In this document: positions 1-41,294 of the stretch, in pieces
Position numbering within the stretch: the first letter of the stretch is position 1
Layout of the letters: each line of letters begins with the position of its first letter
Virus genome (UHGV): UHGV-0110231
Source: a virus
Reading direction: 5' to 3' (one strand)
Length of the DNA stretch: 41,294 nt
Notes under the pieces: generated by a model
What the model saw: only the letters and a program-made list of their open reading frames with translations
What the model was told of the DNA's origin: nothing
The model's database searches: none
Program-made: the position numbers and the translations under genes

Positions 1-53
1 GCGTGGTGTATGACATCAGCGGCAAGCCGCCAGCTACCATTGAGTGGGAATGA
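1..53 (+). CDS. guaA: 3' end of GMP synthase gene (partial; C-terminus ...VVYDISGKPPATIEWE*)
   Basis: In-frame translation ends in the conserved GuaA C-terminal motif PPATIEWE; stop TGA at 51-53 lies inside the att core; gene neighbourhood (yfgI/H/G/F on the other side of the prophage) fits. Confidence 0.6.
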   Translation, partial: VVYDISGKPPATIEWE

Positions 54-55
54 TT
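39..55. repeat. attL core (ATTGAGTGGGAATGATT)
   Basis: Exact 17-bp direct repeat with 38830..38846; overlaps the guaA stop codon. Confidence 0.75.
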
Positions 56-101
56 AACAGCTAACTCATAGCAAATCATTCCTATTCAGATGTCAACTCA
101 A

Positions 102-131
102 CCCTCTGTTTTTGCAGAGGGTTTTTGTTTT
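102..131 (+). terminator. Rho-independent terminator, phage-supplied copy that replaces the native guaA terminator
   Basis: Hairpin CCCTCTG-tttttg-CAGAGGG followed by a T-run; near-duplicate of the host terminator at 38873..38898. Confidence 0.55.
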
Positions 132-188
132 TATGTATTCATTTCTATTCACTCTACACCATATTTTTCGGCGGTACAGGTGACGGTA

Positions 189-203
189 TTACCTTAAAGG
201 TAT
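189..203. promoter_or_regulatory. Operator-like palindrome TTACC-N5-GGTAt upstream of int
   Basis: TTACCTTAAAGGTAT; member of the recurrent TTACC-N5-GGTAA family. Confidence 0.4.
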
Positions 204-245
204 ACTCTCATACCGTCATGAAAATGGTTTCTATATGGGTGAATT

Positions 246-1496
246 GTGCTTACCGATACAAAATTAAAAAACCTCAAGCCGCAGGACAAACTGTACAAGG
301 TCTCCGATCGTGACGGGCTGTATGTAGCTGTGCTTACGTCAGGCACGGTCTCGTTTCGCTATGACTACCGTATCAACGGTCGCCGCGAAACACTGGTAAT
401 CGGGCAGTATGGGCGTGACGGTATCAGCCTGGCAGAAGCGCGAGAAGAACTGATTGCTGCAAAGAAGCTGCTTAAAGCAGGCCAGTCACCGGCTGCGGCT
501 AAACGTGACGGTATCAAAAAGATTCGTGGTGCCGAGACGTTTGCGGTACATACCGACAGTTATATGAAACACGTCATCCTGGCTGACAGTACCCGCGCAA
601 TGAAGCAGGCGGTGATCGACCGTGACATACTTCCGGTTCTTGGCAACAAAATGATGGCTGAAATTACCACATCGATGGTTCGTGATTTGTGTGACCGGAT
701 TGTCGAACGCGGTGGTCGGGCAACAGCAGTACAGGCCAGGGAGATCATCAGCAGCGTATACCGTCACGCCAATGACCGTGGTCATGGTTTGTTTAATCCT
801 GCCGCTGACATTAAACCTTCGTCTATCGCCATATTTAAACCACGAGAGCGAACACTGACACCAGAAGAAATTGGCCTGTTCTTCCGCACGCTGGATGCCA
901 TTGGTGCTATGGGCACTATGAAAATGGCTTTAAAGCTGGTGCTTATCACTATGGTTCGTAAAGGCGAATTCACCAATGCAACGTGGGATGAAATAGATTT
1001 TAAAAAATGGACATGGACAATTCCTTCAGACCGCATGAAGGGAAGCCGGGCGCACGTTATTTACCTGCCTAAACAGGCACAGGATATATTGGTTGGGTTG
1101 CAGATGTGCGCTGGTGGAAGTGAATATCTGGTTCCTGGTCGTTACAATTTCCGGAAGCCATTATCTAATGCCGCGCTGAACTCTCTGATCGACAGAACGG
1201 TGAAAATAATAAATGAAGATGGTGAGCGTATTCAGGACTTCACCGTACACGATATGCGCCGTACAGCAAGTACGTTGTTGCATGAGGCTGGTTATCCTTC
1301 AGACTGGATTGAAAAGGCTCTGGCACATGAGCAGAAAGGTGTGCGCGCCGTATATAACAAAGCGGAATACGCCAGACAGCGCGCCTACATGTTGCAGCAG
1401 TGGGCCGATATGATTGATTCCTGGATTGACGGGGAGCATACGGATCTGATTCCGTTCTCCCCGTCTAAGTTTGAGAAGTTGATGGCGGGGGAATAA
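246..1496 (+). CDS. int: Tyrosine integrase, P4/CP4-57 type
   Basis: 416 aa; N-terminus LTDTKLKNLKP...GLYVAV...FRYDYRINGRRETLVIGQY matches the P4-type arm-binding domain; GTG start; sits next to attL. Confidence 0.85.
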   Translation: MLTDTKLKNLKPQDKLYKVSDRDGLYVAVLTSGTVSFRYDYRINGRRETLVIGQYGRDGISLAEAREELIAAKKLLKAGQSPAAAKRDGIKKIRGAETFAVHTDSYMKHVILADSTRAMKQAVIDRDILPVLGNKMMAEITTSMVRDLCDRIVERGGRATAVQAREIISSVYRHANDRGHGLFNPAADIKPSSIAIFKPRERTLTPEEIGLFFRTLDAIGAMGTMKMALKLVLITMVRKGEFTNATWDEIDFKKWTWTIPSDRMKGSRAHVIYLPKQAQDILVGLQMCAGGSEYLVPGRYNFRKPLSNAALNSLIDRTVKIINEDGERIQDFTVHDMRRTASTLLHEAGYPSDWIEKALAHEQKGVRAVYNKAEYARQRAYMLQQWADMIDSWIDGEHTDLIPFSPSKFEKLMAGE

Positions 1497-1499
1497 CGT

Positions 1500-1694
1500 T
1501 TAATAGTTCTGCTGATTTTCTTCCATCTCTGCTTCTGCTGCCAGTGATTCAATTTTATCTGCGAATATTGCTGACAGTGTTGCAAATTCAGCATCAGTGA
1601 CAGCGGGAACTGGAACAAACCTGATCCCGCTGTGTGCAAGCATGTTTGCAGTTTCAAGACATTTCCTTAAATCTGCTGGTGATGCCCTGTTCAT
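1500..1694 (-). CDS. Hypothetical small protein (64 aa; the longer ORF to 1814 overlaps the methyltransferase)
   Basis: Internal ATG gives a 4-nt ATGA overlap with the upstream methyltransferase stop, suggesting translational coupling. Confidence 0.4.
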   Translation of the reverse strand: MNRASPADLRKCLETANMLAHSGIRFVPVPAVTDAEFATLSAIFADKIESLAAEAEMEENQQNY

Positions 1695-2341
1695 GCTGCA
1701 CGCTCCCGCCCCTGGTTGTCTGTTGGTGACAGCAGAGCATTGCTGAATGCATTTGTTAATCCGCCAATATCCAACGCGTATCCTGGGTGTAGTTGCACTG
1801 CCGGGTCTTCGCACTGATTACCCCAAACATCGAAACCATGAGACGACTGGCGGGCGAACAGTTCAATGCGAGAAACATCGCCTAACAATTGCACAAGTTT
1901 TTCACGAACGACATCTGGTTTTCTTGAATGCTCAAGCCGCGGTGCGGTAAATGACTGAACGATCCCTGCATTAATGCGCGGAGGTAGTTTTCCCTTTACT
2001 GCAAACAGGCAATCTTCACTATTGGCGCGAGTCATGTGTCCCATACCCATAACCAGTTTATCTGGTTGTCGACTACCACATTTTATCCATGTGAAGCCCT
2101 TCATGGTCATCAGACGGAATCCCCAGGCTTCAACAACTTTTAGAGCTTCGAGTGGTTGTGTTGGCACCCACCACATGGCCAACAGACAGTTTTCATCGGC
2201 CAAATCCCACACAGGAAGGCGGCAGATATCCATCACACTCATAACCGGATATTTAAAACCGGCACCGCGATTACCATCTGCGGCTTTGTCCCGGTATACC
2301 CAGGGTGGATCTGCATAGATTAGTGTGTATTTCTTAGTCAT
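1691..2341 (-). CDS. MT-A70-family N6-adenine DNA methyltransferase (orphan)
   Basis: 216 aa; catalytic DPPW motif within TLIYADPPWVY; no adjacent restriction endonuclease. Confidence 0.75.
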   Translation of the reverse strand: MTKKYTLIYADPPWVYRDKAADGNRGAGFKYPVMSVMDICRLPVWDLADENCLLAMWWVPTQPLEALKVVEAWGFRLMTMKGFTWIKCGSRQPDKLVMGMGHMTRANSEDCLFAVKGKLPPRINAGIVQSFTAPRLEHSRKPDVVREKLVQLLGDVSRIELFARQSSHGFDVWGNQCEDPAVQLHPGYALDIGGLTNAFSNALLSPTDNQGRERAA

Positions 2342-2633
2342 AAACCACCCCGCAACATCCTATACCGCTATAGTCGCCACGGCGAAGGCCGTTACCTTTT
2401 GTGATACATTGGTCCCTGCGAACCGCGATCCTTGCACGCTCAACATCACCAGAAGCAACATCCATACACTGAAGCCAAAGGTGAGCGGCAATGCGGAACT
2501 GTCCTTTTTTCTCTCTTTCAATTGCGCGTTTTTCGATCTCTATCGCCGCAGGAGTAACGGCGACAATCTTTGACGGACTGCGCATTGAAACCTTGTTCAT
2601 GTGATATTTTTCAAGTCGGCTTAACTTTCTCAC
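2334..2633 (-). CDS. Hypothetical protein
   Basis: 99-aa ORF in the leftward early operon; overlaps the methyltransferase start by 8 nt. Confidence 0.4.
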   Translation of the reverse strand: MRKLSRLEKYHMNKVSMRSPSKIVAVTPAAIEIEKRAIEREKKGQFRIAAHLWLQCMDVASGDVERARIAVRRDQCITKGNGLRRGDYSGIGCCGVVYD

Positions 2634-2742
2634 TTAATCCAACCCTCTCTGAAAATTAATGCCAGCAGATAAAGCCATGCTGAAACAGAGGACAGGAATA
2701 AGTACCATCCTGACCATTTGCTCCAGTTCCTTAGCAGCACAC

Positions 2743-2991
2743 TCATGCAGCGTTGCTCACAGGACGATATACACGTTGCTGAACAGGAGGCTTTTTACCC
2801 TGAAACTCTGCCGGGCTTGCTGCCTGACGTTCATCAAGCCAACGCTCAACTTCGTCACGGTTCCATGCGCAGCGTTTGTCAGTGATATACCAGCGTTTAG
2901 GAAATTCACCTGCGCGCTCCATACGGTCGATAGTGCTCCATGACAGTGGCACCACCGCCAGGAGTTCCTTCTTACCTAATGCACCTTTCAT
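2743..2991 (-). CDS. xis: AlpA-family excisionase / DNA-binding regulator
   Basis: 82 aa; LLAVVPLSWSTIDRMERAGEFPKRWYI...RDEVERWL matches the AlpA/Xis HTH pattern. Confidence 0.65.
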   Translation of the reverse strand: MKGALGKKELLAVVPLSWSTIDRMERAGEFPKRWYITDKRCAWNRDEVERWLDERQAASPAEFQGKKPPVQQRVYRPVSNAA

Positions 2992-3040
2992 AAATACCTC
3001 TCTTGGTTGCAGTGCGGCGCGCGTGGCGCCGCGGTGGTGG

Positions 3041-3922
3041 TTACATAGATGTTTCGTTTAATTCTTCCCGACGAACGCTGTAAACGTCGGTGGCTTTTGC
3101 CAGCAGTTCGTCATCATCTGAAAGTTTTTGTGCAATGTATTTGTAAGCCTTATCCAGTTCGGAGACAGTGCTGTAATTCATCGCTGCGCTGGTAAAGGCC
3201 ATCAGCATTTCTTCTGGATCACGGCTATCCGCTTTACGCGTTTGCTCATCATGCTTTTTCACTGGTTTAGCGTTGATCAGACTGTTCATTCCCGCAGCAG
3301 TAGTCGTTTGCGGAGTAATGTCTCGCTCAACGCGCGGTGCCGTTTCCTGTAATTCGTCAGGGGTGTAAACACCGAGAAGCACATCAGGAGCGTGCAGGCG
3401 AGCCCATCGTTTCGTGCAAAGATAGGCAAGCTGCTGGCGCGGATCCTGTTCCCACAATGGAGAGTTACGCACTCCGGCTTGCGCCATACTGATGGTAAGC
3501 TCACGGGGTTCTGCTTCTCCTTTAAGAACTGCTGACACAGTTACCGTCAGATTCGGTGATTTATCTGTTTTGCCGTTAACATTCGACCAGTCACCGCTCC
3601 AGCGATAATTCAGGCGTGTCGCCAGCAGGCTGGAAGAGGATACGACCGCGTTTACCAACTGTGCTTCGTAGCCTAACGTTCCGTTTACCACATGCGTTTT
3701 CTGCGCCACGGCGAAAGGGTTCATTCCCCACTGTGCCGCCTGCATGGTCACCGCCAGACAATCGGCAGGTTTGCCTTCAAGATGTTTCGGTACAGTCGCT
3801 TTGCTTTGTGACATCAACTCCGCGAAACGCACCAGTTGATTCATGCCCTCCGGGCTGAAGATTGCCGCAGCAGTACCTACAGTTGCGCCTGGTTGTGATG
3901 TGATTGCGATATCATTGCTCAT
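3041..3922 (-). CDS. RecT/Bet-like single-strand annealing recombinase
   Basis: 293 aa; sits immediately downstream of, and coupled to, the exonuclease gene; RecT-like central region. Confidence 0.6.
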   Translation of the reverse strand: MSNDIAITSQPGATVGTAAAIFSPEGMNQLVRFAELMSQSKATVPKHLEGKPADCLAVTMQAAQWGMNPFAVAQKTHVVNGTLGYEAQLVNAVVSSSSLLATRLNYRWSGDWSNVNGKTDKSPNLTVTVSAVLKGEAEPRELTISMAQAGVRNSPLWEQDPRQQLAYLCTKRWARLHAPDVLLGVYTPDELQETAPRVERDITPQTTTAAGMNSLINAKPVKKHDEQTRKADSRDPEEMLMAFTSAAMNYSTVSELDKAYKYIAQKLSDDDELLAKATDVYSVRREELNETSM

Positions 3923-4740
3923 ACGTACATATCCTGTTTACGTGCCCAGTCAGGGCGTTTAATAATTTCCACGCCGCCCCATTCATCATTGATGCGGCAT
4001 TCGTGATAGGTATTCAGATCCCGGCGGAACAGAGCGTGCCCGGCATCGACATCCGGCGCATCCAGCTCGAACACGCGTACCGGATACCGACCACAATCAA
4101 TGCTTTCGCTCACGGCAAGAAAGAAAAAACCATGCGACTGACCAGTAACCCTCATCGCTCCTTCGCGGTACATTGCGTCCTGCACGTGGTAGCGGAATTC
4201 CTCGATGTGGCGTGCAAAACGATCCATATCTGCAACCTTTTTCACGTCGACGATCACGTTGTGCTCGTTCAGCCATTTGTCTGGACGAATTCGGCACAAC
4301 TCACCAGTCTCTTCATCATTCCAGTACATTGATGCTTCGCAGTAACCAGGTGCTTCCAGCATCCAGCGTGCCGCCGGGTGAGCCATTGCGCTATCACGCA
4401 TCAGCTCCAGTTTCCGCCACTGCTCGGCATCAAGTACCGTAATCCCCATATCCGCTACATCACGAAGAAATGCTTCTTCGTCAGCTTTACCTTGTTTCGT
4501 CCGACGATCGAACTTCGGTGAAACAATGAAGCGTTTGTCGAATTCTCCAGGCTCCAGAAGCAGACAGTGCAATGCGGTTCCCATATCCAGTGCAGACTTT
4601 TTCTCTTCGTCTTCTGGTGCTGCCTGAACCCATTTAAGAAGCGCCGGATTCTTGGCAACCATGTCCAGTTGCGACTTACTCACGCCGTCACCGGCGTGGT
4701 AGTCTTCGTTGCTGATGTCGAAATAAATTCCCGGTTTCAT
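3919..4740 (-). CDS. PD-(D/E)XK recombination exonuclease (YqaJ-like)
   Basis: 273 aa; YqaJ-like N-terminus (FDISNEDYHAGDGVSKSQL) and D...E.K signature (IVDVKK); 4-nt overlap with the annealase gene. Confidence 0.65.
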   Translation of the reverse strand: MKPGIYFDISNEDYHAGDGVSKSQLDMVAKNPALLKWVQAAPEDEEKKSALDMGTALHCLLLEPGEFDKRFIVSPKFDRRTKQGKADEEAFLRDVADMGITVLDAEQWRKLELMRDSAMAHPAARWMLEAPGYCEASMYWNDEETGELCRIRPDKWLNEHNVIVDVKKVADMDRFARHIEEFRYHVQDAMYREGAMRVTGQSHGFFFLAVSESIDCGRYPVRVFELDAPDVDAGHALFRRDLNTYHECRINDEWGGVEIIKRPDWARKQDMYV

Positions 4741-5036
4741 GCCGCTTCCCTCTGCCCATCAATCCGATCCGCCAGATCCCAGCGGGCGATAATTGCCATT
4801 GCCTCGCGCCGGTAGGCATCCATAAGTTCTTCGAACTCAGGGCTGTCTTTAGCTGCCTCCAGCACTTCCTGGCGAACTCCTTTGCCTGTTACAGCGTCAA
4901 AAGTTGAGGCCAGTTGATGAAGCCGGATGCTCTCGATCAGTTCAACTTGTCGGTCATATAGCTGTTCTGACAGGCGGTAGTCCTTGTCGAATGCCAGCAT
5001 GATTTTTTGAAGATTTTTCTGCTGATTAACGTTCAT
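4737..5036 (-). CDS. Hypothetical early protein
   Basis: ORF with GGGAGGG Shine-Dalgarno before the ATG at 5036; coupled to the exonuclease gene. Confidence 0.45.
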   Translation of the reverse strand: MNVNQQKNLQKIMLAFDKDYRLSEQLYDRQVELIESIRLHQLASTFDAVTGKGVRQEVLEAAKDSPEFEELMDAYRREAMAIIARWDLADRIDGQREAA

Positions 5037-5038
5037 TA

Positions 5039-5191
5039 TCAGCCCTCCCATATCTCGTTATCGTTGGCCACATCGCGAGCTTCTTTGCTGACGAAAGCCC
5101 ACTTAATGCCTTCCTGTAAGGTGCGGAACTTCCAGCTCATGAATCCGCATGCAGTAACGCAGTACCAACCGTTGATGATTTTCCACTGCAT
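5039..5191 (-). CDS. Hypothetical small protein (50 aa, Trp/Cys-rich)
   Basis: Not in the ORF track (under 60 aa); has a GAGG Shine-Dalgarno; first gene after the putative leftward promoter. Confidence 0.3.
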   Translation of the reverse strand: MQWKIINGWYCVTACGFMSWKFRTLQEGIKWAFVSKEARDVANDNEIWEG

Positions 5192-5210
5192 AACTTGTTA
5201 CCTCGGTCTG

Positions 5211-5225
5211 TTACCGTTGAGGTAA
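5211..5225. promoter_or_regulatory. Operator-like palindrome (putative PL region)
   Basis: TTACCGTTGAGGTAA; nested in a larger inverted repeat TTACCTC...GAGGTAA. Confidence 0.5.
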
Positions 5226-5272
5226 TAATTATGCGTATTTGGTTTGATGTCAATAGATATGAGTTGAAAAAA

Positions 5273-5287
5273 TTACCTATTAGGTAA
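5273..5287. promoter_or_regulatory. Operator-like palindrome (putative PL region)
   Basis: TTACCTATTAGGTAA, a perfect TTACC-N5-GGTAA. Confidence 0.5.
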
Positions 5288-5300
5288 TAGTATAGGCAAT

Positions 5301-5322
5301 AAAAAAGCCGCCAGAAGGCGGC
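5301..5322 (-). terminator. Rho-independent terminator after the repressor gene
   Basis: Hairpin GCCGCC-agaa-GGCGGC followed by a T-run on the minus strand. Confidence 0.6.
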
Positions 5323-5344
5323 TTACTTACTGAAAAGTATGATT

Positions 5345-5929
5345 TTATTGTTTGTTTTTTTCGTTCTGGTTGATGACAAATTCAATGTAACTTTCGATCT
5401 TTGCTTTCTCGGTTTCGGGTAACAATGCGTAGCGCGAGCGGTCATAGTTGATGGTCGCAGGGTCGTGCGGGTGAATCAGTAATTCATAGCCGTGACGCCC
5501 GAATGCGGATGCAACATTCTCCAGGGTGGAAATGGAAACGCTGACCTCATTGTTTAACAGGCGGCTGATTGTCACCTGGGCGACGCCGGATGCGCGGTGA
5601 AGTTTTCCCTGTGTTGAAAGGTCGCGGCTTTCGCTCATCCAGCGTTCCAGGTTGTGAGCCGCCAGCTGACCAATGTCGCTTGGGCCGACAGGCTGAAAAC
5701 CTTCCTGAGAAAGCGAGCGATCGATATCAAGCCAGTTACGGGGTTTATTGGCGGCAGCTTCAATTTTTCGCGCAACCTGGTCGCCGATAACCTTCTTGCC
5801 AAGAGCCCAGCGGTTTACCAGATTTGCCTGAGTTCCAAGTTTTTCTGCCATCCGCGTCTGAACACCATTGAATTCACGGTCGATCAAGTCGTTGAGATTT
5901 TGCCTGCGGACGTCCTGGATACTTTTCAT
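5345..5929 (-). CDS. Prophage repressor with two HTH (XRE-type) domains and no recognisable S24 peptidase domain
   Basis: 194 aa; N-terminal HTH (MAEKLGTQANLVNRWALGKK) and a second HTH (ASGVAQVTISRLLNNEVSVSISTLENVASAFG); divergent from the cro-like gene across an operator cluster. Confidence 0.7.
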   Translation of the reverse strand: MKSIQDVRRQNLNDLIDREFNGVQTRMAEKLGTQANLVNRWALGKKVIGDQVARKIEAAANKPRNWLDIDRSLSQEGFQPVGPSDIGQLAAHNLERWMSESRDLSTQGKLHRASGVAQVTISRLLNNEVSVSISTLENVASAFGRHGYELLIHPHDPATINYDRSRYALLPETEKAKIESYIEFVINQNEKNKQ

Positions 5930-5984
5930 TTTCTGGAAAATCGCCTCGTATATGAATCAGTAGATGATTCAATTTAAAGCAATA

Positions 5985-5999
5985 TTACCCAACAGGTAA
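5985..5999. promoter_or_regulatory. Operator site 1 in the repressor/cro intergenic region
   Basis: TTACCCAACAGGTAA. Confidence 0.55.
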
Positions 6000-6001
6000 A
6001 T

Positions 6002-6016
6002 GCACCTCATAGGTAA
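6002..6016. promoter_or_regulatory. Operator site 2 (degenerate)
   Basis: GCACCTCATAGGTAA. Confidence 0.4.
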
Positions 6017-6032
6017 CTATCCTTGATTTTTG

Positions 6033-6047
6033 TTACCTTATGGGTGA
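6033..6047. promoter_or_regulatory. Operator site 3, between the putative -35 (TTGATT) and -10 (GAATAT) of a rightward promoter
   Basis: TTACCTTATGGGTGA. Confidence 0.5.
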
Positions 6048-6083
6048 ATATTTATTATCTGAAATAAATATCAGGCAATAGCT

Positions 6084-6314
6084 ATGAGCGATAACGGACA
6101 TTTCGATTTCAAAAAGCACTGGCTTGCACTTACTCCGGATGAGCGTGAAGCCTTCGCACAGGAAGCCGGAACGACGAGTCACTATATCCAGACTCACTTA
6201 ACAGGTAAGCGCAAAATGCCAGGTAAAGTATTGATGAATGGGCTTTTTAAAGCCTGTAAAACAAGACAATGGCTGCGCTCAAAAGCAGAACTGGCATACT
6301 TCTTCTACTCATGA
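6084..6314 (+). CDS. Cro-like HTH regulator
   Basis: 76 aa; first rightward gene after the operators; HTH-like segment EAGTTSHYIQTHLTGKRKMP. Confidence 0.55.
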   Translation: MSDNGHFDFKKHWLALTPDEREAFAQEAGTTSHYIQTHLTGKRKMPGKVLMNGLFKACKTRQWLRSKAELAYFFYS

Positions 6315-6336
6315 TATCCAGCCACAACCCTCTGTA

Positions 6337-6359
6337 GACCGCCATCCGGCGGTCTTTTC
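6337..6359 (+). terminator. Rho-independent terminator after the cro-like gene (tR1-like)
   Basis: Hairpin GACCGCC-atcc-GGCGGTC followed by TTTTC. Confidence 0.6.
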
Positions 6360-6369
6360 ATATCTATTC

Positions 6370-6384
6370 TTACCTCAAAGGTAA
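6370..6384. promoter_or_regulatory. Operator-like palindrome downstream of the terminator
   Basis: TTACCTCAAAGGTAA. Confidence 0.5.
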
Positions 6385-6464
6385 TAAAAAACCAAATCTG
6401 GTTGATCTTTTTTTTGTGTCAGCACAAAATAACCGTAATCCCAATACTAATAACAGGGCTTACC

Positions 6465-6665
6465 ATGGAAATCATTACACGTATTGATGCCGCAAAGCGC
6501 GGACTTAAACGCTACTACACCGGAAAACCATGTAAGCACGGACATGACAGTGAACGCTGGGTTTACAACGGACACTGTGTTGAGTGCACCATGGAATCAA
6601 ACCGTCGCATCAGGGCAGAGATTAAGCAGATCATGATTAATTCCTCCCCACAACACTCAAGCTGA
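6465..6665 (+). CDS. Small Cys/His-rich (zinc-binding?) protein in the cII position
   Basis: 66 aa; motif KPCKHGH...NGHCVEC. Confidence 0.45.
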   Translation: MEIITRIDAAKRGLKRYYTGKPCKHGHDSERWVYNGHCVECTMESNRRIRAEIKQIMINSSPQHSS

Positions 6666-6680
6666 TAGCGGAGATTAATC

Positions 6681-7496
6681 ATGAGCAGACATGCAACAGA
6701 TTGGGCCTGGGAGACAGATCCAGGTAGCTCATCATTAAAGCTCATACTGCTCTCGATGGCTGACAGAGCCGATGAATATAACCTCTGCTACCCCAGCATA
6801 GAACGCCTCGTTAAAGACACTTGCCTGAATAAAAAAACCGTGCAGGCCGGGCTTATATCGCTCATGAAAATGGGGCTTATTTCAGATACCGGAGAGAGAA
6901 AGGGAGCGACAAAAAGAGTGCGGGTTTTCTCTCTTAATATAACCAAAAACGGGAACATTAAAGGCAACCGGGAGGGTGGCAATGAACCCGAAAACGGTAA
7001 TGTTACCGAAAACGGGAATATACCCAAAAACGGGATGTTGAATGATCCCAAAAACGGGATGTTGAATGATCCCAAAAACGGGATCCAGAACCAGTCATAT
7101 AACCAGTCATTTAACCAAGAGAGGGAGAGCAGGACAAAAAACGGGGATTCTGTGCATCATGACCCCGGCGCAAACAACGCCGTGATGAATAACTTTGTTC
7201 CTCCTGGTGGGCCAGGGCAATTAGGCAAATTTGTCATGCATGAACAATGGCAGCCATCAGATGACTTTCTTCGGAAAAGCTCATTGCAGGGGATCTACCT
7301 GGACAGTCTGCCAACGGCACAGGAACTTGCAGAGTTCAGAATTTACTGGATGGCTGAGGGTAAGGCATACCATCAGGCACAGTGGGAGCAGAAGCTGGCA
7401 AGGCGGCTGCAGATTAGCAGACAGAAGCAATCAACATTACCTGATAACAACGTTCCGCACTGGAACAGCCCTGAAGCATGGGAGGATTTCTTGTGA
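6681..7496 (+). CDS. Replication initiator (lambda O-like replisome organiser) with N-terminal winged-helix domain
   Basis: 271 aa; N-terminal HTH; iterons embedded in the coding sequence, as in lambda O. Confidence 0.65.
   Translation: MSRHATDWAWETDPGSSSLKLILLSMADRADEYNLCYPSIERLVKDTCLNKKTVQAGLISLMKMGLISDTGERKGATKRVRVFSLNITKNGNIKGNREGGNEPENGNVTENGNIPKNGMLNDPKNGMLNDPKNGIQNQSYNQSFNQERESRTKNGDSVHHDPGANNAVMNNFVPPGGPGQLGKFVMHEQWQPSDDFLRKSSLQGIYLDSLPTAQELAEFRIYWMAEGKAYHQAQWEQKLARRLQISRQKQSTLPDNNVPHWNSPEAWEDFL
6943..7083. repeat. Putative replication origin iterons (CCAAAAACGGGA, at least 5 copies including two exact 24-bp tandem units)
   Basis: Copies at 6943, 7006, 7024, 7048 and 7072, plus variants at 6988 and 7134; they encode the PKNGMLND peptide repeats. 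Confidence 0.6.
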
Positions 7497-8278
7497 ACAA
7501 CGTTTTTACCGCGATACAAAACCGTGACGGAGAAGCCCTTTCTCGCATGTCAGGTTATGAGCATCAGTACACCAACAATGACAACGTGGTGAACATGTCA
7601 GCAGAGAGGCTTGTTGATGCCCTTTTCAAACAGCTGAAACAACTGTTTCCGGCGGCAGTGGTAACCAACCTGAAGACGCCAGAGCAGGAAGTTGCTGCAA
7701 AACAGCAGTGGATTGCTGCGTTTGCCGAAGGGGGGATCCGAACCCGTGAACAGGTTTCTGCTGGTATGCGCCACGCCCGCGCCAGTGAGTCTCCGTTCTG
7801 GCCGTCGCCAGGGCAATTCATCAAGTGGTGTAAAGACAGCAAGATGGTTCTTGGCGTCACCATTGACGATGTGATGGCGGAGTTTCACCGGTACAGCAAG
7901 GAAAAAAGTTTATATCCTGGTGGTCCCGAAAGATTCCCGTGGCGACATCCGGTTATGTACTGGGTCGTATGTGATACCCGCCGTGCAATGTATCAGCGCC
8001 AGCTTAGCGAGATTGAGGTTGAGAAACACGCGCGCAGGCTGCTCGATGATTGGGCGAAAAAGGTGGCTTCCGGACAGCAGATACCCGATCCGGTGATCAG
8101 CATACAGGCAAAGCCAGAACCCATGAGTACGCCTCCGGACACAGGGAGAGACGTTTACCATCCACCAGGGCGAAGTTTCGGGTGCATGCCTAACGCCGCC
8201 ACCCTTGGGGGAATAACACCGGCGCAGTGGCTGATGGAGGAATACAGGCGGGGAAAGGCGTCAGGATTTATCAAGTAA
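7493..8278 (+). CDS. Replication protein (lambda P-like helicase-loader position)
   Basis: GTG start with GGGAGGA Shine-Dalgarno (alternative ATG at 7478); immediately follows and overlaps the O-like gene. Confidence 0.5.
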   Translation: MNNVFTAIQNRDGEALSRMSGYEHQYTNNDNVVNMSAERLVDALFKQLKQLFPAAVVTNLKTPEQEVAAKQQWIAAFAEGGIRTREQVSAGMRHARASESPFWPSPGQFIKWCKDSKMVLGVTIDDVMAEFHRYSKEKSLYPGGPERFPWRHPVMYWVVCDTRRAMYQRQLSEIEVEKHARRLLDDWAKKVASGQQIPDPVISIQAKPEPMSTPPDTGRDVYHPPGRSFGCMPNAATLGGITPAQWLMEEYRRGKASGFIK

Positions 8279-8315
8279 TACCAGCGCGATAGCGCATTTT
8301 TTTACGTCTCGATAA

Positions 8316-8330
8316 TTACCTTAGAGGTAA
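8316..8330. promoter_or_regulatory. Operator-like palindrome
   Basis: TTACCTTAGAGGTAA. Confidence 0.5.
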
Positions 8331-8377
8331 TAAAATATTCTAAAATCTATTGATTTCGTGTCTTATGTGGTTTTTAA

Positions 8378-8392
8378 TTACCTAAGGGGTAA
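8378..8392. promoter_or_regulatory. Operator-like palindrome, 4 nt before the ATG at 8396
   Basis: TTACCTAAGGGGTAA. Confidence 0.5.
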
Positions 8393-8395
8393 ATC

Positions 8396-8743
8396 ATGAG
8401 AAAACAGATGCAGGCTCTTGGTCGACTCAAAACAGGCCAGATGAACAAAACAGAATCTGCGTATTGCCAGCACCTTGAGCTGCGTAAACGTGCAGGAGAA
8501 ATCGTCTGGTATCGATTTGAGGGTATCAAGCTGCGGTTAGCTGACAACACGTTCTATACGCCAGATTTTGCTGTGATGCTCGCCACCGGCGAGATGGAAC
8601 TGCACGAAGTGAAAGGGGGATTCTGGACCGATGACGCCAGAGTGAAAACCAAAGTCGCCGCAGATCAGTATCCGTTCCGAATCATCGGGGTAACGGTTAA
8701 GCCAAAGAAAGCAGGTGGTGGCTGGAACATCGAAGAGTTCTGA
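8396..8743 (+). CDS. Small PD-(D/E)XK-type nuclease (DUF1064-like; possible Holliday-junction resolvase)
   Basis: 115 aa; YTPDF ... ELHEVKG matches a D...E.K nuclease signature. Confidence 0.45.
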   Translation: MRKQMQALGRLKTGQMNKTESAYCQHLELRKRAGEIVWYRFEGIKLRLADNTFYTPDFAVMLATGEMELHEVKGGFWTDDARVKTKVAADQYPFRIIGVTVKPKKAGGGWNIEEF

Positions 8744-8804
8744 ATCGACGATCTTTTTAGTTATCAATGTAATCAATAAGTTATGTGGATAAGCGAGGGT
8801 AAAG

Positions 8805-9284
8805 ATGGAAAGTAATATCAAAGGGTTAGTTGCCGCCGGGCATGAGATGGCTTCGGAACTGAAAGCAGAATGTGGTGCCGTTGATATGCGCAGTGTGGCA
8901 AAGCTCATCAGCGATTTGGCAACGCAACTGGAAGTGCAACTGGTGCGTGCTAATGCGCTGGCAGCGGAGAATGCGGGGCTGAAGTCTGGCGCTATGGATG
9001 AAATCAAGGTTATCAACCGTGGAGGGCAGGCATATTGCGTAAAAGATGGAGTGCAAGTTAATCCCATGTATGCAAGAGGGTGGAATGACTATCGCGCAAA
9101 GTCTCTGCAATCAGACACCCCAGCCACCGATGCTTTCCTGGCTGAAATTGAACGCAAAGCAATCCGCAAGTTCATTAACAGCATTGAACACATCCTGCGT
9201 GACAAGTTATCACCGTATGACACCGAAGAGATGCTTGAGGCTATGCGTATTTTTCTGGAAGAACAGGGAGGTGAGCAAAAATGA
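8805..9284 (+). CDS. Hypothetical protein
   Basis: 159-aa ORF with Shine-Dalgarno in the accessory region. Confidence 0.45.
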   Translation: MESNIKGLVAAGHEMASELKAECGAVDMRSVAKLISDLATQLEVQLVRANALAAENAGLKSGAMDEIKVINRGGQAYCVKDGVQVNPMYARGWNDYRAKSLQSDTPATDAFLAEIERKAIRKFINSIEHILRDKLSPYDTEEMLEAMRIFLEEQGGEQK

Positions 9285-9598
9285 CGATCACAAAACAACG
9301 TGTAGAAAAAATCATATCCCGCATTGAAATGTATGGGCATGGTGCCGGGTATACCGCTGACGAGGTTTATGACCTTGCTGTACTGGCGCTGAATTTATCA
9401 AATATCGCAAAACTCAAGCGATACGAGCTTGATATGGATGGTTGTGACTCGTTCGGTCAGGATTGTGGCGCTGACATGACTGAAGATTCTGATGGCGATT
9501 ATGTCCTGTTTGATGACGTGGTTAAGTTGTTTGAGTTTGATACAACCACTCAGAAGTTAGAAAGCCCAGCAAAGGAGGCAGCCAGTGAGCGAGATTGA
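9281..9598 (+). CDS. Hypothetical acidic protein
   Basis: 105 aa; GGAGGTGA Shine-Dalgarno; start overlaps the previous stop. Confidence 0.45.
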   Translation: MTITKQRVEKIISRIEMYGHGAGYTADEVYDLAVLALNLSNIAKLKRYELDMDGCDSFGQDCGADMTEDSDGDYVLFDDVVKLFEFDTTTQKLESPAKEAASERD

Positions 9599-10250
9599 CT
9601 ATCAGGCACTGCGTGAGGCGGCAGTGAAAGCAACGTGGGGAGACTGGGACTCATATAAACCACACCGTGGCGCACGTGGTTATGAGGTCCGACTAAGTAG
9701 TCAGGCCATTGCGCAACACGTTCTGAAAAACAACGTTGAATTTATTGCTGCCTTTAATCCAAAGGTTGCTTTGGCACTACTGGATGAACGGGAAAGAAAC
9801 CAGCAATACATCAAAAACCGCGACCAGGAGAACGAGGATATTGCGCTAACGGTAGGGAAGCTGCGCGTTGAGCTGGAAGGCAAAGACAGCAAAATAGCCA
9901 ATCTTACCGCCGAACGCGATGCTCTTCGTGAAGGTGAGATGGGCGACGCTAGGCATAGCAACACACGGGCCGCAGCTGATATCTACTTCCAACTGGTCGA
10001 GGAGTGCGAAATTCCTGCTGGCGGTTCTCTGGTCGAGTACGTTGACGATATGCGCGAGAAGTTGGAAGCCGCAGAGAAGCGCATAGCAGAACTGGAAGCA
10101 CGGGAGGTTGTACTGCCGCGTGCGCACGATGTTCACCCATTAGGGCCGCAGTCGGCGAAAATTTTTTGTGAGTTTCACCGGAGTATCGTGAACAGATGCG
10201 CCGATGAGATTCGCAAGGTTGGCGTCAAAGTCAGCATCAAGGGGAATTAG
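9585..10250 (+). CDS. ead/Ea22-like protein
   Basis: 221 aa; N-terminus SEIDYQALREAAVKATWGDW typical of Ea22-like prophage proteins; coiled-coil middle; GTG start with AAGGAGG. Confidence 0.55.
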   Translation: MSEIDYQALREAAVKATWGDWDSYKPHRGARGYEVRLSSQAIAQHVLKNNVEFIAAFNPKVALALLDERERNQQYIKNRDQENEDIALTVGKLRVELEGKDSKIANLTAERDALREGEMGDARHSNTRAAADIYFQLVEECEIPAGGSLVEYVDDMREKLEAAEKRIAELEAREVVLPRAHDVHPLGPQSAKIFCEFHRSIVNRCADEIRKVGVKVSIKGN

Positions 10251-10254
10251 GGAT

Positions 10255-10833
10255 ATGGCTGAACTAACCAAAGAATGGCTGAAGCAAACTATCGCTGAAT
10301 ACGAAGCCAATCGTGATGAATTACCGTTTGGACTGGATACCAACAGTGCCATTGAGCTTCAGGCGTTCAAGTTGGCGCTGGCATCGCTGGAAGCAGAACA
10401 AGTTGCTTATATTTTCAAACATCCGGCTGGAAAATTATTCTGGGCTTTAACGGATGAAAGCAATAAAGATCAATCGGACGTTATTCCTGTTTATGCTGCC
10501 TCACCTGCACCGATAGCGTCGGAGGCCATTGAAAACGCTATTGAATACATCCGCAGTATCGTTTTTCACATCGATGAAGACGATTACCACGGCAAACATA
10601 TTGCGTATTTCATGCGACAAGCATTGGCCTGGCTGGAAGGGCATTCATGCAGTGATGACAGTCAGGGCAAATCCGATAATTCACCATTGCCGCGCTACCA
10701 GGTGATCGAATTAACAATGCTGGTTAAACAATTGGTCAGCCAACTGAAAAAAGCAAAACCTGATTGCAAATTACCTGATAGGGCGATGGATTATCTTTTG
10801 CGAAACGGACTGGTAAGTGCGGAGGGGGTTTAA
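10255..10833 (+). CDS. Hypothetical protein
   Basis: Internal ATG after the previous stop, with GGGA Shine-Dalgarno. Confidence 0.45.
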   Translation: MAELTKEWLKQTIAEYEANRDELPFGLDTNSAIELQAFKLALASLEAEQVAYIFKHPAGKLFWALTDESNKDQSDVIPVYAASPAPIASEAIENAIEYIRSIVFHIDEDDYHGKHIAYFMRQALAWLEGHSCSDDSQGKSDNSPLPRYQVIELTMLVKQLVSQLKKAKPDCKLPDRAMDYLLRNGLVSAEGV

Positions 10834-10835
10834 CG

Positions 10836-11387
10836 ATGACCATTTCTACAAAAAAGCCTCTTTATGCTGAGGTTCACAATGTTCCTGATGATTATGAGTT
10901 CACTGACGAGGAACTAAACAGAATTATTGCAGGTGATATGTTCACTCCTCGTCAGGACGCAATAATGGCACGGGAGATACAGAAACTCCGTGCCGCCATG
11001 CTTCATGGTGCAGAACCTGTAAAACAGACTTACAAGTTGCCTCCCCTGTCATCCAGCGAAGTAAACGAAGCGGCATGGAGATTACACAACATGCTGACTG
11101 AATGCATCCCTCTAAATGGTCATCAGTTCAACAATCTGAAGGGTTGGTTCTATGAGGCGTTAAAGGTCGCAATGCGCAACTATCCGGCAACTCCGGATGG
11201 TTGGGTTCCGGTAAGCGAAAGGATGCCGGAACCTTATGAATACGTTCTTGTAACTGATGGTTTTGATGGCTGTGAGGTTATGCGTGTTAATACAGATGGC
11301 TACTGGGGGCCAGCAAAGAGTTTATATCCAGGTAGTATTACCCACTGGATGCCACTGCCAGCAGCACCGCAGCAGGAGGTGAAGTAA
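10836..11387 (+). CDS. DUF551-like protein
   Basis: 183 aa; C-terminal WVPVSERMPE...W motif. Confidence 0.5.
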   Translation: MTISTKKPLYAEVHNVPDDYEFTDEELNRIIAGDMFTPRQDAIMAREIQKLRAAMLHGAEPVKQTYKLPPLSSSEVNEAAWRLHNMLTECIPLNGHQFNNLKGWFYEALKVAMRNYPATPDGWVPVSERMPEPYEYVLVTDGFDGCEVMRVNTDGYWGPAKSLYPGSITHWMPLPAAPQQEVK

Positions 11388-11509
11388 TGAACAAGTGCAA
11401 CGCTCTGCTTTATGCCATGGTGATTGGTTTCGGCCTGGCTGCTGGTATCCGGGTTTATATTGCCTGGGAGTCATTAATCAATCTGGCGTGGAGTGCGATT
11501 CGTGGCTAA
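11387..11509 (+). CDS. Small hydrophobic membrane peptide (40 aa)
   Basis: Not in the ORF track; GGAGGTG Shine-Dalgarno, TAATG overlap with the upstream stop; MNKCNALLYAMVIGFGLAAGIRVYIAW... Confidence 0.35.
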   Translation: MNKCNALLYAMVIGFGLAAGIRVYIAWESLINLAWSAIRG

Positions 11510-11840
11510 ATCCCCCGCAGAACGCAAAGCCGCGCAGCGCGCTCGGCAGTCAGCCGCCGGTGAGCGCAAAATTGAACTGGTGCTGGATAAGCAGGAGCAG
11601 GAAATGCTGGAGCGTAACTGTGCCGCCCGTCGCCCTGGTCGTGCGCCGTATGAAATGAGCGAATACATCGCGTTACTGATCCGCCAGGATGATGCACGCG
11701 TGCGCGGGCGTATAAAATCGATCAGCAGAAAACGTTGCGGTAAGTGCGGCGAGAGAGTTCCAGTTAATTCATGCCCGTGTAATGGTGACTCGCAATGCTG
11801 GGTGACTAAAGGCTGGCATGAAACGAAATTAATAGTGTGA
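11493..11840 (+). CDS. Basic protein with C-terminal Cys cluster (zinc ribbon); candidate late-gene regulator
   Basis: 115 aa; CGKCGERVPVNSCPCNGDSQC; last gene before a terminator and the terminase genes. Confidence 0.45.
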   Translation: MRFVAKSPAERKAAQRARQSAAGERKIELVLDKQEQEMLERNCAARRPGRAPYEMSEYIALLIRQDDARVRGRIKSISRKRCGKCGERVPVNSCPCNGDSQCWVTKGWHETKLIV

Positions 11841-11848
11841 CATGTCAC
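11837..11848. repeat. Perfect 12-bp palindrome GTGACATGTCAC (copy 1)
   Basis: Overlaps the stop codon of the 11493..11840 gene. Confidence 0.7.
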
Positions 11849-11889
11849 GAGTAGATTATGCATGATGAATTTGATGGATTTTGAATACT

Positions 11890-11915
11890 GCCGCCAACTA
11901 TGGCGGCTTTATTTT
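11890..11915 (+). terminator. Rho-independent terminator upstream of terminase (tR'-like)
   Basis: Hairpin GCCGCCA-acta-TGGCGGC followed by TTTATTTT. Confidence 0.55.
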
Positions 11916-11958
11916 GCATGGTACTATTACCACAACGGTAACTATTACCACGGTGGTT

Positions 11959-12555
11959 ATGATGCCTGCTGAACCTAAAACCTATAAACGCAAATCAACG
12001 CAATTTAAGCCGCTCACAGCAATGCAGGAGGCTTATTGCCAGTCATACATCAAAACGCCTGAAAACCAGACTCAGGCAGCGATTAACGCAGGATTCTCCC
12101 CAAACACAGCGGCAGTTAAAGCCAGTGTCATGATGCGCGATGAACGCATTCAAAAACGGATTGCCGAGTTGATGGAGGAGCGCAACAAACGAATGCGCGT
12201 CAGTGCCGATTACGTTCTCATGCGCCTGGTGGAGATCGACCAGATGGACGTGATTGATATCCTCAACGACGATGGGAGCCTTAAGCCAATCCGCGAGTGG
12301 CCGAAAATCTGGCGCACTACGCTTAGTGGCTTTGATCTGTCATCGACCATCATGAACATGAACGAGGATTCGATAGAGACAATCCTCAAAAAAATTAAAT
12401 GGCCTGACAAGGTGAAGAACCTCGAACTGATTGGTAAGCACGTCGACGTCAACGCATTCAAAGAACGCCTGGATGTTAATGTGAATGTGACAATTGCTGA
12501 TCGCATAGCGGCAGCCAGGAAGCGACTCAAAGAACGTCAGGATGGTAATCAGTGA
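11959..12555 (+). CDS. Terminase small subunit
   Basis: 198 aa; HTH-like N-terminal part (AINAGFSPNTAAVKASVMMRDERIQKRIAEL); immediately precedes and overlaps the large subunit gene. Confidence 0.7.
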   Translation: MMPAEPKTYKRKSTQFKPLTAMQEAYCQSYIKTPENQTQAAINAGFSPNTAAVKASVMMRDERIQKRIAELMEERNKRMRVSADYVLMRLVEIDQMDVIDILNDDGSLKPIREWPKIWRTTLSGFDLSSTIMNMNEDSIETILKKIKWPDKVKNLELIGKHVDVNAFKERLDVNVNVTIADRIAAARKRLKERQDGNQ

Positions 12556-14027
12556 CAGATACAGCGTTATCTCCTGAAGAGCAGTTGATCGAGGATATTG
12601 CAGGGTTCACTCACGATCCGCTTGGCTATGCCCTCTATGCGTTCCCGTGGGGGGAAGAGGGGACTGAACTGGCACATGCTACCGGCCCACGTCAGTGGCA
12701 GGCTGATGCGTTCCGAGAGATACGTGATCACCTGCAGAATCCAGAGACGCGCTATCAGCCGCTTATGCTGGCACGCGCTTCTGGTCACGGTATTGGTAAA
12801 TCCGCATTCATCTCAATGCTGATCAACTGGGGCATGTCCACTTGCGAGGATTGTAAGATCGTGGTGACCGCCAACACCGACAACCAGCTACGAACGAAGA
12901 CCTGGCCGGAAATTATCAAGTGGTCGAACCTTGCTATCACGAAAGACTGGTTTACCTGTACCGCTACTGCTATGTACAGCAATGATCCTGGGCACGACAA
13001 GCGGTGGCGAGCTGACGCAATCCCCTGGTCTGAGCACAACACTGAGGCATTCGCCGGACTACACAACGAGCGCAAACGCATCATCGTGGTATTTGATGAA
13101 GCGTCGAACATTGCGGATCTGGTGTGGGAAGTTGCCGAGGGTGCGCTAACGGACGAAGACACTGAGATTATCTGGGTGGCGTTCGGAAACCCTACACGTA
13201 ACACCGGACGTTTCCGCGAATGTTTCCGCAAATATAAACACCGCTGGAAAACTGCGCAGATTGACAGCCGAACGGTGGAAGGCACTAACAAACAGCAGTT
13301 GCAGAAATGGGTTGATGACTACGGGGAAGACAGCGACTTCGTTAAAATCCGTGTGCGCGGCATATTCCCTGATGCATCTGAATTGCAGTTTATCCCTACC
13401 GGTCTTACTGATGAGGCAATGAAACGGGTGGTGACCGCTGCGCAGGTGGCGCATGCTCCGGTGATAATCGGTGTTGACCCGGCATATTCAGGCGTTGATG
13501 ACGCGGTGATATACCTGCGGCAGGGGCTACACAGTAAGGTGCTGTGGACTGGCAACAAGACTACCGACGATCTGATTATGGCGAAGCGTATCGCTGACTT
13601 TGAAGACCAGTATCAGGCTGATGCGGTGTTCATCGACTTCGGTTACGGTACCGGGCTGAAGTCAATCGGTGACGGTTGGGGGCGCACATGGCAACTTGTT
13701 CCGTTCGGTGGCGCGTCTACTGACCCGCAGATGCTCAACAAGCGTGGGGAGATGTTCAACTCATGCAAGACATGGCTGAGGCTGGGCGGCATGCTGGATG
13801 ACCAGGAAACAGCGGACGACCTGTCGGCGGCAGAGTACAAAGTTCGAGTGGACGGTAAAATCGCTATCGAACCGAAGGAAGATATCAAGGAGCGGCTTGG
13901 GCGTTCGCCGGGTAAAGGCGATGCGCTACTGCTGACGTTTGCGTTCCCTGTGTCTAAGCGTCTGCGAATTCCCGGGCAGCAGAACCAGCAAGGCAAGGCC
14001 ATTACAGATTACGATCCCTATGCTTAA
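12552..14027 (+). CDS. Terminase large subunit
   Basis: 491 aa; size, position and ATPase/nuclease-like organisation. Confidence 0.8.
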   Translation: MTDTALSPEEQLIEDIAGFTHDPLGYALYAFPWGEEGTELAHATGPRQWQADAFREIRDHLQNPETRYQPLMLARASGHGIGKSAFISMLINWGMSTCEDCKIVVTANTDNQLRTKTWPEIIKWSNLAITKDWFTCTATAMYSNDPGHDKRWRADAIPWSEHNTEAFAGLHNERKRIIVVFDEASNIADLVWEVAEGALTDEDTEIIWVAFGNPTRNTGRFRECFRKYKHRWKTAQIDSRTVEGTNKQQLQKWVDDYGEDSDFVKIRVRGIFPDASELQFIPTGLTDEAMKRVVTAAQVAHAPVIIGVDPAYSGVDDAVIYLRQGLHSKVLWTGNKTTDDLIMAKRIADFEDQYQADAVFIDFGYGTGLKSIGDGWGRTWQLVPFGGASTDPQMLNKRGEMFNSCKTWLRLGGMLDDQETADDLSAAEYKVRVDGKIAIEPKEDIKERLGRSPGKGDALLLTFAFPVSKRLRIPGQQNQQGKAITDYDPYA

Positions 14028-14077
14028 TCCGTTAGCGGGGATAATGACGGAGATATCCTCTGGTGAGGATAAAACAA

Positions 14078-14101
14078 AGCCAGCTCATCGGCTGGCTGTT
14101 T
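14078..14101 (+). terminator. Stem-loop terminator after the terminase large subunit gene
   Basis: AGCCAGC-tcatcg-GCTGGCT followed by GTTTGT. Confidence 0.4.
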
Positions 14102-14113
14102 GTGACATGTCAC
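14102..14113. repeat. Perfect 12-bp palindrome GTGACATGTCAC (copy 2)
   Basis: Between the convergent terminase and gp49-like genes. Confidence 0.7.
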
Positions 14114-14117
14114 GGTG

Positions 14118-14474
14118 TTATTGCTCGCTTAACTTCTGCTTCAGCAAGTAACCTTCAAGCATCCAGATTTTGTTTACAGCATTCTGCCGGGCAATCTTCC
14201 GACCAATTTCTGCATCAAAGTTTTCCGGGCTTGCACAGGCGCTCTCTCCGGTGACGGTGAAGCCATTCTTCAGCACCAGTACGCAGAAAGTAAGGAGGTC
14301 TGTAGATTTATGCGCTGTCCACGCATCGCCAACGCCCATATTGGCGGCACGAATACCGTCATAAGCAGTAAAGAAATGCTCTTCAAGAATGATGCTTTCG
14401 ATATATTGAGGCGTAACGCGCGGTGCCGTTTTGCCTTTCTCAACGATTTCTTTTTCGATTTGCTGGTCGTTCAT
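14118..14474 (-). CDS. Gp49-like phage protein of unknown function
   Basis: 118 aa; antisense to the flanking structural genes; family assignment from memory. Confidence 0.5.
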   Translation of the reverse strand: MNDQQIEKEIVEKGKTAPRVTPQYIESIILEEHFFTAYDGIRAANMGVGDAWTAHKSTDLLTFCVLVLKNGFTVTGESACASPENFDAEIGRKIARQNAVNKIWMLEGYLLKQKLSEQ

Positions 14475-14672
14475 AATCTCACCTTAAAAAAATGCCCGGC
14501 GAACCGGGCGAACTGGAAGCAATGAGTTATGCCTTCCGTGGCTGTACGGGTTTACAGCATGAAGTCATCGCAATGGCGTCCTGCTGTAAAAAGGGCGGTG
14601 ATAGTCCTTCAAGGGAAACCATCACCGCCAAGCCCATGGAACTTCTGGCATCACGGTCCTTAGGCGTGATTC

Positions 14673-14749
14673 TGGCGTGGCATGCAGGATTCGAACCTGC
14701 GACCAACCGCTTAGAAGGCGGTTGCTCTGTCCAACTGAGCTAATGCCAC
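14673..14749 (-). tRNA. tRNA-Arg (anticodon UCU), phage-encoded
   Basis: 77-nt cloverleaf read by hand: acceptor GTGGCAT/ATGCCAC, D-arm GCTC..GAGC, anticodon stem ACCGC/GCGGT with loop CTTCTAA, T-arm GCAGG-TTCGAAT-CCTGC, discriminator G, CCA encoded. Confidence 0.85.
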
Positions 14750-15071
14750 AACGCTGAGAGCACTTAGCCTGTTAAGGCACCACACTTTGTCGCGGCTCCA
14801 TAAATGCTCTCATCGTTGTACCCTCGTCTCTTCCGAGGCGTCACACCGAATCGCCGGGATGGTGAATCCCCGTGCGCGGAATAAAACCGCTCGACTTGCA
14901 CATTCCGGCTACCTGGTTCGTTTGCCCGAGCAAGGGAGGGTGCCCCTTAAACGTATCCAGACCGCTATCGGCGCATGTGCCATACGTCGTACTGCTCAAA
15001 ATAAAAGCTCACTCCACCTGTTCAATTTAACGACAAGCCAGTCAGGTTAATAACCGGAATTAACCCTTTGC

Positions 15072-15086
15072 TTACCTGAAAGGTAA
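15072..15086. promoter_or_regulatory. Operator-like palindrome upstream of the structural operon
   Basis: TTACCTGAAAGGTAA. Confidence 0.5.
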
Positions 15087-15176
15087 TAATTTGTGCGTTA
15101 AATGTCAACTATCTACGATAAATAAATCATATGTGGTTAAATTGGTAATAATTTAATTGCGTACGGAGTCATTGAT

Positions 15177-15383
15177 ATGTGCATGGGTAGCTCACCGTCA
15201 GTGCCTGCAACACCAGAAGTTCAGGCAGCACCACAGGAGCAGGATGCCGCCGTTGTTGATGCCCGCGACGAAGAAACTCGTCGCCGTCGCGCTGCTGCTG
15301 GTCGTAGTTCTACGCTGCTTACCGGTTCTCAGGGTGACACATCAACCGCTAATACCAGCGGTAAAACGCTGCTTGGTCAGTAA
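15177..15383 (+). CDS. Small hypothetical protein preceding the portal gene
   Basis: 68 aa; GGAG Shine-Dalgarno; its initiation-region sequence is duplicated before the portal gene. Confidence 0.45.
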   Translation: MCMGSSPSVPATPEVQAAPQEQDAAVVDARDEETRRRRAAAGRSSTLLTGSQGDTSTANTSGKTLLGQ

Positions 15384-15397
15384 CCGGAGTCATTGAA

Positions 15398-17077
15398 ATG
15401 GCGGAAACAACTAAAGAGCGATTGAACAAACAGTTCGCACAACTTGAAAGCGAGCGTCAGTCGTTCGAGCCGCACTGGCGCGAGTTGAGTGATTACATCA
15501 ACCCGCGTGGTTCCCGCTTTCTTACTTCTGAGGTCAACCGTAACGATCGACGCAATACACGCATTATTGATTCGACCGGGACTATGGCGGCGCGCACTCT
15601 CGCCAGCGGCATGATGTCTGGCATCACAAGCCCCGCGCGTCCGTGGTTTCGCCTGGCTACGCCTGATCCTGAAATGATGGATTATGGTCCTGTTAAGTTG
15701 TGGCTTGAGGCGGTGCAGAACCGCATGAACGATATGTTCAATAAGTCGAATCTCTATCAGTCGCTGCCGCAGTTATACGGAAGCCTCGGCACATACAGCA
15801 CTGGTGCAATGGCAGTACTGGAGGATGACGAGGACATCATTCGCACAATGCCATTCCCGATAGGCAGTTACTACCTGGCTAACTCACCTCGTGGCAGTGT
15901 GGACACCTGTTTTCGCAAGTTCTCTATGACTGTTCGTCAGCTTGTTCAGGAGTTCGGGCTAAATAACGTCAGCGAATCCGTAAAAAGCATGTGGGAAAGC
16001 GGCACCTACGAGAAGTGGATTGAAGTGATGCATTCGGTTTACCCGAACATTGACCGCGATACATCGAAGCTGGATAGCAAGAACAAGCCATTCAAATCGG
16101 TTTATTACGAGGTTGGTGGCGATAACGACAAGTTGTTGCGTGAGTCCGGATTTGATGAGTTTCCAATTATGGCTCCGCGCTGGGAAGTTAACGGCGAAGA
16201 TGTTTATGGATCATCATGCCCGGGTATGCTGGCGCTTGGACCTGTTAAGGCATTGCAGCTTCTCCAGAAGCGCAAGTCGCAGTTGATTGATAAAGCCACC
16301 AATCCGCCGATGGTTGCTCCGACTTCCCTCAAGAATCAGCGCGCCTCCCTTCTTCCTGGCGACATCACGTATATCGATCAGATTACTGGTCAGGATGGCT
16401 TCAGGCCTGCTTATCTGGTTAACCCCAGTACAGCAGATTTGGTGGCAGACATTCAGGACACTCGTCAAATCATTAACAGCGCCTACTTTGTCGATCTGTT
16501 CATGATGTTGCAGAACATCAATACCCGCTCGATGCCTGTTGAAGCGGTGATCGAAATGAAAGAAGAAAAACTTCTGATGTTGGGGCCGGTACTTGAGCGT
16601 CTGAACGACGAATGTCTTAATCCTCTCATTGACCGCGCTTTCTCGATGATGGTGCGTAAAAACATGCTGCCGCCACCGCCTGACGCGATGGAAGGCATGC
16701 CCCTGAAGGTCGAATACATTTCCGTCATGGCTCAGGCGCAGAAGTCTATCGGCCTGTCCAGTCTGGCGTCCACGGTTAACTTCATTGGTCAACTTGCGCA
16801 AGCGAAACCAGAAGCTCTCGACAAACTCAACGTTGATCAGGCGATCGATGCATTCGCTGATATGTCCGGAGTGTCTCCAACCGTCATTGTTCCGCAGGAA
16901 CAGGTTGAGCAGGCTCGCCAGCAACGGGCACAGCAGCAACAGCAGCAACAAATGATGGCGATGGGGATGGCGGCGGCACAGGGTGCCAAGACGCTAAGCG
17001 AAGCTAAAACTTCGGATCCGAGTGTTTTGTCAGCTATGGCGAATGCAGTTAGTGGTCAGGGTGGGCAATCACAATGA
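15398..17077 (+). CDS. Portal protein (T7 gp8-like head-to-tail connector)
   Basis: 559 aa; C-terminal Q/M-rich tail (QQQQQQQMMAMGMAAAQG) resembles the T7 gp8 C-terminus. Confidence 0.8.
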   Translation: MAETTKERLNKQFAQLESERQSFEPHWRELSDYINPRGSRFLTSEVNRNDRRNTRIIDSTGTMAARTLASGMMSGITSPARPWFRLATPDPEMMDYGPVKLWLEAVQNRMNDMFNKSNLYQSLPQLYGSLGTYSTGAMAVLEDDEDIIRTMPFPIGSYYLANSPRGSVDTCFRKFSMTVRQLVQEFGLNNVSESVKSMWESGTYEKWIEVMHSVYPNIDRDTSKLDSKNKPFKSVYYEVGGDNDKLLRESGFDEFPIMAPRWEVNGEDVYGSSCPGMLALGPVKALQLLQKRKSQLIDKATNPPMVAPTSLKNQRASLLPGDITYIDQITGQDGFRPAYLVNPSTADLVADIQDTRQIINSAYFVDLFMMLQNINTRSMPVEAVIEMKEEKLLMLGPVLERLNDECLNPLIDRAFSMMVRKNMLPPPPDAMEGMPLKVEYISVMAQAQKSIGLSSLASTVNFIGQLAQAKPEALDKLNVDQAIDAFADMSGVSPTVIVPQEQVEQARQQRAQQQQQQQMMAMGMAAAQGAKTLSEAKTSDPSVLSAMANAVSGQGGQSQ

Positions 17078-17370
17078 CAGATTACGAAGACGATCAACTG
17101 AAAGAAGAAAACGACCGTAAGCAACGTGACATGGCGCAGCGTGAAATTGATGACATTCGCTTTGTCATGAGCAGTGAACAGGGGCGTCGCGTTGTCTGGT
17201 CGGTGCTGGAGAAAGGCCGTGTGTTTTCCGCTATCTCACCGATGGACGCTATGGCAATGGCATTTAATGAGGGGCAACGCAATCTGGCGCTGGAGCTGTT
17301 TCAGCGCGTTATGGCGCATTGCCCTGAACAGTATTTGAAGATGGCCAAAGAGGCCAGTGAACAGGAGTGA
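17074..17370 (+). CDS. Hypothetical head-module protein
   Basis: 98 aa; ATGA overlap with the portal stop. Confidence 0.5.
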   Translation: MTDYEDDQLKEENDRKQRDMAQREIDDIRFVMSSEQGRRVVWSVLEKGRVFSAISPMDAMAMAFNEGQRNLALELFQRVMAHCPEQYLKMAKEASEQE

Positions 17371-17372
17371 TC

Positions 17373-18068
17373 ATGAATTTATTTGAGCGTTTGCTGTATA
17401 GCCGTCTTTGCAATGAGCAACCAGTCGATGGTGGAGCAGCTCCGGCTGCGTCAGAACCGTCAGCGCCTGCAGGTGATAGCCCTGCTCCAGTTGGTGATCC
17501 ATCACAACAGGAAGGTGATAAGCCACAACCTGTTGCTGATGGCGATAAACCTGCTGATGACAAAAAGCCTGAAAACGATAAGCAGGATGAAAAAAAGGAC
17601 GGCGATAAACCAGAGGGTGCGCCTGAGAAGTACGAGTTTCAGGCTGCCGAAGGCGTAGAGCTGGATACAGAAGCGTTGAAGGAATTCGAGCCGGTGGCGC
17701 GAGAACTTAACCTGACCAACGAGCAAGCGCAAAAGCTGGTTGATGCTTATCCGAAGATTCTGGCAGGTGTTCAGCAGCGCCAGGCAGAAGCCTGGCAGAA
17801 AACAACCGAGCAGTGGGCTGCGGATGTAAAAGCTGACAAAGAAATCGGTGGCGACAAGTTGATTTCTAACCTTAGCGCCGCACAGCGTGCGCTTGACCAG
17901 TTCGGGACACCTGAACTCAAAGAATATCTGAACACCACCGGGCTGGGTAATCACCCTGATCTGGTCAAAACGTTCGTGAAAATCGGAAAGGCGATGTCTG
18001 AAGATGGCATGGTCACCGGTGGTAATGAAGGCCAGCGTAGTGCGGCCGAAGTGCTCTATGGCAAATAA
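17373..18068 (+). CDS. Scaffolding protein
   Basis: Acidic, Pro/Ala/Asp/Lys-rich low-complexity N-terminal half; position between portal and capsid. Confidence 0.65.
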   Translation: MNLFERLLYSRLCNEQPVDGGAAPAASEPSAPAGDSPAPVGDPSQQEGDKPQPVADGDKPADDKKPENDKQDEKKDGDKPEGAPEKYEFQAAEGVELDTEALKEFEPVARELNLTNEQAQKLVDAYPKILAGVQQRQAEAWQKTTEQWAADVKADKEIGGDKLISNLSAAQRALDQFGTPELKEYLNTTGLGNHPDLVKTFVKIGKAMSEDGMVTGGNEGQRSAAEVLYGK

Positions 18069-18076
18069 GAGAGGAA

Positions 18077-19069
18077 ATGACAATGGCTGTTAAAGGCTTA
18101 ACTGCGCTAACGCTGGCTGACTGGGGTAAGCGCGTCGATCCAAACGGGAAAGTCGATAAGATTATCGAGCTTCTCGGTCAAACTAACCCGATCCTTCAGG
18201 ATATGCCTTTTGTCGAAGGGAACCTTCCTACCGGACACCGAACCACCATTCGTTCTGGTTTACCTTCAGCTACCTGGCGTTTGCTGAACTATGGCGTACA
18301 GCCAAGCAAATCAACCACAGTGCAGGTAACCGATTCCGTTGGCATGCTGGAAACCTATGCTGAAGTCGATAAATCACTGGCTGATCTGAACGGCAATACC
18401 GCTGAATTCCGCCTGTCTGAAGACCGCGCATTTATTGAAGCGATGAATCAGCAGATGGCGCAGACGCTGTTTTATGGTGATTCCAGCGTTAACCCTCAGC
18501 AGTTTATGGGACTGTCCTCCCGCTATTCCAGCCTGTCTGCGGGTAATGCTCAGAACATCATTGATGCTGGTGGCACGGGTACAGATAACACCTCAATCTG
18601 GTTAGTGGTGTGGGGCGAAAACACCGTGCATGGCATCTTCCCGAAAGGGCAGAAGGCTGGCATCCAGATGGAAGATAAAGGCCAGGTGACACTGGAAGAT
18701 GCTAATGGCGGCAAGTACGAAGGCTATCGCACCCATTACAAATGGGACAACGGACTTGCTCTGCGTGACTGGCGTTATGTTGTTCGCATTGCAAACATCG
18801 ATGTCAGCAATCTTTCAGAACCTTCCTCTGCCGCAAATATTGCGAAGTTGATGGTTAAAGCACTGCATCGCATTCCAAACCGTGGAATGGGTCGCCCGGT
18901 GTTCTACATGAACCGCACTGTAGGCCAGGCTCTTGATCTGCAATCTCTGGAGAAAACATCTCTGGCGATCAGCGTAAAAGAGACAGAAGGCGAGTGGTGG
19001 ACTTCATTCCGTGGTGTACCAATCCGTGAAACTGATGCGCTTCTGGAAACAGAAGCCCGTGTGGTGTAA
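18077..19069 (+). CDS. Major capsid protein
   Basis: 330 aa; position after the scaffold gene; followed by a stem-loop. Confidence 0.75.
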   Translation: MTMAVKGLTALTLADWGKRVDPNGKVDKIIELLGQTNPILQDMPFVEGNLPTGHRTTIRSGLPSATWRLLNYGVQPSKSTTVQVTDSVGMLETYAEVDKSLADLNGNTAEFRLSEDRAFIEAMNQQMAQTLFYGDSSVNPQQFMGLSSRYSSLSAGNAQNIIDAGGTGTDNTSIWLVVWGENTVHGIFPKGQKAGIQMEDKGQVTLEDANGGKYEGYRTHYKWDNGLALRDWRYVVRIANIDVSNLSEPSSAANIAKLMVKALHRIPNRGMGRPVFYMNRTVGQALDLQSLEKTSLAISVKETEGEWWTSFRGVPIRETDALLETEARVV

Positions 19070-19120
19070 CGCCTGTTATTAACCAGTGGGTCGTAACAGA
19101 CCCACTAATGGAGAAAGAAG

Positions 19121-19558
19121 ATGATCACCGACAAACTGTTGATGTTCTCCGAAGCACAGGCGGTAACTGATACCGCGGCTTCTACTGACGTAATCGATCT
19201 AGGTCCAATTGATGGAAATCGTCGCGATATCGGCGTGGGTTACCCGCTTGAGTTTTGGGCGCTGGTTAACGAAGCCGCCACGGCAAGTGGTGAGGCAACT
19301 GTAAACATCCAGTTGCAGACGAGTGAGAATAACAGCTCATGGTCCACTATTTATGATAGTGGCGCACTGGCAAAGGCTACCCTGACAGCAGGTAAACGAG
19401 TTGTTTCTGCAAAGGTGCCTGCCGGTGTTCAGCGATATCTGCGTGTTAACTACTCCGTCGCAACTGGCCCACTAACGGCCGGCAAATTCACTGCGGGTAT
19501 TAGTCTGGATGTTGATGCCAATACACCGTACCCGATCCGCTCAAAAGTAACTGGTTAA
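19121..19558 (+). CDS. Putative capsid decoration/stabilisation protein
   Basis: 145 aa; directly downstream of the capsid gene. Confidence 0.4.
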   Translation: MITDKLLMFSEAQAVTDTAASTDVIDLGPIDGNRRDIGVGYPLEFWALVNEAATASGEATVNIQLQTSENNSSWSTIYDSGALAKATLTAGKRVVSAKVPAGVQRYLRVNYSVATGPLTAGKFTAGISLDVDANTPYPIRSKVTG

Positions 19559-19568
19559 GGTGATTTCG

Positions 19569-19904
19569 ATGTCAGGTGAGAAACCAAGATACCGCGTTCT
19601 GCGCCTCTCTCATATCCATAACACACTGTGGCCGGAGGGGGCAGAAATCGAATACGAAGGTGAGCCTGGTAGCGCACTGGAACCTGTTAACGATGCAGCC
19701 AGACAGGCAAAAGCAAAGGTAGCAGGAAAGGTGACTATGGCAGCAACCAGCACCAAAATCATCAACGATGTGTCAGATGATGGTGAACTGGATAAGCTCC
19801 GTGAAGAGTACGAATTGCTCTTTAACGAGAAGCCACACCATAACGCCAAAGCCGAAACGCTCCGCGAGAAGATCGCAGATAAGCGTAAAGAACTGGGCGT
19901 GTAA
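19569..19904 (+). CDS. Hypothetical structural-module protein
   Basis: AAGGTG Shine-Dalgarno; followed by a terminator. Confidence 0.45.
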   Translation: MSGEKPRYRVLRLSHIHNTLWPEGAEIEYEGEPGSALEPVNDAARQAKAKVAGKVTMAATSTKIINDVSDDGELDKLREEYELLFNEKPHHNAKAETLREKIADKRKELGV

Positions 19905-19920
19905 GCCTCGCGAATCAGAC

Positions 19921-19942
19921 AAGGGGCTTCGGCCCCTTTATT
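19921..19942 (+). terminator. Rho-independent terminator
   Basis: AAGGGGC-ttcg-GCCCCTT followed by TATT. Confidence 0.5.
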
Positions 19943-19954
19943 GCAGGAGTGTAT

Positions 19955-20278
19955 ATGGAACTCGTAAACCTCAAAACCGGCACTGACAGCTACCAGGATG
20001 AGAGCGGAGAAACCAGAACTCGCGATGAATACCCGTGGGGGCTGTGCATCACTCTTAATAATGACACATTGAATAAGCTGAAGGCGCAACCTCAGGGCGT
20101 CGGAACAGAAGTGATGATAACTGCAAGGGCTGTTATTCGAGGCCTGTCTGCCAGAGAAACTGACGATGGTGTTAACCGCAGCGCCGATCTGCAGATCACT
20201 GATATGGCGATCGCTCCTGTTTCCGGGGATGTAGAAAAATCAGCGGCTGAAACCCTGTACGGCAATGGGGGTGAGTAA
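19955..20278 (+). CDS. Hypothetical virion protein
   Basis: AGGAGTG Shine-Dalgarno; coupled to the downstream gene. Confidence 0.45.
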   Translation: MELVNLKTGTDSYQDESGETRTRDEYPWGLCITLNNDTLNKLKAQPQGVGTEVMITARAVIRGLSARETDDGVNRSADLQITDMAIAPVSGDVEKSAAETLYGNGGE

Positions 20279-20883
20279 TGGCCTCTGTAGTAGAGATCTG
20301 CAATCGTGCGCTGTCCAATATTGGCAACAGCCGCAGCATTAACAGCCTGACGGAAGCCAGCAAGGAAGCGGGGGAATGTTCGCTGCACTTTGAGGCCTGC
20401 CGTGATGCTGTGCTTTCTGATTTTGACTGGAACTTTGCTACCAAACGCGTGGCGCTTGCAAATACGAGCAATCCACCGCCTGACTGGGAATATGCGTATC
20501 AGTACCCGTCCGATTGTCTGCGCATTACTGAAATTATGCTTCCTGGTGTACGCAATCCAACAGCAGCAATGCGCGTTCAGTACGAAGTTGGTGCAGACAC
20601 CAACGGAACAGGAAAGTTGATCTACACAGACCAGCCGCAGGCATGGCTCAAGTATGTCTCTCGCGTTTCAGATGTGAACATGTTTGATGCCATTTTTATG
20701 GAGGCGTTGGCCTGGCGTCTTGCGGCAGCTATTAACATGGCGCTGACTGGGAATGCAGACCTCGGTACGTTTGCCCTCAATATGTACAATCTCGTGATTC
20801 TTAGTGCTGGCTCGCATAGCCAGAATGAATCACAGGAACCACAGCCACCGGTTGACGAGTTTACCATTGCGAGGTTGTCCTGA
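20278..20883 (+). CDS. Tail tubular protein A / adaptor (T7 gp11-like)
   Basis: 201 aa; size and position before the large nozzle gene. Confidence 0.5.
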   Translation: MASVVEICNRALSNIGNSRSINSLTEASKEAGECSLHFEACRDAVLSDFDWNFATKRVALANTSNPPPDWEYAYQYPSDCLRITEIMLPGVRNPTAAMRVQYEVGADTNGTGKLIYTDQPQAWLKYVSRVSDVNMFDAIFMEALAWRLAAAINMALTGNADLGTFALNMYNLVILSAGSHSQNESQEPQPPVDEFTIARLS

Positions 20884-23354
20884 TGGCTATCAGTTGGATC
20901 CAGCCCAGCTTTGCCGGTGGTGAGATTGGACCGTCGTTGTACGGGCGTATTGACATGGCGAAGTACCAGGTAGCATTGCGCAAGTGCGATAACTTTATCG
21001 TGCGGCAGTATGGCGGCGTTGAGAATCGACCTGGTACGCGTTTTGTCGGTGCCGCCAAATACCCAAATCGGAAATGCCGCCTGATCCCGTTCCAGTTCTC
21101 GACGGTTCAGACTTATGCTCTGGAGTTCGGACACCAGTACATGCGCGTTATCAAAGATGGTGCGTTGGTGCTGAACAGCAGCAATGTTATTTATGAAATT
21201 GCCACGCCATATACTGAAGCCGATCTGTTCCGAATTAAATTCACGCAAAGCGCAGACGTGCTTACGCTGGTTCATCCGGCATACCCGCCGAAAGAGTTGC
21301 GCCGCTATGCGCATGACAACTGGCAACTGGTTGATGTGGTAACGAAGAACGGGCCATTTGAAGATATCAATATTGACGAGTCAGTGACGGTTTATGCCAG
21401 CGCCAGCACCGGGACAATTACGTTAACGGCAAGCGCCTCTATTTTTGGCGCGGAGCAGGTAGGCAAATTGTTCTATCTGGAACAGCCTGCAGTGGATTCA
21501 GTGCCGGTATGGGAAACCAGTAAGAGTACGTCGATTGGCGATATTCGCCGTGCAGACAGTAACTACTATCGCGCCGTTACAGCAGGCAAAACAGGCACTT
21601 TGCGCCCTTCGCATACAGAAGGCACATCATGGGATGGCTGGGGCGGATCCGGTGATGATGATACTGGCATTGAGTGGGAGTATCTGCACAGTGGTTTTGG
21701 TATTGCCCGTATCACTGCTGTAAACGGCACTACTGCAACTGCCGAGGTGATTTCCTATATCCCTTCGCAGGTCGTTGGCGAGGATAATGCCAGCTATAAA
21801 TGGGCTAAATATGCCTGGAACAGTGTTAATGGTTATCCTGGCACTGTTGTTTATTATCAACAACGTCTTTACTTCGCCGCATCGACTGCGTTCCCTCAGA
21901 CTATCTGGGCCAGCCGTACTGGGGATTATAAGGATTTTGGCAAAAGCAATCCTACGCAGGATGACGACAGAATTATCTACACCTATGCCGGGCGTCAGGT
22001 TAATGAGATCCGCCACCTGATTGATGTCGGTTCGCTGGTGGCGCTGACTTCCGGAGGTGAGTACGTCATCACCGGCGACCAGAACAAAGTATTAACCCCA
22101 TCATCATTTGCATTCAGCTCTCAGGGATCAAATGGCTCGAGCAATGTCCCACCAATTGCCGTGGCGAATATTGCTCTGTTCGTCCAGGAGAAAGGCAGTG
22201 TTGTCCGTGATCTGGCCTACTCATTCGATGTTGACGGCTATCAGGGGAACGACCTGACAATCCTTGCCAATCATCTTTTTCAGAAGCACAGCATTGTTGA
22301 CTGGTGCTTCTCTATTGTCCCTTACTCCAGCGCCTTCTGCATTCGTGATGACGGTAAATTACTGGTGATGACCTATTTGCGTGATCAGCAGGTTTTTGCA
22401 TGGGCACCACAATCCAGTACCGGAAAATATGAAAGCACATGCAGTATCAGCGAAGGCAATGAAGATGCGGTGTATTTCGTCGTTAACCGAACCGTTAACG
22501 GGCAAACAGTGAGATACATCGAGCGGCTGTCCAGCCGTTTATTTACCAGCGATGAAGATGCTTTCTTTGTTGATTCTGGCCTTAGCTATGATGGAAGAAA
22601 TACGTCTGACAGAACGATGACCATCACTGGTGGTTCTGGTGAATGGGATTACCGTGCGGAATATACAATCAGTGTTTCTGGTGGTGCGTACTTCACCAGT
22701 GGCGATGTCGGTGCGCAACTACAGTTCCCTTATACCGGAACTGATCCTGATACTGGCGATGAAGTGTCAAAAGAATTACGTTGCGACATCATTTCTGTAA
22801 CCAGCAATACCGCTGTAGTGGTTCGTGCTAACAGGAACGTCCCGCCATCCCTCAGGAATGTGGCCACCACGAACTGGCAGATGGCGCGTCGGACATTTGG
22901 AGGCCTGTCTCATCTTGAAGGACAGATCGTAAACATTCTTTCTGATGCGAATGTTGAGCCACAGAAAGTTATTTCCGGAGGTGCCGTCACACTGGAATCT
23001 CCGGGGGCTATAGTGCACATCGGCCTGCCAATAACTGCTGAATTCGAAACACTGGATATCAACATTAACGGACAGGAAACGCTGCTGGACAAAAAACAGG
23101 TGATCCCCTCCGTTACTCTGGTTGTGAATGCCAGCCGCGGCATCTGGGCGACTACGCCTGGCGGTAAATGGTACGAATATCCACAGCGTGAATTCGAGTT
23201 CTACGATGATCCTGTTGATGATGCTACCGGAAAAGTGGAAGTGAAACTGGACAGTAACTGGGGCAAAAACGGACGTGTAAAAATCCGTCAGCTTGACCCG
23301 TTGCCGCTGTCTGTTCTTGCCGTTATTCCTCGCCTTACTGTTGGGGGATTCTGA
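20883..23354 (+). CDS. Tail tubular protein B / nozzle (T7 gp12-like)
   Basis: 823 aa; size and position. Confidence 0.55.
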   Translation: MAISWIQPSFAGGEIGPSLYGRIDMAKYQVALRKCDNFIVRQYGGVENRPGTRFVGAAKYPNRKCRLIPFQFSTVQTYALEFGHQYMRVIKDGALVLNSSNVIYEIATPYTEADLFRIKFTQSADVLTLVHPAYPPKELRRYAHDNWQLVDVVTKNGPFEDINIDESVTVYASASTGTITLTASASIFGAEQVGKLFYLEQPAVDSVPVWETSKSTSIGDIRRADSNYYRAVTAGKTGTLRPSHTEGTSWDGWGGSGDDDTGIEWEYLHSGFGIARITAVNGTTATAEVISYIPSQVVGEDNASYKWAKYAWNSVNGYPGTVVYYQQRLYFAASTAFPQTIWASRTGDYKDFGKSNPTQDDDRIIYTYAGRQVNEIRHLIDVGSLVALTSGGEYVITGDQNKVLTPSSFAFSSQGSNGSSNVPPIAVANIALFVQEKGSVVRDLAYSFDVDGYQGNDLTILANHLFQKHSIVDWCFSIVPYSSAFCIRDDGKLLVMTYLRDQQVFAWAPQSSTGKYESTCSISEGNEDAVYFVVNRTVNGQTVRYIERLSSRLFTSDEDAFFVDSGLSYDGRNTSDRTMTITGGSGEWDYRAEYTISVSGGAYFTSGDVGAQLQFPYTGTDPDTGDEVSKELRCDIISVTSNTAVVVRANRNVPPSLRNVATTNWQMARRTFGGLSHLEGQIVNILSDANVEPQKVISGGAVTLESPGAIVHIGLPITAEFETLDININGQETLLDKKQVIPSVTLVVNASRGIWATTPGGKWYEYPQREFEFYDDPVDDATGKVEVKLDSNWGKNGRVKIRQLDPLPLSVLAVIPRLTVGGF

Positions 23355-23818
23355 TGATCGATGTTCGAATTGTTCCCGCTACCGAAGAGCATCTTCAGAT
23401 GATTTTGCCGGATGTTCGTCAGGCTGATATTGACGAACTGTATGCGGTATCGCTGATGACTACCGAAGATGCGCTGCGTGTTGGTCTTCGCACTGCGACT
23501 ATGGCCTGGTCAGGATTTGCGAACGGAGAACTGGTAACCATGTTTGGCGTATCTCCGGCGTCAATGATCGGTGGCAATGGTACGCCCTGGCTGGTAGGAA
23601 CCAGCCGTATTGAAAAATATCAGAAGACATTTCTTCGCCACTGCCGCCCTGTATTGCAGCAGATGCTGGCAGTTTATCCGCGCCTGGAAAACTACGTCGA
23701 CGAGCGAAACCATGTTGCCAAAGCATGGCTGCACTGGCTTGGATTCAGGCTTGAAGAAGCCGCGCCTTATGGTGCTCTTGGTCTTAATTTCCACAGATTT
23801 CACATGGAGAGAAAATAA
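23354..23818 (+). CDS. Internal virion protein (small)
   Basis: 154 aa; coupled within the tail/ejection operon. Confidence 0.45.
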   Translation: MIDVRIVPATEEHLQMILPDVRQADIDELYAVSLMTTEDALRVGLRTATMAWSGFANGELVTMFGVSPASMIGGNGTPWLVGTSRIEKYQKTFLRHCRPVLQQMLAVYPRLENYVDERNHVAKAWLHWLGFRLEEAAPYGALGLNFHRFHMERK

Positions 23819-24363
23819 TGTGCGATCCGGTTATTGCTGGTGGCGCAATGCTCGCCATGAGTGGCATTCAGGCATACACCCAGTACCAACAGGGAAAGTA
23901 TGCCTCGAAGGTTGCAGAAGCGAACGCAGATATAGCCACTGCTCAGGCAAATGATGCAATAAACAGAGGTAACGCTGAAGCTGAGCAACGGCGCAGAGAG
24001 ACCCGACAGCGGCTTGGTACACAGGCGGCGACAATGGGGGCTACCGGCGCTGATTTATCTACAGGTAACGCGCTGGATATATTTGGCGACACTGCCCAGT
24101 TTGGCGCTCTTGATTCGCTGACGACGGTGAATAACGCGCAACGCGAGGCTTACGGTTATCAGGTTCAGGCTGCCAACTATAAAGCAGAAGCCAGTTCAGC
24201 CCGTAAACAGGGGAATGTGGGAGCAGCAACAACATTGCTCACTGCGCCTCTGAAGGCATACGGTGCGTACCAGATGTTTGGTGGGACGTGGAGTCCGTTT
24301 ACTCAAAGCACTCCTGCGCCAATCGGGGCAGCAGCAGGAACCAGATTACCCGGAGGATTATAA
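23818..24363 (+). CDS. Internal virion protein (gp14-like position)
   Basis: 181 aa; Gly/Ala/Gln-rich. Confidence 0.45.
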   Translation: MCDPVIAGGAMLAMSGIQAYTQYQQGKYASKVAEANADIATAQANDAINRGNAEAEQRRRETRQRLGTQAATMGATGADLSTGNALDIFGDTAQFGALDSLTTVNNAQREAYGYQVQAANYKAEASSARKQGNVGAATTLLTAPLKAYGAYQMFGGTWSPFTQSTPAPIGAAAGTRLPGGL

Positions 24364-26876
24364 TGCCAGTCGTACCAACAGTATCCGGACGTCAGGTTGA
24401 GAGCCGTGGAGTTCAGTCAGCAGGCTTGCAGACGTTTTCTCAGCCAGGTATTGGTGATGCTTTTGTTCTGGCAGGGGCAGAGACTATTGATGTTTTTGGT
24501 CAGGCAAAACAGCGTGCCAATATCGCTCTGGCTCAGGAGGCATCTCTTAACCTCAGTCAGATAAGCAGCGATCTGCTGAATAACCCTGAAACAGGGTTGC
24601 TTAACCTGAAAGGGAAAAATGCTATTGGAAAAGGCCATGAGTATACGCAGCAGTTTGATGCTCAGGTCGAACAACTGGCTATGTCGCTGCCGGATGAACA
24701 GGCTCGTAATACTTTCATGCAGCAGGCGCAGCAGCAGCGCATTCAGTTCACTACGCAGGCCGGGCGGCACGAGATAGGGCAAATAAACGCCTACGAAGAA
24801 GGCCAGTTTCAGGCTACGCTGCTGAACAATGGTAAAAATGCCGCAGCATTGTATGGCGACAACGCCGCATACGTATTGGCTAATAAGCAAACTTTCCAGC
24901 AAATTGAGGATTACGGCATTGCGCATGGCTGGAGCGACGAGCAAATCCAGGCCAAGAAAGTCGAGTTTAAAGAGAAGGTTGCTGATGCCGCATTGTCCCA
25001 GTGGTCGGCAAACAATGCGACCGCATTCATCCAAAGTAATGGCGAGTTAAGTGATACTGCTGCTGGAGCTCGCCGTGCTGTAGCAGATAGTGACTCTTCC
25101 GAGCGTGCCCGTGGCATACGCAACAATAACCCAGGAAATCTCGAATACAGCAAAACTAATCCGTGGGTAGGCCAGACCGGTGATGATGGTCGATTTGCTA
25201 AATTCGAAACACCTGAACACGGGATTCGTGCATTAGGGCGAAACCTGATGTCGTATCAGAGGCAGGGTATTGATACCGTCAGCGAGATAATTAATCGCTG
25301 GGCACCGCCTACTGATAAAAATGACACTATGTCGTATATCAAAGCAGTGTGCGAACAACTTGGCGTTTCTGCTGATGAGCCTCTCGATGCATCTAATCCT
25401 GATACCCTGAAGGCGCTTTGTGCAGCCATTATCCATCATGAGAACGGTAGCCAGCCATACAGTGATCAGCAGTTAACTGCTGGTGTCAGTGCAGCACTTG
25501 GTTTATCAACAATTCCAACCAACACCAAACGCTATACCGGTAATGCAGCATTCGATGCGGCATCTCCTGAGGCGCAGGCAAGTTTTATGCGAAAGGCGGA
25601 TCAACTGCGTCGGCAGCAGCAGGCTGAATATAAAACGATGATTGACAGCCAGGTTCGCGATGCGACAGCTGCGTATATGCGTGGCGTTGAATTTCCTAAC
25701 CCACCTGGTGAGGCTGATTTTATTGCAGCTTATGGAGTCAGAGAAGGAAACCTGCGATATACCGAGTTCAGAAATACGCAAATCGCCGGACAGTATATAG
25801 GCTCTTTCCGCAACATGCCGACAAGCAGCATTACAGCATATGTTGAGCAATTACGCCCGGATACTGGTGAGACAGGGGAGGGTTATGCGGCACGAGCCGC
25901 TCTTTATGACAACGTTGTGTCGGCTGCAAATCAGGTGATAAAGCAGCGACAGGCTGATCCTGTACAGTTCTCTCTTGCCGCCGGACAGGCAAAGCCTATC
26001 GACATGAGCAATAAGGATAACTTTGGACAGAGCGTTGCCTTGCGTGCTGCTCAGGTCAGTGACCTTGCTAAGTCATATGGCACTCCACTGACGTTCTTTT
26101 CCAAAGACGAGGCCAATCAGATCGGTGTTTTCTTTCGTGATGCGCCCGTTTCCCAACAGGCAGCATATCTCGATACCATCAGGCAGAGCACTGGTGGTGG
26201 GCAGGTGTATATGTCAGCACTACAGCAGATCAGTGCCAACGCTCCATCTGCTGCCGTTGCCGGGATACTGATGGATAAGCCAGGTGGTATTTTGGCAGAA
26301 AAAAACTGGTTTAATCCGGATGTTTCCGTGTCTCCTGAAACCGCTGCGCAGACAATTCTTGCTGGCGCGGCGGCTCGTAAAGGTACTGATGACGCGAAAG
26401 GTATTCCGATGCCTAAAGATGCTGATCTCCGCCTTGAGTTTTCTGACATGGTGAAGGATGCATTTGCTGGTGATGCTCAGGGGGCATCAATGGCATACGA
26501 GATCGCAAAGGACTATTACGCTGGTGTGATGGCGAAAAAAGGCGTGGTATCAGGCGAAATTGACAATGATATCTGGAAACAGGCTGTTAACGTAGCTACA
26601 GGTGGCGTGCATGACTATAACGGAATGGGGAATGTTCTTTTGCCGTGGGGAATGTCTGCAGAGCAATTCGATAAGCAGGTTAATCAGGCTTGGAATGAAC
26701 AAGTTGTTGGCACAGGGATAAAAACACCGCCTGGTCAGTATGGTTTGCAAAGTTACGGCGATAGTCAGTACCTGGTGAAACTTGGTACTGGTTATCTGCT
26801 AAAAGATGATGGTTCTCCCGTTGTTCTTGATCTGACACAGAAGCGTCAGAGATTCTCCGGAGATATTCCGCAATGA
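24363..26876 (+). CDS. Large internal virion / ejection protein
   Basis: 837 aa from the ATG at 24363 (TAATG overlap with the previous stop). Confidence 0.55.
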   Translation: MPVVPTVSGRQVESRGVQSAGLQTFSQPGIGDAFVLAGAETIDVFGQAKQRANIALAQEASLNLSQISSDLLNNPETGLLNLKGKNAIGKGHEYTQQFDAQVEQLAMSLPDEQARNTFMQQAQQQRIQFTTQAGRHEIGQINAYEEGQFQATLLNNGKNAAALYGDNAAYVLANKQTFQQIEDYGIAHGWSDEQIQAKKVEFKEKVADAALSQWSANNATAFIQSNGELSDTAAGARRAVADSDSSERARGIRNNNPGNLEYSKTNPWVGQTGDDGRFAKFETPEHGIRALGRNLMSYQRQGIDTVSEIINRWAPPTDKNDTMSYIKAVCEQLGVSADEPLDASNPDTLKALCAAIIHHENGSQPYSDQQLTAGVSAALGLSTIPTNTKRYTGNAAFDAASPEAQASFMRKADQLRRQQQAEYKTMIDSQVRDATAAYMRGVEFPNPPGEADFIAAYGVREGNLRYTEFRNTQIAGQYIGSFRNMPTSSITAYVEQLRPDTGETGEGYAARAALYDNVVSAANQVIKQRQADPVQFSLAAGQAKPIDMSNKDNFGQSVALRAAQVSDLAKSYGTPLTFFSKDEANQIGVFFRDAPVSQQAAYLDTIRQSTGGGQVYMSALQQISANAPSAAVAGILMDKPGGILAEKNWFNPDVSVSPETAAQTILAGAAARKGTDDAKGIPMPKDADLRLEFSDMVKDAFAGDAQGASMAYEIAKDYYAGVMAKKGVVSGEIDNDIWKQAVNVATGGVHDYNGMGNVLLPWGMSAEQFDKQVNQAWNEQVVGTGIKTPPGQYGLQSYGDSQYLVKLGTGYLLKDDGSPVVLDLTQKRQRFSGDIPQ

Positions 26877-28675
26877 GTTACTTTGGCCTTAATCCAGTAA
26901 ACCAGAATCAGCAGCTTGAAGAAGCAGCATCAAATCCAGCTGGCTTTAACAGCGATGTTGGTTTTTTCGACAATGCTGTAGGAGCGGCATTGTCTGGTTT
27001 GTACTCCGGGCTGGTGGCAAAGCCAGACCAGTTTCTATGGGCAGGGATGGATAAAATCGTATCCCCGGTTGCTCAGTTTGTTAACGAAAACACCTCGCTC
27101 AATGACACTTCAGTTTCATACATTGCTGAGCAGAGAAAACTAGCAGAGCAGCAGGTTAAGCGGCTGACGCCTGATGCCGCGACAACCGGAACCGCCGGGC
27201 AGGTCCTTTATGGGTTGTTCGATATGGGCGGGCAGGCTGTTGTCGGTACAACGCTCGGTGGTCCGGTCGGAGGTGCTGCGGCAGTAACTTCTCTACAGGG
27301 TTTTTCTGAGTTTGAACGGCTGACAGCACAGGGTGTTGATTTCAGGACGGCGCAGGAAGCGGGATTAGTGCAGGGTATTACTGCTGGTGCCGGAACACTG
27401 ATCCCTATGAGCCTCGGGTTACGTGCTGGTGGTGCGCTGGCGGAAGGTGTGGCGGCCCAGCTTGCGCGGACTGGTGAAAGTTCAGTGCGACGCGCCGCAG
27501 CAACAGCAGTACGTGCAACGCCAGATATTGCCTATGCTGCAGGTACAAATATTGCGTTCGGTATGGCACAGCGTGGGCTTACTGCAAAAACGCTTCGTGA
27601 TGGTGGCTATAGCGAAATGGCTAACCAGTATGATGTGTTGGATCGACAGGCAATTGCTATTGATGCTGTTCTTGGGGTGGCGTTTGGTGGTGTCGGCAGA
27701 TTTATTAACTCTCGCGGCGAGTCTACAAGCGCACCAAATTTTTCACCAGTTGATGTTGATGCTGCACTGGCGGCGAATGCCGCTCATCATGCTGAAATTG
27801 ATATTGCGCCCGGCGTGCCGATCAACGTGCTTTCGCGCAATTCTCACATTCAGGCTCTGCGAAAAGCTATGTCTGATGTTAGCCAGGGGAGACCTGTAGA
27901 CGTTGCCAGCATTGTTGAGTCTGCATCTTTCAGTGAAATTCCTAGGCGCAAGAGTCTGCTGTCTCAGGCAGTTAATGAGGCTCTGTCATCTGTAGATAAT
28001 GGAGTAACGGCGCGCGCTATAGAAAATCGGTTGCTTGAAGAACAGGCCGCGCAGCTTTTGCCGCGTGGAGATAGACAGGTTTACCAGTCTGAAATCGCTA
28101 ATAGCCAACGAATTATTGAAAATCTCACTGAACAGCGTGCACAAATTCTTGCAGAAGAGCCAACCGGTAGCGGTAAAGCTTTGTCTCGTGCTCGATCAGA
28201 TAAACAGGCTAGACTTCGCGATATTGATCAACGAATCCGGCAGGCACAAGAACGCCTGGAATTTTCCCGTAACGCGTTGGCACCGCACGAGCCAGGCGGT
28301 CAGTTTTTTGAGGCTCGAGCAGAACTGGCTCGGAGACAGCAGGCAGAAAGTGAACTTAATGCTCAGGCTGTTTCATTCTATAAAACAGCAGAGGTCAGGA
28401 TGCCAGACGAAGTAGCTCCTTTTGAGCCTGATAAAATATTGCAACAGGCAGAACAAAAAATAATGTCAGATCAGGCAGGAGATATTGATCTGCGCATAGC
28501 TGAAGACTCGCTGCTTGAATCACCTGACATGATAATCACCGTGCTGGATGATGATGGTAATCCACAATCGCGCAGTGCGCGTGAAGTACTGGATGAAGCG
28601 AACAGGGAAAGTGAGCAGGCAATACAGGATTCCAGCCTGTTTGATGTCGCTGTGGCGTGTTTCTTGAGAGGTTAA
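26873..28675 (+). CDS. Internal virion / ejection protein
   Basis: 600 aa; Ala/Gly-rich N-terminal region, coiled-coil C-terminal half. Confidence 0.5.
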   Translation: MSYFGLNPVNQNQQLEEAASNPAGFNSDVGFFDNAVGAALSGLYSGLVAKPDQFLWAGMDKIVSPVAQFVNENTSLNDTSVSYIAEQRKLAEQQVKRLTPDAATTGTAGQVLYGLFDMGGQAVVGTTLGGPVGGAAAVTSLQGFSEFERLTAQGVDFRTAQEAGLVQGITAGAGTLIPMSLGLRAGGALAEGVAAQLARTGESSVRRAAATAVRATPDIAYAAGTNIAFGMAQRGLTAKTLRDGGYSEMANQYDVLDRQAIAIDAVLGVAFGGVGRFINSRGESTSAPNFSPVDVDAALAANAAHHAEIDIAPGVPINVLSRNSHIQALRKAMSDVSQGRPVDVASIVESASFSEIPRRKSLLSQAVNEALSSVDNGVTARAIENRLLEEQAAQLLPRGDRQVYQSEIANSQRIIENLTEQRAQILAEEPTGSGKALSRARSDKQARLRDIDQRIRQAQERLEFSRNALAPHEPGGQFFEARAELARRQQAESELNAQAVSFYKTAEVRMPDEVAPFEPDKILQQAEQKIMSDQAGDIDLRIAEDSLLESPDMIITVLDDDGNPQSRSAREVLDEANRESEQAIQDSSLFDVAVACFLRG

Positions 28676-28680
28676 ATTAA

Positions 28681-31155
28681 ATGAGACAGGAATGTATACA
28701 AGCGGTTCAGCAGGCGGCGCAGCGCATGTTAACGGCGCGAGAAATACAGAACATTGAAGACCGCATTTATCGAAATATGCGCTCCATTGCTCGTGATGAC
28801 CCGATGTCGTGGCGACAACTTTCCGAATCAGAGCGGCTATATCGAGCAGCACAATTGGCATCTGAAGAATTACAGCGAGAAGTGGCATTAAAGAAACGTC
28901 GTGTGGCTCTCACTATAGCCGCGCGTCAGAGATTGGATAAATTTATCAATAGCTATCAAGGGGCTGATGGGAAACTTGGCGCTCTTAACCGTACTATAGC
29001 TTTTAATGCAGACGGTAAATCTAATTTCCTCTCTGTTGAATCCAGAACAAAAGCCACCCGTGATTATGCATTGAGTCAATTGCAGGAGGCATTCGAAGCA
29101 GTTGATCCTCGCTTTTTTGGTCTGTTTGAAGATGAAGCTGGCGTACGTGACCTGGTATATGAAATGCGGGGGCAAAATACTGGCAATGCTAAAGCAAGAA
29201 AAGGTGCTAAGGCGTGGAGAGAAGTTACAGAGCTGCTGCGCCGCCGGTTTAATGATGCTGGTGGGGACATTGGCTATCTCGAAAACTGGGGGATCCCTCA
29301 ACATCATTCTATGGAAAAGGTTGGGGCGGTATCAAAGGATAAGTGGGTTAGCGATGTTATAGGTAAGCTGGATCGCAAATATTATACCCGAGCCGATGGA
29401 CAACTGATGAACGATGCCGAGTTGTCTGCATTTCTTGGAGAGGCTTATAACACGATCGCTACTGGTGGGCTGAATAAGCTTACTGATACCGGAATGCGAA
29501 TTTCCGGCGCACGTGCTAACCGTGGTAATGCATCACGACAGATACATTTCAAAGATGCAGATTCCTATCTCCAATATCAACAACTTTATGGCGATCGCTC
29601 TCTATGGGAAATCATGGTCGGTCACCTGGAAGGTATCAGTAAAGATATTGCTCTGGTGGAAACATATGGTCCAAACCCCGATCATGTTTTCCGCTCCCTT
29701 CTTGATCAGGTTAAGGCAGAAACGGCAACAGCTAACCCGAGTAAAACCGGTAGCGTCGAGCGTCTGGCGAACAAAACAGAGAACTTGTACAACTTTATTT
29801 CCGGAAAAACACAGCCTGTAGCGAATCCCCACATCGCGCGATGGTCTGACAATATCCGCAACTGGCTGGTTGCCAGCAGACTCGGATCCGCGTTGCTGTC
29901 ATCGTTCTCTGATCTTGGAACCATGTATCTGTCTGCGAAGGTTACCAACCTTCCAATGAACCAGTTATTTCGCAACCAGCTTGAAGCTATGGACCCAACG
30001 AACCGTACTGAGCTTGCGCGGGCGCGCCGCGCTGGCCTGGCGATGGAATCTCTACTTGGCAGCGTTAACCGCTGGGCGATGGATAATATGGGGCCGTCTG
30101 TGTCTCGTTGGGCGGCAACGGCGGTAATGCGTGCCAGTGGGCTTACAGCATGGTCAGATGCGCACAAGCGCGCCTATGGCGTAACCATGATGGGAAGCCT
30201 GGGAGAAGTAGTGTCACGGACACCAGACCTTCGTAGCCTTGATGACTCTGATTTTCGTATCCTGAAAAGCAAAGGGATTACTGACACAGACTGGAGCGTA
30301 TGGAAGTTGGCGCAACAGGAGGACTGGGGGAACGGTAATAATACGATGCTGACGCCGGAAAGCATTATGCGTATCCCTGATTCAGCAGTTAAACATCTTG
30401 GTGAGCCTGAACGCGTGAAATTTGAGGCAATGCGTAAACTGCTCGGTGCCGTAACTGAAGAAGTTGATATGGCTGTTATTACACCGGGAGCACGTGAGCA
30501 ACTGATAACCGGTTCTGGTATTCAGCGTGGAACATGGAAAGGTGAATTAACGAGAAGTGTTTTCCTGTTTAAATCGTTCCCTATCTCGGTTGTTATGCGT
30601 CACTGGTCACGCGCTATGGGTATGCCGTCTGCTGGTGGGCGTGCGGCATATATTGCGACGTTTATTGCCAGTACGACCATTCTTGGCGCTTTGTCGCAGC
30701 AACTTAACGACCTTGCGTCTGGTCGTAATCCTCGAGAGATGACAGGAGAAGATGCCGCAAAATTCTGGCTTGGTGCTCTACTGAAAGGTGGTGGTCTTGG
30801 TCTTTACGGTGACTTTTTATTGTCAGATCACACTAGGTACGGAAGCGGCGCGCTGGCGTCGATGCTTGGCCCGGTAGCTGGTCTGGTTGATGACGTAGTG
30901 AAGATAGCTCAGGGCATACCGCTAAATGCTGTGGAAGGGAAGAGTGAGCAGACTGGTGGTGATCTGGTGAAGCTGGGGAAAGGTTTGATGCCAGGTGCGA
31001 ATCTCTGGTACTTGAAGGCGGCTCTCGATCACATGATCTTTAACCAGATGCAGGAGTATTTTTCACCAGGCTATTTGCGTAAAATGGAGCAACGTTCGAA
31101 GAAAGAGTTTAACCAGACATACTGGTGGCGACCTCAGGATGTCACTCCGCAATAA
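28681..31155 (+). CDS. Large internal virion / ejection protein (gp16-like position)
   Basis: 824 aa; last large gene before the tailspike region. Confidence 0.55.
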   Translation: MRQECIQAVQQAAQRMLTAREIQNIEDRIYRNMRSIARDDPMSWRQLSESERLYRAAQLASEELQREVALKKRRVALTIAARQRLDKFINSYQGADGKLGALNRTIAFNADGKSNFLSVESRTKATRDYALSQLQEAFEAVDPRFFGLFEDEAGVRDLVYEMRGQNTGNAKARKGAKAWREVTELLRRRFNDAGGDIGYLENWGIPQHHSMEKVGAVSKDKWVSDVIGKLDRKYYTRADGQLMNDAELSAFLGEAYNTIATGGLNKLTDTGMRISGARANRGNASRQIHFKDADSYLQYQQLYGDRSLWEIMVGHLEGISKDIALVETYGPNPDHVFRSLLDQVKAETATANPSKTGSVERLANKTENLYNFISGKTQPVANPHIARWSDNIRNWLVASRLGSALLSSFSDLGTMYLSAKVTNLPMNQLFRNQLEAMDPTNRTELARARRAGLAMESLLGSVNRWAMDNMGPSVSRWAATAVMRASGLTAWSDAHKRAYGVTMMGSLGEVVSRTPDLRSLDDSDFRILKSKGITDTDWSVWKLAQQEDWGNGNNTMLTPESIMRIPDSAVKHLGEPERVKFEAMRKLLGAVTEEVDMAVITPGAREQLITGSGIQRGTWKGELTRSVFLFKSFPISVVMRHWSRAMGMPSAGGRAAYIATFIASTTILGALSQQLNDLASGRNPREMTGEDAAKFWLGALLKGGGLGLYGDFLLSDHTRYGSGALASMLGPVAGLVDDVVKIAQGIPLNAVEGKSEQTGGDLVKLGKGLMPGANLWYLKAALDHMIFNQMQEYFSPGYLRKMEQRSKKEFNQTYWWRPQDVTPQ

Positions 31156-31164
31156 GGAAGTGTT

Positions 31165-31338
31165 GTGTTTTTAATTATTTTGAGTGTGATAATTTCTGGT
31201 GGGTTGTTATTTATTGACCGCTACAAATATTTTCTTAACCATCAGACTCAAGCTATTTGCTGGTTCATCTTTGTTGTGCAGGGAGTAGTTCTTGTTGCAA
31301 GCCTTATTGAGGGGAGGCCTCTGATTTTTACTGGGTAA
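31165..31338 (+). CDS. Small hydrophobic membrane peptide (57 aa)
   Basis: Not in the ORF track; GTG start 4 nt after an AGGAAG Shine-Dalgarno. Confidence 0.3.
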   Translation: MFLIILSVIISGGLLFIDRYKYFLNHQTQAICWFIFVVQGVVLVASLIEGRPLIFTG

Positions 31339-31350
31339 ATAGGTGACTAC

Positions 31351-31647
31351 ATGCAAGCTATAGGATTCATTGTTTATATCGTCGTTGGTCTTTTTCAGTT
31401 GGCAGTAATTATGGCTGGGCTTGAATCATGGTTTGGATTGCACTGGATAATTGCAGCCCCCATTGCTTTCATCGTTAGCTATATTCCATTTGTTGGAGCG
31501 ATTGTTGGTATGGTTGGCGCTGTGGATGTATGGCGGTGGGAGTGGTGGCAGGCTGGCCTTCTCTTCTTTGGTGGGATCATCTTTGCTATTGTCTGCGGTG
31601 GAATGTCATCATTTTTCGAATGGCTATCATTCAGAAAAAGAACGTGA
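31351..31647 (+). CDS. Polytopic inner-membrane protein; candidate superinfection-exclusion factor
   Basis: 98 aa, roughly three hydrophobic helices; sits where P22 carries sieA. Confidence 0.5.
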   Translation: MQAIGFIVYIVVGLFQLAVIMAGLESWFGLHWIIAAPIAFIVSYIPFVGAIVGMVGAVDVWRWEWWQAGLLFFGGIIFAIVCGGMSSFFEWLSFRKRT

Positions 31648-31655
31648 CATGTCAC
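31644..31655. repeat. Perfect 12-bp palindrome GTGACATGTCAC (copy 3)
   Basis: Overlaps the stop codon of the 31351..31647 gene, in the same register as copy 1. Confidence 0.7.
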
Positions 31656-31679
31656 AGGCCGCTTTCGCGGCCTTTAAAT

Positions 31680-31937
31680 TTACCGGGTTTGTTTTCGTAA
31701 TTGTTCGGCACAATAGTCGAGATGTGTTTGCAGATCCCGCATAGACATCTGTGAGCTGGTGACGTAGTTAATCAGTGCAGTCAGTTCGGCAAGTGGGCCA
31801 TCGACATTAAATCCATCCTTATCGAGATCCCGGAGTAATTTCATCAAGTGCGATCCTTCCACCAGTGACCTGACGCCTCCCGGCGTGTGAATCTTTTCGG
31901 TAAATCCGTCTTCCAGTGGATAGTGATACTGCTGCAT
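31680..31937 (-). CDS. Small protein (85 aa) under a LexA-box promoter; candidate SOS-inducible antirepressor or effector
   Basis: ATG at 31937 with GGAG Shine-Dalgarno; LexA box 20 nt upstream; the longer ORF to 32003 would place the box inside the coding sequence. Confidence 0.5.
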   Translation of the reverse strand: MQQYHYPLEDGFTEKIHTPGGVRSLVEGSHLMKLLRDLDKDGFNVDGPLAELTALINYVTSSQMSMRDLQTHLDYCAEQLRKQTR

Positions 31938-31956
31938 CTTATCTTCTCCATGCAAT

Positions 31957-31976
31957 AACTGTATAAATGTACAGTA
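31957..31976. promoter_or_regulatory. LexA (SOS) box
   Basis: AACTGTATAAATGTACAGTA against consensus TACTGTATATATATACAGTA; CTGT-N8-ACAG intact. Confidence 0.7.
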
Positions 31977-32023
31977 GCAAATAATTTGTTTGCTATCCAG
32001 CACGTTTTGCTAATCACCTGAAA

Positions 32024-32038
32024 GGTAATATCTGTTCG
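32024..32038. promoter_or_regulatory. Operator-like palindrome in the divergent region before the tailspike
   Basis: TCACCTGAAAGGTAA. Confidence 0.45.
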
Positions 32039-32132
32039 TATTCATGAGCTATATATCCATATATGGTTTTTCAGGTAATAGAATAACCAGATATGCGGCG
32101 CAACGGGTGCTGCGACTATCTGGAGATTTAAC

Positions 32133-34922
32133 ATGACGGTCTCAACCGTAGTTGACCATAACGATTACACCGGGAACGGCGTTACGACATCCTTCCCGTA
32201 TACCTTCCGCATTTTCAACAAATCTGACCTGGTTGTTCAGGTGGTTGACCTTGATGAAAATATCGCTGTGCTAGCTCTTGATACTGATTACACAGTTACC
32301 GGGGCTGGAGGGTATAACGGTGGTAATGTAATTCTGTCGAAGGCGTTGGCTAACGGTTATCAGATTTCTATATCACGAGAACTCCCGGTTACGCAGGAAA
32401 CTGATTTGCGTAATCAGGGTAAGTTCTTTGCTGAGGTGCATGAAGACGCGTTCGATAAACTGACGATGCTGATACAGCAGGCGTACAGTGTGTTCCGCCT
32501 GGCGCTTCGCAAGCCGTCCAGCATCGCGAATTGGTACGATGCATTGGGAAACTACATCCGTAATGTGCGTGACCCTCGAGATCCTCAGGATGCGGCCACA
32601 AAGCATTACGTCGACTCATTAAGTGCAGGAAATACATCACATACTGATTTGTTATTTAGTAGAACATTGCGTACCGCAGAGAGCATCCCGCAACTTCCAT
32701 CTGTGGAGTCGCGAAAAAATAAAATTGTTGGCATGGATAACAACGGTAATCCCATAATGTTATTGCCTGAATCAGGAAGCGCGGCTGATGTCATGATTGA
32801 ACTGGCAAAAAATAGCGGAGCTGGGCTGATAGGATACAATGATACAGAGGAATACCCAGATGGAACGGTTGGCGATATTCTCAATAGACGACCTTTCGTT
32901 CAACTTTCTGATTTCGGCGTTACTGGATCTGGCGATGAAACAGAGAAGGTTAGATCGGCACATGCCAAAGCCAATGCTCGAGGCGTTCCCGTTATCTATG
33001 ATGTCTCTGAAGTTACTCTTGATGCAAAAGCAAACATAGAAGTCAGAACATCAGTAGACTTTAATGGTTGCATTATCCATCCTGTATTTTATGGAACGCC
33101 ATCTTACGACACAACGCCGACTTATTCGTTGCTAGGTAAAGCGTCTGAAAACGTGACATCAAAACTGTCACAGTCTGGTATGCGTAAGGGTGAAATGGCC
33201 CTTTACGGCGGTATGGCATCTTATAGTCGTGGAACATTCTGGATGGATACACGAGACCCTTTATGTAAACGTAGTCTCTCCGATGTGACCCCAAACCACT
33301 ATAAGACAACGATAAACCGCATCACGAAGTATGGTGGTTTACAGTATCCACTTGAGCATGATTTTACTGCATCACCTTCTCCAGAGGCCTACTTCAGACC
33401 TGATGAAGACTTCTGGTTGAAAGTTGAAGGCGCTCACATTGATACGTCTGGTATGACGTCAGGTGTTGTTTTTAAAGCATTAAGGTCCCAAGTTAAGTTT
33501 TCAGACATAACTGTACGGCAAGACGACAATGTTAAGATGACAAACATCCGGCAAATATTTTATCTCGGTGATGGTGTTAGCCAGATAAGATTTAATGACG
33601 TATCAGCAGAGGCTATGTCGAGCTATAACGCGAACAATGGCACATATCTGTTAAGCAGCAATTATGCGGCAGAGATTATTCTAGATAATGTTAATGCTGT
33701 GCAAGGTTGGGGTGCTCTCGGTCTTCATAAAGTGAGAGATTTGACAGTTACTAATTCAACTTTAAATCGGGTAGATGGACATTATCATATTTTCGACATA
33801 GACGTTAATCACACTAAGTTACACGAGTTCGGTGTACTCATTGGTGCTGGTGGAGGATACCTTCGTGTAACAAATTGCACTAAGTACCTCGGCACTCAAA
33901 CAGACCTAACTGGGACGAGCGGGACTGCTATAGATAAGACACGCCGAAGTGTCATCTATATGCGAGACGATTACGGTAGCTATTTTGACGGGGATATCAC
34001 CGTCGACAACGTAGTGTATAAAATGTCCAGAGAATTATCATTTGCTTCTGCATCCGAGGAGTGGCCAGGTATTCTGTCCTGTGTGTCGTTCAATGCCGGG
34101 GTTAGTACAACAAGTTCAACAACTCCTGATTATGGCTATACAGCACCAGTTCCGTGGGGGACAACTGTCACTGTTAAAAACATTACGGTAGAAGTGTTTA
34201 GGGATTCAATACTGGATTCATGGCTCACTTTTGTAGCTGTTAACTACAACGGGAATTACATACTTCCCAGCGTGTTAATGCCAGCAAGTATCACTGTGAA
34301 AGATATTAAATATAGCAAACCTCCGAGGACTGCGAAAATAGCACCCGTCATTCTCCCGGATTTACGTGGAACAACTGCGGCAGTTGCCTCTGCTAATAAT
34401 CGGGCTTTCTTTAACTCAATAATTAATATTGAGAATATTCAAAGTGGTTTTGCAAAAGACCGTCAAATCGGAGCTCTGAATACTGGGGTCCAGACACTTA
34501 TGTGCATGTATACTCAGACAGAGATATCTAACTTCCCTACTCCGTCTGTTGTTCCAGAAATAAATGTGCGTAACTTTTATGGCTTTTCTGGTAAGTTTGA
34601 CATTCCAGGAAGACTAAGCCTAACGGACTGCTTCGTCATTTCTCTGACCGACTCATCTGGTGGCAGAAATGCAGATTCTTTTATAAAAGTATCCGGAGGG
34701 TTTGTCTACGCGTTGCCTAGTTCTTCTGGTGGTTCTTCATCACAGCTACCAAGAGCCGAGTGGAATTCTGTTAGGTTTATTAAAAGCCCTGTCTCTCCAG
34801 ACCTAACTGATTACGACTCAATACAGGGTTGCACATTCGAAAATGGCAATCCACCGATAGGGATAACAGTGGCACTTGCGTTTTCAGGAAGTGTTGGTGA
34901 CGCTGCTAATAGATTGCAATAA
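32133..34922 (+). CDS. Tailspike / receptor-binding protein
   Basis: 929 aa; N-terminal particle-binding domain (MTVSTVVDHNDYTGNGVTTSFPYTFRIF...) followed by a long Ser/Thr/Asn/Gly-rich beta-helix-like region. Confidence 0.75.
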   Translation: MTVSTVVDHNDYTGNGVTTSFPYTFRIFNKSDLVVQVVDLDENIAVLALDTDYTVTGAGGYNGGNVILSKALANGYQISISRELPVTQETDLRNQGKFFAEVHEDAFDKLTMLIQQAYSVFRLALRKPSSIANWYDALGNYIRNVRDPRDPQDAATKHYVDSLSAGNTSHTDLLFSRTLRTAESIPQLPSVESRKNKIVGMDNNGNPIMLLPESGSAADVMIELAKNSGAGLIGYNDTEEYPDGTVGDILNRRPFVQLSDFGVTGSGDETEKVRSAHAKANARGVPVIYDVSEVTLDAKANIEVRTSVDFNGCIIHPVFYGTPSYDTTPTYSLLGKASENVTSKLSQSGMRKGEMALYGGMASYSRGTFWMDTRDPLCKRSLSDVTPNHYKTTINRITKYGGLQYPLEHDFTASPSPEAYFRPDEDFWLKVEGAHIDTSGMTSGVVFKALRSQVKFSDITVRQDDNVKMTNIRQIFYLGDGVSQIRFNDVSAEAMSSYNANNGTYLLSSNYAAEIILDNVNAVQGWGALGLHKVRDLTVTNSTLNRVDGHYHIFDIDVNHTKLHEFGVLIGAGGGYLRVTNCTKYLGTQTDLTGTSGTAIDKTRRSVIYMRDDYGSYFDGDITVDNVVYKMSRELSFASASEEWPGILSCVSFNAGVSTTSSTTPDYGYTAPVPWGTTVTVKNITVEVFRDSILDSWLTFVAVNYNGNYILPSVLMPASITVKDIKYSKPPRTAKIAPVILPDLRGTTAAVASANNRAFFNSIINIENIQSGFAKDRQIGALNTGVQTLMCMYTQTEISNFPTPSVVPEINVRNFYGFSGKFDIPGRLSLTDCFVISLTDSSGGRNADSFIKVSGGFVYALPSSSGGSSSQLPRAEWNSVRFIKSPVSPDLTDYDSIQGCTFENGNPPIGITVALAFSGSVGDAANRLQ

Positions 34923-34927
34923 AAAAT

Positions 34928-34953
34928 TGGCTGGGAATTTTAATCCCCAGCCA
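34928..34953. terminator. Bidirectional terminator between the convergent tailspike and acyltransferase genes
   Basis: TGGCTGGG-aattttaat-CCCAGCCA hairpin with an A-run on one side and T-rich sequence on the other. Confidence 0.55.
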
Positions 34954-34958
34954 GCATA

Positions 34959-36761
34959 TTAATTTATTTTTGATAAAAGATACTTACCTACTATTTTAGA
35001 ACCATCACTAGAAAGATGCCCACCATCAAAATAAACCGGTTTATCATTATGAATAACCATGCACTTCCCATTCTTGCACAGCTCGTCTTTAGGATTTATT
35101 ATCTTATAAGAGGCAAGCCCATCCCCTGAGTTCTCTATAAATAAATCATCAAGTTTTGTGCTCTTTATATCTACTAAATTTTTGCAGCCATCAAGTATGT
35201 GTCTAACTGGAAGTCTATTTCCATTCATGCAAGAAACAACGTCATAGTTTGGATGTTGGTAATTTCCTATTACATACATTCTTTTATCTTTATTAATAAG
35301 TTGTCGCCACTTGTTTATTTGTGAGAGTATAACATTATTATATGATGACTTACTTACATAATCTCCATGACGACTTATTAATTTATCATTATATCTCTCC
35401 CAGTTATGAGCAAGTATTATAGTGTTTGATTTCGATTTATTTATCTCATTGATTGCTTTTTCATACATCGAATAGCATCCTGATTCTTCTTTAGCATAAT
35501 AATCAGGAAGAATTGGGCATGACACTAACGAAATAAATGTTGCATTTATACCTTCACTGTCAATAAAGTCAATGAATTGCTGTGAGTAGCTATCACCAAC
35601 AAAAATAATGCCATCCTGTTTGCTTGATTCATTCAAATGCAAAATCTTTCCATTTGCCTTACCAAATAGTCTGTGTCCTCCATATGACGTATCCACCTTG
35701 CTACTTATCCTTGATGGAGCACCGGCGTAAAATATTGATGATGATATTAACATCATAAATATATATGAAAACAAAATAATATTTATATTTTTAACTTTAG
35801 ATTCAACTAAATGATGAAGTATTAATGATAAAGTGAAAACAATAAACAAATAAAAAAATAACCCAACCTCAATATTTAACTTTCTGAAAAACACTATGAC
35901 AGGCCAATGCACAAGATAAATCGAATAAGAAATTATTCCTATGTACTGTATTACTCTGTTTCTAAAGAATGAATTTTCGTTCATTCCTGAATGTATTACA
36001 AGCATAGCTCCGACAACAGGCACTATTGCATTTACGCCAGGCCACGCCATCGTGTCATTATAAATAATGAATGATAACAGTATCAATACAACACCAAATA
36101 TCTCTCCAATCCTATTTAATTTTAATTTTTTATTAATCACATAAACTATTGCCCCGCCCATCATTTGCCAGGATCTTCCGGGGAGAGAATAGTATGCAAA
36201 TTTACTATGATTGAATGCTTGATATATAGAAAGCGCAAGCGATAAAACGAATATTGAGTAAATAAGAACAACTCTATTGCTTCTATTTTTTACGAGATAT
36301 AAAAAAATTGGGAATAGTATATAGAATTGCCATTCAACAGAAAGTGACCACGTATGAAGTAGTATTTTGCTTTTTGAGTCCGAATCAAAATACCCACTCT
36401 CAAATGCATACACATAATTTGATATGAATGACATGCTTGATAGCATATGCTTTCCAAGCATTTTGTATGATGTTACATCAAGTGATACAAAACCTATTAT
36501 TGAAGTAAACAAAACAACTGCAATAAGTGCTGGTATAATTCTTTTTACTCTTGATGTGTAAAATTTTTTAAATGAAAAGTTACCATTATCCATCCCATTC
36601 ATTATGATGGAGGTCATAAGATAACCTGATATCACGAAGAAAATATCTACGCCAGCAAATCCACCCGGTAACCACTGCGGATTAAAATGAAAAATCACAA
36701 CAGACATGACTGCTATAGCTCTCAGTCCGTCAATATCCTTTCTGCGTTGAATGGAAGGCAT
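34959..36761 (-). CDS. Membrane acyltransferase-3 (OafA-like) with C-terminal SGNH domain; putative O-antigen acetyltransferase
   Basis: 600 aa; N-terminal acyltransferase-3 motifs (DGLRAIAVMSVVIFHF), multiple TM helices, soluble C-terminal domain; strongly AT-rich compared with the rest of the prophage. Confidence 0.75.
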   Translation of the reverse strand: MPSIQRRKDIDGLRAIAVMSVVIFHFNPQWLPGGFAGVDIFFVISGYLMTSIIMNGMDNGNFSFKKFYTSRVKRIIPALIAVVLFTSIIGFVSLDVTSYKMLGKHMLSSMSFISNYVYAFESGYFDSDSKSKILLHTWSLSVEWQFYILFPIFLYLVKNRSNRVVLIYSIFVLSLALSIYQAFNHSKFAYYSLPGRSWQMMGGAIVYVINKKLKLNRIGEIFGVVLILLSFIIYNDTMAWPGVNAIVPVVGAMLVIHSGMNENSFFRNRVIQYIGIISYSIYLVHWPVIVFFRKLNIEVGLFFYLFIVFTLSLILHHLVESKVKNINIILFSYIFMMLISSSIFYAGAPSRISSKVDTSYGGHRLFGKANGKILHLNESSKQDGIIFVGDSYSQQFIDFIDSEGINATFISLVSCPILPDYYAKEESGCYSMYEKAINEINKSKSNTIILAHNWERYNDKLISRHGDYVSKSSYNNVILSQINKWRQLINKDKRMYVIGNYQHPNYDVVSCMNGNRLPVRHILDGCKNLVDIKSTKLDDLFIENSGDGLASYKIINPKDELCKNGKCMVIHNDKPVYFDGGHLSSDGSKIVGKYLLSKIN

Positions 36762-36801
36762 TCTTACCTCTAAACATTGATTATTATTTTATAAGATAAT
36801 A

Positions 36802-36816
36802 TCACCCAGAAGGTAA
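36802..36816. promoter_or_regulatory. Operator-like palindrome between the acyltransferase and the lysis cassette
   Basis: TCACCCAGAAGGTAA. Confidence 0.45.
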
Positions 36817-36921
36817 TTTTGGTAAGAACAATTTTGGGTATGTTTAACCACATATGGTTTATTGTGTATGATGAACTCACCAACTAAGGGGGTTCTTTAT
36901 GCGTATTAAACGGTGGTCACT

Positions 36922-37326
36922 ATGTCTGCATCGCTAACCGCTGACACAATAAATCAGGGGCTTAGCTACGGAGCGTTGGCGGCAGTGGTCGCTGGGGTTC
37001 CTCCAGAGGTGGCGTTAGGTTCGCTGGCAGGCGCGGTAATTTTCGTTACCTCTGCCGTCGAGTATCCAGTTAAGCGCCGCGTCCTGCTTTCTCTTCTCAG
37101 CTTTCTCTGTGGCTTGCTCTTCTATAAACCTACTGCCTCTATCCTGATCGGTGTTGCCAGCTTGATCCCAACAATCACGCAGGAATCGTTCGAGAGAGGC
37201 GTGGTATTTTCTGCTGGTGCATTCGTGTCGGCAATCGTCGCGGTACGTGTTGGCATCTGGCTTTATCACCGTTCCGATAATCCACGCGAATTAATTCCGG
37301 GGAGAAAAGACGATGACAACTCATGA
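36922..37326 (+). CDS. Holin-like membrane protein
   Basis: Several TM segments and a charged C-terminal tail; alternative GTG start at 36913. Confidence 0.5.
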   Translation: MSASLTADTINQGLSYGALAAVVAGVPPEVALGSLAGAVIFVTSAVEYPVKRRVLLSLLSFLCGLLFYKPTASILIGVASLIPTITQESFERGVVFSAGAFVSAIVAVRVGIWLYHRSDNPRELIPGRKDDDNS

Positions 37327-37621
37327 GCTGCTTTTACTGATTGCCAATGCGGTTATCTGTTCTGCGATAGCAATCCGCGTCGGAACCTTCCGGCGTAATG
37401 GCTCACAACACCGCCGGTGGGGTGGGTGGATAGCCTACTTCCTTATCGTGGCATCCGCCAGCATCCCCGTCCGCGCCGCATATGCAATCTGGTATCACAC
37501 ACCAATGGCCGCTGATTTATCAGAGGTCATCATCAATGCTGTCATGCTTGCCGCCGTTCTGAAGACGCGCGGTAACGTCGTGCAGATATTCAAAATATCG
37601 AGGTCTCAACATGGACATTAA
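37313..37621 (+). CDS. Holin / antiholin-like membrane protein
   Basis: 102 aa with about 3 TM helices; immediately precedes the endolysin gene. Confidence 0.55.
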
Positions 37622-38240
37622 CCAGTTCCGGCGCGCAGCCGGTATCACTGAGCAACTGGCCGCACGCTGGTATCCACACATCACTGCAGCAATGAATGAA
37701 TTTGGCATTACCAAGCCAGAAGACCAGGCGATGTTTATTGCGCAGGTCGGGCATGAGTCCGGAGGTTTTACCCGGTTGCAGGAAAACTTCAACTACAGCG
37801 TGAGTGGGTTGTCAGGTTTCATCCGCGCCGGGCGTCTCACTCTGGGCCAGGCCAATGCTTTGGGCCGCCGTGCTGGTGAACCATCGTTACCGCTGGAGCG
37901 CCAGCGCGCAATCGCAAATCTGGTGTACAGCAAACGCATGGGTAACAATGCTCCAGGCGATGGCTGGAATTACCGTGGGCGCGGGCTTATCCAGATTACC
38001 GGTTTGAATAACTATCGTGACTGCGGAAACGGTCTGAAAGTTGACCTGCTGGAGAATCCTGAACTGCTGGCGCAGGACGTATACGCGGCTCGTAGCGCGG
38101 CGTGGTTCTTCTCCAGCAAAGGCTGCATGAAGTATACCGGAGATATTGCACGTGTAACTCTGATTATCAATGGTGGCCGGAACGGCATTGATGACCGGCG
38201 CGCGCGATACATCACTGCCAGTAAGGTGCTGACGGTATGA
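37611..38240 (+). CDS. Endolysin, glycoside hydrolase family 19 (chitinase-like)
   Basis: 209 aa; motifs [12 protein letters not shown] and ENFNYS are characteristic of GH19 lysins. Confidence 0.75.
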
Positions 38241-38719
38241 TCCTGACATTCGTAAGAGCATATTGGAAACAGCTGCTTATCGTGTTGATGCTTGCTGCTC
38301 TGTTCATCGTCGGAGTGGTTGCCTGGAATATACACGGCAGCCGCCAGTACGATGCCGGGTATGCGCAGGCGGAAGAAGACCGCAAAGCCGAAGATGAGAA
38401 TGTTCGTCAGCACTATGAACAGGAGAAAGCGATCAATGAACGCAAAGCGCAGCAGAGGATCGACCAGGCGCGCAATAATGCTCTTGATGCTGCCGCTCGC
38501 GCTGGCCGGTTGCAGCAACAGCTCGTTGCCATCCGTGAGCAGCTCAGGCAGTATAACGCCATTGTCGGCGCTGGGACGTCAGCCACAGAAACCGGAGTTT
38601 TGCTTGCCGACGTGCTCAGCAAATCTCTCGAGAGAAACAGACAACTGGCAGAGTATGCTGACCGGGCAGCCGAAGCCGGAAGAGTCTGCGAAAAACAGTA
38701 TGACACCCTGACCAGATAG
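38237..38719 (+). CDS. Rz-like i-spanin
   Basis: 160 aa; N-terminal TM helix then coiled-coil periplasmic domain; ATGA overlap with the endolysin stop. Confidence 0.7.
38478..38711 (+). CDS. Rz1-like o-spanin lipoprotein, embedded in the +1 frame of Rz
   Basis: [16 protein letters not shown] has a lipobox (LAGC); Pro/Ser-rich mature part. Confidence 0.6.
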   Translation: MLLMLPLALAGCSNSSLPSVSSSGSITPLSALGRQPQKPEFCLPTCSANLSRETDNWQSMLTGQPKPEESAKNSMTP

Positions 38720-38829
38720 CATGGTATTTTTCATGGTACTGATTTCCGGTGACGGTATATAAAACGGTACGAGGAAAATTGAGCTTTGGAAAAATGTGAT
38801 CACTCAATTGGTTATGGTGCCCGTAAATA

Positions 38830-38846
38830 ATTGAGTGGGAATGATT
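38830..38846. repeat. attR core (ATTGAGTGGGAATGATT)
   Basis: Exact repeat of 39..55. Confidence 0.75.
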
Positions 38847-38872
38847 TGACCCTGCACTATGAATGAACAAAA

Positions 38873-38898
38873 CCCTCTGTTACTACAGAGGGTTTTTT
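38873..38898 (+). terminator. Native host terminator of guaA, displaced by the insertion
   Basis: CCCTCTG-ttacta-CAGAGGG followed by TTTTTT. Confidence 0.6.
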
Positions 38899-38936
38899 AT
38901 CCTAAAGAATTATAGGTTTGAAGTTACTAACATCGT

Positions 38937-39476
38937 TTAGTTAAACCAGCTATCTGATTTATTCTCTTCTGCTTTGCCCACGCTTTTCATCAGATCGCGA
39001 CCGCCTTCAGTCATATTTCTGTTGGCGTCAGCTTCAGATTGCACCACATCGGTTTGCGCAGCTTTGTGCTTCAGTTCCTGATCGATAAATTCGTTTTCGC
39101 GCTTGACGCGGGCTTCTTCTTTCGCCAGCGCCAGTTTTTGTTTCTGAATCTCTAAGCTGCGTAGCTCATCTTCATAACTTTGATCGCGTTTTTTGTCCGC
39201 AGTGGCTTCGGCGTCCAGTTTATCCTGACGAGCTTTCTTATTCGCTGCTGCCGTTGCCGCTCTTTTATTAGCCGCGGCCTGGGCGTTTGCGCGACGTTGC
39301 TTCTCTTGCTGGATTTCCCTGTTGCGCTCCGCGACCCATTCGTCATGCTGCCTTTGCTCTTCATTTTTACCTTGCTGTTCCGCTTCTGCGACAGCCGAGA
39401 GTTGATCCTGCAATGATGAGGCGATAGCCGGATAGCTTAAGGAGGCTAAGATGGCGCAAAGAACAACTTTCTTCAT
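38937..39476 (-). CDS. yfgI: Periplasmic coiled-coil protein YfgI-like (signal peptide; Lys/Glu/Ala-rich)
   Basis: 179 aa; signal peptide; gene order guaA/yfgI/yfgH/yfgG/yfgF matches enterobacterial chromosomes (from memory). Confidence 0.55.
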   Translation of the reverse strand: MKKVVLCAILASLSYPAIASSLQDQLSAVAEAEQQGKNEEQRQHDEWVAERNREIQQEKQRRANAQAAANKRAATAAANKKARQDKLDAEATADKKRDQSYEDELRSLEIQKQKLALAKEEARVKRENEFIDQELKHKAAQTDVVQSEADANRNMTEGGRDLMKSVGKAEENKSDSWFN

Positions 39477-39491
39477 GACTCCTCCTGATTA

Positions 39492-40010
39492 TTAGCTCTT
39501 TTCAGGACATTTGGTATTTGGCTGAATACGCGTTTCGTTATACGTCGTGGTAATAACAACGGCTAAACCTGTCGTAAACTGGCACTCTTTACCCACCTGG
39601 GTGGAGGTATACACTTTGGTGCCTTCCTTATATGTTAAAGAAACACCTTCCACTAAGGTTTTATCATTCACCATAGAACCCGCTGCTGCGCCAACAGCTC
39701 CGCCGCCAACTGCACCTGCTGTCGTTCCGGAATTGCTGCCAGACCCGACGTTGTGGCCGATAACACCGCCAGCGACAGCGCCAATAAGCGCGCCGAAGGC
39801 TTGTGCGTTCCGTTTATTTTGGGCGTTGTCTACGGCAACTTTTGCGGGAAGAATGGAAATAATATTAACGGTTTTAGTTTCTTGTTTGGTATTCAGTTGA
39901 TCGGTTTGATAAACATCGGCGGCATGATCGTCAGCATTTGACTGGCATCCTGCCAGAGTGAATGACGCTAACATTGCCACAGGCAGAAGACATTTTTTAA
40001 ATTTCATCAC
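39492..40010 (-). CDS. yfgH: Outer-membrane lipoprotein with Gly-zipper domain, YfgH-like
   Basis: 172 aa; lipobox LAGC; glycine-zipper stretch GALIGAVAGGVIG. Confidence 0.55.
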   Translation of the reverse strand: MMKFKKCLLPVAMLASFTLAGCQSNADDHAADVYQTDQLNTKQETKTVNIISILPAKVAVDNAQNKRNAQAFGALIGAVAGGVIGHNVGSGSNSGTTAGAVGGGAVGAAAGSMVNDKTLVEGVSLTYKEGTKVYTSTQVGKECQFTTGLAVVITTTYNETRIQPNTKCPEKS

Positions 40011-40320
40011 TATTCCTTGTTATACACATTACGAAAAATAAGACATTTAAGATCATCAAAAGAGGAAAGTAAATGTATTGCGTATAAAGGAATAGATTAA
40101 ATTTATTAAAATTCATGTGGGAAATAATTTATAAAAATACATCATCACAACATATGTATTAATGATGTATTTATTTCGCAGCCGAACAGGATGAACTTCA
40201 GTCAGAACAAAGACGTAAAATTTAAGATGAAAGAATATCTGCCGCTTTGATAATCTCAAAGAACAAAAGCATCCGACAGCGAGGTGCCGTTATGTTCTGT
40301 GAGAGTGGAGAAGGTAACCG

Positions 40321-40512
40321 CTAACGTTGTACCGGTGATTCGACGGAGAGTGTGGATTGCTGAGCTTCTTTTTTGCTCTGATGGTGCTGCCAGGCACCGA
40401 CGGACGAGTAGATAAAACGGCCAAAGAAGAAGATAAAGCTGATGAGCAGTACGATACGGGTCATGCGACTGTTAAATCGGTGTCGTTTTCGCATACTGGT
40501 TGCCTGACTCAC
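40321..40512 (-). CDS. yfgG: Small membrane protein YfgG-like
   Basis: 63 aa; single TM helix; position. Confidence 0.5.
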   Translation of the reverse strand: MSQATSMRKRHRFNSRMTRIVLLISFIFFFGRFIYSSVGAWQHHQSKKEAQQSTLSVESPVQR

Positions 40513-40863
40513 AAAAGGTTCCTTGAAGTATGTCCCACGCTGTGGACGGTACTTACATTAAGGCACAACAGGACAAAATGGTCAATTCTTCGTTATGTAA
40601 AAAAGCGTCAGTTGATACATATTTTAATGTTATGGAAGTTAATTTAATTATTTACAATGATGATGTAATAATGATGAGTTAACATGATAAACGTAATAAT
40701 TCATTAATCAGGGTTATTTTGTTTGATATATATCAATTGGAACTTTCATATGACACTTAGAATCATTGCTCTCTATAGTGATGAATAATCATCATTCGAA
40801 GTCAGGTGGGATGCCTGTCTGAATACACCTCCTTCAGGATGTGGGGGATTCTGCTGAGCATCT

Positions 40864-41294
40864 ATGAAACTGAATGCAACTTATATAAAAATACGTGATA
40901 AATGGTGGGGGCTTCCGCTGTTCCTGCCTTCTTTAATCTTGCCCATTTTCGCCCACATTAATACTTTCGCGCATATTTCTTCCGGTGAAGTTTTTCTCTT
41001 TTATCTGCCACTGGCACTGATGATCAGCATGATGATGTTTTTCAGCTGGGCGGCATTGCCAGGGATCGCCTTAGGGATTTTTGTCCACAAATATGCAGAG
41101 CTGGGTTTTTACGAAACGCTCTCATTAACGGCTAATTTTATTATCATTATCATTCTCTGTTGGGGCGGTTACAGGGTCTTTACTCCCCGGCGTAACAACG
41201 TTTCACATGGTGATACCCGTTTAATTTCCCAGCGTATATTCTGGCAGATTGTGTTTCCTGCAACGCTGTTTCTGATACTTTTCCAGTTTGCTGC
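40864..41294 (+). CDS. pdeF: Membrane sensor domain, N-terminal part of a c-di-GMP phosphodiesterase YfgF/PdeF-like (partial, runs off the window)
   Basis: Open frame from the ATG at 40864 to the window end; polytopic membrane N-terminus; gene order. Confidence 0.5.
   Translation, partial: MKLNATYIKIRDKWWGLPLFLPSLILPIFAHINTFAHISSGEVFLFYLPLALMISMMMFFSWAALPGIALGIFVHKYAELGFYETLSLTANFIIIIILCWGGYRVFTPRRNNVSHGDTRLISQRIFWQIVFPATLFLILFQFA

Follow-up and report, generated by a model that had tools for sequence, protein, structure and literature searches.

Judged by its sequence, the element carried in the 41,294-nucleotide stretch of DNA analyzed here (the window) is an ordinary phiV10/epsilon15-type temperate podovirus prophage of the genus Uetakevirus, seated in the published guaA attachment site. 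Taken as a whole, the comparisons make it very probable that insertion at this known site exchanged two terminators and that the hairpin brought in by the phage is a host-derived terminator of the lineage rather than a recognition element. The account builds on what the comparisons establish directly, namely, the junctions, the empty site, the contiguous attP, the patterns of conservation, and the nonrandom likeness of the two hairpins. The prophage and its junctions are laid out as follows.

1 to 53, plus strand: guaA 3' end, the last 16 codons (VVYDISGKPPATIEWE) with the TGA stop at 51 to 53, by translation.
39 to 55, plus strand: attL copy of the 17-bp core ATTGAGTGGGAATGATT, equal to the published attP/attB core (PMC9782041).
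56 to 38829, plus strand: Uetakevirus (phiV10/epsilon15-like) prophage, 38,774 bp between the core copies.
246 to 1496, plus strand: P4-type tyrosine integrase gene (int), by Pfam (Arm-DNA-bind_3, Phage_int_M, Phage_integrase).
37313 to 38719, plus strand: lysis cassette, by Pfam, transcribed toward attR.
37313 to 37621, plus strand: holin, by Pfam.
37611 to 38240, plus strand: GH19 endolysin, by Pfam.
38237 to 38719, plus strand: Rz/DUF2514, by Pfam.
38830 to 38846, plus strand: attR copy of the 17-bp core, an exact repeat.
38937 to 39476, minus strand: yfgI (DUF5384), convergent with guaA in the empty site.

The identity of the prophage is apparent from DNA identity of 97 to 98% over 81 to 89% of the first 25 kb to phages phiv142-3, PAS61, ZX5, HEMP4, and TL-2011b, and from Pfam matches to a portal protein, an epsilon15-type GP7 capsid protein, holin, GH19 endolysin, and Rz. 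Endolysin, Rz, att, terminator, and int follow one another on one strand, as in phiV10. A Uetakevirus at attB-guaA is recognizable here by a core repeat, an empty site, an attP, a P4-type integrase beside attL, and epsilon15-type structural and lysis genes.

The left gene, proposed in the preliminary description to be guaA, is indeed guaA. Positions 3 to 53 translate as VVYDISGKPPATIEWE followed by a stop, and positions 1 to 55 match the annotated guaA of many E. coli genomes at 100% identity. The direct repeat ATTGAGTGGGAATGATT is present in exactly two copies, at 39 to 55 and 38830 to 38846, with none expected from shuffled sequence, and reads ATT GAG TGG GAA TGA plus TT, that is, the last four guaA codons, the stop, and two bases. 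Since the crossover core is identical to the end of guaA, the reading frame is kept through the stop, and the coding sequence is preserved as had been claimed. Alignment to an empty guaA-yfgI locus gave exactly the predicted junctions: the joined flanks are contiguous as attB in E. coli genomes (single-piece, full-length, 100% matches annotated as guaA on one side and yfgI on the other), and the gene order guaB-guaA-yfgI appears in the annotation of one such empty site, locus L003. Joining the prophage ends likewise yields a contiguous attP, with a 1262-nt match in phiV10, ZX5, the O157 typing phages, and epsilon15. The reconstructed attP, which takes in the first ~455 nt of int, is 95% identical in phiV10, ZX5, and O157 typing phages 9/10 and 85% identical in epsilon15 and SPN1S. 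The same left junction is found in 569 of 5426 complete E. coli genomes, about one in ten, and the core and its guaA target have already been published for phiV10, epsilon15, and ZX5 (PMC9782041).

Beyond the core, the att region carries the hairpins and the repeats that bear on how the site works.

74 to 89, plus strand: "anti-core," an inverted near-copy of the core in the P' arm, by pairing analysis and from relatives.
100 to 132, plus strand: predicted phage-borne intrinsic terminator, stem 100 to 109/114 to 123 and then TTTTTGTTTTT, by scan, fold, and GenBank annotation.
180 to 219: inverted pair of arm-type repeats GTGACGGTAT upstream of int, 180 to 189 on the plus strand and 210 to 219 on the minus strand (one mismatch), by motif count.
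415 to 424, 505 to 514, and 758 to 767 (the last on the minus strand): further GTGACGGTAT copies, by motif count.
38749 to 38758, plus strand: arm-type repeat GTGACGGTAT in the P arm, its position agreeing with the epsilon15 annotation.
38869 to 38899, not stranded: native bidirectional guaA/yfgI terminator (AAAACCCTCTGT TACT ACAGAGGGTTTT), by fold, now downstream of the phage lysis genes.

Directly after attL the phage supplies a predicted intrinsic terminator, as first described. Its inner stem, CCCTCTG at 102 to 108 and CAGAGGG at 115 to 121, can be extended to AACCCTCTGT/GCAGAGGGTT at 100 to 123, giving 10 bp with 5 G-C pairs followed by TTTTTGTTTTT, the T-run reaching up to 132. The hairpin starts 46 nt past the guaA stop and is co-oriented with guaA. 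The hairpin is terminator-like by consensus scan, with a predicted dG of -16.4 kcal/mol (z -5.6), and a terminator is annotated here in the GenBank records of phiV10 (26781 to 26813) and epsilon15 (26795 to 26824). It is most likely a plus-strand intrinsic terminator. The 5' arm, AACCCTCTG, does not vary among 39 unique P' arms taken from phages and prophages in several enterobacterial hosts. The 3' arm varies in 10 of the 39 and only from A to G, giving U.G pairs; the loop is variable, and the 14 nt upstream have just 62% pairwise identity. This pattern suggests a lineage trait under selection on the plus-strand RNA. The phage stems have only such one-sided changes and no double changes, and in Citrobacter-like host flanks a single outer pair is G-C in place of A-T. 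An invariant 5' arm without compensatory changes is stricter than a plain terminator would need and leaves room for a second, sequence-specific role.

Upstream of the hairpin, the anti-core at 74 to 89 is predicted to pair with 40 to 55 in a 15-bp RNA stem enclosing the guaA stop codon. Pairing holds in 95% of pair cells across 39 unique relatives, G-U alternates with G-C, and there is one double change, from T-A to G-C; the epsilon15 record has a putative RNase III site at this place. The arm-type repeat GTGACGGTAT, with 13 matches against 1.5 expected, agrees with the epsilon15 annotation of "integrase" binding sites.

The native hairpin has CCCTCTG at 38873 to 38879 and CAGAGGG at 38887 to 38893, followed by T6. 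Its predicted dG is -17.8 kcal/mol (z -5.6), and the minus-strand fold is just as good (-19.3), consistent with a bidirectional guaA/yfgI terminator. A simple terminator scanner missed it, probably because the stem/tail rule uses up part of the T-run. In empty E. coli sites this hairpin begins 24 to 26 nt past the guaA stop, bearing out the view that the native terminator has been displaced to the attR side, where it now lies.

The two hairpins have identical stems and different loops, TTTTTG in the phage and TTACTA in the native copy, with an ungapped identity of 27/32 between 95 to 126 and 38866 to 38897. When window positions 88 to 135 were compared by BLAST with 5426 E. coli genomes, the prophage-free ones (K-12 MG1655, for example) matched at a single location, the hairpin between guaA and yfgI (24/27). 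In Escherichia, Klebsiella-like, and Citrobacter-like hosts, the native flank of guaA carries this stem as well, the host names for IMG/VR and metagenome loci being assigned by sequence similarity. The phage hairpin is thus a near-copy of the native terminator, as the preliminary description held, and its account needs correction in one respect: the hairpins are out of register with the core, the phage copy lying 46 nt and the native E. coli copy 24 to 26 nt past the stop. Between core and hairpin, homology of the attP and attB spacers was not detectable (shuffle z-scores about 0 or negative), and their lengths differ.

Chance does not explain why the phage and native terminators are alike. 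Convergence or coincidence among short GC-rich terminators without common ancestry, which we consider quite unlikely, would accommodate the nonhomologous spacers, the unrelated stems that serve other guaA-targeting elements, and the small amount of independent sequence held in common, only ~10 nt because the 5' arm dictates the 3' arm and the T-run is generic. However, the lone BLAST match in a 4.6-Mb prophage-free genome is the very terminator that the phage displaces, the identity runs into the flanks (AAC...A.CCCTCTGTT, 27/32), and the resident guaA terminator of Salmonella enterica, likewise at +46, matches the phage copy at 27/27 positions. The most likely reason that the phage stem matches the widely conserved guaA terminator of enterobacteria is that the P' arm derives from host DNA captured beside guaA, a descent that we infer from the 9- to 10-bp stem and flanking A/T only. 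In the literature covered, which included the ZX5 study (PMC9782041), we found no discussion of this likeness.

Whether the shared hairpin also marks the attachment site, as had been suggested, is a separate question, and here the evidence does not support the suggestion. An integrase or accessory protein that recognized the CCCTCTG-N6-CAGAGGG dyad in both attP and attB could help to define the site of integration. Read from the sequence, the dyad is built like a tyrosine-recombinase core site, with 7-bp inverted arms and a 6-nt spacer; the 5' arm is invariant in the 39 unique P' arms, the same stem stands beside guaA in many host genera, and a putative IHF site is annotated over the hairpin in the epsilon15 record. 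We nevertheless judge such recognition very improbable. The hairpin starts at +46 nt in attP and attL but at +19 to 61 nt in host attB flanks (24 to 26 in E. coli), attP/attB identity ends after the 17-bp core, and the spacers that follow are unrelated. The crossover clearly fell within the core, since the spacer in attL is that of the phage and the one in attR that of the host. Phage relatives have also used sites with other host hairpins, of GCCCGC type, at attR junctions L389, L416, and L424; the L416 flank contains a convergent alpha/beta-hydrolase-like gene and not a mobile element. The A-to-G changes preserve U.G pairs in RNA but would break a DNA dyad, the arm-type repeat of the att site is GTGACGGTAT, which is absent from the hairpin, and elements with 53 to 71% identical integrases use the same guaA core with other hairpins. 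The hairpin has no constant position, is missing from some of the attB sites used, and does not match the arm-type motif. These comparisons argue that the phage hairpin is not a recognition element for integration and would not be needed to define the target.

How the terminators come to be exchanged can be proposed from the arrangement of the att region. Recombination by the P4-type tyrosine integrase would have taken place between the 17-bp attP core and its identical counterpart at the end of guaA. In the free phage, the lysis genes, P arm, core, P' arm, and int lie on one strand, the P' arm holding the inverted near-copy of the core and then the plus-strand terminator 46 nt past the TGA of the core, and the hairpin would end late transcripts. 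Because integration splits the att region, the two terminators would swap transcription units. In the lysogen, the phage hairpin now following guaA probably ends guaBA transcripts before int and the convergent early genes, and the native bidirectional hairpin now follows the phage lysis genes and would still serve yfgI. Termination in vivo, read-through, and insulation of int are predictions of this scheme.

The hairpin may instead be solely for the phage, ending the late lysis operon before int in the circle, with guaA termination an irrelevant by-product. This is consistent with free genomes, in which the hairpin follows Rz by ~170 nt and precedes int by ~110 nt, all on one strand, and with the lysogeny of ZX5 without change in growth or phenotype (PMC9782041). 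We find it doubtful, as GIsul2-like islands that have no lysis operon upstream of attP keep a hairpin and T-run at +45 to +47 past guaA, an argument that conservation acts on the context beside guaA. The phage and lysogen roles are, moreover, not mutually exclusive.

About 42 nt after the S. enterica terminator, which is identical to the phage copy and at the phage-type offset, lies TGACGGTA, an arm-site-like motif in the register of Klebsiella-type phages, which borders a lineage-specific guaA-yfgI insertion; S. bongori is without the insertion. A possible explanation, offered tentatively, is that the hairpin is a module passing between host and phage: the P' arm of the epsilon15 lineage may have captured the ancestral enterobacterial guaA terminator and fixed it at +46, with the flow later reversed in S. 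enterica, whose guaA flank would be a fossil attL. If so, a core housekeeping operon in S. enterica is terminated by phage-derived DNA.

Much of this arrangement is already known, with the core and target published and the phage terminator present in the phiV10 and epsilon15 GenBank records, and the current view of site-specific integration is unchanged by our results. The window can confidently be labeled a phiV10/epsilon15-type prophage at attB-guaA, its junctions being exact. It offers a worked example of insertion into a highly expressed housekeeping operon without harm, in which a stop region and a terminator come with the element and the phage lysis genes take over the terminator of the host. 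We add three small increments: that the phage hairpin is specifically like the conserved enterobacterial guaA terminator, that a terminator ~46 nt past the core is conserved in all guaA-targeting relatives of the integrase, and that the hairpin is nevertheless apparently unnecessary for defining the target.

The attP/attB(guaA) system was reportedly described for epsilon15 by Kropinski in 2007 and for phiV10 by Perry in 2009. Epsilon15, phiV10, and vB_EcoP_ZX5 (PMC9782041) have the identical 17-bp core, the same guaA 3'-end target, and the order Rz, P arm, core, P' arm with terminator, int. The present copy differs in being an integrated prophage in another E. coli strain, with a loop ending in G (TTTTTG) where that of phiV10 ends in A, and it departs from the named Uetakevirus relatives in cargo and early regions (81 to 89% coverage).

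GIsul2 and related islands (PMC9376610) share the guaA 3'-end target, as GAGTGGGA lies within the present core, and have int in the same orientation, ~300 nt past the guaA stop. Their integrase is 53 to 54% identical, full length, to the present one, and they too have a hairpin and T-run 45 to 47 nt past the stop. They differ in being islands rather than phages, in a hairpin stem of GCCCGCG/TGCGGGC, in arm repeats of the TCTGGCA type, and in hosts that extend to Pseudomonas and beta-proteobacteria. More broadly, all elements with integrases 53 to 71% identical have a hairpin and T-run 41 to 47 nt past the guaA stop, and their stems differ (GCCCGCG, CCATCAG, and others).

Elements that insert into 3' ends are said, by Campbell in 1992 and Williams in 2002, to bring a replacement 3' end, as with the P4-type integrases that target tRNA genes. 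Here, too, the element restores the displaced end and the gene stays functional. The present case differs in that the target is protein coding, that only four codons and the stop are duplicated, and that the replacement continues through an unrelated 46-nt spacer to a hairpin resembling the terminator of the gene. In the retroregulation of lambda by sib, an RNase III stem adjoins attP. A conserved RNA stem-loop across att that is assembled or split by integration is common to both systems, here as core and anti-core with the putative RNase III site of epsilon15. In contrast to lambda, int is transcribed away from attP in the present phage, and the predicted stem would act on late operon or guaA transcripts rather than on int mRNA.

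The window has exactly two copies of the 17-bp repeat ATTGAGTGGGAATGATT, at 39-55 and 38830-38846, where chance would give 0. An open reading frame whose translated C terminus is VVYDISGKPPATIEWE* ends within the left copy, so that the repeat takes in its final four codons and TGA stop plus two more bases. We reconstructed attB by joining window positions 1-55 to 38847 onward and searched it against 5426 complete E. coli genomes, which gave single-piece, full-length matches annotated as guaA / yfgI; the gene order at one empty site, guaB-guaA-yfgI-yfgH-yfgG-pdeF, agrees with the right flank of the window. The attP reconstruction, consisting of the prophage right end, one core and the prophage left end, matched free phage genomes without a break over 1262 nt, at 95-96% identity in phiV10, vB_EcoP_ZX5 and O157 typing phages 9 and 10, at 85% in epsilon15 and SPN1S, and more weakly in Klebsiella and Enterobacter phages. 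As both matches are contiguous, both predicted junctions are exact. The preliminary description had placed them correctly: the empty guaA-yfgI site and a contiguous attP were both recovered, the empty site has the junctions foreseen and the left gene is guaA.

Over most of its first 25 kb, the insert (38.8 kb) shares 97-98% identity with phiv142-3, PAS61, ZX5, HEMP4 and TL-2011b. Its gene products include a P4-type integrase, a CI-like repressor, a portal, epsilon15-type capsid proteins, an AT3-SGNH acyltransferase and the lysis proteins holin, GH19 endolysin and Rz. Three of its features are the following.

34959-36761, minus strand: 600-aa AT3 acyltransferase with a fused SGNH domain, adjoining the tailspike gene.
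14673-14749, minus strand: tRNA-Arg gene, anticodon UCU, found by both ARAGORN and Rfam.
6935-7087: direct-repeat cluster of about five 24-nt units, consensus near GAATATACCCAAAAACGGGAT, inside an early-region ORF (6681-7496).

The AT3-SGNH protein is probably an O-antigen acetyltransferase of the phiV10 type, which is known for serotype conversion and superinfection immunity. The 24-nt repeats look like iterons of a replication origin.

Of the 5426 complete E. coli genomes, 569 carry this left junction, made up of the guaA end and the phage hairpin region. The attB query was split into two places in about 870 genomes, and as the epsilon15-type left junction accounts for only 569, several hundred E. 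coli genomes appear to have another element at guaA. In many enterobacteria guaA ends in TAA, as in L357 (Citrobacter portucalensis), L361 and L362 (S. enterica) and many attR flanks. There attP/attB identity covers only ~13-14 bp (ATTGAGTGGGAAT), and integration swaps the TAA stop for the phage TGA. Search patterns ending in TGA therefore find only occupied sites where the native stop is TAA, and the site occupancy of 24/28 from a metagenome scan was set aside as an artefact of such patterns. Among the matches listed in a genome scan with a TGA-ending pattern, the taxa were mostly nonenterobacterial; native Salmonella and Citrobacter guaA sites were obtained via YfgI homologues. One IMG/VR locus, L218, has a chimera of the phage arm left of the core and the guaA 3' end upstream of the core, with TCATAAACTTGTTTTCAGTCAATTGG joined to CGGCAAGCCGCCAGCAACG, which may reflect either misassembly or a junction that was rearranged.

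The new flank also gives the guaA transcript a different end. Between the core and int, the P' arm has an inverted near-copy of the entire core at 74-89, and in the guaA mRNA of the lysogen 40-55 pairs with it in a predicted 15-bp stem around the stop codon. Across 39 relatives, 95% of the core/anti-core pair cells are kept, with G-U/G-C alternation at two pairs and a T-A to G-C double change in five sequences, and a putative RNase III site is annotated here in the epsilon15 record. The guaA coding sequence is thus kept on insertion, as the preliminary description held; the 3' end of its mRNA, however, is altered.

Hairpins with the stem CCCTCTG/CAGAGGG and a T-run lie at 100-132, in the phage DNA after guaA, and at 38869-38899, the native guaA/yfgI terminator. 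Their predicted folds, strong for sequences of this composition, are -16.4 and -17.8 kcal/mol, respectively, with z about -5.6 for both. The phage hairpin passes a terminator consensus scan, and the native one is missed by the same simple scan. In the minus-strand direction the native hairpin folds too, at -19.3 kcal/mol, in agreement with a terminator common to two convergent genes. An ungapped alignment of the two hairpin segments gives 27/32 identities, with the same stems and different loops. BLAST of phage segment 88-135 (48 nt) against E. coli genomes finds exactly one place per prophage-free genome; in the two such strains checked, K-12 MG1655 and 2011C-4251, it is the guaA-yfgI intergenic hairpin, at 24/27. 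The likeness is meaningful and nonrandom: in a 4.6-Mb chromosome, the best and only match is the very terminator displaced by the phage. Rfam has no family for either hairpin or the att region, its subthreshold matches being noise.

The likeness extends beyond Escherichia. In native guaA flanks, gathered via YfgI homologues and attR junctions of related proviruses, the stem (A)AACCCTCTG/CAGAGGGTT(T) recurs in Escherichia and in Klebsiella-like and Citrobacter-like hosts, at offsets of 19 to 61 nt past the guaA stop; IMG/VR host names are inferred from sequence similarity. In Citrobacter-like flanks one outer stem pair is changed compensatorily to G-C. The phage hairpin thus resembles a guaA terminator that is conserved among enterobacteria. 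Loss of the prophage through recombination of one hairpin with the other was considered and rejected, as no scar sequence was found: a synthetic query of guaA, phage spacer, hybrid hairpin and yfgI had no full-identity match in the 5426 E. coli genomes, and the top matches were ordinary empty sites with an 18-nt gap (91%).

What the phage hairpin is conserved for can be judged from its pattern of change. When 39 different P' arms, from phages and prophages whose hosts belong to several genera, are aligned, the 5' stem arm AACCCTCTG is invariant (39/39), and the 3' arm changes only from A to G, in 10/39. These changes leave U.G pairs in plus-strand RNA and give C.A mismatches in minus-strand RNA and a broken DNA dyad. 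The loop varies freely, and the 14 nt directly upstream are only 62% pairwise identical. The A-run upstream of the native hairpin, which makes that hairpin bidirectional, is missing from the phage copy. The one-sided changes, the free loop and the missing A-run all fit a predicted terminator acting in plus-strand RNA.

In free phages, endolysin, Rz, core, hairpin and int follow one another on one strand, and the hairpin would end late transcription ahead of int. Integration would swap the partners, the phage hairpin passing to guaA and the native hairpin to the lysis genes, while still serving yfgI. The preliminary description's reading of a replacement terminator is therefore reasonable, with the phage hairpin following guaA and the native one displaced behind the lysis genes. 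A hairpin and T-run stand 41-47 nt past the guaA stop in every guaA-targeting relative found, both in other phage lineages (integrase 64-71% identical) and in GIsul2-like islands of Citrobacter, Pseudomonas and others (53-54%), with stems unrelated to the phage stem here. This recurrence makes the predicted lysogen-side role probably the conserved one.

The further proposal, that the shared hairpin is part of what marks the attachment site, did not hold up, as attP/attB identity stops at the core. The core-to-hairpin spacer is 46 nt in the phage versus 24-26 nt in E. coli, and the spacers of 5 phages and 8 hosts gave no significant global-alignment score over 500 shuffles. Extended attP/attB homology beyond the core was rejected, the spacers aligning no better than shuffled controls. 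With the phage spacer in attL and the host spacer in attR, exchange took place in the core. Nor does every host site used have the CCCTCTG hairpin, since three attR junctions of related phages (L389, L416 and L424) lie beside GCCCGC-type guaA terminators, one flank holding an ordinary convergent hydrolase-like gene. L167, a candidate attR in a host without the CCCTCTG hairpin, was dropped; the flank has a gene for a ParA-like ATPase and might belong to another mobile element. The arm-type motif repeated around this att site is GTGACGGTAT, with 13 matches versus 1.5 expected, clustered at both prophage ends, and its copies correspond to Int sites annotated in epsilon15.

The guaA flank of Salmonella enterica may bear on the history of the site. 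In two assemblies (L361, 15520-15910, and L362, 10460-11570, both minus strand) guaA ends in TAA and is followed at +46, the phage-type offset, by AACCCTCTGTTTTTGCAGAGGGTTTTT, 27/27 identical to the phage copy in the window. About 42 nt beyond this hairpin is TGACGGTA, which keeps the register seen in Klebsiella-type phages (z = 2.6 in local alignment). The two loci then diverge in lineage-specific fashion, with an IS3 fragment and DUF2251 and DUF1254/DUF1214 genes, and past this stretch a second hairpin lies near yfgI. In S. bongori (L355) the guaA-yfgI gap is only 324 bp, with a different guaA-proximal hairpin and without the AACCCTCTGTTTTTGCAGAGGGTTTTT-type hairpin, TGACGGTA and the S. enterica insertion. 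The identical hairpin at the phage offset, the register of the arm motif and the S. bongori gap suggest that the S. enterica guaA terminator may be a fossil attL of an epsilon15-family element. The loop and stem variants shared by phages and Salmonella are not claimed as ongoing exchange, as recurrent mutation explains these two binary sites.

Other elements use the same guaA core. A widespread island family (L039, L046, L055, L033, L110, L074, L061, L255, L269 and L272) occurs in metagenomes and in Citrobacter, Pseudomonas, Halopseudomonas and Candidimonas. Its members share repeats of the TCTGGCA type, a GCCCGCG hairpin 45-47 nt past the stop and, ~300 nt downstream, an integrase 53-54% identical to that of the prophage; these islands are probably the GIsul2 family. 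One such locus labelled Gordonia, L059, looks like a misassigned or contaminating contig. In five IMG/VR proviruses (L151, L187, L132, L166 and L193) the left end of a GIsul2-like island comes immediately after the attR of an epsilon15-like prophage, so that the two elements occupy the guaA site in tandem.

The guaA attachment system and the phage terminator are already described and annotated. The core attgagtgggaatgatt at the guaA 3' end was reported as attP and attB for ZX5, having been established earlier for phiV10 and epsilon15 according to the same paper, in which no growth phenotype of ZX5 lysogeny was observed (PMC9782041). guaA is a known target of GIsul2 too (PMC9376610). A rho-independent terminator is annotated between Rz and int in the phiV10 GenBank record, and in the epsilon15 record this stem-loop is likewise marked, alongside putative sites for Int, IHF and RNase III. 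To these known systems our data add modest points: the nonrandom, host-wide likeness of the hairpins, the conserved +46 terminator across the guaA-targeting integrase family and a possible fossil att junction in Salmonella.

Follow-up and report, generated by a model that had tools for sequence, protein, structure and literature searches.

Conserved repeats beside the att core of a guaA-inserted Uetakevirus prophage as predicted arm-type sites of its integrase

Does the identical 11-mer GGTGACGGTAT, which occurs on both sides of the att core of an Escherichia coli prophage, mark arm-type binding sites of the prophage integrase, as a preliminary description of the locus proposed? The window (the whole stretch of 41,294 nucleotides that was analyzed, UHGV-0110231) contains a phiV10/epsilon15-like prophage (Uetakevirus) with the 3′ end of E. 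coli guaA as its insertion site; the left flank is guaA according to the annotation under the match in E. coli genomes. The att core contains GAGTGGGA and is duplicated at both prophage ends, with the attL copy taking in the last guaA codons and the stop codon. An identical 17-mer is reported as the attP/attB core of vB_EcoP_ZX5, phiV10, and epsilon15 (PMC9782041), and the core has also been reported for GIsul2. Because a prophage represents the integrated state, arm sites are split between attL and attR. Each 11-mer site is on the interior side of its att core. The main landmarks are:

39-55, + strand: att core ATTGAGTGGGAATGATT in attL, exact duplicate of 38830-38846
38830-38846, + strand: att core ATTGAGTGGGAATGATT in attR, exact duplicate of 39-55
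100-133, + strand: phage-supplied rho-independent terminator from a terminator scan, between the core and the P′ arm sites
246-1496, + strand: int, guaA-specific tyrosine integrase of the epsilon15 cluster (PF13356, PF22022, PF00589)

The terminator at 100-133 is an 84% direct repeat of the native terminator at 38866-38897, is kept in 8/8 phages, and replaces the guaA terminator.

The N-terminal arm-binding domain ascribed to Int in the preliminary description is present (Pfam Arm-DNA-bind_3, PF13356; residues 2-87, E = 3.9e-20), together with core-binding and catalytic domains, and the N-terminus matches the solved integrase N-domains PDB 3ju0 (E = 2.5e-12) and 3jtz (E = 3.7e-11). Int shares 87.6% amino acid identity with the epsilon15 integrase over 99% of its length, beyond which there is a gap down to <40% identity for other phage integrases (29.9% for HK620 Int). 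By sequence relationship, it is a member of the epsilon15 cluster of the IntSXT subgroup (P4/SXT-like), a cluster that includes CMGI-3 (Smyshlyaev et al., 2021; PMC8138268).

The 11-mer has exactly two copies, at 179-189 and 38748-38758, both on the + strand and thus in the direct orientation originally described. Taken by itself, this pair is weak evidence, and it is recurrence that is the significant signal. The whole window holds 452 identical direct 11-mer pairs, and an 11-mer common to both arms appeared in 32 of 5000 mononucleotide shuffles (p ~0.006). At ≤1 mismatch, the 11-mer has eight matches vs. 0.52 expected, a count reached by 0/100 shuffles; the 9-mer TGACGGTAW has 11 matches in the window vs. 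0.51 expected (~20-fold over shuffles), seven of them within ~1.35 kb of the reconstituted attP/int 5′ region. This 9-mer is the conserved unit, such that the identical pair stands as reported but its leading GG falls outside the motif. The inverted half reported at 211-217 (TACCGTC) is likewise present, and is part of a longer match, the 9-mer TGACGGTAT on the − strand at 210-218. The earlier inventory was correct for the three sites it named, but missed 416-424, 506-514, 169-177, 38762-38770, and 758-766 (− strand). The copies occupy both arms and both orientations, and their sequence is distinct from that of the core:

38750-38758, + strand: predicted P arm-type site TGACGGTAT, core of the 11-mer at 38748-38758, ~80-82 bp before the att core
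38762-38770, + strand: degenerate P arm copy AAACGGTAC, 12 bp downstream of 38750-38758, ~68-70 bp before the core
169-177, + strand: degenerate P′ copy CGGCGGTAC (6/9 matches), 12 bp upstream of the main P′ site at 181-189
181-189, + strand: predicted P′ arm-type site TGACGGTAT, core of the 11-mer at 179-189, invariant in eight phages
210-218, − strand: predicted inverted P′ arm-type site TGACGGTAT, at +169 on the family scale (also given as +155 from the core)
416-424, + strand: in-ORF copy TGACGGTAT, int codons 57-60, 361 bp from the core
506-514, + strand: in-ORF copy TGACGGTAT, int codons 87-90, 451 bp from the core
758-766, − strand: further inverted copy in int, not conserved

Within the attP of eight Uetakeviruses, the motif forms an invariant island: the P′ sites are conserved, and both P arm copies lie inside a 21-bp block, GTGACGGTATATAAAACGGTA, that is invariant in the eight phages and has variable flanks. 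For a wider comparison, 27 Int homologues adjoining guaA were assembled from Gamma-, Beta-, and Alphaproteobacteria (47-91% amino acid identity). Their guaA-int arms are unalignable, yet carry up to seven motif copies (usually two to five) at conserved offsets, and no sequence besides the motif was found to be shared between the distant arms and the window arm. The motif is present in 26 of the 27 tabulated P′ arms, the exception being C. sedlakii, which has nCGGTAT at the same offsets. Across these homologues, the density of GACGGTA is 13.6 per kb in the P′ arm vs. 0.05 per kb downstream, and in 16/16 distant arms it is the top repeated 7-mer. A T precedes it (position −1) in 68 of 80 family sites, where GAC is invariant by site selection; the conserved part of the family motif includes TGAC, not GGTAT alone. 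Elements whose neighboring genes are quite different still have the motif at unchanged offsets.

The family offsets from the core are +128/+140 (tandem), ~+180 (inverted), +205, +275, and +298. Site 181-189 holds the +140 position (also given as about +126 from the core), at which 15 of 20 tabulated representative loci have a copy (+138 to +141); the degenerate copy at 169-177 holds +128 (also given as about +115), a position occupied by a full GACGGTA at unchanged offset in K. pneumoniae, Tyrion-like, and other relatives. The inverted copy is found at +179 to +181 in most family members. The P arm comparison covers two independent lineages only, in which a Proteus prophage (Int 62% identical) has a tandem pair at −83/−71 vs. 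−82/−70 in the window. The same 12-bp period is common to the P pair and the P′ pair of the window and to the Proteus P arm.

The motif also follows the arm-binding domain. Conservation within Int peaks at residues 1-56 (66-86% identity vs. 50-67.5% in the catalytic domain), and the motif is conserved alongside this domain and replaced where the domain diverges. GACGGTA is absent at seven integrases of 25-38% identity, three of which have a clear repeat of their own (CATGGGCACAA ×8, TGTGACA ×6, and ATGTACC ×5). The motif variants of GIsul2 (CATGGTAT) and C. sedlakii coincide with an R42S substitution in the arm-binding domain, in two cases only.

Inside int, the copy at 416-424 has synonymous positions that are invariant across nine divergent lineages: at codon 57 the residue varies (R/C/I/P/A/S), whereas the third base is always T. 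The copy at 506-514 retains GACGGTA even with an Ile to Lys replacement (GACGGTAAA). Among 45 degenerate codons with an invariant amino acid, six use a single codon in all nine lineages, and half of these six lie within motifs. By these codon patterns, the in-ORF copies are the same element and are under selection at the DNA level. They are absent from the beta- and alphaproteobacterial family members and, at 360-450 bp from the core, lie farther out than usual arm sites; they are probably extra Int-binding sites serving either autoregulation or an extended attP. The position of the 758-766 copy is empty in epsilon15, and relatives have scattered copies elsewhere; because it is not conserved, this copy is probably outside the site system.

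Further candidate elements lie in the P′ arm and elsewhere in the prophage:

188-204, no strand assigned: repressor-operator-like palindrome ATTACC-N5-GGTATA, overlapping the −10-like TATACT at 201-206
2743-2991, − strand: AlpA-family excisionase (RDF) candidate, phrog_66 "excisionase and transcriptional regulator" (E = 2e-16)
38802-38814, + strand: IHF-like site ACTCAATTGGTTA, 12/13 vs. WATCAANNNNTTR, between the P arm sites and the core, weak evidence

The palindrome resembles the "repressor" sites of epsilon15 (ATTACC-N5-GGTAAT) and is conserved in eight phages. The −10-like element, which is TATAAT in epsilon15, lies between sites 181-189 and 210-218; GTGACG is proposed as the −35, with a 15-bp spacer to the −10. 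No sigma-70 promoter turned up when the P′ arm was scanned with a promoter consensus; 188-204 is the probable region of a putative int promoter. With no promoter from the scan and a 15-bp spacer, this promoter call is weak, and the autoregulation step rests on it. Because the P′ site adjoins the palindrome, part of its conservation among Uetakeviruses could stem from the palindrome.

The main rival explanation, which we regard as unlikely, is that some or all of the repeats are bound by the AlpA-family RDF candidate instead of Int, or are shared by both. The AlpA-like gene is co-inherited with int: in most distant loci, a homologue (36-44% identity) is found immediately after int, and therefore AlpA tracks the presence of the motif no less than Int. 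A ~12-bp spacing of tandem direct repeats, as found here, is also typical of RDF sites (lambda Xis, TorI). However, RDF sites usually form a tight one-arm array, whereas these copies lie on both arms and in both orientations, spread over >200-450 bp (−82 to +298, and to +465 in the window). The AlpA-like proteins have diverged to 36-44% identity while the motif is invariant and the arm-binding domain of Int retains 66-86%. Furthermore, the GIsul2 AlpA is 47-51% identical to the AlpA of GACGGTA-type elements, about as close as that of the window, yet the GIsul2 motif differs, a change that tracks the one at Int residue 42. It is much less probable that 179-189 is kept as an int promoter/operator element (a repressor half-site), with the other copies being coincidental look-alikes. 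The GGTAT tail does resemble the operator half-site GGTAAT, the adjoining palindrome fits the operator motif at 10/12 positions, and that motif is annotated seven times in epsilon15 and found at eight other places in the window. Such a role leaves the P arm copy without a palindrome partner, and would not account for the conservation of TGAC or for offsets kept among different neighboring genes, in arms that are otherwise unrelated.

We give an equally slight chance to the proposal that the inverted pair 181-189/210-218 folds into an RNA hairpin that is processed by RNase III and controls int mRNA, with the other copies unrelated. An RNase III site is annotated in epsilon15 at 26874-26912, and the fold of 165-260 has an energy of −25.8 kcal/mol (z = −2.0), but this z-score is modest and no Rfam family matched. 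In Tyrion and BUCT554, the inverted copy is degenerate, breaking one or two pairs, and the left copy shows no compensating change. In distant members, the loop distance varies and the inverted copy repeats the motif itself, not merely a complement, and a hairpin leaves the P arm and in-ORF copies unexplained. Least probable of all, to the point of being barely credible, is that the 11-mer pair is coincidental and the in-gene copies merely reflect an R-D-G-I peptide written in common codons. It is true that identical 11-mer pairs abound in the window and that D-G-I, the peptide encoded by the in-gene copies, is conserved in the protein even where the DNA motif is missing. Nevertheless, the enrichment over shuffles speaks against coincidence, the synonymous-site invariance is confined to motif codons, and for the arm copies a chance origin is refuted by family-wide conservation in non-coding arms.

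The reading that we favor, and consider likely, is that the repeats are arm-type sites for the N-terminal domain of the guaA-specific Int, with a predicted unit of ~9 bp (TGACGGTAW). The arm-site proposal of the preliminary description is well supported in silico by the Int domain, the placement on both arms, the conservation, the controls, and the epsilon15 annotation. Presence, clustering, conservation, and layout of the motif are observed directly, as is the domain content of Int; Int as the binder, the overlap with the promoter, autoregulation, and a part for IHF are what we infer from them. In the excised phage, attP would have a tandem pair to the left of the core and, to its right beyond the terminator, a tandem pair plus the inverted copy. 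Int would bridge arm sites and core-type sites via its two DNA-binding ends, helped by host bending proteins, and the intasome so built would serve integration or, with the AlpA-like excisionase, excision. The IHF-like site falls in a block conserved in the eight phages, TCAATTGGTTATG, and the epsilon15 record has IHF sites, predicted only, at the corresponding place; it is the single 12/13 match, in the P arm, and no IHF-like match was found in the P′ arm. Transcription of int runs away from the core, which sets the likely int promoter between P′ sites; Int therefore probably also acts as its own repressor, like IntS of KplE1.

Among known systems, the closest is epsilon15, also a Uetakevirus, with the same guaA core and the near relative of Int described above. 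Integrase-binding sites were reportedly predicted in epsilon15 by Kropinski et al. in 2007. The record (GenBank AY150271.2) annotates the 10-mer GTGACGGTAT as protein_bind "integrase" at four homologous positions:

26651-26660: predicted "integrase" site, P arm
26873-26882: predicted "integrase" site, P′ arm
27108-27117 and 27198-27207: predicted "integrase" sites inside int

The epsilon15 annotation has neither the inverted copy, which is there part of the RNase III site, nor the degenerate neighbors; the window differs in being an integrated, phiV10-like E. coli prophage, and the site sets of both are predictions. In GIsul2, which has the variant repeat, the site layout is kept but positions are shifted by ~12 bp. 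For the epsilon15 cluster, the accessible literature yielded neither binding nor genetic data on any of its members; the subgroup study (PMC8138268) and the GIsul2 paper (PMC9376610) define target site and mobility, and do not describe arm-type sites.

In KplE1 (HK620-like), IntS represses its own promoter, PintS, through arm-type sites that overlap it in attL (Panis et al., 2010; PMC2951348). Similarities to the window comprise a P4-like Int with an arm-binding domain, int directed away from the core, a separate RDF gene (TorI), and arm-type sites in what is, for the window, a putative int promoter region. KplE1 differs in its target (the argW tRNA vs. guaA here) and in its TAAA-containing motif; no in-ORF sites are reported for it, and binding and autoregulation are demonstrated there, whereas in the window the binding, the promoter, and the autoregulation are inferred only. 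The parallel with lambda lies in a heterobivalent integrase, a ~10-bp motif on both arms that is distinct from the core, and IHF sites (in the window a weak candidate) in between. Lambda Int has the arm-type sites P1, P2, and P′1-P′3 (covered in the Landy reviews). Unlike the window, lambda has an arm-binding domain of another family (lambda Int N-domain vs. Pfam Arm-DNA-bind_3) and an int gene facing the opposite way, and the window sites reach +126/+155 and, within int, +451 from the core. Because these sites are already annotated as integrase-binding in epsilon15, they represent an ordinary, already predicted feature, which is extended to a modest degree by the family-wide layout and the sites inside int.

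The repeats that flank the att core of this phiV10/epsilon15-like prophage are best read as putative arm-type sites for its guaA-specific tyrosine integrase (Int), a reading that comparison of related loci makes probable. The prophage is arranged as listed here; the 17-mer att core was shown experimentally for ZX5 and reported for phiV10 and epsilon15 (PMC9782041).

1-55, guaA 3′ end, at the left end of the window
39-55 and 38830-38846, att core ATTGAGTGGGAATGATT
56-38829, prophage of ~38.8 kb, with E. coli chromosome to its right
about 100-123, terminator replacing the native guaA terminator
246-1496, int, with a GTG start
416-424 and 506-514, motif copies inside the int reading frame, encoding xDGI
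~38870-38895, native guaA terminator, displaced

The nearest phages are phiV10, TL-2011b, and vB_EcoP_ZX5 (98% nucleotide identity), followed by epsilon15 and SPN1S (~81%), all of them Uetakeviruses. By BLAST with positions 1-1600 as the query, guaA together with the window's integrase is found in 565 of 5426 complete E. coli genomes (about 10%). The prophage also carries a tRNA-Arg(tct) gene (14673-14749, − strand); a 24-nt repeat (GAATGATCCCAAAAACGGGATGTT-like) in four copies at 6935-7087, three in tandem, within the ORF 6681-7496, which resemble iterons, as at a replication origin inside a replication gene; and a 14-bp palindrome, TGTGACATGTCACG, in three copies (11836-11849, 14101-14114, and 31643-31656; one copy with two mismatches), each near a gene boundary.

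The preliminary description singled out an 11-mer, GGTGACGGTAT, as a direct pair at 179-189 and 38748-38758, with an inverted GACGGTA half at 211-217. Both 11-mer copies are indeed on the + strand and occur nowhere else in the window, and the inverted half is present as TACCGTC, its match reaching the 9-mer TGACGGTAT over 210-218. The 11-mer copies are real, but the leading GG varies among close relatives (CACG-, TACC-, CAGA-), and the unit is therefore taken as TGACGGTAT. Identical 11-mer pairs number 452 across the window (restriction to the two arms gives a shuffle p of ~0.006); the pair alone is unremarkable, and what matters is how often the motif recurs. The 10-mer GTGACGGTAT is found five times (180, 415, 505, 758 on the − strand, and 38749), always close to att, and TGACGGTAW 11 times vs. 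0.51 expected, with a maximum of two in any shuffle. Seven of these 11 copies lie within ~1.35 kb spanning att and the 5′ end of int; two copies, at 38230-38238 and 758-766, have no conserved counterpart in epsilon15. The four distant copies (3541-3549, 14353-14361, and 25273-25281 on the − strand; 22349-22357 on the + strand), where ~0.46 would be expected, could reflect chance, codon effects, or additional Int sites; epsilon15, scanned for the TGACGGTAT form only, has a single distant copy at 17469 (− strand).

When the window's reconstituted attP is aligned with seven phage attP regions (Int 82-98% identical), the P arm (left of the core in attP, on the attR side of the window) contains an invariant 21-bp island, GTGACGGTATATAAAACGGTA, amid variable flanks, and the P′ arm (between the core and int, on the attL side) conserves CGGTAY-A..-TGACGGTATTACC...GGTATAcTCT.CATACCGTCA. 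A wider scan, with one genome per species, yielded 47 Int homologues at 91% to 25% identity. Those at 47-91% (Entero-, Aero-, Beta-, and Alphaproteobacteria) nearly all adjoin the guaA 3′ end with a GAGTGGGA core, and 26 of the 27 tabulated arms contain the 7-mer GACGGTA, usually in two to five copies and in up to seven, the exception being C. sedlakii. The arm carries GACGGTA at 13.6 copies per kb; the figure drops to 4.3 over the initial 350 nt of int, 0.66 over its remainder, and 0.05 downstream. In an unbiased count of 7-mers GACGGTA comes top in every one of the 16 distant arms, each of which has two copies or more, and the motif itself is the sole sequence that these arms have in common with the P′ arm of the window.

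Measured from the first G of GAGTGGGA, the site offsets vary strikingly little across the family: +128/+140 (tandem, with a 12-bp period), +179 to +181 (inverted), ~+205, ~+275, and ~+298. The window has copies at +128 (degenerate, CGGCGGTAC), +140, and +169 (inverted), with int starting at +204. The consensus of 80 sites is T(68/80)-GACGGTA-T/A(43/30). The P-arm pair of the window, at −82/−70, has a counterpart in a Proteus mirabilis prophage whose Int is 62% identical: there, GACGGTAtcggtGACGGTG lies at −83/−71, and the surrounding sequence is unrelated. Loci from Ralstonia and Sphingomonas agree with the family in P′ layout; no clean attR was obtained from their records, the Ralstonia island being IS-ridden. 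IMG/VR queries with the window Int and a Chromobacterium Int returned near-identical E. coli prophages or contigs ending exactly at int, and were informative on arms for just a few Uetakevirus-like loci. In the Proteus mirabilis H110 locus (L137, reverse-complemented), a ~170-bp second P′ arm remnant at ~35785-35960, past the attR of the 34.8-kb prophage, keeps its tandem GACGGTA pair and may be the trace of a tandem guaA insertion that has decayed. The Sphingomonas parapaucimobilis ‘plasmid p5’ (L138; 3975 bp, deposited as a circular plasmid) comprises guaA, the family int, and alpA only, and is probably an assembly artefact of a guaA-island junction.

The N-terminal arm-binding domain ascribed to Int in the preliminary description is borne out by a match to Arm-DNA-bind_3 (residues 2-87, E = 3.9e-20), followed by Phage_int_M and Phage_integrase domains, and by further matches to two N-domains of solved structure, 3ju0 and 3jtz. 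Conservation across the family is highest in residues 1-56, at 66-86% identity; the catalytic domain shows 50-67.5% and the core-binding domain 40-79%. This pattern fits an invariant DNA target. Upstream of seven integrases with the same Pfam architecture (25-38% identity) and other targets, GACGGTA is absent; three of these seven loci have repeats of their own (CATGGGCACAA in eight copies, TGTGACA in six, and ATGTACC in five). Within the family, GIsul2 (L136, on pAB3, 420-735; Int 54% identical) has CATGGTAT at +152, +189 (inverted), +217, and +285, and C. sedlakii (L099, 1285-1500; Int 73%) has nCGGTAT at +129, +141, and +179 (inverted), such that site positions are kept and the motif is changed from TGACGGTAT. 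At Int residue 42, Ser replaces Arg in both GIsul2 and C. sedlakii (YDYR to YDYS/YNYS), a covariation that is suggestive at n = 2; the 120 homologues listed, all E. coli proteins 99-100% identical, are uninformative on further residue-42 variants.

The copies inside int were compared codon by codon across nine lineages (the window, epsilon15, BUCT711, C. sedlakii, Pantoea, Morganella, two Edwardsiella, and Tolumonas). Among 45 codon columns where the amino acid is degenerate and does not vary, only six use a single codon, and three of the six fall inside the motifs: D58 (GAC), G59 (GGT), and G89 (GGT). Six other invariant Gly columns use two to four codons each. At codon 57 the amino acid varies (R/C/I/P/A/S) and the final T is constant, and at the second site GACGGTAA is retained despite an Ile-to-Lys change. 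Together, the synonymous invariance, the constant T, and the Ile/Lys retention show that the in-ORF copies are under DNA-level selection. These copies are limited to Enterobacterales and Tolumonas; in their place, family members from Beta- and Alphaproteobacteria have the +275 and +298 copies, on longer arms. The in-ORF copies may provide extra Int binding, for autoregulation or for an extended attP.

The interval from the copy at 181-189 to that at 210-218 contains ATTACC-TTAAA-GGTATA (188-204), which matches 10 of 12 positions of ATTACC-N5-GGTAAT, a ‘repressor’ motif of epsilon15 found in eight other places in the window; the epsilon15 record leaves the palindrome of the int promoter region unannotated. 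Palindromes of the form TTACC-N5-GGTAA(T) occur at 189-203, 5211, 5273, 5985, 6370, 8316, 8378, 11927, and 15072, with a variant at ~32014, and are spread, operator-like, upstream of operons throughout the prophage. A consensus scan found no sigma-70 promoter at int; a −10-like TATACT is present at 201-206 (TATAAT in epsilon15), the best −35 is GTGACG at 180-185 with a 15-bp spacer, and from these elements we infer the location of the int promoter. Int may repress its own expression, by analogy with KplE1 IntS, an autorepressor whose promoter, PintS, is overlapped by arm-type P′ sites (PMC2951348).

Another protein might bind the repeats. One such protein is the putative AlpA-family excisionase/regulator (82 aa, phrog_66) at 2743-2991 (− strand): AlpA homologues directly follow int in most distant loci, which makes int-alpA a conserved module of guaA-family elements, and Int is not the sole shared protein. 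Excisionase sites are nevertheless an improbable identity for the repeats, since both arms carry copies, these differ in orientation and are widely spaced, the motif is invariant although the AlpA-like proteins share just 36-44% identity, and the GIsul2 motif change follows the change in Int. That the repeats are half-sites of the phage repressor, encoded at 5345-5929, is contradicted by the presence of the motif in unrelated elements. The epsilon15 record labels the stretch with the inverted pair an RNase III site; an RNA hairpin was rejected (fold z-score only −2.0, no compensatory changes, no covariation), and Rfam gave no match at att. Chance or a by-product of coding is refuted by the enrichment over shuffles, the 7-mer rank in distant arms, and the codon invariance.

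Taking the repeats as Int arm sites, we tentatively propose, at somewhat under an even chance, that epsilon15-cluster integrases share an ancient, fixed TGACGGTAW attP scaffold from Alpha- to Gammaproteobacteria, with the sequence between sites randomised; that two functional Int sites moved into int in the enterobacterial/Tolumonas lineage as an intragenic autoregulatory or extended-attP element, limiting there both synonymous sites and, in part, which amino acids are used; and that residue 42 (R, or S in GIsul2 and C. sedlakii) helps to set motif specificity. The practical value is modest: a defined arm motif and layout would permit minimal attP substrates for phiV10/epsilon15-based engineering and would sharpen the delimitation of guaA islands, and the motif/domain variants are a natural series for arm-site specificity in the structurally under-studied Arm-DNA-bind_3. 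The same integrase cluster mobilises GIsul2, the carrier of sul2.

The Int family of the window corresponds to the epsilon15 cluster of the IntSXT subgroup, which targets the guaA 3′ flank (PMC8138268), and GIsul2 integrates at the same GAGTGGGA (PMC9376610). Arm sites are not described in either paper, and a full-text literature search for GACGGTA, guaA, and integrase gave no match. The epsilon15 record (GenBank AY150271.2), however, has four protein_bind features with the bound moiety ‘integrase’, each reading GTGACGGTAT and homologous to window positions 38749, 180, 415, and 505, as well as predicted IHF sites for each arm; the sequence recurs in the phiV10 record, where it carries no such annotation. 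The candidate arm sites of the preliminary description restate an existing prediction and are of low novelty. For the window itself they carry little weight, as expected accessory sites of a well-known integrase class that had been predicted in the type phage before; the incremental additions are the fixed layout across the family, the DNA-level constraint on two sites within int, and the possible residue-42 covariation.

What the first reader, a model, noticed from the sequence alone, without database searches (positions are those of the whole stretch)
189..36816. The same palindrome recurs at about 12 intergenic sites across the whole prophage
Outside the immunity region, TTACC-N5-GGTAA copies with zero to two mismatches occur upstream of int (189), before the small nuclease gene (8316, 8378), before the structural operon (15072), before the tailspike and LexA-controlled gene (32024), and before the lysis cassette (36802). 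All are intergenic and most are followed by an AT-rich -10-like GGTAATAAT. A single regulator appears to touch every transcription unit, which is more like a P1 C1-type dispersed operator network than a lambda-type two-operator switch.
Basis: seen in the sequence. Interest (0 to 1): 0.75.

Follow-up and report, generated by a model that had tools for sequence, protein, structure and literature searches.

The report
Dispersed repressor operators in phiV10-like prophage
The repeated palindrome is real and is almost certainly the binding site of the prophage's own repressor, placed at the start of nearly every transcription unit, but the same sites are already annotated in the related phage epsilon15, so this is a confirmed but ordinary feature.

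Summary
Observation confirmed. TTACC-N5-GGTAA occurs 8 times exactly (0.03 expected) and 13 times with at most one mismatch (0.8 expected). All sites, plus a weak 14th at 6002, lie in the 6.3% of the prophage that is non-coding.

The window is a phiV10/epsilon15-type (Uetakevirus) prophage at guaA, with att cores at 39 and 38830. Its 194-aa repressor (5345-5929, minus strand) is a full-length homologue of the SPC32H Rep (PDB 5D50). The LexA-boxed gene at 31680-31940 is the SPC32H antirepressor Ant.

Three sites lie between rep and the cro-like gene, and two lie at PL. The others sit at the 5' ends of the int, replication, DUF1064, terS, structural, ant/tailspike and oac/lysis units, mostly just after terminators.

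The sites are syntenic in six other Uetakevirus genomes. Half-sites are 95% identical across genomes, spacers 60%. The palindrome is the top one in every genome.

The epsilon15 RefSeq record already labels seven of them as "repressor" binding sites. A matrix built from those seven alone recovers twelve of the window's sites as its twelve best hits.

The dispersed-operator reading is therefore supported, but it is already known. The P1 comparison is analogy only.

By-products: pair spacings of 62 and 17-18 bp conserved across the genus, and two further unannotated conserved palindromes.

The parts
39..55 (+). attL core ATTGAGTGGGAATGATT (3' end of guaA). The attR copy is at 38830-38846, so the prophage spans 39-38846.
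   Evidence: The ZX5 paper PMC9782041 gives this att core.
189..203 (.). Operator-like site TTACCTTAAAGGTAT (one mismatch), about 45 bp upstream of int (246-1496). The GGTAT mismatch is conserved in all relatives. The site is enclosed by an 8-bp inverted repeat. It is the least certain member.
   Evidence: The epsilon15 record calls this spot an integrase/RNase III site. PWM score 14.0 bits.
5211..5225 (.). PL main operator. It abuts the -10 of the leftward promoter TTGACA(5253-5248)-17-AATTAT(5230-5225) and covers the expected start site.
5273..5287 (.). PL auxiliary operator, 62 bp centre-to-centre from 5211. The spacing is 62 bp in five of the relatives and 63 bp in BUCT711.
5345..5929 (-). 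rep: a 194-aa repressor, full-length homologue of SPC32H Rep. The N-terminal domain (residues 1-68) is the conserved DNA-binding module. There is no S24 peptidase domain.
5985..6047 (.). Three-site operator cluster between rep and the cro-like gene: 5985-5999 (exact), 6002-6016 (two mismatches) and 6033-6047 (one mismatch). Spacings are 17 and 31 bp. The third site overlaps the core of the rightward promoter candidates (TTGATT at 6023, or TTGTTA 6030-17-TATTAT 6058).
6084..6314 (+). cro-like gene (76 aa, PHROG 35 'transcriptional repressor'), followed by a terminator at 6336-6355.
6370..6384 (.). Operator after the cro terminator. It lies about 60 bp upstream of the start predicted for the conserved promoter TTGATC(6402)-17-CAAAAT(6425), which heads the replication unit (6465-8278). 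A half-operator follows the -10: CAAAAT|AACC here, CAAAAT|TACC in epsilon15.
8316..8330 (.). Auxiliary operator after the replication-unit terminator (GCGC-GATA-GCGC-T7), 62 bp from 8378 in all seven genomes.
   Evidence: The phiV10 record annotates the terminator.
8378..8392 (.). Main operator abutting the -10 of the conserved promoter TTGATT(8350)-17-TTTAAT(8373). It also overlaps the ribosome-binding site of the DUF1064 gene (8396-8743).
11927..11959 (.). Adjacent operator pair (11927-11941 exact; 11945-11959 with one mismatch), 18 bp apart. It lies between terminator 11890-11907 and the terS start at ATG 11962. The junction AACTAT|TACC (AATTAT|TACC in epsilon15 and Tyrion) repeats the PL geometry.
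   Evidence: The epsilon15 record labels the first site 'repressor'.
15072..15086 (.). Operator between the leftward tRNA-Arg/gp49-66 unit and the rightward structural operon (15177 onward). An invariant leftward TTGACA (15108-15103) lies 17 bp from TACCTT inside the site. A right half-site GGTAA (15144-15148) sits where the right half of a second operator 62 bp downstream (core 15134-15148) would lie.
   Evidence: The epsilon15 orthologue is annotated 'repressor'.
31680..31940 (-). ant: antirepressor, SPC32H Ant homologue. The open frame runs to 32003, but the homology begins at residue 24 of the ORF product, so the start is probably the internal Met at about 31940.
31959..31974 (.). LexA box CTGTATAAATGTACAG upstream of ant, conserved in relatives.
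32014..32028 (.). Operator (TCACC...GGTAA, one mismatch; exact in PAS61, Tyrion, epsilon15 and PAT1) in the divergent ant / tailspike (32133-34922) region.
   Evidence: The epsilon15 orthologue is annotated 'repressor'.
36802..36816 (.). Operator (one mismatch) in the divergent region between the acyltransferase gene (34959-36761, minus strand) and the lysis cassette (36922 onward). It is absent in PAS61, where the upstream module is replaced.
6390..6403 (.). Second palindrome AWCCA-N4-TGGTT. The other copies are at 15125-15138, 32055-32068 and 36846-36859. Each lies 19.5-52.5 bp downstream of a Rep operator, inside a near-invariant block. Its binder is unknown.

Best explanation
The 15-17-bp dyads (consensus W-A-TTACC-NNWNN-GGTAA-T-W) are operators for the prophage's own immunity repressor Rep (5345-5929). 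Rep is an SPC32H-type repressor that does not cleave itself.

**Layout.** The genome is cut into about ten short transcription units by rho-independent terminators. Each unit restarts at its own promoter, and each of those regions carries one to three Rep operators.

**Proposed mechanism (inferred).** In the lysogen, Rep binds all of these regions and directly silences:
- PL and PR;
- the replication unit and the DUF1064-to-regulator unit;
- terS/terL, the structural operon, tailspike and lysis;
- probably int and ant as well.

At PL, the 8350 promoter, terS and (as a half-site) the 6400 promoter, the main operator abuts the -10 hexamer and covers the start site. That geometry implies occlusion of RNA polymerase. 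At the rightward immunity promoter the operator lies in the -35/-10 spacer.

Rep is reported to bind DNA as a tetramer with two pairs of DNA-binding domains. That fits the conserved operator pairs: 17-18 bp apart (side by side) or 62 bp apart (about six helical turns, a small loop). One tetramer would clamp a main and an auxiliary site.

Induction would run through the SOS response. LexA cleavage de-represses ant, and Ant then strips Rep from all operators at once.

**Shown here.** Motif enrichment, exclusively intergenic and promoter-proximal placement, genus-wide synteny with selective half-site conservation, homology of Rep and Ant to the solved SPC32H pair, and the LexA box.

**Not shown here.** Actual binding, which promoter each late-region site controls, and looping.
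For: - **Enrichment.** 8 exact sites against 0.03 expected, and 13 against 0.8 at one mismatch.
- **Placement.** All 14 sites are non-coding, in a prophage that is 6.3% non-coding.
- **Classical operator position.** Three sites lie between rep and the cro-like gene and two lie at PL. They overlap predicted -35/-10 elements.
- **De novo scan.** TTACC-N5-GGTAA is the top 5-N-5 palindrome in all seven Uetakevirus genomes, with 8-11 exact copies each.
- **Selective conservation.** Sites are syntenic. Half-sites are 0.95 identical across genomes, against 0.60 for spacers and 0.70 for flanks.
- **Prior annotation.** The epsilon15 RefSeq record labels seven orthologous sites 'protein_bind: repressor'. 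A matrix built only from those seven ranks 12 of the window's sites as its top 12 hits. Eleven of these score at least 12 bits, against 0.44 such hits per shuffle.
- **Protein homology.** Rep matches SPC32H Rep 5D50_A over its full length (E = 4e-42). Ant matches 5D50_E (E = 1e-45).
- **No self-cleavage domain.** Pfam finds no Peptidase_S24 in Rep. The LexA box is at 31959-31974.
- **Domain-to-motif link.** Pseudomonas phage PseuP_224 cI shares only the Rep N-terminal domain (39% identity; 23 of 30 invariant alignment columns fall in residues 1-68). Its TTACC-N4-GGTAA sites lie only in two clusters flanking its cI gene.
- **Published function.** A Rep identical in sequence (ZX5 ORF21), when overexpressed, abolishes free phage and cuts holin and endolysin mRNA by 99.97-99.99% (PMC9782041).
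- **Tetramer.** SPC32H Rep is described as binding palindromic DNA as a tetramer (PMC9638917).
- **Pair spacing.** The PL pair is 62 bp apart in six genomes and 63 bp in BUCT711. The DUF1064-gene (RuvC gene in epsilon15) pair is 62 bp apart in all seven. The other pairs are 17-18 bp apart throughout.
Against: - No binding or expression experiment exists for the dispersed sites, either here or in any paper I could read. The primary epsilon15 and SPC32H papers are not held.
- All Rep variants (42-100% identical) use the same half-site. The decisive test, operator and repressor changing together, therefore cannot be run within the genus.
- For the structural, tailspike and lysis units I could not place a convincing sigma-70 promoter on the operator. 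The best -10-like elements lie 50-62 bp downstream, in separate conserved blocks.
- The operator-to-block distances (62, 50 and 54 bp) are not all in helical phase.
- PAS61 lacks the lysis-region site, so that site is dispensable.
- The 36802 site also overlaps a candidate promoter for the lysogenic-conversion acyltransferase, which would be expected to stay on in a lysogen.
- Site 189 carries a genus-wide conserved mismatch and lies in the attP arm region, where other constraints apply.
Confidence: 0.85

Rival explanations
1. The same dyads are also, or at the dispersed sites mainly, bound by the 76-aa cro-like protein (6084-6314). As in lambda, where Cro and CI share operators, the network would then serve early-to-late timing in lytic growth as much as lysogenic silencing.
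For: The cro-like gene sits in the canonical position across the three-site cluster and matches PHROG 35 'transcriptional repressor'. Shared operators are the rule in lambdoid switches (established knowledge).
Against: The cro-like protein has no Pfam or PDB match, so its specificity cannot be inferred. It shows no detectable relation to the Rep N-terminal domain, which is the part that travels with TTACC half-sites in PseuP_224. This reading is not exclusive of the main explanation.
Confidence: 0.35
2. The dispersed copies are targets of a different conserved factor that happens to share the half-site, for example a late activator such as the PHROG 536 regulator (11502-11840) or the PerC-like protein (2334-2633). 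They would switch the late units on rather than off.
For: In the structural, tailspike and lysis regions the dyad lies about 67-80 bp upstream of the best -10-like elements. Those elements have poor -35 hexamers, which suggests activator dependence. Candidate regulators exist.
Against: The dispersed and immunity-region sites are indistinguishable. A matrix from the epsilon15 'repressor' sites scores both classes alike. The terS, 8378 and 5211 sites cover -10/+1 positions, which are typical of repression. Overexpressing Rep shuts lysis-gene transcription (PMC9782041). A separate conserved palindrome, AWCCA-N4-TGGTT, is a better candidate for a late-factor site.
Confidence: 0.07
3. The dyads act at the RNA or DNA-structure level as small hairpins, terminators, RNase III sites or recombination sites, rather than as protein operators.
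For: They are inverted repeats. The epsilon15 annotators placed RNase III and integrase sites near some of them. The extended repeat around 189 folds at -9.5 kcal/mol.
Against: The hairpins have 4-7 bp stems and fold at only -2 to -5.5 kcal/mol. Three of the five dyads tested are no better than shuffles, and none is followed by a T-run. The loop sequence varies while both arms stay fixed as sequence rather than by compensatory change. The sites lie upstream of genes and after the real terminators.
Confidence: 0.03

Closest known systems
Salmonella phage epsilon15 repressor (gp38) operators, as annotated in NC_004775.2/AY150271 (Kropinski et al. 2007, Virology 369:234; paper not readable here)
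   Same: The same 17-bp dyad, ATTACC-N5-GGTAAT, sits at the same syntenic positions: before terS, before the structural operon, between ant and the tail fibre gene, at PL, and before the first gene after the replication unit. Seven sites are labelled 'repressor / lysogeny'. Genome architecture and attachment site are the same.
   Different: The window's Rep is only 42% identical to the epsilon15 Rep. The epsilon15 record does not label the rep/cro cluster, the lysis, int or post-cro sites, or the second member of the terS and RuvC-gene pairs, although all are present in its sequence. The phiV10-lineage records annotate no operators at all.
Salmonella phage SPC32H Rep/Ant switch (PDB 5D50, 5D4Z; Kim & Ryu 2013 J Virol; Kim et al. 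2016 PNAS)
   Same: There is a full-length Rep homologue (E = 4e-42), an Ant homologue (E = 1e-45), a LexA box upstream of ant, and no S24 self-cleavage domain. SPC32H carries the same dyads at the same places.
   Different: Rep is 42% identical. Tetramer formation and disassembly by Ant are taken from the literature (PMC9638917, and my memory of the abstracts). They were not tested here.
Phage P1 C1 repressor network (many dispersed operators plus antirepressors)
   Same: One immunity repressor has more than ten operators scattered over the genome, controlling many separate units. Antirepressor control is also shared (established knowledge).
   Different: From memory, P1 operators are asymmetric 17-mers (ATTGCTCTAATAAATTT-type). 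The sites here are symmetric dyads. Rep has Cro/CI-type HTH hits only and is in an unrelated protein family. The window also keeps a lambda-like three-site cluster between rep and cro.
Lambda-type CI/Cro switch (represented here by Pseudomonas phage PseuP_224 cI)
   Same: Three operators lie between divergent repressor and cro-like genes, and there is a second cluster at PL. The PseuP_224 cI N-terminal domain is homologous to the Rep N-terminal domain and uses the same TTACC/GGTAA half-sites.
   Different: PseuP_224 has an S24 self-cleavage domain, a Q antiterminator gene, an N4 spacer, and operators only in the two clusters flanking cI. The window has no S24 domain, uses Ant-mediated induction, and has nine further sites outside the immunity region.
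Mycobacteriophage L5 gp71 / Bxb1 gp69 'stoperators'
   Same: Dozens of repressor sites are dispersed through the genome in short intergenic gaps, extending repression beyond the immunity promoter (established knowledge; PMC1934351 abstract).
   Different: Stoperators are asymmetric 13-mers. They are oriented with transcription and act as elongation blocks. The sites here are symmetric and mostly overlap or precede promoters just after terminators.

Membership tests
Uetakevirus (epsilon15/SPC32H-type) Rep operator network | 17-bp dyad with consensus ATTACC-N5-GGTAAT | tested here: met
   (logo W-A-TTACC-NNWNN-GGTAA-T-W). A matrix from the epsilon15-annotated sites recovers the window's sites.
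Uetakevirus (epsilon15/SPC32H-type) Rep operator network | Sites at positions syntenic with the annotated epsilon15 repressor sites | tested here: met
Uetakevirus (epsilon15/SPC32H-type) Rep operator network | Repressor homologous to epsilon15 gp38 / SPC32H Rep | tested here: met
   (5D50_A, E = 4e-42, residues 1-190). (42% identity to epsilon15 and SPC32H, 100% to phiV10 and ZX5).
Uetakevirus (epsilon15/SPC32H-type) Rep operator network | Physical binding of Rep to the dispersed sites | not testable with these tools
   This needs EMSA, footprinting or ChIP. The primary papers are not held.
SPC32H-type Rep/Ant antirepression switch | Small Ant protein homologous to SPC32H Ant | tested here: met
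   (5D50_E, E = 1e-45, 83 aligned residues).
SPC32H-type Rep/Ant antirepression switch | LexA box at the ant promoter | tested here: met
   CTGTATAAATGTACAG at 31959-31974, conserved in relatives.
SPC32H-type Rep/Ant antirepression switch | Repressor lacks a RecA-dependent self-cleavage (S24) domain | tested here: met
   Pfam finds HTH_3, HTH_26 and YdaS-like hits only.
SPC32H-type Rep/Ant antirepression switch | Rep tetramer that binds DNA through N-terminal domains from different dimers | not tested
   Known from the literature only (PMC9638917). The conserved 62-bp and 17-18-bp site pairs are compatible with it.
Phage P1 C1 operator network | C1-family repressor protein | tested here: not met
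   Rep matches Cro/CI-type HTH families and SPC32H Rep only.
Phage P1 C1 operator network | Asymmetric 17-bp operator | tested here: not met
   The sites are symmetric dyads. The P1 consensus is recalled from memory.
Phage P1 C1 operator network | More than ten operators dispersed over many transcription units | tested here: met
   13-14 sites at about ten units.
Lambda CI-type switch | Operator clusters restricted to the two flanks of the repressor gene | tested here: not met
   Nine sites lie outside the immunity region. Contrast PseuP_224, where all sites flank cI.
Lambda CI-type switch | S24 peptidase C-terminal domain | tested here: not met
   against for the PseuP_224 cI.
Mycobacteriophage stoperators | Asymmetric sites in one orientation relative to transcription | tested here: not met
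   The sites are palindromic.

The most novel reading that the evidence does not exclude
The Rep dyads may be one layer of a three-motif regulatory code that nobody has described for this genus.

- **Paired operators.** Rep operators are arranged in fixed pairs, 62 bp or 17-18 bp apart. A tetramer would clamp a promoter between an auxiliary site at about -60 and a main site at about +1.
- **Second palindrome.** AWCCA-N4-TGGTT sits in near-invariant blocks at the replication, structural, tailspike and lysis units. It would be the target of an unidentified timing factor.
- **Third palindrome.** GTGACATGTCAC sits beside the terminators that close three operons.

Together these would let a terminator-partitioned podovirus genome run its programme without a lambda-style N/Q antitermination cascade.
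Probability: 0.3. Interest if true: 0.5.

Novelty: already known. Interest (0 to 1): 0.25.

Why it matters
It matters modestly. The finding confirms that Uetakevirus prophages are silenced by direct, distributed repression of every unit rather than by blocking two early promoters. These prophages include phiV10-like phages of E. coli O157 and epsilon15/SPC32H-like phages of Salmonella.

This has three consequences.
- It explains why one small antirepressor under LexA control can fire the whole genome at once.
- It predicts cross-immunity among genus members that share the invariant half-site.
- It gives exact coordinates for engineering phiV10-based reporter phages or for curing prophages.

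The concept and the orthologous sites are already in the epsilon15 record. The value added here is the complete site list for the phiV10 lineage, the conserved pair geometry, the link between the Rep N-terminal domain and the TTACC half-site, and two extra conserved motifs worth testing.

Tried and rejected
- **Primary papers not available.** I tried the epsilon15 genome paper (PMC2698709 and its DOI) and the SPC32H papers (PMC3807360, PMC4983836). None is held. The 'already known' verdict therefore rests on the epsilon15 GenBank features and on my memory that the paper reports the consensus ATTACCWDWWNGGTAAT.
- **Literature searches.** Searches for the motif or for operator studies in this genus found only the ZX5 paper, which maps no operators.
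- **Co-variation test.** I looked for a relative whose repressor and operators had changed together. All 36 Uetakevirus Rep homologues (42-100% identical) keep TTACC/GGTAA, so the test is uninformative within the genus. The one outside relative (PseuP_224) keeps the half-site but changes the spacer to N4.
- **Late-unit promoters.** I tried to fix sigma-70 promoters for the structural, tailspike, lysis and ant units by consensus scan and alignment. No consistent -35/-10 placement relative to the dyad emerged. I leave these promoters undetermined rather than force a model.
- **RNA hairpin or terminator reading.** Rejected.
- **Rfam.** Only the tRNA was found.
- **PDB searches.** The cro-like protein and the PHROG 536 regulator gave no useful match.
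- **Two-mismatch hits inside genes.** Dismissed as noise: 33 observed against 12 expected, and there is a clear score gap after the 12th matrix hit.

Full report
**1. Identity of the window**

Megablast shows the window is 97-98% identical to phiV10, PAS61, phiv142-3, ZX5 and TL-2011b. These are temperate podoviruses of the genus Uetakevirus, the epsilon15 group. The att core ATTGAGTGGGAATGATT, published for phiV10, epsilon15 and ZX5 at the 3' end of guaA (PMC9782041), occurs at 39 and 38830. The prophage therefore spans 39-38846.

**2. Checking the observation**

- Exact TTACC-N5-GGTAA occurs 8 times against 0.03 expected.
- With at most one mismatch there are 13 sites against 0.80 expected, and no shuffle reaches 13.
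- With at most two mismatches there are 33 against 12 expected, so most of those are noise.
- The credible set is 189, 5211, 5273, 5985, 6033, 6370, 8316, 8378, 11927, 11945, 15072, 32014 and 36802, plus the two-mismatch 6002 inside the rep/cro cluster.
- I built a CDS map from the ORF list and the annotations of relatives. On it, none of the 14 sites touches a CDS.
- Only 6.3% of the prophage is non-coding, so 13 of 13 outside genes has P of about 2e-16.
- The terS pair is intergenic if terS starts at ATG 11962, as annotated in epsilon15, Tyrion and SPC32H. The upstream TTG start used in PAS61 and phiV10 would put the rho-independent terminator at 11890-11907 inside the gene.

**3. The proteins of the switch**

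- The gene at 5345-5929 (minus strand) encodes a 194-aa protein with Cro/CI-type HTH hits and no S24 peptidase domain.
- It aligns over its full length with the SPC32H repressor, PDB 5D50_A, at E = 4e-42.
- It is 100% identical to the repressors of phiV10 and ZX5, and 42% identical to those of epsilon15 and SPC32H.
- The minus-strand gene at 31680-31940 matches the SPC32H antirepressor Ant, 5D50_E, at E = 1e-45.
- A perfect LexA box lies upstream of ant at 31959-31974.
- The window therefore carries the SPC32H-type switch. As I recall the Kim & Ryu 2013 and Kim et al. 2016 abstracts, Rep does not cleave itself and is removed by a LexA-controlled Ant. A paper I could read states that Rep binds palindromic DNA as a tetramer (PMC9638917).

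**4. Why the dyads are Rep operators**

(a) *Position.* Three dyads (5985, 6002, 6033) lie between rep and the divergent cro-like gene. Two (5211, 5273) lie at the leftward early promoter.

(b) *De novo scan.* An unbiased scan for 5-N-5 palindromes ranks TTACC-N5-GGTAA first in all seven Uetakevirus genomes examined. These are the window, PAS61, Tyrion, epsilon15, PAT1, SPC32H and Klebsiella phage BUCT711, with 8-11 exact copies each.

(c) *Selective conservation.* The sites are syntenic. In alignments of orthologous intergenic regions, half-site columns are 0.95 identical. The five spacer columns are 0.60 identical and the flanks 0.70 (alignments). This is the signature of a dimeric HTH site.

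(d) *Prior annotation.* The epsilon15 RefSeq record already carries seven 'protein_bind, repressor, lysogeny' features. They lie before terS, before the structural operon, between gp19 (ant) and the tail fibre gene, three on the PL side, and one before the RuvC-like gene. All are this dyad. A weight matrix built only from those seven ranks 12 of the window's sites as its top 12 hits, all non-coding. There is a gap from 11.4 to 8.5 bits before the first coding hit. Eleven hits reach 12 bits, against 0.44 per shuffle.

(e) *Domain-to-motif link.* The only Rep relative outside the genus in the phage collection is the cI of Pseudomonas phage PseuP_224.
- It shares just the N-terminal 68 residues (39% identity). 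In the alignment, 23 of the 30 invariant columns fall in those residues.
- It has a classical S24 C-terminal domain.
- That phage has TTACC-N4-GGTAA dyads only in two clusters flanking its cI gene and nowhere else in 43 kb.
- This ties the TTACC half-site to the Rep N-terminal domain. It also shows that the dispersal belongs to the Uetakevirus genome, not to the repressor family.

(f) *Published function.* Overexpressing the identical ZX5 repressor abolished free phage and cut holin and endolysin transcripts by 99.97-99.99% (PMC9782041). This fits direct repression of the lysis unit, although it could be indirect.

**5. Architecture**

The genome is divided by terminators at these points (phiV10 record):
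- after the cro-like gene (6336-6355);
- after the replication genes (about 8284-8300);
- before terS (11890-11907);
- after terL (14078-14097);
- after the structural operon (31656-31673);
- after the tailspike gene (34928-34953).

Every restart region carries a dyad.

A recurrent geometry is a -10 hexamer whose last T is the first T of TTACC:

| Promoter | Elements | Junction |
|---|---|---|
| PL | TTGACA-17-AATTAT | AATTAT\|TACC (operator 5211) |
| 8350 promoter | TTGATT-17-TTTAAT | TTTAAT\|TACC (operator 8378) |
| terS | not resolved | AACTAT\|TACC here; AATTAT\|TACC in epsilon15 and Tyrion |
| 6400 promoter | TTGATC-17-CAAAAT | CAAAAT\|TACC in epsilon15; CAAAAT\|AACC here |

In this geometry the operator covers about -7 to +8.

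An auxiliary operator lies 62 bp upstream of the main one at PL and at the 8350 promoter. The PL spacing is 62 bp in six genomes and 63 bp in BUCT711. The other pair is 62 bp in all seven. Operator 6370 lies about 60 bp upstream of the 6400 promoter's predicted start. Other pairs are 17-18 bp apart (5985/6002 and the terS pair).

These fixed pairs fit a tetramer with two DNA-binding surfaces. That is inference, not a result.

For the structural, tailspike and lysis units I could not place a promoter on the dyad. The dyads lie 50-62 bp upstream of near-invariant blocks that contain the best -10-like elements. At 15072, an invariant leftward TTGACA lies 17 bp from TACCTT inside the operator. That site may therefore also, or instead, control the leftward tRNA-Arg/gp49-66 unit. 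Site 36802 is missing in PAS61, where the upstream module is replaced.

**6. Rival explanations**

- RNA hairpins or terminators are excluded. The folds are only -2 to -5.5 kcal/mol, there are no T-runs, and the arms are fixed as sequence rather than by compensation.
- A different factor at the dispersed copies is unlikely, because the dispersed and immunity-region sites score alike.
- Shared use by the cro-like protein is plausible and is not exclusive of Rep binding.

**7. Comparison with known systems**

This is the epsilon15/SPC32H system itself. It resembles the P1 C1 network, and the mycobacteriophage stoperators, only in having many dispersed sites. The protein family, site symmetry and site sequence all differ. 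It also keeps a lambda-like three-site cluster between rep and cro. The phiV10-lineage records annotate terminators but no operators, so the full site list for this lineage is new detail, not a new concept.

**8. Verdict**

- Novelty: already known.
- Interest is about 0.25.
- Residual novelty lies in three places: the conserved pair geometry, the palindrome AWCCA-N4-TGGTT, and the palindrome GTGACATGTCAC.
- AWCCA-N4-TGGTT has four intergenic copies among six hits at one mismatch or fewer, against 1.5 expected.
- GTGACATGTCAC occurs three times against 0.04 expected, each beside an operon-end terminator.

Noticed in passing
window 11837-11848, 14102-14113, 31644-31655: A perfect 12-bp palindrome, GTGACATGTCAC, occurs three times (0.04 expected). 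Each copy lies beside a rho-independent terminator at the end of an operon: after the PHROG 536 regulator gene, after terL, and after the last structural gene. Two or three exact copies occur in each of the other six Uetakevirus genomes (BUCT711 has a fourth GTGAC-N2-GTCAC palindrome), and the copy before terS is aligned across genomes. The Tyrion and phiV10 records start inside the copy near terS. Function unknown.
   Followed up: partly
window 6390-6403, 15125-15138, 32055-32068, 36846-36859: A second palindrome, AWCCA-N4-TGGTT, gives six hits at one mismatch or fewer (1.5 expected), four of them intergenic. Each lies 19.5-52.5 bp downstream of a Rep operator. They sit inside near-invariant blocks ahead of the replication, structural, tailspike and lysis units, and Tyrion also has one at PL. 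This is a likely site for an unidentified second regulator. Its position relative to candidate -10 elements is not uniform.
   Followed up: partly
window 6935-7087: Six roughly 24-nt iterons (core CCCAAAAACGGGA, itself a dyad with an N6 spacer) lie inside the DnaT-like replication gene (6681-7496). This is probably the replication origin. Two copies loosely resemble Rep half-sites (TTACC-GAAAAC-GGGAA).
   Followed up: partly
window 183-217: An 8-bp inverted repeat, GACGGTAT/ATACCGTC, encloses the operator-like site at 189 (RNA fold -9.5 kcal/mol). The epsilon15 record marks this spot as an integrase-binding and RNase III site. The GGTAT mismatch is conserved in all relatives, so the site may serve more than one function.
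   Followed up: partly
window 14542-14557: A second CTGT-N8-ACAG match (CTGTACGGGTTTACAG) lies between the gp49/66-like gene and the phage tRNA-Arg(UCU) at 14673-14749. Its centre is GC-rich, so it may be a chance match (11 of 100 shuffles give two or more hits).
   Followed up: no
window 36899-36937: A conserved 12-codon mini-ORF with a strong Shine-Dalgarno sequence (AAGGGGG) overlaps the start (36922) of the first lysis-cassette gene in another frame. It could be a leader peptide or a translational-coupling element.
   Followed up: no
L007 (Pseudomonas phage PseuP_224) 19922-19974 and 20797-20836: A lambdoid Pseudomonas siphovirus has a cI that shares only the Rep N-terminal domain. It uses the same half-sites with a 4-bp spacer, in two clusters flanking cI and nowhere else in 43 kb.
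   Followed up: yes
window 14750-15070: About 320 bp of non-coding DNA lies between the tRNA gene and the structural-operon operator. phiV10p04 is annotated on the opposite strand across the tRNA and looks spurious. The epsilon15 record places an RNase III site in its equivalent tRNA-side spacer upstream of the structural operon.
   Followed up: no

Follow-up and report, generated by a model that had tools for sequence, protein, structure and literature searches.

The gene at 1691-2341 on the minus strand of the window (the whole stretch of 41,294 nucleotides analysed here, virus genome UHGV-0110231) encodes a 216-aa MT-A70 family N6-adenine methyltransferase, hereafter MTase, and we consider it probable, at roughly 55%, that this enzyme works alone, methylates DNA at GATC as Dam does, and is produced on induction. 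The gene is intact, belongs to the MT-A70 family and is linked to an enzyme of Stx2a phages; it has no restriction nuclease beside it, and in sibling prophages it is replaced by Dam genes.

By its sequence the window represents a prophage of the phiV10/epsilon15 type with 96-98% identity to deposited phages, and the MTase gene is already known, being annotated in these relatives. The same gene in the same operon is found in phiV10 (gp33, YP_512288.1), TL-2011b, phiv142-3, ZX5 and epsilon15-type phages (genus Uetakevirus). Compared with phiV10-type phages, positions 39-5000 of the window are 96-98% identical in DNA and MTase is 96-98% identical in protein sequence, and the order DUF1382, MTase, PerC, 38-aa protein and AlpA as well as the overlaps between these genes are the same. 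In these relatives MTase is annotated as ‘putative adenine methylase / DNA methyltransferase’ and shows no substantive difference from the window copy; experiments on the phiV10-type copies were not found in the searchable literature. The module is present in 537 of 5,426 complete E. coli genomes (about one in ten), and the same core enzyme also occurs in many unrelated phages, among them Stx2a phages, Vibrio phages and lambdoid prophages.

The methyltransferase and its leftward operon

MTase (N-terminal sequence MTKKYTLIYADPPWVY) matches the Pfam family MT-A70 (PF05063) with an E-value of 3.8e-22 and 79.5 bits at a cutoff of 23.9, and since its residues 5-176 align to profile positions 1-172 of 172 the match is full-length. 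The assignment is supported by PHROG 359 ‘DNA methyltransferase’ (1.3e-119), by the PADLOC model MTase_II (5.9e-77), by the alignment with the phage PA8 enzyme described below and by an AlphaFold2 model (pTM 0.77), while NCBIfam has no model for it. The Dam family profile (PF05869) gave no match to MTase, and MT-A70 is the only family reported by Pfam at E <= 0.01. The catalytic motif IV, read from the sequence as DPPW, lies at residues 11-14 (2300-2311, minus strand), near the N-terminus and before the remaining Rossmann core, which is the permuted order of class-beta MT-A70 enzymes. Among 30 homologues P12 and W14 do not vary at all and D11 and P13 hardly vary, and besides DPPW the homologue set conserves 37 invariant core positions. 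Thus the first-pass annotation was right in naming an MT-A70 adenine methyltransferase with a DPPW motif.

Among solved structures the best matches by sequence and fold are METTL3-METTL14 and MTA1c at about 20% identity. METTL3 and Tetrahymena MTA1 are the top PDB fold matches of the model (E ~1e-14 to 1e-13, TM ~0.65), with Foldseek giving 5il1_A at E 2.7e-14 and TM 0.65-0.69 and 9u9e_A at 2e-13. The catalytic fold and DPPW are common to MTase, the eukaryotic METTL3-METTL14 (RNA m6A) and the ciliate MTA1c (DNA 6mA), and because the closest structures thus include both an RNA (METTL3) and a DNA (MTA1) methyltransferase the fold does not decide the substrate. Both complexes are heterodimers with an inactive paralogue and have nucleic-acid-binding partners, whereas the window encodes no paralogue of MTase, which makes a homodimer more likely. 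According to Pfam and AlphaFold2 the protein consists of a catalytic domain of about 190 residues without an additional DNA-reading domain. It is followed by a C-terminal tail (residues 188-216; 1691-1780, minus strand), of which residues 203-216 have a pLDDT below 50. A separate ORF of 54 aa, found downstream of the MTase in a Kluyvera prophage, matches residues ~192-214 over part of its length (E 6e-7), and by its sequence the tail looks like a fusion scar.

The span 1500-2633 holds three genes. Upstream of MTase lies the gene for a PerC-family small protein at 2334-2633 (minus strand; 99 aa if read from GTG 2633, with ATG 2600 and ATG 2585 as alternative starts), which matches Pfam PerC with 6e-07 and, over its whole length, PHROG 868 with 5.7e-62; a weak match to the ANR family stays under the cutoff. 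Downstream, at 1500-1694 (minus strand), a DUF1382 small protein (Pfam 8e-30) of 64 aa is encoded, the true start of which is ATG 1694, as the Pfam match begins at residue 41 of the longer ORF and phiV10 annotates the identical 195-nt CDS. Further upstream follow a 38-aa predicted membrane protein (2630-2746, minus strand; PHROG 17484, 2.1e-25) and an AlpA-family excisionase or regulator (2743-2991, minus strand; Pfam Phage_AlpA 3.1e-05, PHROG 66 2e-16). The tyrosine integrase at 246-1496 (plus strand; Pfam Arm-DNA-bind_3, Phage_int_M and Phage_integrase) is convergent with the operon end, and the two stop codons are 3 nt apart.

From ~5191 to 1500 every gene is on the minus strand and downstream of a sigma-70-like promoter at 5225-5253 (minus strand; TTGACA-17-AATTAT), which was found by a consensus scan with 10 of 12 positions and is a candidate start of the leftward early transcript. 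No terminator was predicted among these leftward genes. The gene string from 1500 to ~5191 therefore fits the name ‘early-left operon’ given to it in the first-pass annotation as far as strand, promoter and terminators are concerned, with transcription itself as the inferred part. In a lysogen the MTase gene probably sits behind a repressed early promoter.

The same annotation described MTase as translationally coupled to its small flanking ORFs, and the overlaps are indeed real: the PerC stop TAA at 2336-2334 lies within MTase codons 2-3, giving an overlap of 8 nt, and the ATGA at 1694-1691 is common to the MTase stop and the DUF1382 start. The 38-aa ORF and PerC likewise overlap by GTGA and AlpA and the 38-aa ORF by ATGA. 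However, such overlaps are uninformative, as overlaps of 1, 4 or 8 nt with the adjacent genes are seen for nearly every MTase copy in 34 related loci, among which the families of these adjacent genes vary widely. Across 40 species-level loci and the phage loci we counted about 19 upstream and 24 downstream neighbour clusters around MTase, of which only PerC recurs. Because overlapping stops and starts are nearly universal while the neighbours differ, no partner can be deduced from them.

PADLOC gave no match on the seven neighbours of MTase, and Pfam scans of ORFs sampled across the rest of the prophage found no restriction-type nuclease domain, in agreement with the earlier statement that no restriction endonuclease candidate is nearby. 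The sole nuclease-like genes found in the window are a RecE-like exonuclease adjoining RecT and a DUF1064 ORF 6 kb off on the opposite strand. We call MTase an ‘orphan’ because the window offers no candidate for a cognate restriction endonuclease of a type II restriction-modification system. A degraded restriction-modification pair was considered as well and rejected, since this locus has no upstream gene of nuclease type. In some sibling prophages a weak PDDEXK_5-like, DndB/DGQHR or HNH-NUMOD4 gene is found directly upstream of MTase. We also rejected a second methyltransferase at 39492-40010, which according to Pfam is a glycine-zipper lipoprotein and apparently a host gene past the right prophage end; its homologue is labelled ‘DNA methyltransferase’ in RefSeq TL-2011b.

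Relatives in Stx2a phages and Dam genes in sibling prophages

Two enzymes of the MT-A70 family, M.EcoPA8orf6770P from phage PA8 and M.EcoGV from the Stx2a phage of E. coli O104:H4, are the studied relatives of MTase. MTase and M.EcoPA8orf6770P share 154 of 187 residues (82%) in a gapless alignment of residues 1-187. Both have the same variable loop KCGxRQxDKLVMGMG and the same AGI(V/I)QSF segment, in place of which many other relatives have HKTN..GNSAI and ASICQH. At 76% nucleotide and 82% amino acid identity the two genes have saturated synonymous sites and a dN/dS of about 0.05, which points to strong purifying selection on the MTase gene. The gene arrangement is similar too, as the gene of the Stx2a-phage enzyme also lies close to the integrase end of its prophage; its start overlaps the ORF upstream of it, and downstream it is followed by a DUF1382 gene, the product of which is 49% identical to the DUF1382 protein here. 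In contrast, PA8 has PNB-2 (143 aa) at the upstream position and phage 06-3462 has a 76-aa ORF there, and the PerC-family protein found here is similar to neither. The C-terminal tails of the two methyltransferases are unrelated, and the host phages are lambdoid (Sepvirinae) in one case and a Uetakevirus in the other.

M.EcoGV has been described as highly similar to the PA8 enzyme (PMC10810198). When overproduced it methylates GATC in vivo, as stated there with reference to Fang 2012, and it is listed as GATC in Table 3 of PMC6602927, a table that gives specificities only if they were determined by PacBio. For M.EcoPA8orf6770P together with its partner PNB-2, a more than 13-fold preference for 16S rRNA has been reported, while without PNB-2 the purified His-tagged enzyme consumed SAM at close to background level when given DNA from dam- strains (PMC10810198).

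In sibling prophages with the layout Exo-RecT-AlpA-PerC...Int, exactly the slot of MTase is occupied by a PF05869 Dam-family gene (L046, L048, L049) or, in L047, by a 664-aa fusion of a C5-methylase and Dam; some of the Dam-bearing siblings adjoin guaA. Between the protein of L048 and the product of VT2-Sakai dam the identity is 48.6%, and M.EcoVT2Dam, a homologue of the latter, has GATC as its target (PMC6602927). Phage Dam proteins of PF05869 (VT2-Sa/VT2-Sakai Dam, T1-type Dam) are likewise orphan adenine methyltransferases and act on GATC. They differ from MTase in Pfam family, so that the likeness is one of position and, by the reported target, of function, not one of membership.

Substrate, partner and possible function

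From these data we propose that MTase is a functional N6-adenine methyltransferase (MT-A70, class beta) whose gene forms a cassette in the leftward early operon, at the end nearest the integrase. Upon induction or infection the leftward early transcript would be made and MTase translated in line with its neighbours. The protein probably dimerises like class-beta methyltransferases, and it would flip the target adenine into the DPPW pocket and transfer the methyl group from S-adenosylmethionine. Its most probable substrate would be double-stranded DNA at GATC, the site of host Dam. As host Dam may be unable to keep fast-replicating phage DNA fully methylated, MTase would ensure that the phage DNA leaves fully modified, which could protect it from nucleases cutting unmethylated GATC; GATC methylation may also aid any Dam-dependent phage step. 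Both an anti-restriction and a regulatory role are live possibilities. The GATC reading is favoured by the reports on M.EcoGV, by the core and loop identity of MTase and the PA8 enzyme, by the Dam genes in the sibling slot and by the lack of a nuclease. Against it stand the near-background SAM use of the PA8 enzyme alone and the preference of its PNB-2 complex for 16S rRNA, the origin of the M.EcoGV result, as cited, from overproduction, a fold found in an RNA methyltransferase as well, the possibility that enzymes 82% identical differ in specificity, and a tail unlike that of the Stx2a form. GATC is not markedly avoided in the window: it occurs 146 times (3.5 per kb), at 0.73 of the number expected from a Markov model, which resembles the values of other 4-mer palindromes and is unremarkable as a hint at the target. 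An enzyme specific for GATC would add no new motif in a dam+ lysogen, and with the MTase gene repressed a comparison of lysogen and cured strain would likewise yield ‘no new motif’.

The most serious alternative follows from the work on the Stx2a phages, in which 16S rRNA methylation by M.EcoPA8orf6770P with PNB-2 reportedly raises spontaneous prophage induction (PMC10810198); the first-pass annotation had left out this published alternative of 16S rRNA and a partner. MTase together with a partner would then methylate host 16S rRNA and thereby increase spontaneous prophage induction, with DNA methylation as a side activity. The catalytic core that is 82% identical to an enzyme with reported rRNA activity (PMC10810198), a fold as near to METTL3 as to any DNA methyltransferase, and the fact that MT-A70 enzymes of solved structure act in complexes with partner subunits (PMC7544214) speak for it. 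We nevertheless consider it rather unlikely, as the specificity subunit PNB-2 is absent from the window. Searches with tblastn for PNB-1 or PNB-2 across the whole window gave no match, BLASTP produced no alignment of PNB-2 with the upstream PerC ORF, and comparison of the PerC profile with PNB-2 (hhalign) returned a probability of 0.1%. In MTase the unrelated tail takes the place of the ~27 C-terminal residues through which, as the authors suggest, the STEC form binds PNB-2 (PMC10810198), and the sibling slot is filled by Dam-type and C5 DNA methyltransferases. In addition, the modified rRNA base was never identified for the PA8 enzyme and the published co-expression construct also carried the DUF1382 gene (PMC10810198), and from the published forward primer we infer that the PA8 enzyme assayed alone was tagged at its N-terminus, some 10 residues away from DPPW. 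Far less credible is an inactive relic that merely travels with the integrase module: no activity of homologues was detected in native STEC methylomes (PMC6602927) and IS-disrupted copies are known, for example in the Stx2a phage PA2 (PMC10810198), but the intact motifs, the full-length profile match, the low dN/dS relative to the PA8 gene and the presence of the module in 542 E. coli records at 95-99% identity all argue against decay.

A partner might instead be sought in the 99-aa PerC-family protein, which would bind MTase and set its substrate, a role like that of PNB-2 with an unrelated sequence. Besides the 8-nt overlap, this idea can draw on four loci otherwise without detectable synteny to this operon, in which a PerC-like ORF lies directly upstream of MTase. 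In this second neighbourhood the replication genes O and P are found upstream of the pair (checked in L023, L027 and L032) and RusA, Ant and DUF968 downstream (checked in L032), and in L023 and L024 the PerC domain is preceded by some 90 additional residues. PerC is also found at most ~1.2 kb upstream of MTase in eight further sibling prophages, and there are rare calls of PerC-methyltransferase fusions (P0001, P0002). However, in those eight siblings another gene is inserted between the two, each fusion call comes from a single contig and is accounted for by one nucleotide lost from a T run or by a deletion, and the upstream neighbour is highly variable across the MTase family. As siblings with a PF05869 Dam gene also retain PerC, PerC does not depend on the MT-A70 enzyme, and we regard such a partnership as improbable. 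It would be a similarly long shot to see in PerC and MT-A70 MTase a mobile two-gene module of two phage neighbourhoods, with PerC as the subunit that targets or activates the enzyme in the manner of PNB-2, though unrelated to it in sequence, and thus a partner-directed RNA or DNA methyltransferase tuning induction and not a plain Dam-like anti-restriction enzyme. If true, the poorly understood PerC/Pch regulator family would gain a biochemical partner.

The first-pass annotation had further suggested the repeated palindromes as the target of MTase, with epigenetic control of phage promoters as the consequence, and this proposal finds no support. The palindromes are real, lie far above chance and are in several cases located at promoter-like regions: TTACCT-N3-AGGTAA, read as intergenic, has 9 sites in the window against 0.05 expected, and TGTGACATGTCACA has 3 against 0.18. 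Yet two of them (5211-5225 and 5273-5287) bracket the leftward promoter, a placement that fits repressor operators, which the TTACCT-N3-AGGTAA repeats look like. A 15-bp site is implausible for a catalytic domain of this size lacking a DNA-reading domain, the same core enzyme is present in many unrelated phages such as the Stx2a phages of another genus (82% identity), and the palindromes contain no GATC, the reported specificity of M.EcoGV as the closest studied relative (cited in PMC10810198 and listed in PMC6602927). Methylation of either palindrome by MTase is therefore very improbable.

As it stands, MTase is a common and correctly recognised prophage gene of little significance. Its modest value lies in the question raised in 2023, whether phage MT-A70 enzymes are GATC DNA methyltransferases or partner-directed 16S rRNA enzymes setting the rate of prophage induction. 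The phiV10-type MTase is a natural control for it, having the same catalytic core as the Stx2a-phage enzyme without PNB-2 and with Dam genes in the sibling slot, and thus bears on whether the rRNA activity is a trait of the enzyme family or of the Stx2a-phage complex only.

Prophage layout

The window represents a phiV10/epsilon15-type prophage (genus Uetakevirus), and its stretch 39-5000 shows 96-98% identity to the Escherichia phages phiv142-3, ZX5, TL-2011b and phiV10. An att-like 32-nt direct repeat with a terminator-like hairpin (AACCCTCTG...CAGAGGGTT) occurs at 95-126 and 38866-38897, and its copies are probably attL and attR of a 38.8-kb prophage; guaA adjoins the sibling prophages L046, L048, L051 and L052. 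Near the left end the integrase gene (246-1496, +) converges with a minus-strand string of five overlapping genes just inside the prophage, which encode an AlpA-family excisionase or regulator (2743-2991), a 38-aa membrane protein (2630-2746), a PerC-family protein (2334-2633), the MT-A70 methyltransferase (1691-2341) and a DUF1382 protein (1500-1694). RecT (3041-3922) and a RecE-like exonuclease (3919-4740) are encoded upstream of the string. As a sigma-70-like promoter is predicted at 5253-5225 (-), after the terminator of the repressor gene, and no terminator is predicted from there down to position 1500, the term "early-left operon" used in the first-pass annotation suits the layout, from which we infer leftward transcription of these genes.

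Between recT and the AlpA gene, which are 49 nt apart, lies a perfect 7-bp GC-only hairpin (GCGGCGC-CACGC-GCGCCGC, 3014-3032 (-)) with no T run after it. A tRNA-Arg gene (anticodon TCT) is located within the prophage at 14673-14749 (-), and the stretch 33000-36800 has a GC content of only 31-36% and is nearly devoid of GATC sites. Inside this stretch a 600-aa acyltransferase-3 plus SGNH protein is encoded (34959-36761 (-)), likely an O-antigen acetyltransferase cargo of foreign origin. A second candidate "DNA methyltransferase" at 39492-40010 (-), so labelled for its homologue in RefSeq TL-2011b (L005 41915-42430), was rejected: Pfam assigns it to a glycine-zipper lipoprotein, and the label looks like an annotation error. 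Together with the adjoining DUF5384 gene it apparently belongs to the host sequence beyond the prophage.

The methyltransferase gene and its neighbours

The span 1500-2633 contains three genes rather than one, with the same boundaries in phiV10's own annotation. The 216-aa product of the middle gene matches MT-A70 across the entire Pfam profile (E 3.8e-22) and carries DPPW at residues 11-14, confirming the adenine methyltransferase observed before. The overlaps with small flanking ORFs are likewise present in the sequence: the PerC stop lies within codons 2-3 of the methyltransferase gene (8-nt overlap), and a single ATGA holds both the stop of that gene and the start of DUF1382. The orphan status of the methyltransferase held as well, with no restriction nuclease candidate found: PADLOC recognised the methyltransferase and none of seven neighbours, and Pfam scans of ORFs sampled across the remaining prophage revealed recombination-type nucleases only. 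Compared with the Stx2a-phage homologue dN/dS is about 0.05 with saturated synonymous sites, and the gene is under strong purifying selection.

This is an ordinary gene that was known before. Among 5,426 complete E. coli genomes, 537 contain the 1.7-kb module at ≥80% coverage; RefSeq names its products MT-A70 family methyltransferase, PerC family transcriptional regulator and DUF1382 protein, and deposited phage genomes already carry the label putative adenine methylase. The family at large is big, with 12,240 cluster representatives reaching E ≤0.001 and 263 reaching 1e-30. An AlphaFold2 model built from 30 homologues reached a mean pLDDT of 75 and a pTM of 0.77, with low confidence for residues 19-28 and 95-102 and the C-terminal tail. 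Its top PDB matches, with similar scores, were the METTL3 catalytic domain (RNA m6A) and Tetrahymena MTA1 (DNA 6mA), and thus the modelled fold confirms the family and leaves the substrate undecided.

In a survey of 40 species-level loci from Enterobacterales and beyond, together with phage loci, almost all copies overlap an upstream ORF by 1, 4 or 8 nt and a 4-nt overlap with a downstream ORF is frequent. Upstream neighbours were PerC, NinB, DUF1317, DndB/DGQHR, a weak PD-(D/E)XK match, HNH-NUMOD4, YbcO, an IstB-like ATPase, a C5 methylase and MazG; on the downstream side were DUF1382, ORFs that we read from their sequences as RusA-like and LexA-like, and numerous other types. Because the neighbours are so varied, the overlaps reflect tight phage gene packing and not a specific partnership. 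PerC does recur, being immediately upstream in the window and in four lambdoid prophages from Dryocola, Buttiauxella, Lonsdalea and Acerihabitans (L023 2567-3570, L024 2546-3570, L027 2637-3600 and L032 2756-3567 for the pair) otherwise without detectable synteny to the window operon. There the pair lies in the early-right region, unlike the neighbourhood in the window; it has replication genes on its upstream side (confirmed with Pfam in L023, L027 and L032) and RusA, Ant and DUF968 on its downstream side (confirmed in L032). The PerC domain is preceded by roughly 90 additional residues in L023 and L024. Among sibling Uetakevirus-like prophages, eight carry PerC up to about 1.2 kb upstream of the methyltransferase with a variable gene in between. 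Such variable ORFs, ending at the methyltransferase start in related prophages (L003 and L014 1937-3004, L010 2417-2995, L013 2492-2998, L012 2513-3004), are of the DndB/DGQHR type, weak PD-(D/E)XK (PDDEXK_5) matches or an HNH-NUMOD4 homing-type nuclease. They occupy the slot between PerC and methyltransferase in L003, L010, L013 and L014, while L012 has no PerC match; in the window this slot is empty. We regard the recurrence of PerC as a lead only.

Repeated palindromes

The repeated palindromes had been suggested as the methyltransferase target. TTACCT-N3-AGGTAA with at most one mismatch occurs nine times versus 0.05 expected by chance (189-203, 5211-5225, 5273-5287, 5985-5999, 6370-6384, 8316-8330, 8378-8392, 15072-15086 and 32014-32028). 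The sites appear to be intergenic, two of them flank the promoter-like site 5253-5225 (-), and they are probably operators or other regulator binding sites. The near-perfect 14-bp palindrome TGTGACATGTCAC(A/G) has three copies versus 0.18 expected (11836-11849, 14101-14114 and 31643-31656), by position beside presumed terminase genes and after ORF 31351-31647. Neither palindrome contains GATC, the TTACCT sites resemble regulator sites, and the enzyme, which occurs in many unrelated phages, consists of a catalytic domain alone. We see no support for the palindromes as its target, and overall the interpretation in the first-pass annotation is partly supported.

DNA or 16S rRNA as substrate

The closest functional comparison is M.EcoPA8orf6770P of the Stx2a phage PA8, which is 82% identical to the window enzyme over the catalytic core (residues 1-187, gap-free) and shares its form of the most variable loop; many other relatives have a different form there. 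M.EcoPA8orf6770P is reported to increase spontaneous induction and virulence of the Stx2a prophage (Gong, Chakraborty and Koudelka, PMC10810198). By itself it is reportedly almost inactive in vitro, DNA from dam- strains included; the gene upstream encodes PNB-2, with which it assembles 1:1 into a complex whose preferred substrate is 16S rRNA (PMC10810198). A partner-directed 16S rRNA methylation is the main rival reading; it is less likely here, as PNB-2 is absent and Dam-type genes replace MT-A70 in sibling prophages. The primers and terminator sequence published in PMC10810198 led us to PNB-2 in PA8, a 143-aa ORF with a stop that overlaps the start of the methyltransferase gene. A search of the whole window turned up no homologue of PNB-1 or PNB-2, and similarity between PNB-2 and the window PerC-family protein was undetectable by BLASTP and profile comparison. 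That PerC serves as an alternative partner subunit is more doubtful still. The reverse primer for the "PNB-2 plus methyltransferase" plasmid of PMC10810198 ends at the DUF1382 stop codon (L002 3781-3799; L004 4368-4580), so the construct carried DUF1382 too, which may have a role in the reported complex. The Stx2a form also differs in its C-terminus, which is unrelated to the last 29 residues of the window enzyme. This tail (1691-1780 (-)), predicted with low confidence by AlphaFold2, looks like a gene-fusion scar, since residues ~192-214 match part of a separate 54-aa ORF (L009 3591-3755, E 6e-7) that a Kluyvera prophage carries downstream of its methyltransferase gene.

The sibling prophages share the Exo-RecT-AlpA-PerC...Int layout, and some are integrated beside guaA. 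Their methyltransferase slot is a site of non-orthologous replacement, holding a PF05869 Dam-family gene (L046 4104-4655, L048 3261-3812, L049 4819-5373) or a 664-aa fusion of C5 cytosine methylase and Dam (L047 3445-5439), with MT-A70 retained in other siblings. With the VT2-Sakai dam product, whose homologue M.EcoVT2Dam targets GATC (PMC6602927), the Dam-type protein shares 48.6% identity; thus the gene is replaced in situ by DNA methyltransferases unrelated to it, one or more of which are GATC-type. Furthermore, M.EcoGV of the E. coli O104:H4 Stx2a phage, highly similar to the PA8 enzyme (PMC10810198), led to GATC methylation in vivo when overproduced, according to Fang et al. 2012 as cited in PMC10810198 and PMC6602927. 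Taken together, the slot replacements and the M.EcoGV report favour a Dam-like role on DNA over the other readings. GATC occurs 146 times in the window and is not markedly avoided.

With a probability of roughly 0.55, the gene would encode an MT-A70 enzyme that methylates adenine in DNA on its own, probably specifically at GATC, and is produced from the early leftward transcript. It is probably silent in lysogeny, and a GATC-specific enzyme would in any case add no motif in a dam+ lysogen.

Follow-up and report, generated by a model that had tools for sequence, protein, structure and literature searches.

The locus lies in a 41,294-nucleotide stretch of viral DNA (UHGV virus genome UHGV-0110231; the whole stretch is called the window here), which is a complete phiV10-like prophage (Uetakevirus, epsilon15-like). 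Escherichia phage phiV10 is collinear with the window and shares 86 to 98% nucleotide identity with it along most of the sequence. Both prophage ends carry a direct repeat of 17 bp, ATTGAGTGGGAATGATT (positions 39 to 55 and 38830 to 38846), and the same sequence is the attachment core of the sibling phage vB_EcoP_ZX5, located at the 3' end of guaA (PMC9782041). The gene under study, rep, occupies positions 5345 to 5929 on the minus strand, starts with an ATG, and is annotated here as encoding a 194-residue immunity repressor on the basis of its identity to phiV10 gp40 and ZX5 ORF21 and its homology to the Rep protein of phage SPC32H. A terminator-like hairpin with a T-run lies just downstream of rep (5305 to 5324, minus strand). 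A small regulator gene divergent from rep (6084 to 6314, plus strand) is cro-like (PHROG 35; E = 5.6 × 10−13), and replication genes and a recombination operon are the other neighbors of rep. Leftward and rightward promoter-like sites flank rep, and both carry a palindrome, which places the gene in the lambdoid immunity position that a preliminary description of this DNA had given it.

The phiV10 protein gp40 is 100% identical to Rep, and its GenBank note reads [quoted passage not shown] ORF21 of vB_EcoP_ZX5, annotated as "repressor," is likewise 100% identical, and about a dozen further phage records contain the identical gene. At an identity of at least 95%, rep is present in 537 of 5,426 complete E. 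coli genomes (about 10%). Overexpression of ZX5 ORF21 lowered endolysin transcripts by 99.99% and holin transcripts by 99.97% and abolished free phage (PMC9782041). RefSeq goes no further than "helix-turn-helix domain-containing protein" in naming rep, and in one phage record the identical gene is called "plasmid maintenance system antidote protein VapI."

A Pfam profile search and an AlphaFold2 model agreed on two helix-turn-helix (HTH)-like modules in Rep, and the residue ranges that had been proposed for them (20 to 45 and 115 to 150) were roughly right. The model (mean pLDDT, 80.6) consists of two helical bundles, the first with helices at residues 4 to 19, 24 to 31, 35 to 43, and 50 to 59 (block pLDDT, 86 to 93) and the second with helices at residues 84 to 100, 107 to 114, 118 to 125, 133 to 142, and 147 to 151. 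Residues 74 to 83 form a low-confidence linker (pLDDT, <50), and a C-terminal helix spans residues 172 to 193. Following the SPC32H Rep literature, we assigned residues 1 to 70 (positions 5720 to 5929, minus strand) as the N-terminal DNA-binding domain, with HTH helices 2 and 3 at about residues 24 to 43 (5801 to 5860, minus strand). The middle HTH_3-like domain, residues 87 to 152 (5474 to 5671, minus strand), has its HTH at residues 107 to 125 (5555 to 5611, minus strand) and is the counterpart of the middle dimerization domain (MDD) of SPC32H Rep. The C-terminal tail, residues 153 to 194 (5348 to 5473, minus strand), is the counterpart of the tetramerization and Ant-binding CAD of that protein.

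Pfam HTH_3 matched the whole of Rep with 38.5 bits against a cutoff of 23, the best stretch being residues 106 to 147, and HTH_26, LacI, and HTH_31 also matched these residues. Residues 21 to 61 matched YdaS_toxin, which we take to be a member of the HTH clan, with 21 bits, below the Pfam cutoff of 30, and HTH_3 gave a subthreshold 16 bits when residues 1 to 75 were scanned alone. PHROG repressor families cover residues 1 to 76, and PF15943 was matched by 44 of the 46 Rep family members. The two modules are about 12 to 15% identical to each other, and hhalign found a weak in-register HTH alignment between them (local P, 0.002; 25 columns; probability, 13.8%). Their third helices are dissimilar, QANLVNRW in the N-terminal module and QVTISRLL in the second, and the second module has a net charge of +3 across its helices 2 and 3. 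Rep also lacks a Ser/Lys peptidase region, as had been claimed: the Pfam search gave no Peptidase_S24 match in Rep at an E value of ≤1, there was none among 46 Rep relatives at an E value of ≤0.01, and no other C-terminal catalytic domain was found in Rep or in these 46 relatives. About 40 residues remain after the second module, which is too little room for an S24 domain.

The TTACC-N5-GGTAA palindrome named in the preliminary description is real. With at most one mismatch, it occurs 13 times in the window against 0.8 expected, and none of 100 shuffles reached 13. To the left of rep, a perfect operator-like palindrome of the OL type, TTACCGTTGAGGTAA (5211 to 5225), abuts the −10 element of the leftward promoter-like site of the early-left operon (TTGACA-17-AATTAT; 10/12; 5225 to 5253, minus strand), and a second perfect palindrome, TTACCTATTAGGTAA (5273 to 5287), lies 62 bp from the first and upstream of the −35 element. 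The rep/cro intergenic region holds a perfect palindrome, TTACCCAACAGGTAA (5985 to 5999), and, 17 bp from it, a degenerate operator-like site with two mismatches, GCACCTCATAGGTAA (6002 to 6016); at the matching relative position, the SPC32H site is perfect. The next operator-like site, TTACCTTATGGGTGA (6033 to 6047; one mismatch), overlaps the −35 element and spacer of the rightward promoter-like site (6030 to 6058). Another operator-like palindrome with one mismatch lies where ant and the tail fiber gene diverge (32014 to 32028), a position kept in phiV10 and SPC32H. The palindrome heads most other transcription units as well, also at positions kept in phiV10 and SPC32H, and is found before terS, the portal operon, the lysis genes, and int, in addition to the ant/tail fiber gap. 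Pairs are spaced by 62 bp at 5211/5273 and 8316/8378, the latter pair sitting after the replication genes, and by 17 to 18 bp at 5985/6002 and 11927/11945. The epsilon15 genome paper reportedly remarked on such a repeated inverted repeat.

The operator layout and the half-sites recur in 11 relatives with Rep identities as low as 42%; these are phages SPC32H, Klebsiella BUCT711, and Enterobacter Tyrion and eight bacterial genomes (Rep, 46 to 75% identical). We looked in the 11 relatives for altered half-sites that would covary with the third helices and found none, all of them keeping TTACC-N5-GGTAA. The half-sites are thus invariant across Rep proteins that have diverged to 42% identity, and the N5 spacers vary between phages.

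By its sequence, Rep belongs to the SPC32H/epsilon15/phiV10 Rep family. In a phmmer search, residues 1 to 190 matched SPC32H Rep chain 5D50_A over its full length and collinearly (E = 4 × 10−42), and residues 89 to 190 matched 5D4Z, which is SPC32H Rep 92 to 198 (E = 4 × 10−20). Globally, the two proteins share 42% identity; their N-terminal domains share 54%, their middle domains 33%, and their tails 43%. When the Rep model was used as a Foldseek query, the top 12 matches were all 5D50 or 5D4Z chains, and the C-terminal half of the AlphaFold2 model aligned with 5d4z_H over 99 columns (TM, 0.78; rmsd, 2.8 Å). The 5D4Z entry contains 32 chains of Rep 92 to 198, and this fragment crystallized as a homo-oligomer. 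In the SPC32H study, Rep reportedly stayed uncleaved upon SOS induction and ant was under LexA control; the SPC32N variant, with one base change in the LexA box, is said to be constitutively lytic.

Both entries come from Salmonella phage SPC32H, 5D50 being the Rep-Ant complex and 5D4Z being Rep 92 to 198 (Kim & Ryu 2013 and Kim et al. 2016). In PMC9986798, RepSPC32H is divided into an N-terminal DNA-binding domain, the MDD, and the CAD, which serves tetramer formation and Ant binding. In PMC9638917, SPC32H Rep on DNA is described as a tetramer and its dimers as poor binders (the tetramer is also given in PMC6868357), and it is proposed that the pairs of DNA-binding domains on a palindrome originate from different Rep dimers. 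Tetrameric Ant takes two SPC32H Rep dimers and breaks the Rep tetramer (PMC9638917; PMC6868357). For several Salmonella prophages, PMC7380047, with Kim & Ryu 2013 among its sources, describes an SOS induction whose main outcome is not cleavage of the repressor; LexA self-cleavage allows an antirepressor to be produced, which inhibits the repressor.

The antirepressor gene of the window, ant (31680 to 31937, minus strand), adjoins the tail fiber gene and encodes an 85-residue protein that we assigned by its match to SPC32H Ant (5D50_E, "Anti-repressor protein"; E = 4 × 10−46; 86% identity). The predicted LexA (SOS) box of ant is a perfect CTGT-N8-ACAG (31959 to 31974; read on the ant strand, TACTGTACATTTATACAGT). 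It precedes the ATG by about 21 bp and is kept in phiV10 and SPC32H while the flanking bases vary. Since ant and its predicted LexA box are found alongside rep, the prophage has the two components of the switch together with its SOS input. A second CTGT-N8-ACAG sequence, at 14542 to 14557, is compatible with chance (2 found versus 0.57 expected; 11 of 100 shuffles reach 2), and we did not retain it. Ant has diverged much less from its SPC32H counterpart (86% identity) than Rep has (42%), which raises the prospect of cross-induction.

The features of an SPC32H-type system that we found in the prophage are the sequence and fold of Rep, the absence of S24, ant, the predicted LexA box, and the operator-like layout. 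We consider it very probable that Rep is an SPC32H-type, antirepressor-controlled immunity repressor of this phiV10-like prophage. Its oligomeric state, the domain that touches DNA, the binding of Ant, and the resistance to RecA-stimulated cleavage are predicted from the 42%-identical homologue. By homology, the N-terminal HTH domains would read TTACC-N5-GGTAA as symmetric pairs of identical domains, and the second HTH_3-like module would be a protein-protein dimerization domain. The C-terminal tail would build the tetramer and would double as the docking site for Ant. RecA-stimulated self-cleavage should not inactivate Rep, because there is no S24 peptidase. DNA damage would lead to the inactivation of LexA, which would free the LexA box before ant and allow Ant to be made; Ant would then dock on the C-terminal part of Rep and dismantle its DNA-binding tetramer, and the operators of the early leftward and rightward promoters would be vacated.

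The assignment of DNA reading to the N-terminal module alone is supported by three arguments, from symmetry, from the genealogy of the domains, and from the SPC32H literature. The operator-like site is dyad symmetric, with half-site centers 10 bp apart, and it therefore needs two identical heads on a 2-fold axis. As to genealogy, the cI protein of Pseudomonas phage PseuP_224 has an N-terminal domain to which Rep residues 4 to 68 are 39% identical (E = 1 × 10−12), followed by a C-terminal half that is Peptidase_S24 (79 bits). Given this homology to an S24-bearing cI, the N-terminal module would be the shared DNA-binding cassette. The comparison indicates a swap of C-terminal modules, in which the HTH_3-like domain and the tail together would fill the slot that S24 has in oligomerization and induction.

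The second module scores as HTH_3 and its third helix is fairly conserved (T-[IV]-x-R-[LMIV]-L; conservation of the N-terminal third helix is moderate), so the sequence by itself leaves room for a DNA contact. The middle domain might add contacts of its own, or the Rep tetramer might bridge paired operators and silence nearly every unit of the prophage, with specificity set by N5. Since the half-sites are invariant, immunity specificity would in either case have to come through the N5 spacer. A Pfam HTH_3 match alone is not proof of DNA binding, as the middle domain of the Rep family is described as dimerizing (PMC9986798), and we think that auxiliary contacts or bridging of this kind are unlikely in Rep.

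An immunity repressor that is induced without the small Ant, for example by a Bro-type antirepressor that another prophage supplies in trans or by a host protease, would fit several observations on related phages. In vB_EcoP_ZX5, the name antirepressor is given to a different protein, of the Bro-N type, which lowered lysogeny when overexpressed (PMC9782041). The phiV10 protein p23 is also of the Bro-N type, and there is similarity between its C-terminal tail and N-terminal residues of Ant (40% over 42 residues). Trans-acting antirepressors between Salmonella prophages are documented (PMC7380047). The window, however, contains no Bro-N antirepressor gene, and its ant is intact, 86% identical to that of SPC32H, and provided with a LexA box. 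Induction of Rep that bypasses Ant is accordingly quite improbable in our judgment, and control by the LexA-regulated Ant is the reading we prefer.

The preliminary description had suggested that a single Rep chain could read both half-sites of the palindrome. Each HTH would then take one half-site, and a monomer would fill the whole operator. Both modules are indeed XRE-like, the second passes the Pfam HTH_3 cutoff and carries the +3 charge, and the flexible low-confidence linker at residues 74 to 83 would let both modules reach DNA. However, modules that are about 15% identical and have dissimilar third helices would not, as a tandem pair, read identical inverted half-sites, and the operators are dyad symmetric. 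The N-terminal module is the only one common to Rep and the classical cI protein, and the crystallization of Rep 92 to 198 as a homo-oligomer speaks against the single-chain arrangement as well. For the homologue with a solved structure, dimerization is described as the role of the second module, and DNA binding is assigned to N-terminal pairs in a tetramer (PMC9986798, PMC9638917, and PMC6868357). With symmetry, the N-terminal-only cI homology, and the SPC32H literature opposed to it, we regard reading by one polypeptide as very improbable, and the view of the second HTH as a DNA binder gives way to the dimerization role that the literature on the homologue (PMC9986798) assigns to it.

We dismiss, as having next to no probability, a HigA/VapI-type antitoxin or addiction-module regulator, a reading to which the VapI label in one record, weak HigA-type fold matches (E of about 0.2 to 0.3), and the toxin-named family YdaS as the best Pfam match of the N-terminal module could point, but which is contradicted by the gene context (no toxin gene adjacent to rep; an immunity position with flanking operator-like sites), by the best sequence and fold matches, which are to a phage repressor, and by experiments in which the identical ZX5 protein shuts lytic transcription (PMC9782041).

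For annotation, rep can now be named an SPC32H-type immunity repressor, and the VapI antitoxin label is a mislabel; the 85-residue open reading frame by the tail fiber gene can be named a LexA-controlled antirepressor. Earlier records already cover the protein with its two-HTH annotation and its activity as a repressor, and the Rep/Ant/LexA induction circuit is likewise known for this group of phages. The architecture had been called unusual for an immunity repressor at a lambdoid position, which holds relative to lambda CI. It is documented all the same: two HTH motifs already stand in the GenBank note on the phiV10 protein, and genetic and structural studies of the Rep/Ant switch exist for this phage group.

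One of the closest known systems is SPC32H Rep, with which Rep shares the three-part layout, the absence of S24, and the genome position. The two phages also have in common the TTACC-N5-GGTAA half-sites and their spacing, with the 62-bp pair on the left and three sites on the right, as well as the ant gene (86% identity) and the same LexA box. The central spacers of the operators contain G/C in this prophage, whereas they are A/T rich in SPC32H, and the immunity specificity of the two may therefore differ. Phages phiV10 and ZX5 have an identical repressor but, unlike this prophage, carry a Bro-N "anti-immunity" gene beside ant.

Repressors of the lambda CI, P22 C2, and LexA type resemble Rep in role, position, an N-terminal HTH acting on dyad-symmetric operators that overlap divergent early promoters, and SOS-linked induction. 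Rep differs from them in that it has no S24 domain and would oligomerize through the HTH_3-like domain and a short tail, and in that the SOS signal would reach it through a LexA-controlled antirepressor, in contrast to the self-cleavage of the classical repressors. The authors of the SPC32H work are said to have found their Ant structurally distinct from the antirepressors of Gifsy/Fels-2 and from 186 Tum. The logic is nevertheless shared with the Gifsy/Fels-2 prophages and coliphage 186 Tum, where a noncleavable repressor is paired with a small LexA-repressed antirepressor (PMC7380047). Wmk of Wolbachia phage WO likewise has two XRE HTH modules per chain, and the entry for the SPC32H Rep-Ant complex is its best structural template (PMC6736233). 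The two Wmk modules are proposed to work on DNA as a physically linked pair (PMC6736233), whereas dimerization is the role given to the second module in the Rep family.

The palindrome TTACC-N5-GGTAA, copies of which flank the repressor gene rep as OL/OR-type operators, also heads most of the other transcription units of the window. We found these 15-bp sites at nine further positions: at int (189), at the gene 3' of the cro terminator (6370), as a second 62-bp pair 3' of the replication genes (8316 and 8378), at the 5' end of terS (11927 and 11945), at the portal operon (15072), in the divergent region between the antirepressor gene ant and the tail fibre gene (32014), and at the lysis cassette (36802). 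Phage phiV10 and Salmonella phage SPC32H carry the palindrome at positions homologous to these sites. This distribution suggests a regulon of Rep (or Cro) that would span the whole phage and not OL/OR alone.

We compared the operators of the window (5211..6047) with those of loci L002-L004 and L006-L013 from phages and bacterial genomes. The TTACC and GGTAA half-sites were unchanged in all 12 Rep loci compared, with Rep identity as low as 42%. The central 5 bp of the operators vary among phages, being A/T-rich in SPC32H and G/C-containing in the window.

The prophage is complete, at about 38.8 kb, and is bounded by the 17-bp direct repeat ATTGAGTGGGAATGATT as attL (39..55) and attR (38830..38846); in vB_EcoP_ZX5, an identical attachment core, located at the 3' end of guaA, has been described (PMC9782041). 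The database names of the repressor gene are misleading or uninformative: an identical gene in phage record PP488543.1 is called "plasmid maintenance system antidote protein VapI," and RefSeq E. coli genomes call it "helix-turn-helix domain-containing protein" and nothing more. A second CTGT-N8-ACAG match, CTGTACGGGTTTACAG (14542..14557), lies in the region collinear with the phiV10 packaging and structural genes; its occurrence is consistent with chance (two matches found versus 0.57 expected in the window).

In the recET region (3419..3645 and 3919..4740), the window diverges from phiV10; the phiV10 annotation has one RecE-RecT fusion, whereas a separate 273-amino-acid PDDEXK/DUF3799 exonuclease ORF was called in the window. 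The window also lacks phiV10 p22 and p23 (19338..20543 of phiV10), the latter encoding the Bro-N "anti-immunity protein." In their place are about 520 bp (31158..31680) containing a hydrophobic 98-amino-acid ORF (31351..31647, plus strand), whose sole match was a faint one to a holin family (E = 0.03). When p23 (19646..20230 of phiV10) was searched against the window, its C-terminal residues 141 to 180 were similar to the N-terminal part of Ant (31842..31967), with 40% identity over 42 amino acids (E = 9e-4). Bro-type antirepressors of phiV10-like phages may contain an Ant-like Rep-binding segment.

Between the window and SPC32H, Ant (31680..31937) is 86% identical, whereas identity is as low as 42% for Rep (5345..5929) and 43% for the Ant-binding tail of Rep. 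With Ant kept far better than Rep, this asymmetric conservation might enable epsilon15-like prophages to cross-induce one another.

Follow-up and report, generated by a model that had tools for sequence, protein, structure and literature searches.

A lytic switch built from Rep, Ant and LexA was reportedly described for the Salmonella phage SPC32H by Kim and Ryu in 2013 and by Kim et al. in 2016, with PDB entries 5D50 and 5D4Z. In the RefSeq record of the related phage epsilon15 (NC_004775), seven sites are annotated as protein_bind with the label "repressor" and the note "lysogeny", and all seven annotated ranges contain a match to the palindrome TTACC-N5-GGTAA, indicating that its role as a repressor operator among these phages had already been recognised; the phiV10 record lacks operator annotations. 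According to two publications, SPC32H Rep is a tetramer that binds palindromic sites via N-terminal domain pairs from different dimers (PMC9638917), its C-terminal domain provides for tetramerisation and Ant binding (PMC9986798), and Ant is itself a tetramer that breaks the Rep tetramer (PMC9638917, PMC9986798). When a phiV10-type Rep was overexpressed (phage vB_EcoP_ZX5), free phage was abolished and the endolysin and holin transcripts fell by more than 99.9% (PMC9782041). Furthermore, the Gifsy and Fels prophages of Salmonella carry non-cleavable repressors and respond to SOS through an antirepressor gene that is repressed by LexA (Lemire et al. 2011, PMC3121763).

We analysed a virus genome of 41,294 nucleotides (UHGV-0110231), here called the window in its full length, which, judged by identity and gene order, is a prophage of the phiV10 type within the genus Uetakevirus. 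Over region 4700-8500 it shares 98% identity with Escherichia phage phiV10 and with several sibling phages of that genus, and the genes follow the order of phiV10 and epsilon15, with int, the leftward early operon, the repressor, a cro-like gene and the replication genes, and then terminase, structural genes, ant, tailspike and lysis. The immunity region was found in 540 of 5426 complete E. coli genomes.

We found that the window contains eight perfect copies of TTACC-N5-GGTAA, starting at 5211, 5273, 5985, 6370, 8316, 8378, 11927 and 15072, against 0.03 expected, and none of 100 shuffles reached eight. When one mismatch is allowed, there are 13 copies against 0.8 expected from the shuffles, the additional ones starting at 189, 6033, 11945, 32014 and 36802. 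A chance origin of the motif is ruled out by these counts, and the 15-bp motif proposed in the initial annotation thus stands far above chance. The perfect sites that it placed at 5985, 6370, 5211 and 5273 were returned by the motif scan exactly as stated, but its restriction of the motif to an OR/OL cluster passed over 8316, 8378, 11927, 11945, 15072, 32014, 36802 and a doubtful site at 189, so that the cluster belongs to a set distributed over the genome. There are 14 credible sites in the window, all 14 of them intergenic, and they are the top 14 candidates of a weight matrix trained on other genomes alone, with the site at 6002 in rank 14 and separated by a modest gap from the next candidates (10.9 vs 8.5). 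The extended consensus is A-TTACC-nnWnn-GGTAA-T, in which A or T occupies the centre of 96% of the sites. Text searches of the literature for the motif returned nothing useful.

Across related phages, the motif is present at nine orthologous loci common to the window, epsilon15 (which has 11 perfect copies), SPC32H and Tyrion. These are one upstream of int, the pair at the leftward promoter, the three sites between rep and the cro-like gene, one after the cro-like terminator, a pair after the replication genes, the terminase pair, one before the portal/head genes, one between ant and tailspike and one before the lysis cassette. Additionally, the sites of the immunity region recur in six further enterobacterial prophages (Superficieibacter, Erwinia, Klebsiella, two species of Citrobacter, and Scandinavium), the Rep proteins of which are 41-75% identical to that of the window; in these, the OR sites lie at approximately -70, -86 and -117 relative to the start of rep, the downstream pair has a spacing of 61-63 bp, and in five of the six a second pair, approximately 2.3-2.7 kb upstream, is spaced by 62 bp. 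A scan of viral contigs with Rep kept 80 loci, in all of which Rep was 99-100% identical to the query, so this set offered no diversity and was used for a polymorphism test, with 38 distinct sequences of close relatives and the six sites of the immunity region as the sample. Among these relatives, two of 60 half-site positions were variable, compared with 13 of 30 spacer positions and 87 of 367 other intergenic positions (Fisher p = 5e-6 and 1e-4, respectively). The operator half-sites are under selection.

The leftward gene rep (5345..5929, minus strand) encodes a prophage repressor of 194 aa, a homologue of SPC32H Rep that matches PDB 5D50_A over residues 1-190 (phmmer E=4e-42) and also 5D4Z, the match to the latter joining its C-terminal part to SPC32H Rep residues 92-198. 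Pfam places HTH_3 at 106-147 and a weak YdaS-like match at 21-61, giving two helix-turn-helix-like regions, and returns no match for Peptidase_S24, the autocleavage domain. Rep is 43-78% identical to the proteins of epsilon15, SPC32H and Tyrion (43% to those of epsilon15 and SPC32H), and an unchanged NLVNRW segment, the presumed recognition helix, is found in all three. In the genomes that bear the motif, this segment of Rep reads NLVNRW (TLVNRW in one), even where the overall identity is 43%, and the motif is absent where distant Rep homologues carry other residues at this position. No alternative palindromes were found at the Rep loci of Paraburkholderia, Hydrogenovibrio and Thiomicrospira, and the link between operator and helix is therefore one of presence versus absence and not of full covariation.

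This association also bears on a reading in which the palindrome is the target of a host factor, of a phage DNA methyltransferase or of a restriction-type enzyme. Bipartite palindromes with a fixed spacer do resemble some such targets, and a methyltransferase homologue is among the prophage genes (1691-2341; compare phiV10), but the motif tracks Rep NLVNRW across host genera and is missing from loci with a divergent Rep, and the 14 intergenic sites are adjacent to promoters in a fixed architecture, which makes this reading extremely improbable. We know of no E. coli regulator with a TTACC-N5-GGTAA consensus. The reading of the sites as repressor operators, which the initial annotation had put forward, is favoured by the repressor annotation of the orthologous epsilon15 sites and by the SPC32H-type Rep encoded here.

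Three of the operators lie between the divergent repressor and cro-like genes, where the overlap with the rightward promoter is clear and that with the rep promoter is a weak consensus match. OR site 1 (5985..5999; TTACCCAACAGGTAA) is perfect and is situated in the spacer of a candidate leftward rep promoter (5971..6000, minus strand; TTTACC-18-TAAATT, a weak match of 8/12), the putative -10 block of which, AATTTAAA, is conserved in four phages; in 10 genomes, orthologues of the site precede the start of rep by approximately 70 bp. OR site 2 (6002..6016; GCACCTCATAGGTAA), at 17 bp from site 1, is degenerate, with two mismatches (GCACC...GGTAA). Tyrion has the same variant at the same position, and epsilon15 and SPC32H have a perfect copy there. 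Among the 38 relatives its half-sites are invariant while three of the five spacer positions vary, and for this reason, together with the presence of a site there in relatives, we regard it as supported despite the two mismatches. OR site 3 (6033..6047; TTACCTTATGGGTGA), with one mismatch (GGTGA), falls between the -35 and -10 elements of the rightward promoter, a position that is kept in all relatives compared. Site 3 mirrors site 2, and each of the two has its perfect half on the side towards the other. The start-to-start spacings are 17 and 31 bp, and the 17-21 bp first given for 5985, 6002 and 6033 has to be corrected; the three sites themselves are all present between the divergent genes, but 6033 has one mismatch and 6002 has two.

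The candidate rightward promoter PR (6023..6052, plus strand) consists of TTGATT, a spacer of 17-18 nt and GAATAT or AATATT. The hexamers that had been proposed as its -35 and -10, TTGATT (6023-6028) and GAATAT (6046-6051), can both be read in the sequence with site 6033 between them. A consensus scan gives TTGATT-18-AATATT a score of 8/12, and the best match of the promoter tool is an alternative rightward promoter, TTGTTA-17-TATTAT, at 6030-6058. The -35 block of PR, TGATTTTT, is invariant in four aligned phages. Promoter assignments throughout are consensus matches only. On the rightward transcript, the terminator that had been placed ahead of site 6370 is located at 6336..6355 (plus strand) by a terminator scan, as an intrinsic terminator after the cro-like gene that is also annotated in phiV10. 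It is followed by the perfect operator at 6370..6384, which precedes a promoter-like TTGATC-17-CAAAAT (6402-6430) and has counterparts with one mismatch in phiV10 and Tyrion and two in epsilon15.

The cro-like gene (6084..6314, plus strand; 76 aa), a homologue of epsilon15 gp39, is the one gene between PR and the terminator. Its product matches phrog_35, "transcriptional repressor" (E=5.6e-13), and no sequence match was obtained in Pfam, NCBIfam or PDB. A single-sequence AlphaFold2 model (mean pLDDT 81.6) predicts a five-helix bundle, for which Foldseek returned YdaS, the 434 repressor DNA-binding domain and controller proteins at TM 0.56-0.62, with E values of about 1 that are non-significant. 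The position of the gene and the predicted fold, itself a weak match, would fit a Cro analogue.

Such a protein could recognise the motif instead of Rep or alongside it, in the way that lambda Cro and the lambda repressor share their sites. It co-occurs with the motif in every genome checked for it, and co-occurrence alone therefore leaves it as a possible second binder. The gp39 homologue and the N-terminal domain of Rep share the helix-turn-helix type (27% identity over 41 aa), and between the window and epsilon15 gp39 is more conserved than Rep, with the sole DNA-level match of the immunity region covering gp39, a conservation that would fit a shared operator. However, the residues aligned to QANLVNRW of Rep, TSHYIQTH, are different over the NLVNRW segment, sites are also found at the terminase, head, tail and lysis units, where a repressor acting in the lytic phase would silence the late genes, and published work assigns the binding of palindromic sites to Rep (PMC9638917). 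We consider binding by the gp39 homologue in either form unlikely, and exclusive binding of the motif by it very unlikely; Rep is preferred as the protein that would occupy the sites.

To the left of rep, two perfect operators are associated with the candidate leftward early promoter PL (5225..5253, minus strand; TTGACA-17-AATTAT, 10/12 matches). The proximal operator (5211..5225) is centred at approximately +1 of PL and the distal one (5273..5287), 62 bp from it, at approximately -62, and operator 5211 opens with the T that closes the -10 (AATTAT, then TACC). The initial annotation had described these two sites as flanking the start of the leftward early operon, in agreement with PL at 5253..5225 between them. 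The spacing of this OL pair is 61-63 bp in 10 genomes.

The same arrangement is observed at a second pair, with a distal operator downstream of the replication genes (8316..8330, perfect) and a proximal operator just before the DUF1064 gene at 8396 (8378..8392, perfect). Here the candidate promoter is TTGATT (8350)-17-TTTAAT (8373-8378), and the last T of its -10 starts operator 8378. TCGATA-16-TAAAAT (8309-8336) was also considered as the promoter of this pair and was dropped in favour of TTGATT-17-TTTAAT, because only the hexamers of the latter lie in -35 and -10 blocks that are conserved in four phages. Orthologues of the second pair at 62 bp are found in phiV10, epsilon15, SPC32H, Tyrion and the prophage loci L085-L088 and L090. 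Overall, the 62-bp spacing holds at both loci of the window, in phiV10 (second pair), epsilon15, SPC32H and Tyrion, and within 1 bp in the six other prophages.

At the terminase start, a perfect operator (11927..11941) follows an extended -10, TGgTACTAT, the last T of which is the first T of the site; its epsilon15 counterpart is annotated as repressor binding (12-27). At three promoters, namely PL, the post-replication promoter and the terminase promoter, the -10 and the operator thus overlap by a single T, and this common register would place the operator over the transcription start. At PL and at the post-replication promoter the second operator is exactly 62 bp upstream, whereas at terminase it is instead 18 bp downstream (11945..11959, one mismatch), with counterparts that have one mismatch in epsilon15 and Tyrion and two in SPC32H.

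Further operators are found at the other late units. A perfect site upstream of the portal/head operon (15072..15086) is the orthologue of the annotated epsilon15 site 2931-2947, and a TCACC variant between the divergent ant and tailspike genes (32014..32028) is the orthologue of the annotated epsilon15 site 19895-19911. Another TCACC variant lies upstream of the lysis cassette (36802..36816), with orthologues in epsilon15, SPC32H, Tyrion and phiV10. Not every late-operon site shares this register with a recognisable sigma-70 promoter, and the late sites may have another mode of action, such as that of roadblocks or auxiliary sites. A terminator delimits each transcription unit, and one or more operators of its own stand at its beginning.

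The site upstream of int (189..203; TTACCTTAAAGGTAT, one mismatch) is doubtful. The same mismatch is present in all four phages, within a block that is conserved throughout, and the epsilon15 counterpart abuts an annotated integrase-binding site. As an operator of int it was downgraded on account of this surrounding conservation and the adjoining integrase-binding site; it may instead belong to an arm of attP.

Between the structural genes and the tailspike gene, ant (31680..31937, minus strand) encodes a small antirepressor of 85 aa in the same position as the SPC32H ant (SPC32H_020), and its product matches PDB 5D50_E, "Anti-repressor protein" (phmmer E=4.4e-46). Just upstream of ant there is a LexA box (31957..31976; AACTGTATAAATGTACAGTA, one mismatch), the single such site in the window, which is conserved in four phages and which, from its position, would overlap the ant promoter.

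These genes weigh on the lambda-type alternative, a bistable CI/Cro switch with competition at OR and OL only, autocleavage stimulated by RecA and indirect control of the late genes. Its local features are in place, since rep and the cro-like gene are divergent with three sites between them, one of which is inside PR, two sites are found at the leftward promoter, and the cro-like protein has a lambda-repressor-like helical fold (a weak match) and aligns to the helix-turn-helix of Rep. However, Rep has no Peptidase_S24 match, an SPC32H-type Rep is present together with an Ant partner and a LexA box, eight further sites are distributed over six other loci, late operons included, and the PR transcript terminates after one gene. 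We therefore regard a lambda-type switch as highly improbable. The OR/OL layout suggested by the initial annotation is retained in its local form, with a three-site OR and a two-site OL, but not as a switch of the lambda type, given the absent S24 match, the Ant and LexA elements and the dispersed operators.

Overall, we consider it probable, and the best explanation of the data, that the sites are operators of an SPC32H/epsilon15-type Rep placed at nearly every transcription unit, with induction driven by Ant. In the lysogen, Rep tetramers with two DNA-binding units each (N-terminal domain pairs) would occupy these operators. OR site 3, inside PR, would block RNA polymerase, and OR sites 1 and 2, over and upstream of the weak rep promoter, would probably serve autoregulation of rep, for which the position of site 1 within the promoter-like spacer and the conserved -10 block suggest a negative sign. 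At PL and at the post-replication promoter, one operator would lie over the start and the second 62 bp upstream. As 62 bp amounts to approximately six helical turns, both operators of a pair would be on the same face of the DNA, and with its two DNA-binding units one Rep tetramer could then bridge the pair and enclose the promoter, which the conserved spacing suggests as the simplest reading. The terminase, head, tailspike/ant and lysis units would be held by single operators or by operators paired at 18 bp, and since each unit is terminator-bounded and has its own operator, Rep appears to repress them directly and not through a cascade. A loop of 62 bp would be very tight, and adjacent sites at 17-18 bp from each other fall on different helix faces.

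Upon DNA damage, LexA would be lost from the ant promoter and Ant would be made, and the binding of Ant to Rep would release Rep from all operators at once, so that induction probably proceeds via the LexA-controlled antirepressor without cleavage of Rep. We infer promoter usage, binding, looping and autoregulation in this scheme from sequence. The more specific proposition, that one tetramer engages each 62-bp pair at the two early promoters in a six-turn micro-loop and that Rep directly locks every unit, late operons included, is put forward tentatively and seems to us somewhat less probable than its opposite. If true, it would give a flat, P1-like hierarchy in a lambdoid-looking podovirus.

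The switch is of an ordinary and known kind, with operators annotated in epsilon15 and Rep and Ant solved structurally in SPC32H, and the conceptual gain is little, since publications on epsilon15 and SPC32H already cover the motif, the family of the repressor and the mechanism of the antirepressor. The conserved 62-bp bracket and the shared register of -10 and operator may be previously undescribed and are modest refinements; the bracket, at two promoters, bears on the way in which DNA is engaged by a repressor tetramer whose two DNA-binding units are assembled in trans. Furthermore, the operator map aids the annotation of a very common prophage and the prediction of its immunity group and SOS inducibility.

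The window shares with lambda a repressor gene that diverges from a small helix-turn-helix gene, three operators between them in a region overlapping promoters, operators at the leftward early promoter and, by analogy, palindromic sites for helix-turn-helix dimers, with cooperative or long-range repressor contacts likely. It differs in a Rep without an autocleavage domain, such that an antirepressor would drive induction, in a site of 15 bp instead of 17 bp, in operators that are also present at late operons, in a PR that transcribes one gene before the terminator, and in operator pairs that bracket promoters at +1 and -62.

Phage P1 and its C1 repressor resemble the window in the many operators scattered over the genome, the direct control of separate units and inactivation by an antirepressor. 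In P1, however, the operators are asymmetric, 17 bp long and bound by a C1 monomer, the sequence of C1 is unrelated, and the prophage state is that of a plasmid. The Gifsy and Fels prophages are comparable, by analogy, in combining a non-cleavable repressor with a LexA-controlled antirepressor, whereas their repressor and antirepressor families are different and they are lambdoid siphoviruses.

The closest correspondence is to SPC32H and epsilon15, with homologous Rep (E=4e-42) and Ant (E=4e-46), a LexA box at ant, identical half-sites, the same nine genomic positions and the same 62-bp pairs. Differences are found in Rep, which is just 43% identical, in OR site 2, which is degenerate (GCACC) in the window, in the OL sites, of which the window has two and epsilon15 and SPC32H have three, and in the site after the cro-like gene, which is perfect in the window and degenerate in epsilon15 and SPC32H. 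As Rep, Ant, the LexA box and the operator motif all match, the system of the window is, on these sequence comparisons, a member of the SPC32H/epsilon15-type Rep-Ant switch family.

Besides the predicted operators (TTACC-N5-GGTAA) of the prophage repressor Rep, we found a second conserved motif, approximately CATAT(G/A)TGGTT, at five loci of the window, lying at each of them about 10-45 bp downstream of the upstream predicted Rep operator. Copies precede the DUF1064 operon (8362-8372), the head/portal operon (15128-15138), the tailspike gene (32058-32068) and the lysis cassette (36846-36859), with a degenerate copy after the cro-like gene (6392-6402), and at the portal and tailspike loci the motif takes the longer form CATATrTGGTTnnnnnnGGTAATA. 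The motif count gave 7 matches versus 1.7 expected; in epsilon15 the motif occupies orthologous positions, and it is kept in all four aligned phages (the window, epsilon15, SPC32H and Tyrion). The motif may belong to a class of middle or late promoters, or may be bound by a phage activator, for which the 115-aa regulator at 11493-11840, a phrog_536 match, could serve as an example of a candidate.

At the leftward promoter PL, an additional TTACC half-site (5198-5202) was observed 13 bp to the left of the proximal operator at 5211, with whose right half it forms a 10-nt inverted repeat; Tyrion also has a matching TTACC half-site. Upstream of int, the doubtful site at 189 is enclosed by a larger inverted repeat, GACGGTA ... 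TACCGTC (181-226), within a block that is kept in the four phages, and it adjoins an integrase-binding site annotated in epsilon15. Judged from this arrangement, site 189 is probably an attP arm element.

A LexA box (31957-31976) lies directly upstream of the small antirepressor gene (31680-31937, minus strand), which is homologous to SPC32H Ant. This adjacency predicts that SOS induction of the prophage would work through the antirepressor and not through cleavage of the repressor.

Distant homologues of the Rep N-terminal domain are encoded at three Hydrogenovibrio and Thiomicrospira loci (L092, L094 and L095), in which the TTACC-N5-GGTAA motif is absent and a common upstream block, TTGTAGCAAAnTGGGTATATAT (approximately 2930-2960), is found instead; this block may be the homologues' own promoter or operator. 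In Rep itself, the best Pfam helix-turn-helix match is HTH_3 at residues 106-147, in the C-terminal half (residues 92-194). Annotation by Pfam would therefore mislead, picking the wrong DNA-binding domain, since a published description of SPC32H Rep (PMC9986798) assigns both tetramerisation and Ant binding to the corresponding C-terminal part, and likens its fold to the tetramerisation fold of p53.

Follow-up and report, generated by a model that had tools for sequence, protein, structure and literature searches.

A candidate replication origin inside the initiator gene of a phiV10-like phage, with the arrangement of lambda

What does a cluster of short direct repeats do in the middle of a phage gene? 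It could be a replication origin, a set of binding sites with some other role, or the trace of a repetitive peptide. The question is raised by a locus in a stretch of viral DNA of 41,294 bp (the window), in which a first-pass annotation had noticed an array of repeats. The window is a phiV10-like temperate phage of E. coli; over its replication region, 6000-8400, it shares 98% identity with Escherichia phage phiV10, one of the epsilon15-like podoviruses of the genus Uetakevirus, and with several related phages and prophages. The genes around the array follow the early-right plan of lambdoid phages. A two-HTH repressor, coded on the minus strand, comes first; next are a cro-like gene, a terminator (6336-6355), a small ORF, the initiator gene that holds the array, and a P-like loader gene that overlaps the 3' end of the initiator gene and also matches phrog_109 'P-like helicase loader'. 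The small ORF (6465-6665, plus strand), between the terminator of the cro-like gene and the initiator, has a match to phrog_1081, of unknown function (E 7.7e-43), and none in Pfam; the lambda gene at that place is cII. The phiV10 record carries no origin annotation, and in the literature on the phiV10 origin, epsilon15 iterons and HTH_36 iterons we found no description of this origin. Two records of much larger phages include a phiV10-like replication module with 98% identity, the 138-kb Vequintavirus record of Escherichia phage BP9 (PP488543.1, 133756-137132) and the 115-kb record of PH444 (PP350014.1). These may be chimeric assemblies or host-prophage contamination.

The gene that holds the array has 98% DNA identity to PhiV10p43, annotated as 'replication initiation protein', and its product is a member of the HTH_36-type phage replication initiators (PHROG 1032), with a match to phrog_1032 'replication initiation protein' over aa 1-269 (E 1.4e-108). 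Pfam identifies two domains, HTH_36 (PF13730) at aa 18-67 with E 1.8e-10 and DnaT (PF17948) at aa 184-252 with E 1.1e-15. In the AlphaFold2 model, aa 1-89 form four helices and a beta-hairpin wing with pLDDT 86-98, and the residues from about 90 to 190, coded by the array and its flank, have pLDDT 36-47 and no secondary structure. A fold search of the PDB with the N-terminal domain returns generic winged-helix matches (MarR, Fur, ArsR and one plasmid Rep), none with E <= 0.001, so the fold points to no specific initiator relative. The C-terminal domain matches the solved DnaT structures 9zbt, 6aep and 4ou6 with E values from 7e-21 to 4e-20. The protein as a whole falls below the E. coli DnaT equivalog (NCBIfam NF002770; 85 bits vs a cut-off of 201), with a match confined to aa 181-264. 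The gene is found in 424 of 5,426 complete E. coli genomes, labelled 'DnaT-like ssDNA-binding domain-containing protein' or 'primosomal protein', and the latter name fits one domain, not the whole protein. The first-pass annotation had called the gene O-like, which is fair for its position and its partner but not for its sequence. HTH_36 and DnaT are the only Pfam families found, with no match to Phage_rep_O (PF04492), which lambda O itself matches at 5.7e-36. A BLASTP comparison with lambda O gives a best E of 0.07, in an irrelevant segment and not significant. These two results rule out the initiator as a lambda O homologue at the level of sequence.

The repeat itself is the 12-mer CCAAAAACGGGA, with exact copies at 6943, 7024, 7048 and 7072, a copy with one mismatch at 7006, and copies with two mismatches at 6988 and 7135. 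The count of 'at least five copies' first given for the array thus holds if one mismatch is allowed; the exact copies are only four. All seven matches fall within 204 bp (6943-7146) and, as first described, inside the initiator gene, in a single reading frame of ORF 6681-7496 (+). Outside the array, the 41,294-bp window has no copy at 0-1 mismatch and only three copies with two mismatches, and the observed total of 10 is reached by none of 100 shuffles. Six of the copies follow each other at spacings of 45, 18, 18, 24 and 24 nt. Tandem Repeats Finder reports a 24-bp unit repeated 2.6 times with 100% identity at 7023-7084, in agreement with the exact 24-bp tandem units of the earlier description, and an 18-bp unit repeated 2.8 times at 6986-7035. 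Taken with its flanks, each site becomes a 16-mer with a CCC-N6-GGG dyad, and there are six such sites at 6940-7084 (Table 1), of which iterons 5 and 6 read ATCCC-AAAAAC-GGGAT. We count six iterons and not seven because the copy at 7135-7146 varies among near-identical relatives: amongst 67 of them it reads AAAAACCGGGG in 26, AAAAAACGGGG in 18 and AAAAAGCGGGG in 13. That copy is probably non-functional.

Table 1. Positions in the window of the initiator gene, its domains, the repeats that it holds and the loader gene that follows.
Feature	Coordinates	Strand	Remarks
Replication initiator gene, 271 aa, holds the array	6681..7496	+	Pfam HTH_36 + DnaT; phrog_1032; PhiV10p43
N-terminal winged-helix domain, aa 1-87, presumed iteron-binding	6681..6941	+	AlphaFold2
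Linker-coding segment, about aa 88-183, predicted disordered, holds the array	6942..7229	+	AlphaFold2
Iteron 1, TAACCAAAAACGGGAA	6940..6955		Exact 12-mer core; kept in near-identical relatives
Iteron 2, AACCCGAAAACGGTAA	6985..7000		Weakest, two core mismatches; part of 18-bp tandem unit
Iteron 3, TTACCGAAAACGGGAA	7003..7018		One core mismatch
Iteron 4, TACCCAAAAACGGGAT	7021..7036		Exact core; first unit of 24-bp tandem array
Iteron 5, ATCCCAAAAACGGGAT	7045..7060		Perfect 5-bp inverted arms, 6 nt between
Iteron 6, ATCCCAAAAACGGGAT	7069..7084		Perfect 5-bp inverted arms
12-bp repeat AACCAGTCATAT, 2.4 copies	7089..7117		Tandem Repeats Finder; local AT-richest stretch; candidate DNA-unwinding element
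Doubtful seventh copy, CAAAAAACGGGG	7135..7146		Two mismatches; variable among 67 near-identical relatives
DnaT-like C-terminal domain, aa 184-252	7230..7436	+	Pfam PF17948
Lambda-P-type helicase loader gene	7478..8278	+	Pfam Phage_lambda_P (PF06992), E 1.5e-56

One of the closest known systems is the lambda origin in gene O, whose architecture is summarised in PMC7466680. In lambda, as in the window, dyad-symmetric repeats occupy the middle of the gene, in the part coding for the linker that joins an N-domain that binds DNA to a C-domain that recruits the loader. The repeats are about 18-24 bp apart and are followed by a segment that is more AT-rich, in the window only marginally so, and then by the gene for a P-type loader. 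The lambda iteron ATCCCTCAAAACGAGGGA resembles ATCCCAAAAACGGGAT of the window, with half-sites 3 bp closer in the window (a 14-bp TCCC...GGGA span vs 17 bp in lambda), and in the lambda sequence the iterons are also read in different frames. The number of iterons differs among relatives in the lambda and Stx phages, 4 vs 6 (PMC7466680); the window has six, as do the origins of Stx phages 933W and P27. Unlike lambda O, the window initiator lacks Phage_rep_O and has a DnaT-like C-domain; the AT-rich element is short, weak and made of 12-bp repeats, and the window origin is a prediction from sequence.

Another of the closest systems is the initiator of GF-2, an Edwardsiella phage, which we group with other HTH_36-type prophage initiators (PHROG 1032, 6643 and 391). 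The GF-2 protein ('replication initiation O-like', YP_009126665) has a homologous N-domain, with 57% identity over aa 1-87 and 50% over aa 1-139, and its gene has the same kind of array at the same position, three copies of GATCCCAAAATTGGGAT and one of CACCCAAAAACGGGAT, with the element CAGAAYCAGTCA after the last iteron as in the window. The differences are in the centre of the iteron, AAAATT vs AAAAAC, and in the C-domain, where that of lambda O replaces the DnaT-like one. The GF-2 protein is a natural hybrid: its homology to the window protein spans residues 1-136 and takes in the array, and its residues 137-280 are 62% identical to the C-domain of lambda O (E 2e-67). The GF-2 DNA is colinear with lambda, with the annotated iterons, then the AT-rich region, then the flanking palindrome/shared segment, and the N-domain and array module therefore takes the exact place of the lambda O N-domain and ori. 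To the right of the AT-rich region, GF-2 (1615-1645) and lambda (660-690) have in common the segment CGTC(C/A)GAGAATTCTG(A/G)CGAATCCTC, which is kept although the iterons and the N-domains differ. This segment marks the recombination joint between the origin/N-domain module and the O C-terminal module. The GF-2 record, too, has no origin annotation.

Theta plasmids (RepA, RepE, pi, and the HTH_36 Rep of Paracoccus) resemble the window in that a winged-helix initiator goes with an array of its own binding sites, presumed ones in the window, beside an AT-rich segment, which in the window is weak. Plasmid iterons are usually upstream of the rep gene, often with DnaA boxes. The window array has neither feature of the plasmid type, iterons outside the rep gene or DnaA boxes near them: unlike those origins it is intragenic, no DnaA box lies near it (the nearest exact box is at 8784, and the window shows no enrichment), and the helicase would presumably come by way of the phage P-type loader. 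The lambda origin is not known to need a DnaA box either. In plasmids with HTH_36 Rep proteins, the repeats set specificity (PMC3832669).

The locus has these features of the lambda type: at least four clustered repeats in an initiator gene, dyads, conservation independent of reading frame (described below), and a P-type loader gene next to it. We think it probable that the array serves this phiV10-like phage as its replication origin, placed inside the gene of the initiator that would bind it. The lambda-type arrangement, with iterons inside the initiator gene, had been proposed at the outset, and comparison with the systems above and with the homologues below makes it a well supported reading. 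As an origin, the array is an unannotated but ordinary example of the known lambda design.

An origin of this type should have a place where the duplex opens, and the first-pass annotation had reported an AT-rich stretch after the array. Part of this stands. The 30 bp at 7089-7118 have 33% GC vs 48% for the initiator gene, but in 60-nt windows the GC content over the 12-bp repeat does not fall below that of the array (0.40), and a nearest-neighbour calculation finds nothing unusual in its duplex stability (z = 1.4, with 7.8% of the 30-bp windows of the whole window at least as unstable). The phiV10 genome has three of the 12-bp units vs two in the window. Inspected by eye, the 12-bp repeat does not match the consensus of an IHF site. 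The homologues say more about this flank than the window does. Across the 32 homologous loci in which the position of the last iteron could be fixed, the mean GC content dips by 0.10 (SE about 0.015) relative to the gene average at +25 to +45 nt past the last iteron. In the same 32 loci, the roughly 40 nt after the last iteron include a conserved C(A/G)GAAYC(N5)CA..GAAYC with an 11-12-bp period, which in the window is CAGAACCAGTCATATAACCAGTCATTTAACCA. The element is read in two frames in different homologues, as QNQS../RNLP.. vs PES... The AT dip is convincing only as a family-wide average and is marginal in the window. We propose the 12-bp repeat segment as the best candidate for an unwinding element, of modest AT-richness in this phage.

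This modest AT-richness bears on the first of the alternative explanations, in which the sites are real binding sites of the initiator but serve autoregulation or replication control (titration, handcuffing), and opening takes place elsewhere, for example at 8296-8356 or 6014-6074. Near the module no DNA is less stable than these two intergenic stretches, the former of which comes just after the P-like gene (z = 3.0-3.4 vs 1.4 by the array), and plasmid Rep proteins of the HTH_36 type have their iterons outside the rep gene (PMC3832669). Both stretches, however, carry a TTACC-N5-GGTAA palindrome common to many intergenic sites and resemble promoter/operator regions, and neither they nor any other place outside the gene has a copy of the iteron. 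The GAAYC element and the GC dip lie, family-wide, directly beside the last iteron, and GF-2 is colinear with ori-lambda. We consider it improbable that the sites have a control role only.

The 15-bp palindrome TTACC-N5-GGTAA is found in 13 copies at 0-1 mismatch in the window (at 189, 5211, 5273, 5985, 6033, 6370, 8316, 8378, 11927, 11945, 15072, 32014 and 36802), vs 0.8 expected by chance. Several copies flank the repressor and cro-like genes or sit after the P-like gene. It may be an operator or the site of another regulator.

A second alternative does away with DNA function altogether. In the window, every copy of the repeat is read as (P/T)(K/E)NG in one frame, so the window alone cannot tell a DNA repeat from a peptide repeat, one that would be kept for the protein or merely tolerated in a flexible linker. 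The region is predicted to be disordered, the copy number varies freely among relatives, and all spacings in the window are multiples of 3, although the last is required of any in-frame indel anyway. Against a peptide repeat, the 12-mer core is near-invariant at synonymous positions, with Gly coded as GGG in 6 of 7 copies and Asn as AAC in 7 of 7.

The more telling evidence is in distant homologues. Scanning genome contigs with the N-terminal domain alone, we collected 80 loci at 40-87% identity, of which 72 have full-length genes; the hosts include Enterobacterales, Vibrio, Pseudoalteromonas, Marinomonas, Acinetobacter, Desulfovibrionaceae, Burkholderiaceae and Sphingomonadales. A related 12-mer is present in 4-11 copies (median 5) in 64 of the 72 full-length homologues, many of which are related Acinetobacter prophages, so that the counts are not independent events. 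The copies take the same position in the gene, at about aa 90-160, immediately past the HTH domain. The analyses of frames and dyads that follow relied on an ad hoc script for finding seeds. The copies of a gene are in one reading frame in 10 of the 64 homologues, in two frames in 18 and in three frames in 36. In 54 of the 64, then, the motif is translated into unrelated peptides, and it is therefore the DNA that is conserved and not the peptide. As an example, CCCAAAAACGGG is read as T-Q-K-R in GF-2 and PPompW vs P-K-N-G in the window. The dyad is conserved as well: the homologues score on average 3.38 of 5 arm pairs vs 2.32 for a gene-internal control, and all 65 of 65 loci score above their control. 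The outer bases of the arms change in step, with combinations ATCCC/GGGAT, GTCCC/GGGAC, GTACC/GGTAC and TTCCG/CGGAA. A dyad with co-varying arms is what a selected dimer-binding site would predict, and a peptide repeat leaves it unexplained. Reading the array purely as a peptide repeat is strongly disfavoured, and we give it very little credence.

The same comparison overturns the idea that the iteron sequence is specific to this phage. The core CC(A/G)AAAACGG recurs family-wide: homologous genes of Enterobacterales, Vibrio, Pseudoalteromonas and Acinetobacter have it, as do even those of Sphingomonadales and Burkholderiaceae, and it also resembles the lambda iteron. The idea is right only insofar as the motif follows the N-terminal domain. 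In ZX5/TL-2011b, the cassette that corresponds to 6408-7747 is replaced by an unrelated initiator with GTAAC/GTTAC repeats of its own. The swapped cassette (aligned against vB_EcoP_ZX5 909-2204, with flanks 97-99.5% identical) takes in the small ORF (6465-6665), all of the initiator and about 90 codons from the start of the P-like gene, and the motif CCAAAAACGG is absent from the replacement. The possibility that ZX5 keeps the same C-terminal domain was ruled out, as the whole initiator is swapped and only an 82-bp stretch is 72% identical.

A few other features coincide with the array. Iterons 5 and 6 overlap with three GATC (Dam) sites, at 7044, 7068 and 7082, in a stretch of 40 bp, vs a window average of one per about 283 bp; most relatives have iterons without GATC. 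The cluster may be linked to Dam/SeqA control. On the minus strand there are terminator-like hairpins with T-runs at 7074-7055 and 7050-7031, built from neighbouring iteron half-sites and the A5 tract; their stems are weak, with 6 pairs of which 3 are G-C, and as intrinsic terminators we set them aside as a probable by-product of the iteron sequence. An RNA element was also considered and rejected: the array has no match in Rfam even at E <= 1, and the single-strand fold is only marginally better than that of shuffled sequence (z = -1.98). The least probable reading of all is that the array is a site for some other protein (a host factor, a phage repressor, SeqA/Dam) or a hotspot of recombination or slippage that plays no part in initiation, as the GATC cluster, the highly variable copy number and the hairpins with T-runs might suggest, but the motif accompanies the HTH_36 N-domain across very different hosts and gene contexts, it is gone where that domain is swapped out in ZX5, GATC is missing from the iterons of most relatives, and the Rfam and fold results also count against it.

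Taking the array as an origin, we can describe how it varies amongst close relatives. A scan of viral contigs gave 80 contigs whose N-domains are 99-100% identical; these are near-identical loci only, informative for copy number and not for divergence. In these contigs the number of 24-bp units ranges from one to six and that of 18-bp units from one to four. In the 67 near-identical relatives, the sites at 0-1 mismatch number 3-8 per locus (mode 5), and their 334 copies include only four variants of the 12-mer. The length of the linker differs among relatives by multiples of 6 or 8 codons, and the proteins in databases are 263 to 311 aa long, with eight PKNG sites in the longest. In public records, genes of this initiator family often show a frameshift or a truncation within the array. 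Many proteins recorded as 'partial' (97-160 aa) stop within the repeats, and in YDC107_2 the array contains homopolymer indels. The broken records point to assembly and annotation trouble at the tandem iterons.

As the initiator shows no sequence homology to lambda O, the mechanism we propose for the origin is carried over by analogy. Dimers of the N-domain would bind the dyads and build a nucleoprotein complex similar to the O-some. The complex would strain the adjoining, mildly AT-rich segment with the 12-bp repeats (7089-7124) until it opens. The DnaT-like C-domain would then hold the single-stranded DNA, or recruit the adjacent P-type loader, or both, and the loader would deliver the host DnaB. 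The 18- and 24-bp tandem units would grow and shrink by slippage or unequal recombination, and each gain or loss of a unit would change the number of sites and the length of the linker at once.

We also entertain, as a rather doubtful extension of this proposal, that two further things are both true: that the GAAYC repeat with its 11-12-bp period (7089-7124) is a specific, undescribed second recognition element, and that gain and loss of iteron units is a selected tuning device. Tuning comes to mind because the strength of the origin and the length of the initiator linker would change together. The GAAYC element could, for example, be a single-stranded loading site for the DnaT-like or lambda-O-like C-domain, or for a host factor.

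For phiV10-like phages, the array is a concrete and testable candidate origin. phiV10 serves as a reporter phage for O157 and as an engineering phage, and the candidate matters for building phiV10-derived replicons. Knowing where the array lies also aids the annotation and assembly of genes of the initiator family, which are so often cut or frameshifted there. The array would cleanly illustrate how one piece of DNA can be under two constraints at once, as coding sequence and as a binding site for a protein. More generally, the design of lambda, with an array in the linker-coding part of the initiator gene, would extend to a separate and very widespread family of winged-helix initiators, the HTH_36 family, in which a site of the CCCAAAAACGG type is nearly universal. 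The general interest is modest, and lies in this near-universal iteron core and in a second DNA-level element within a large family of initiators.
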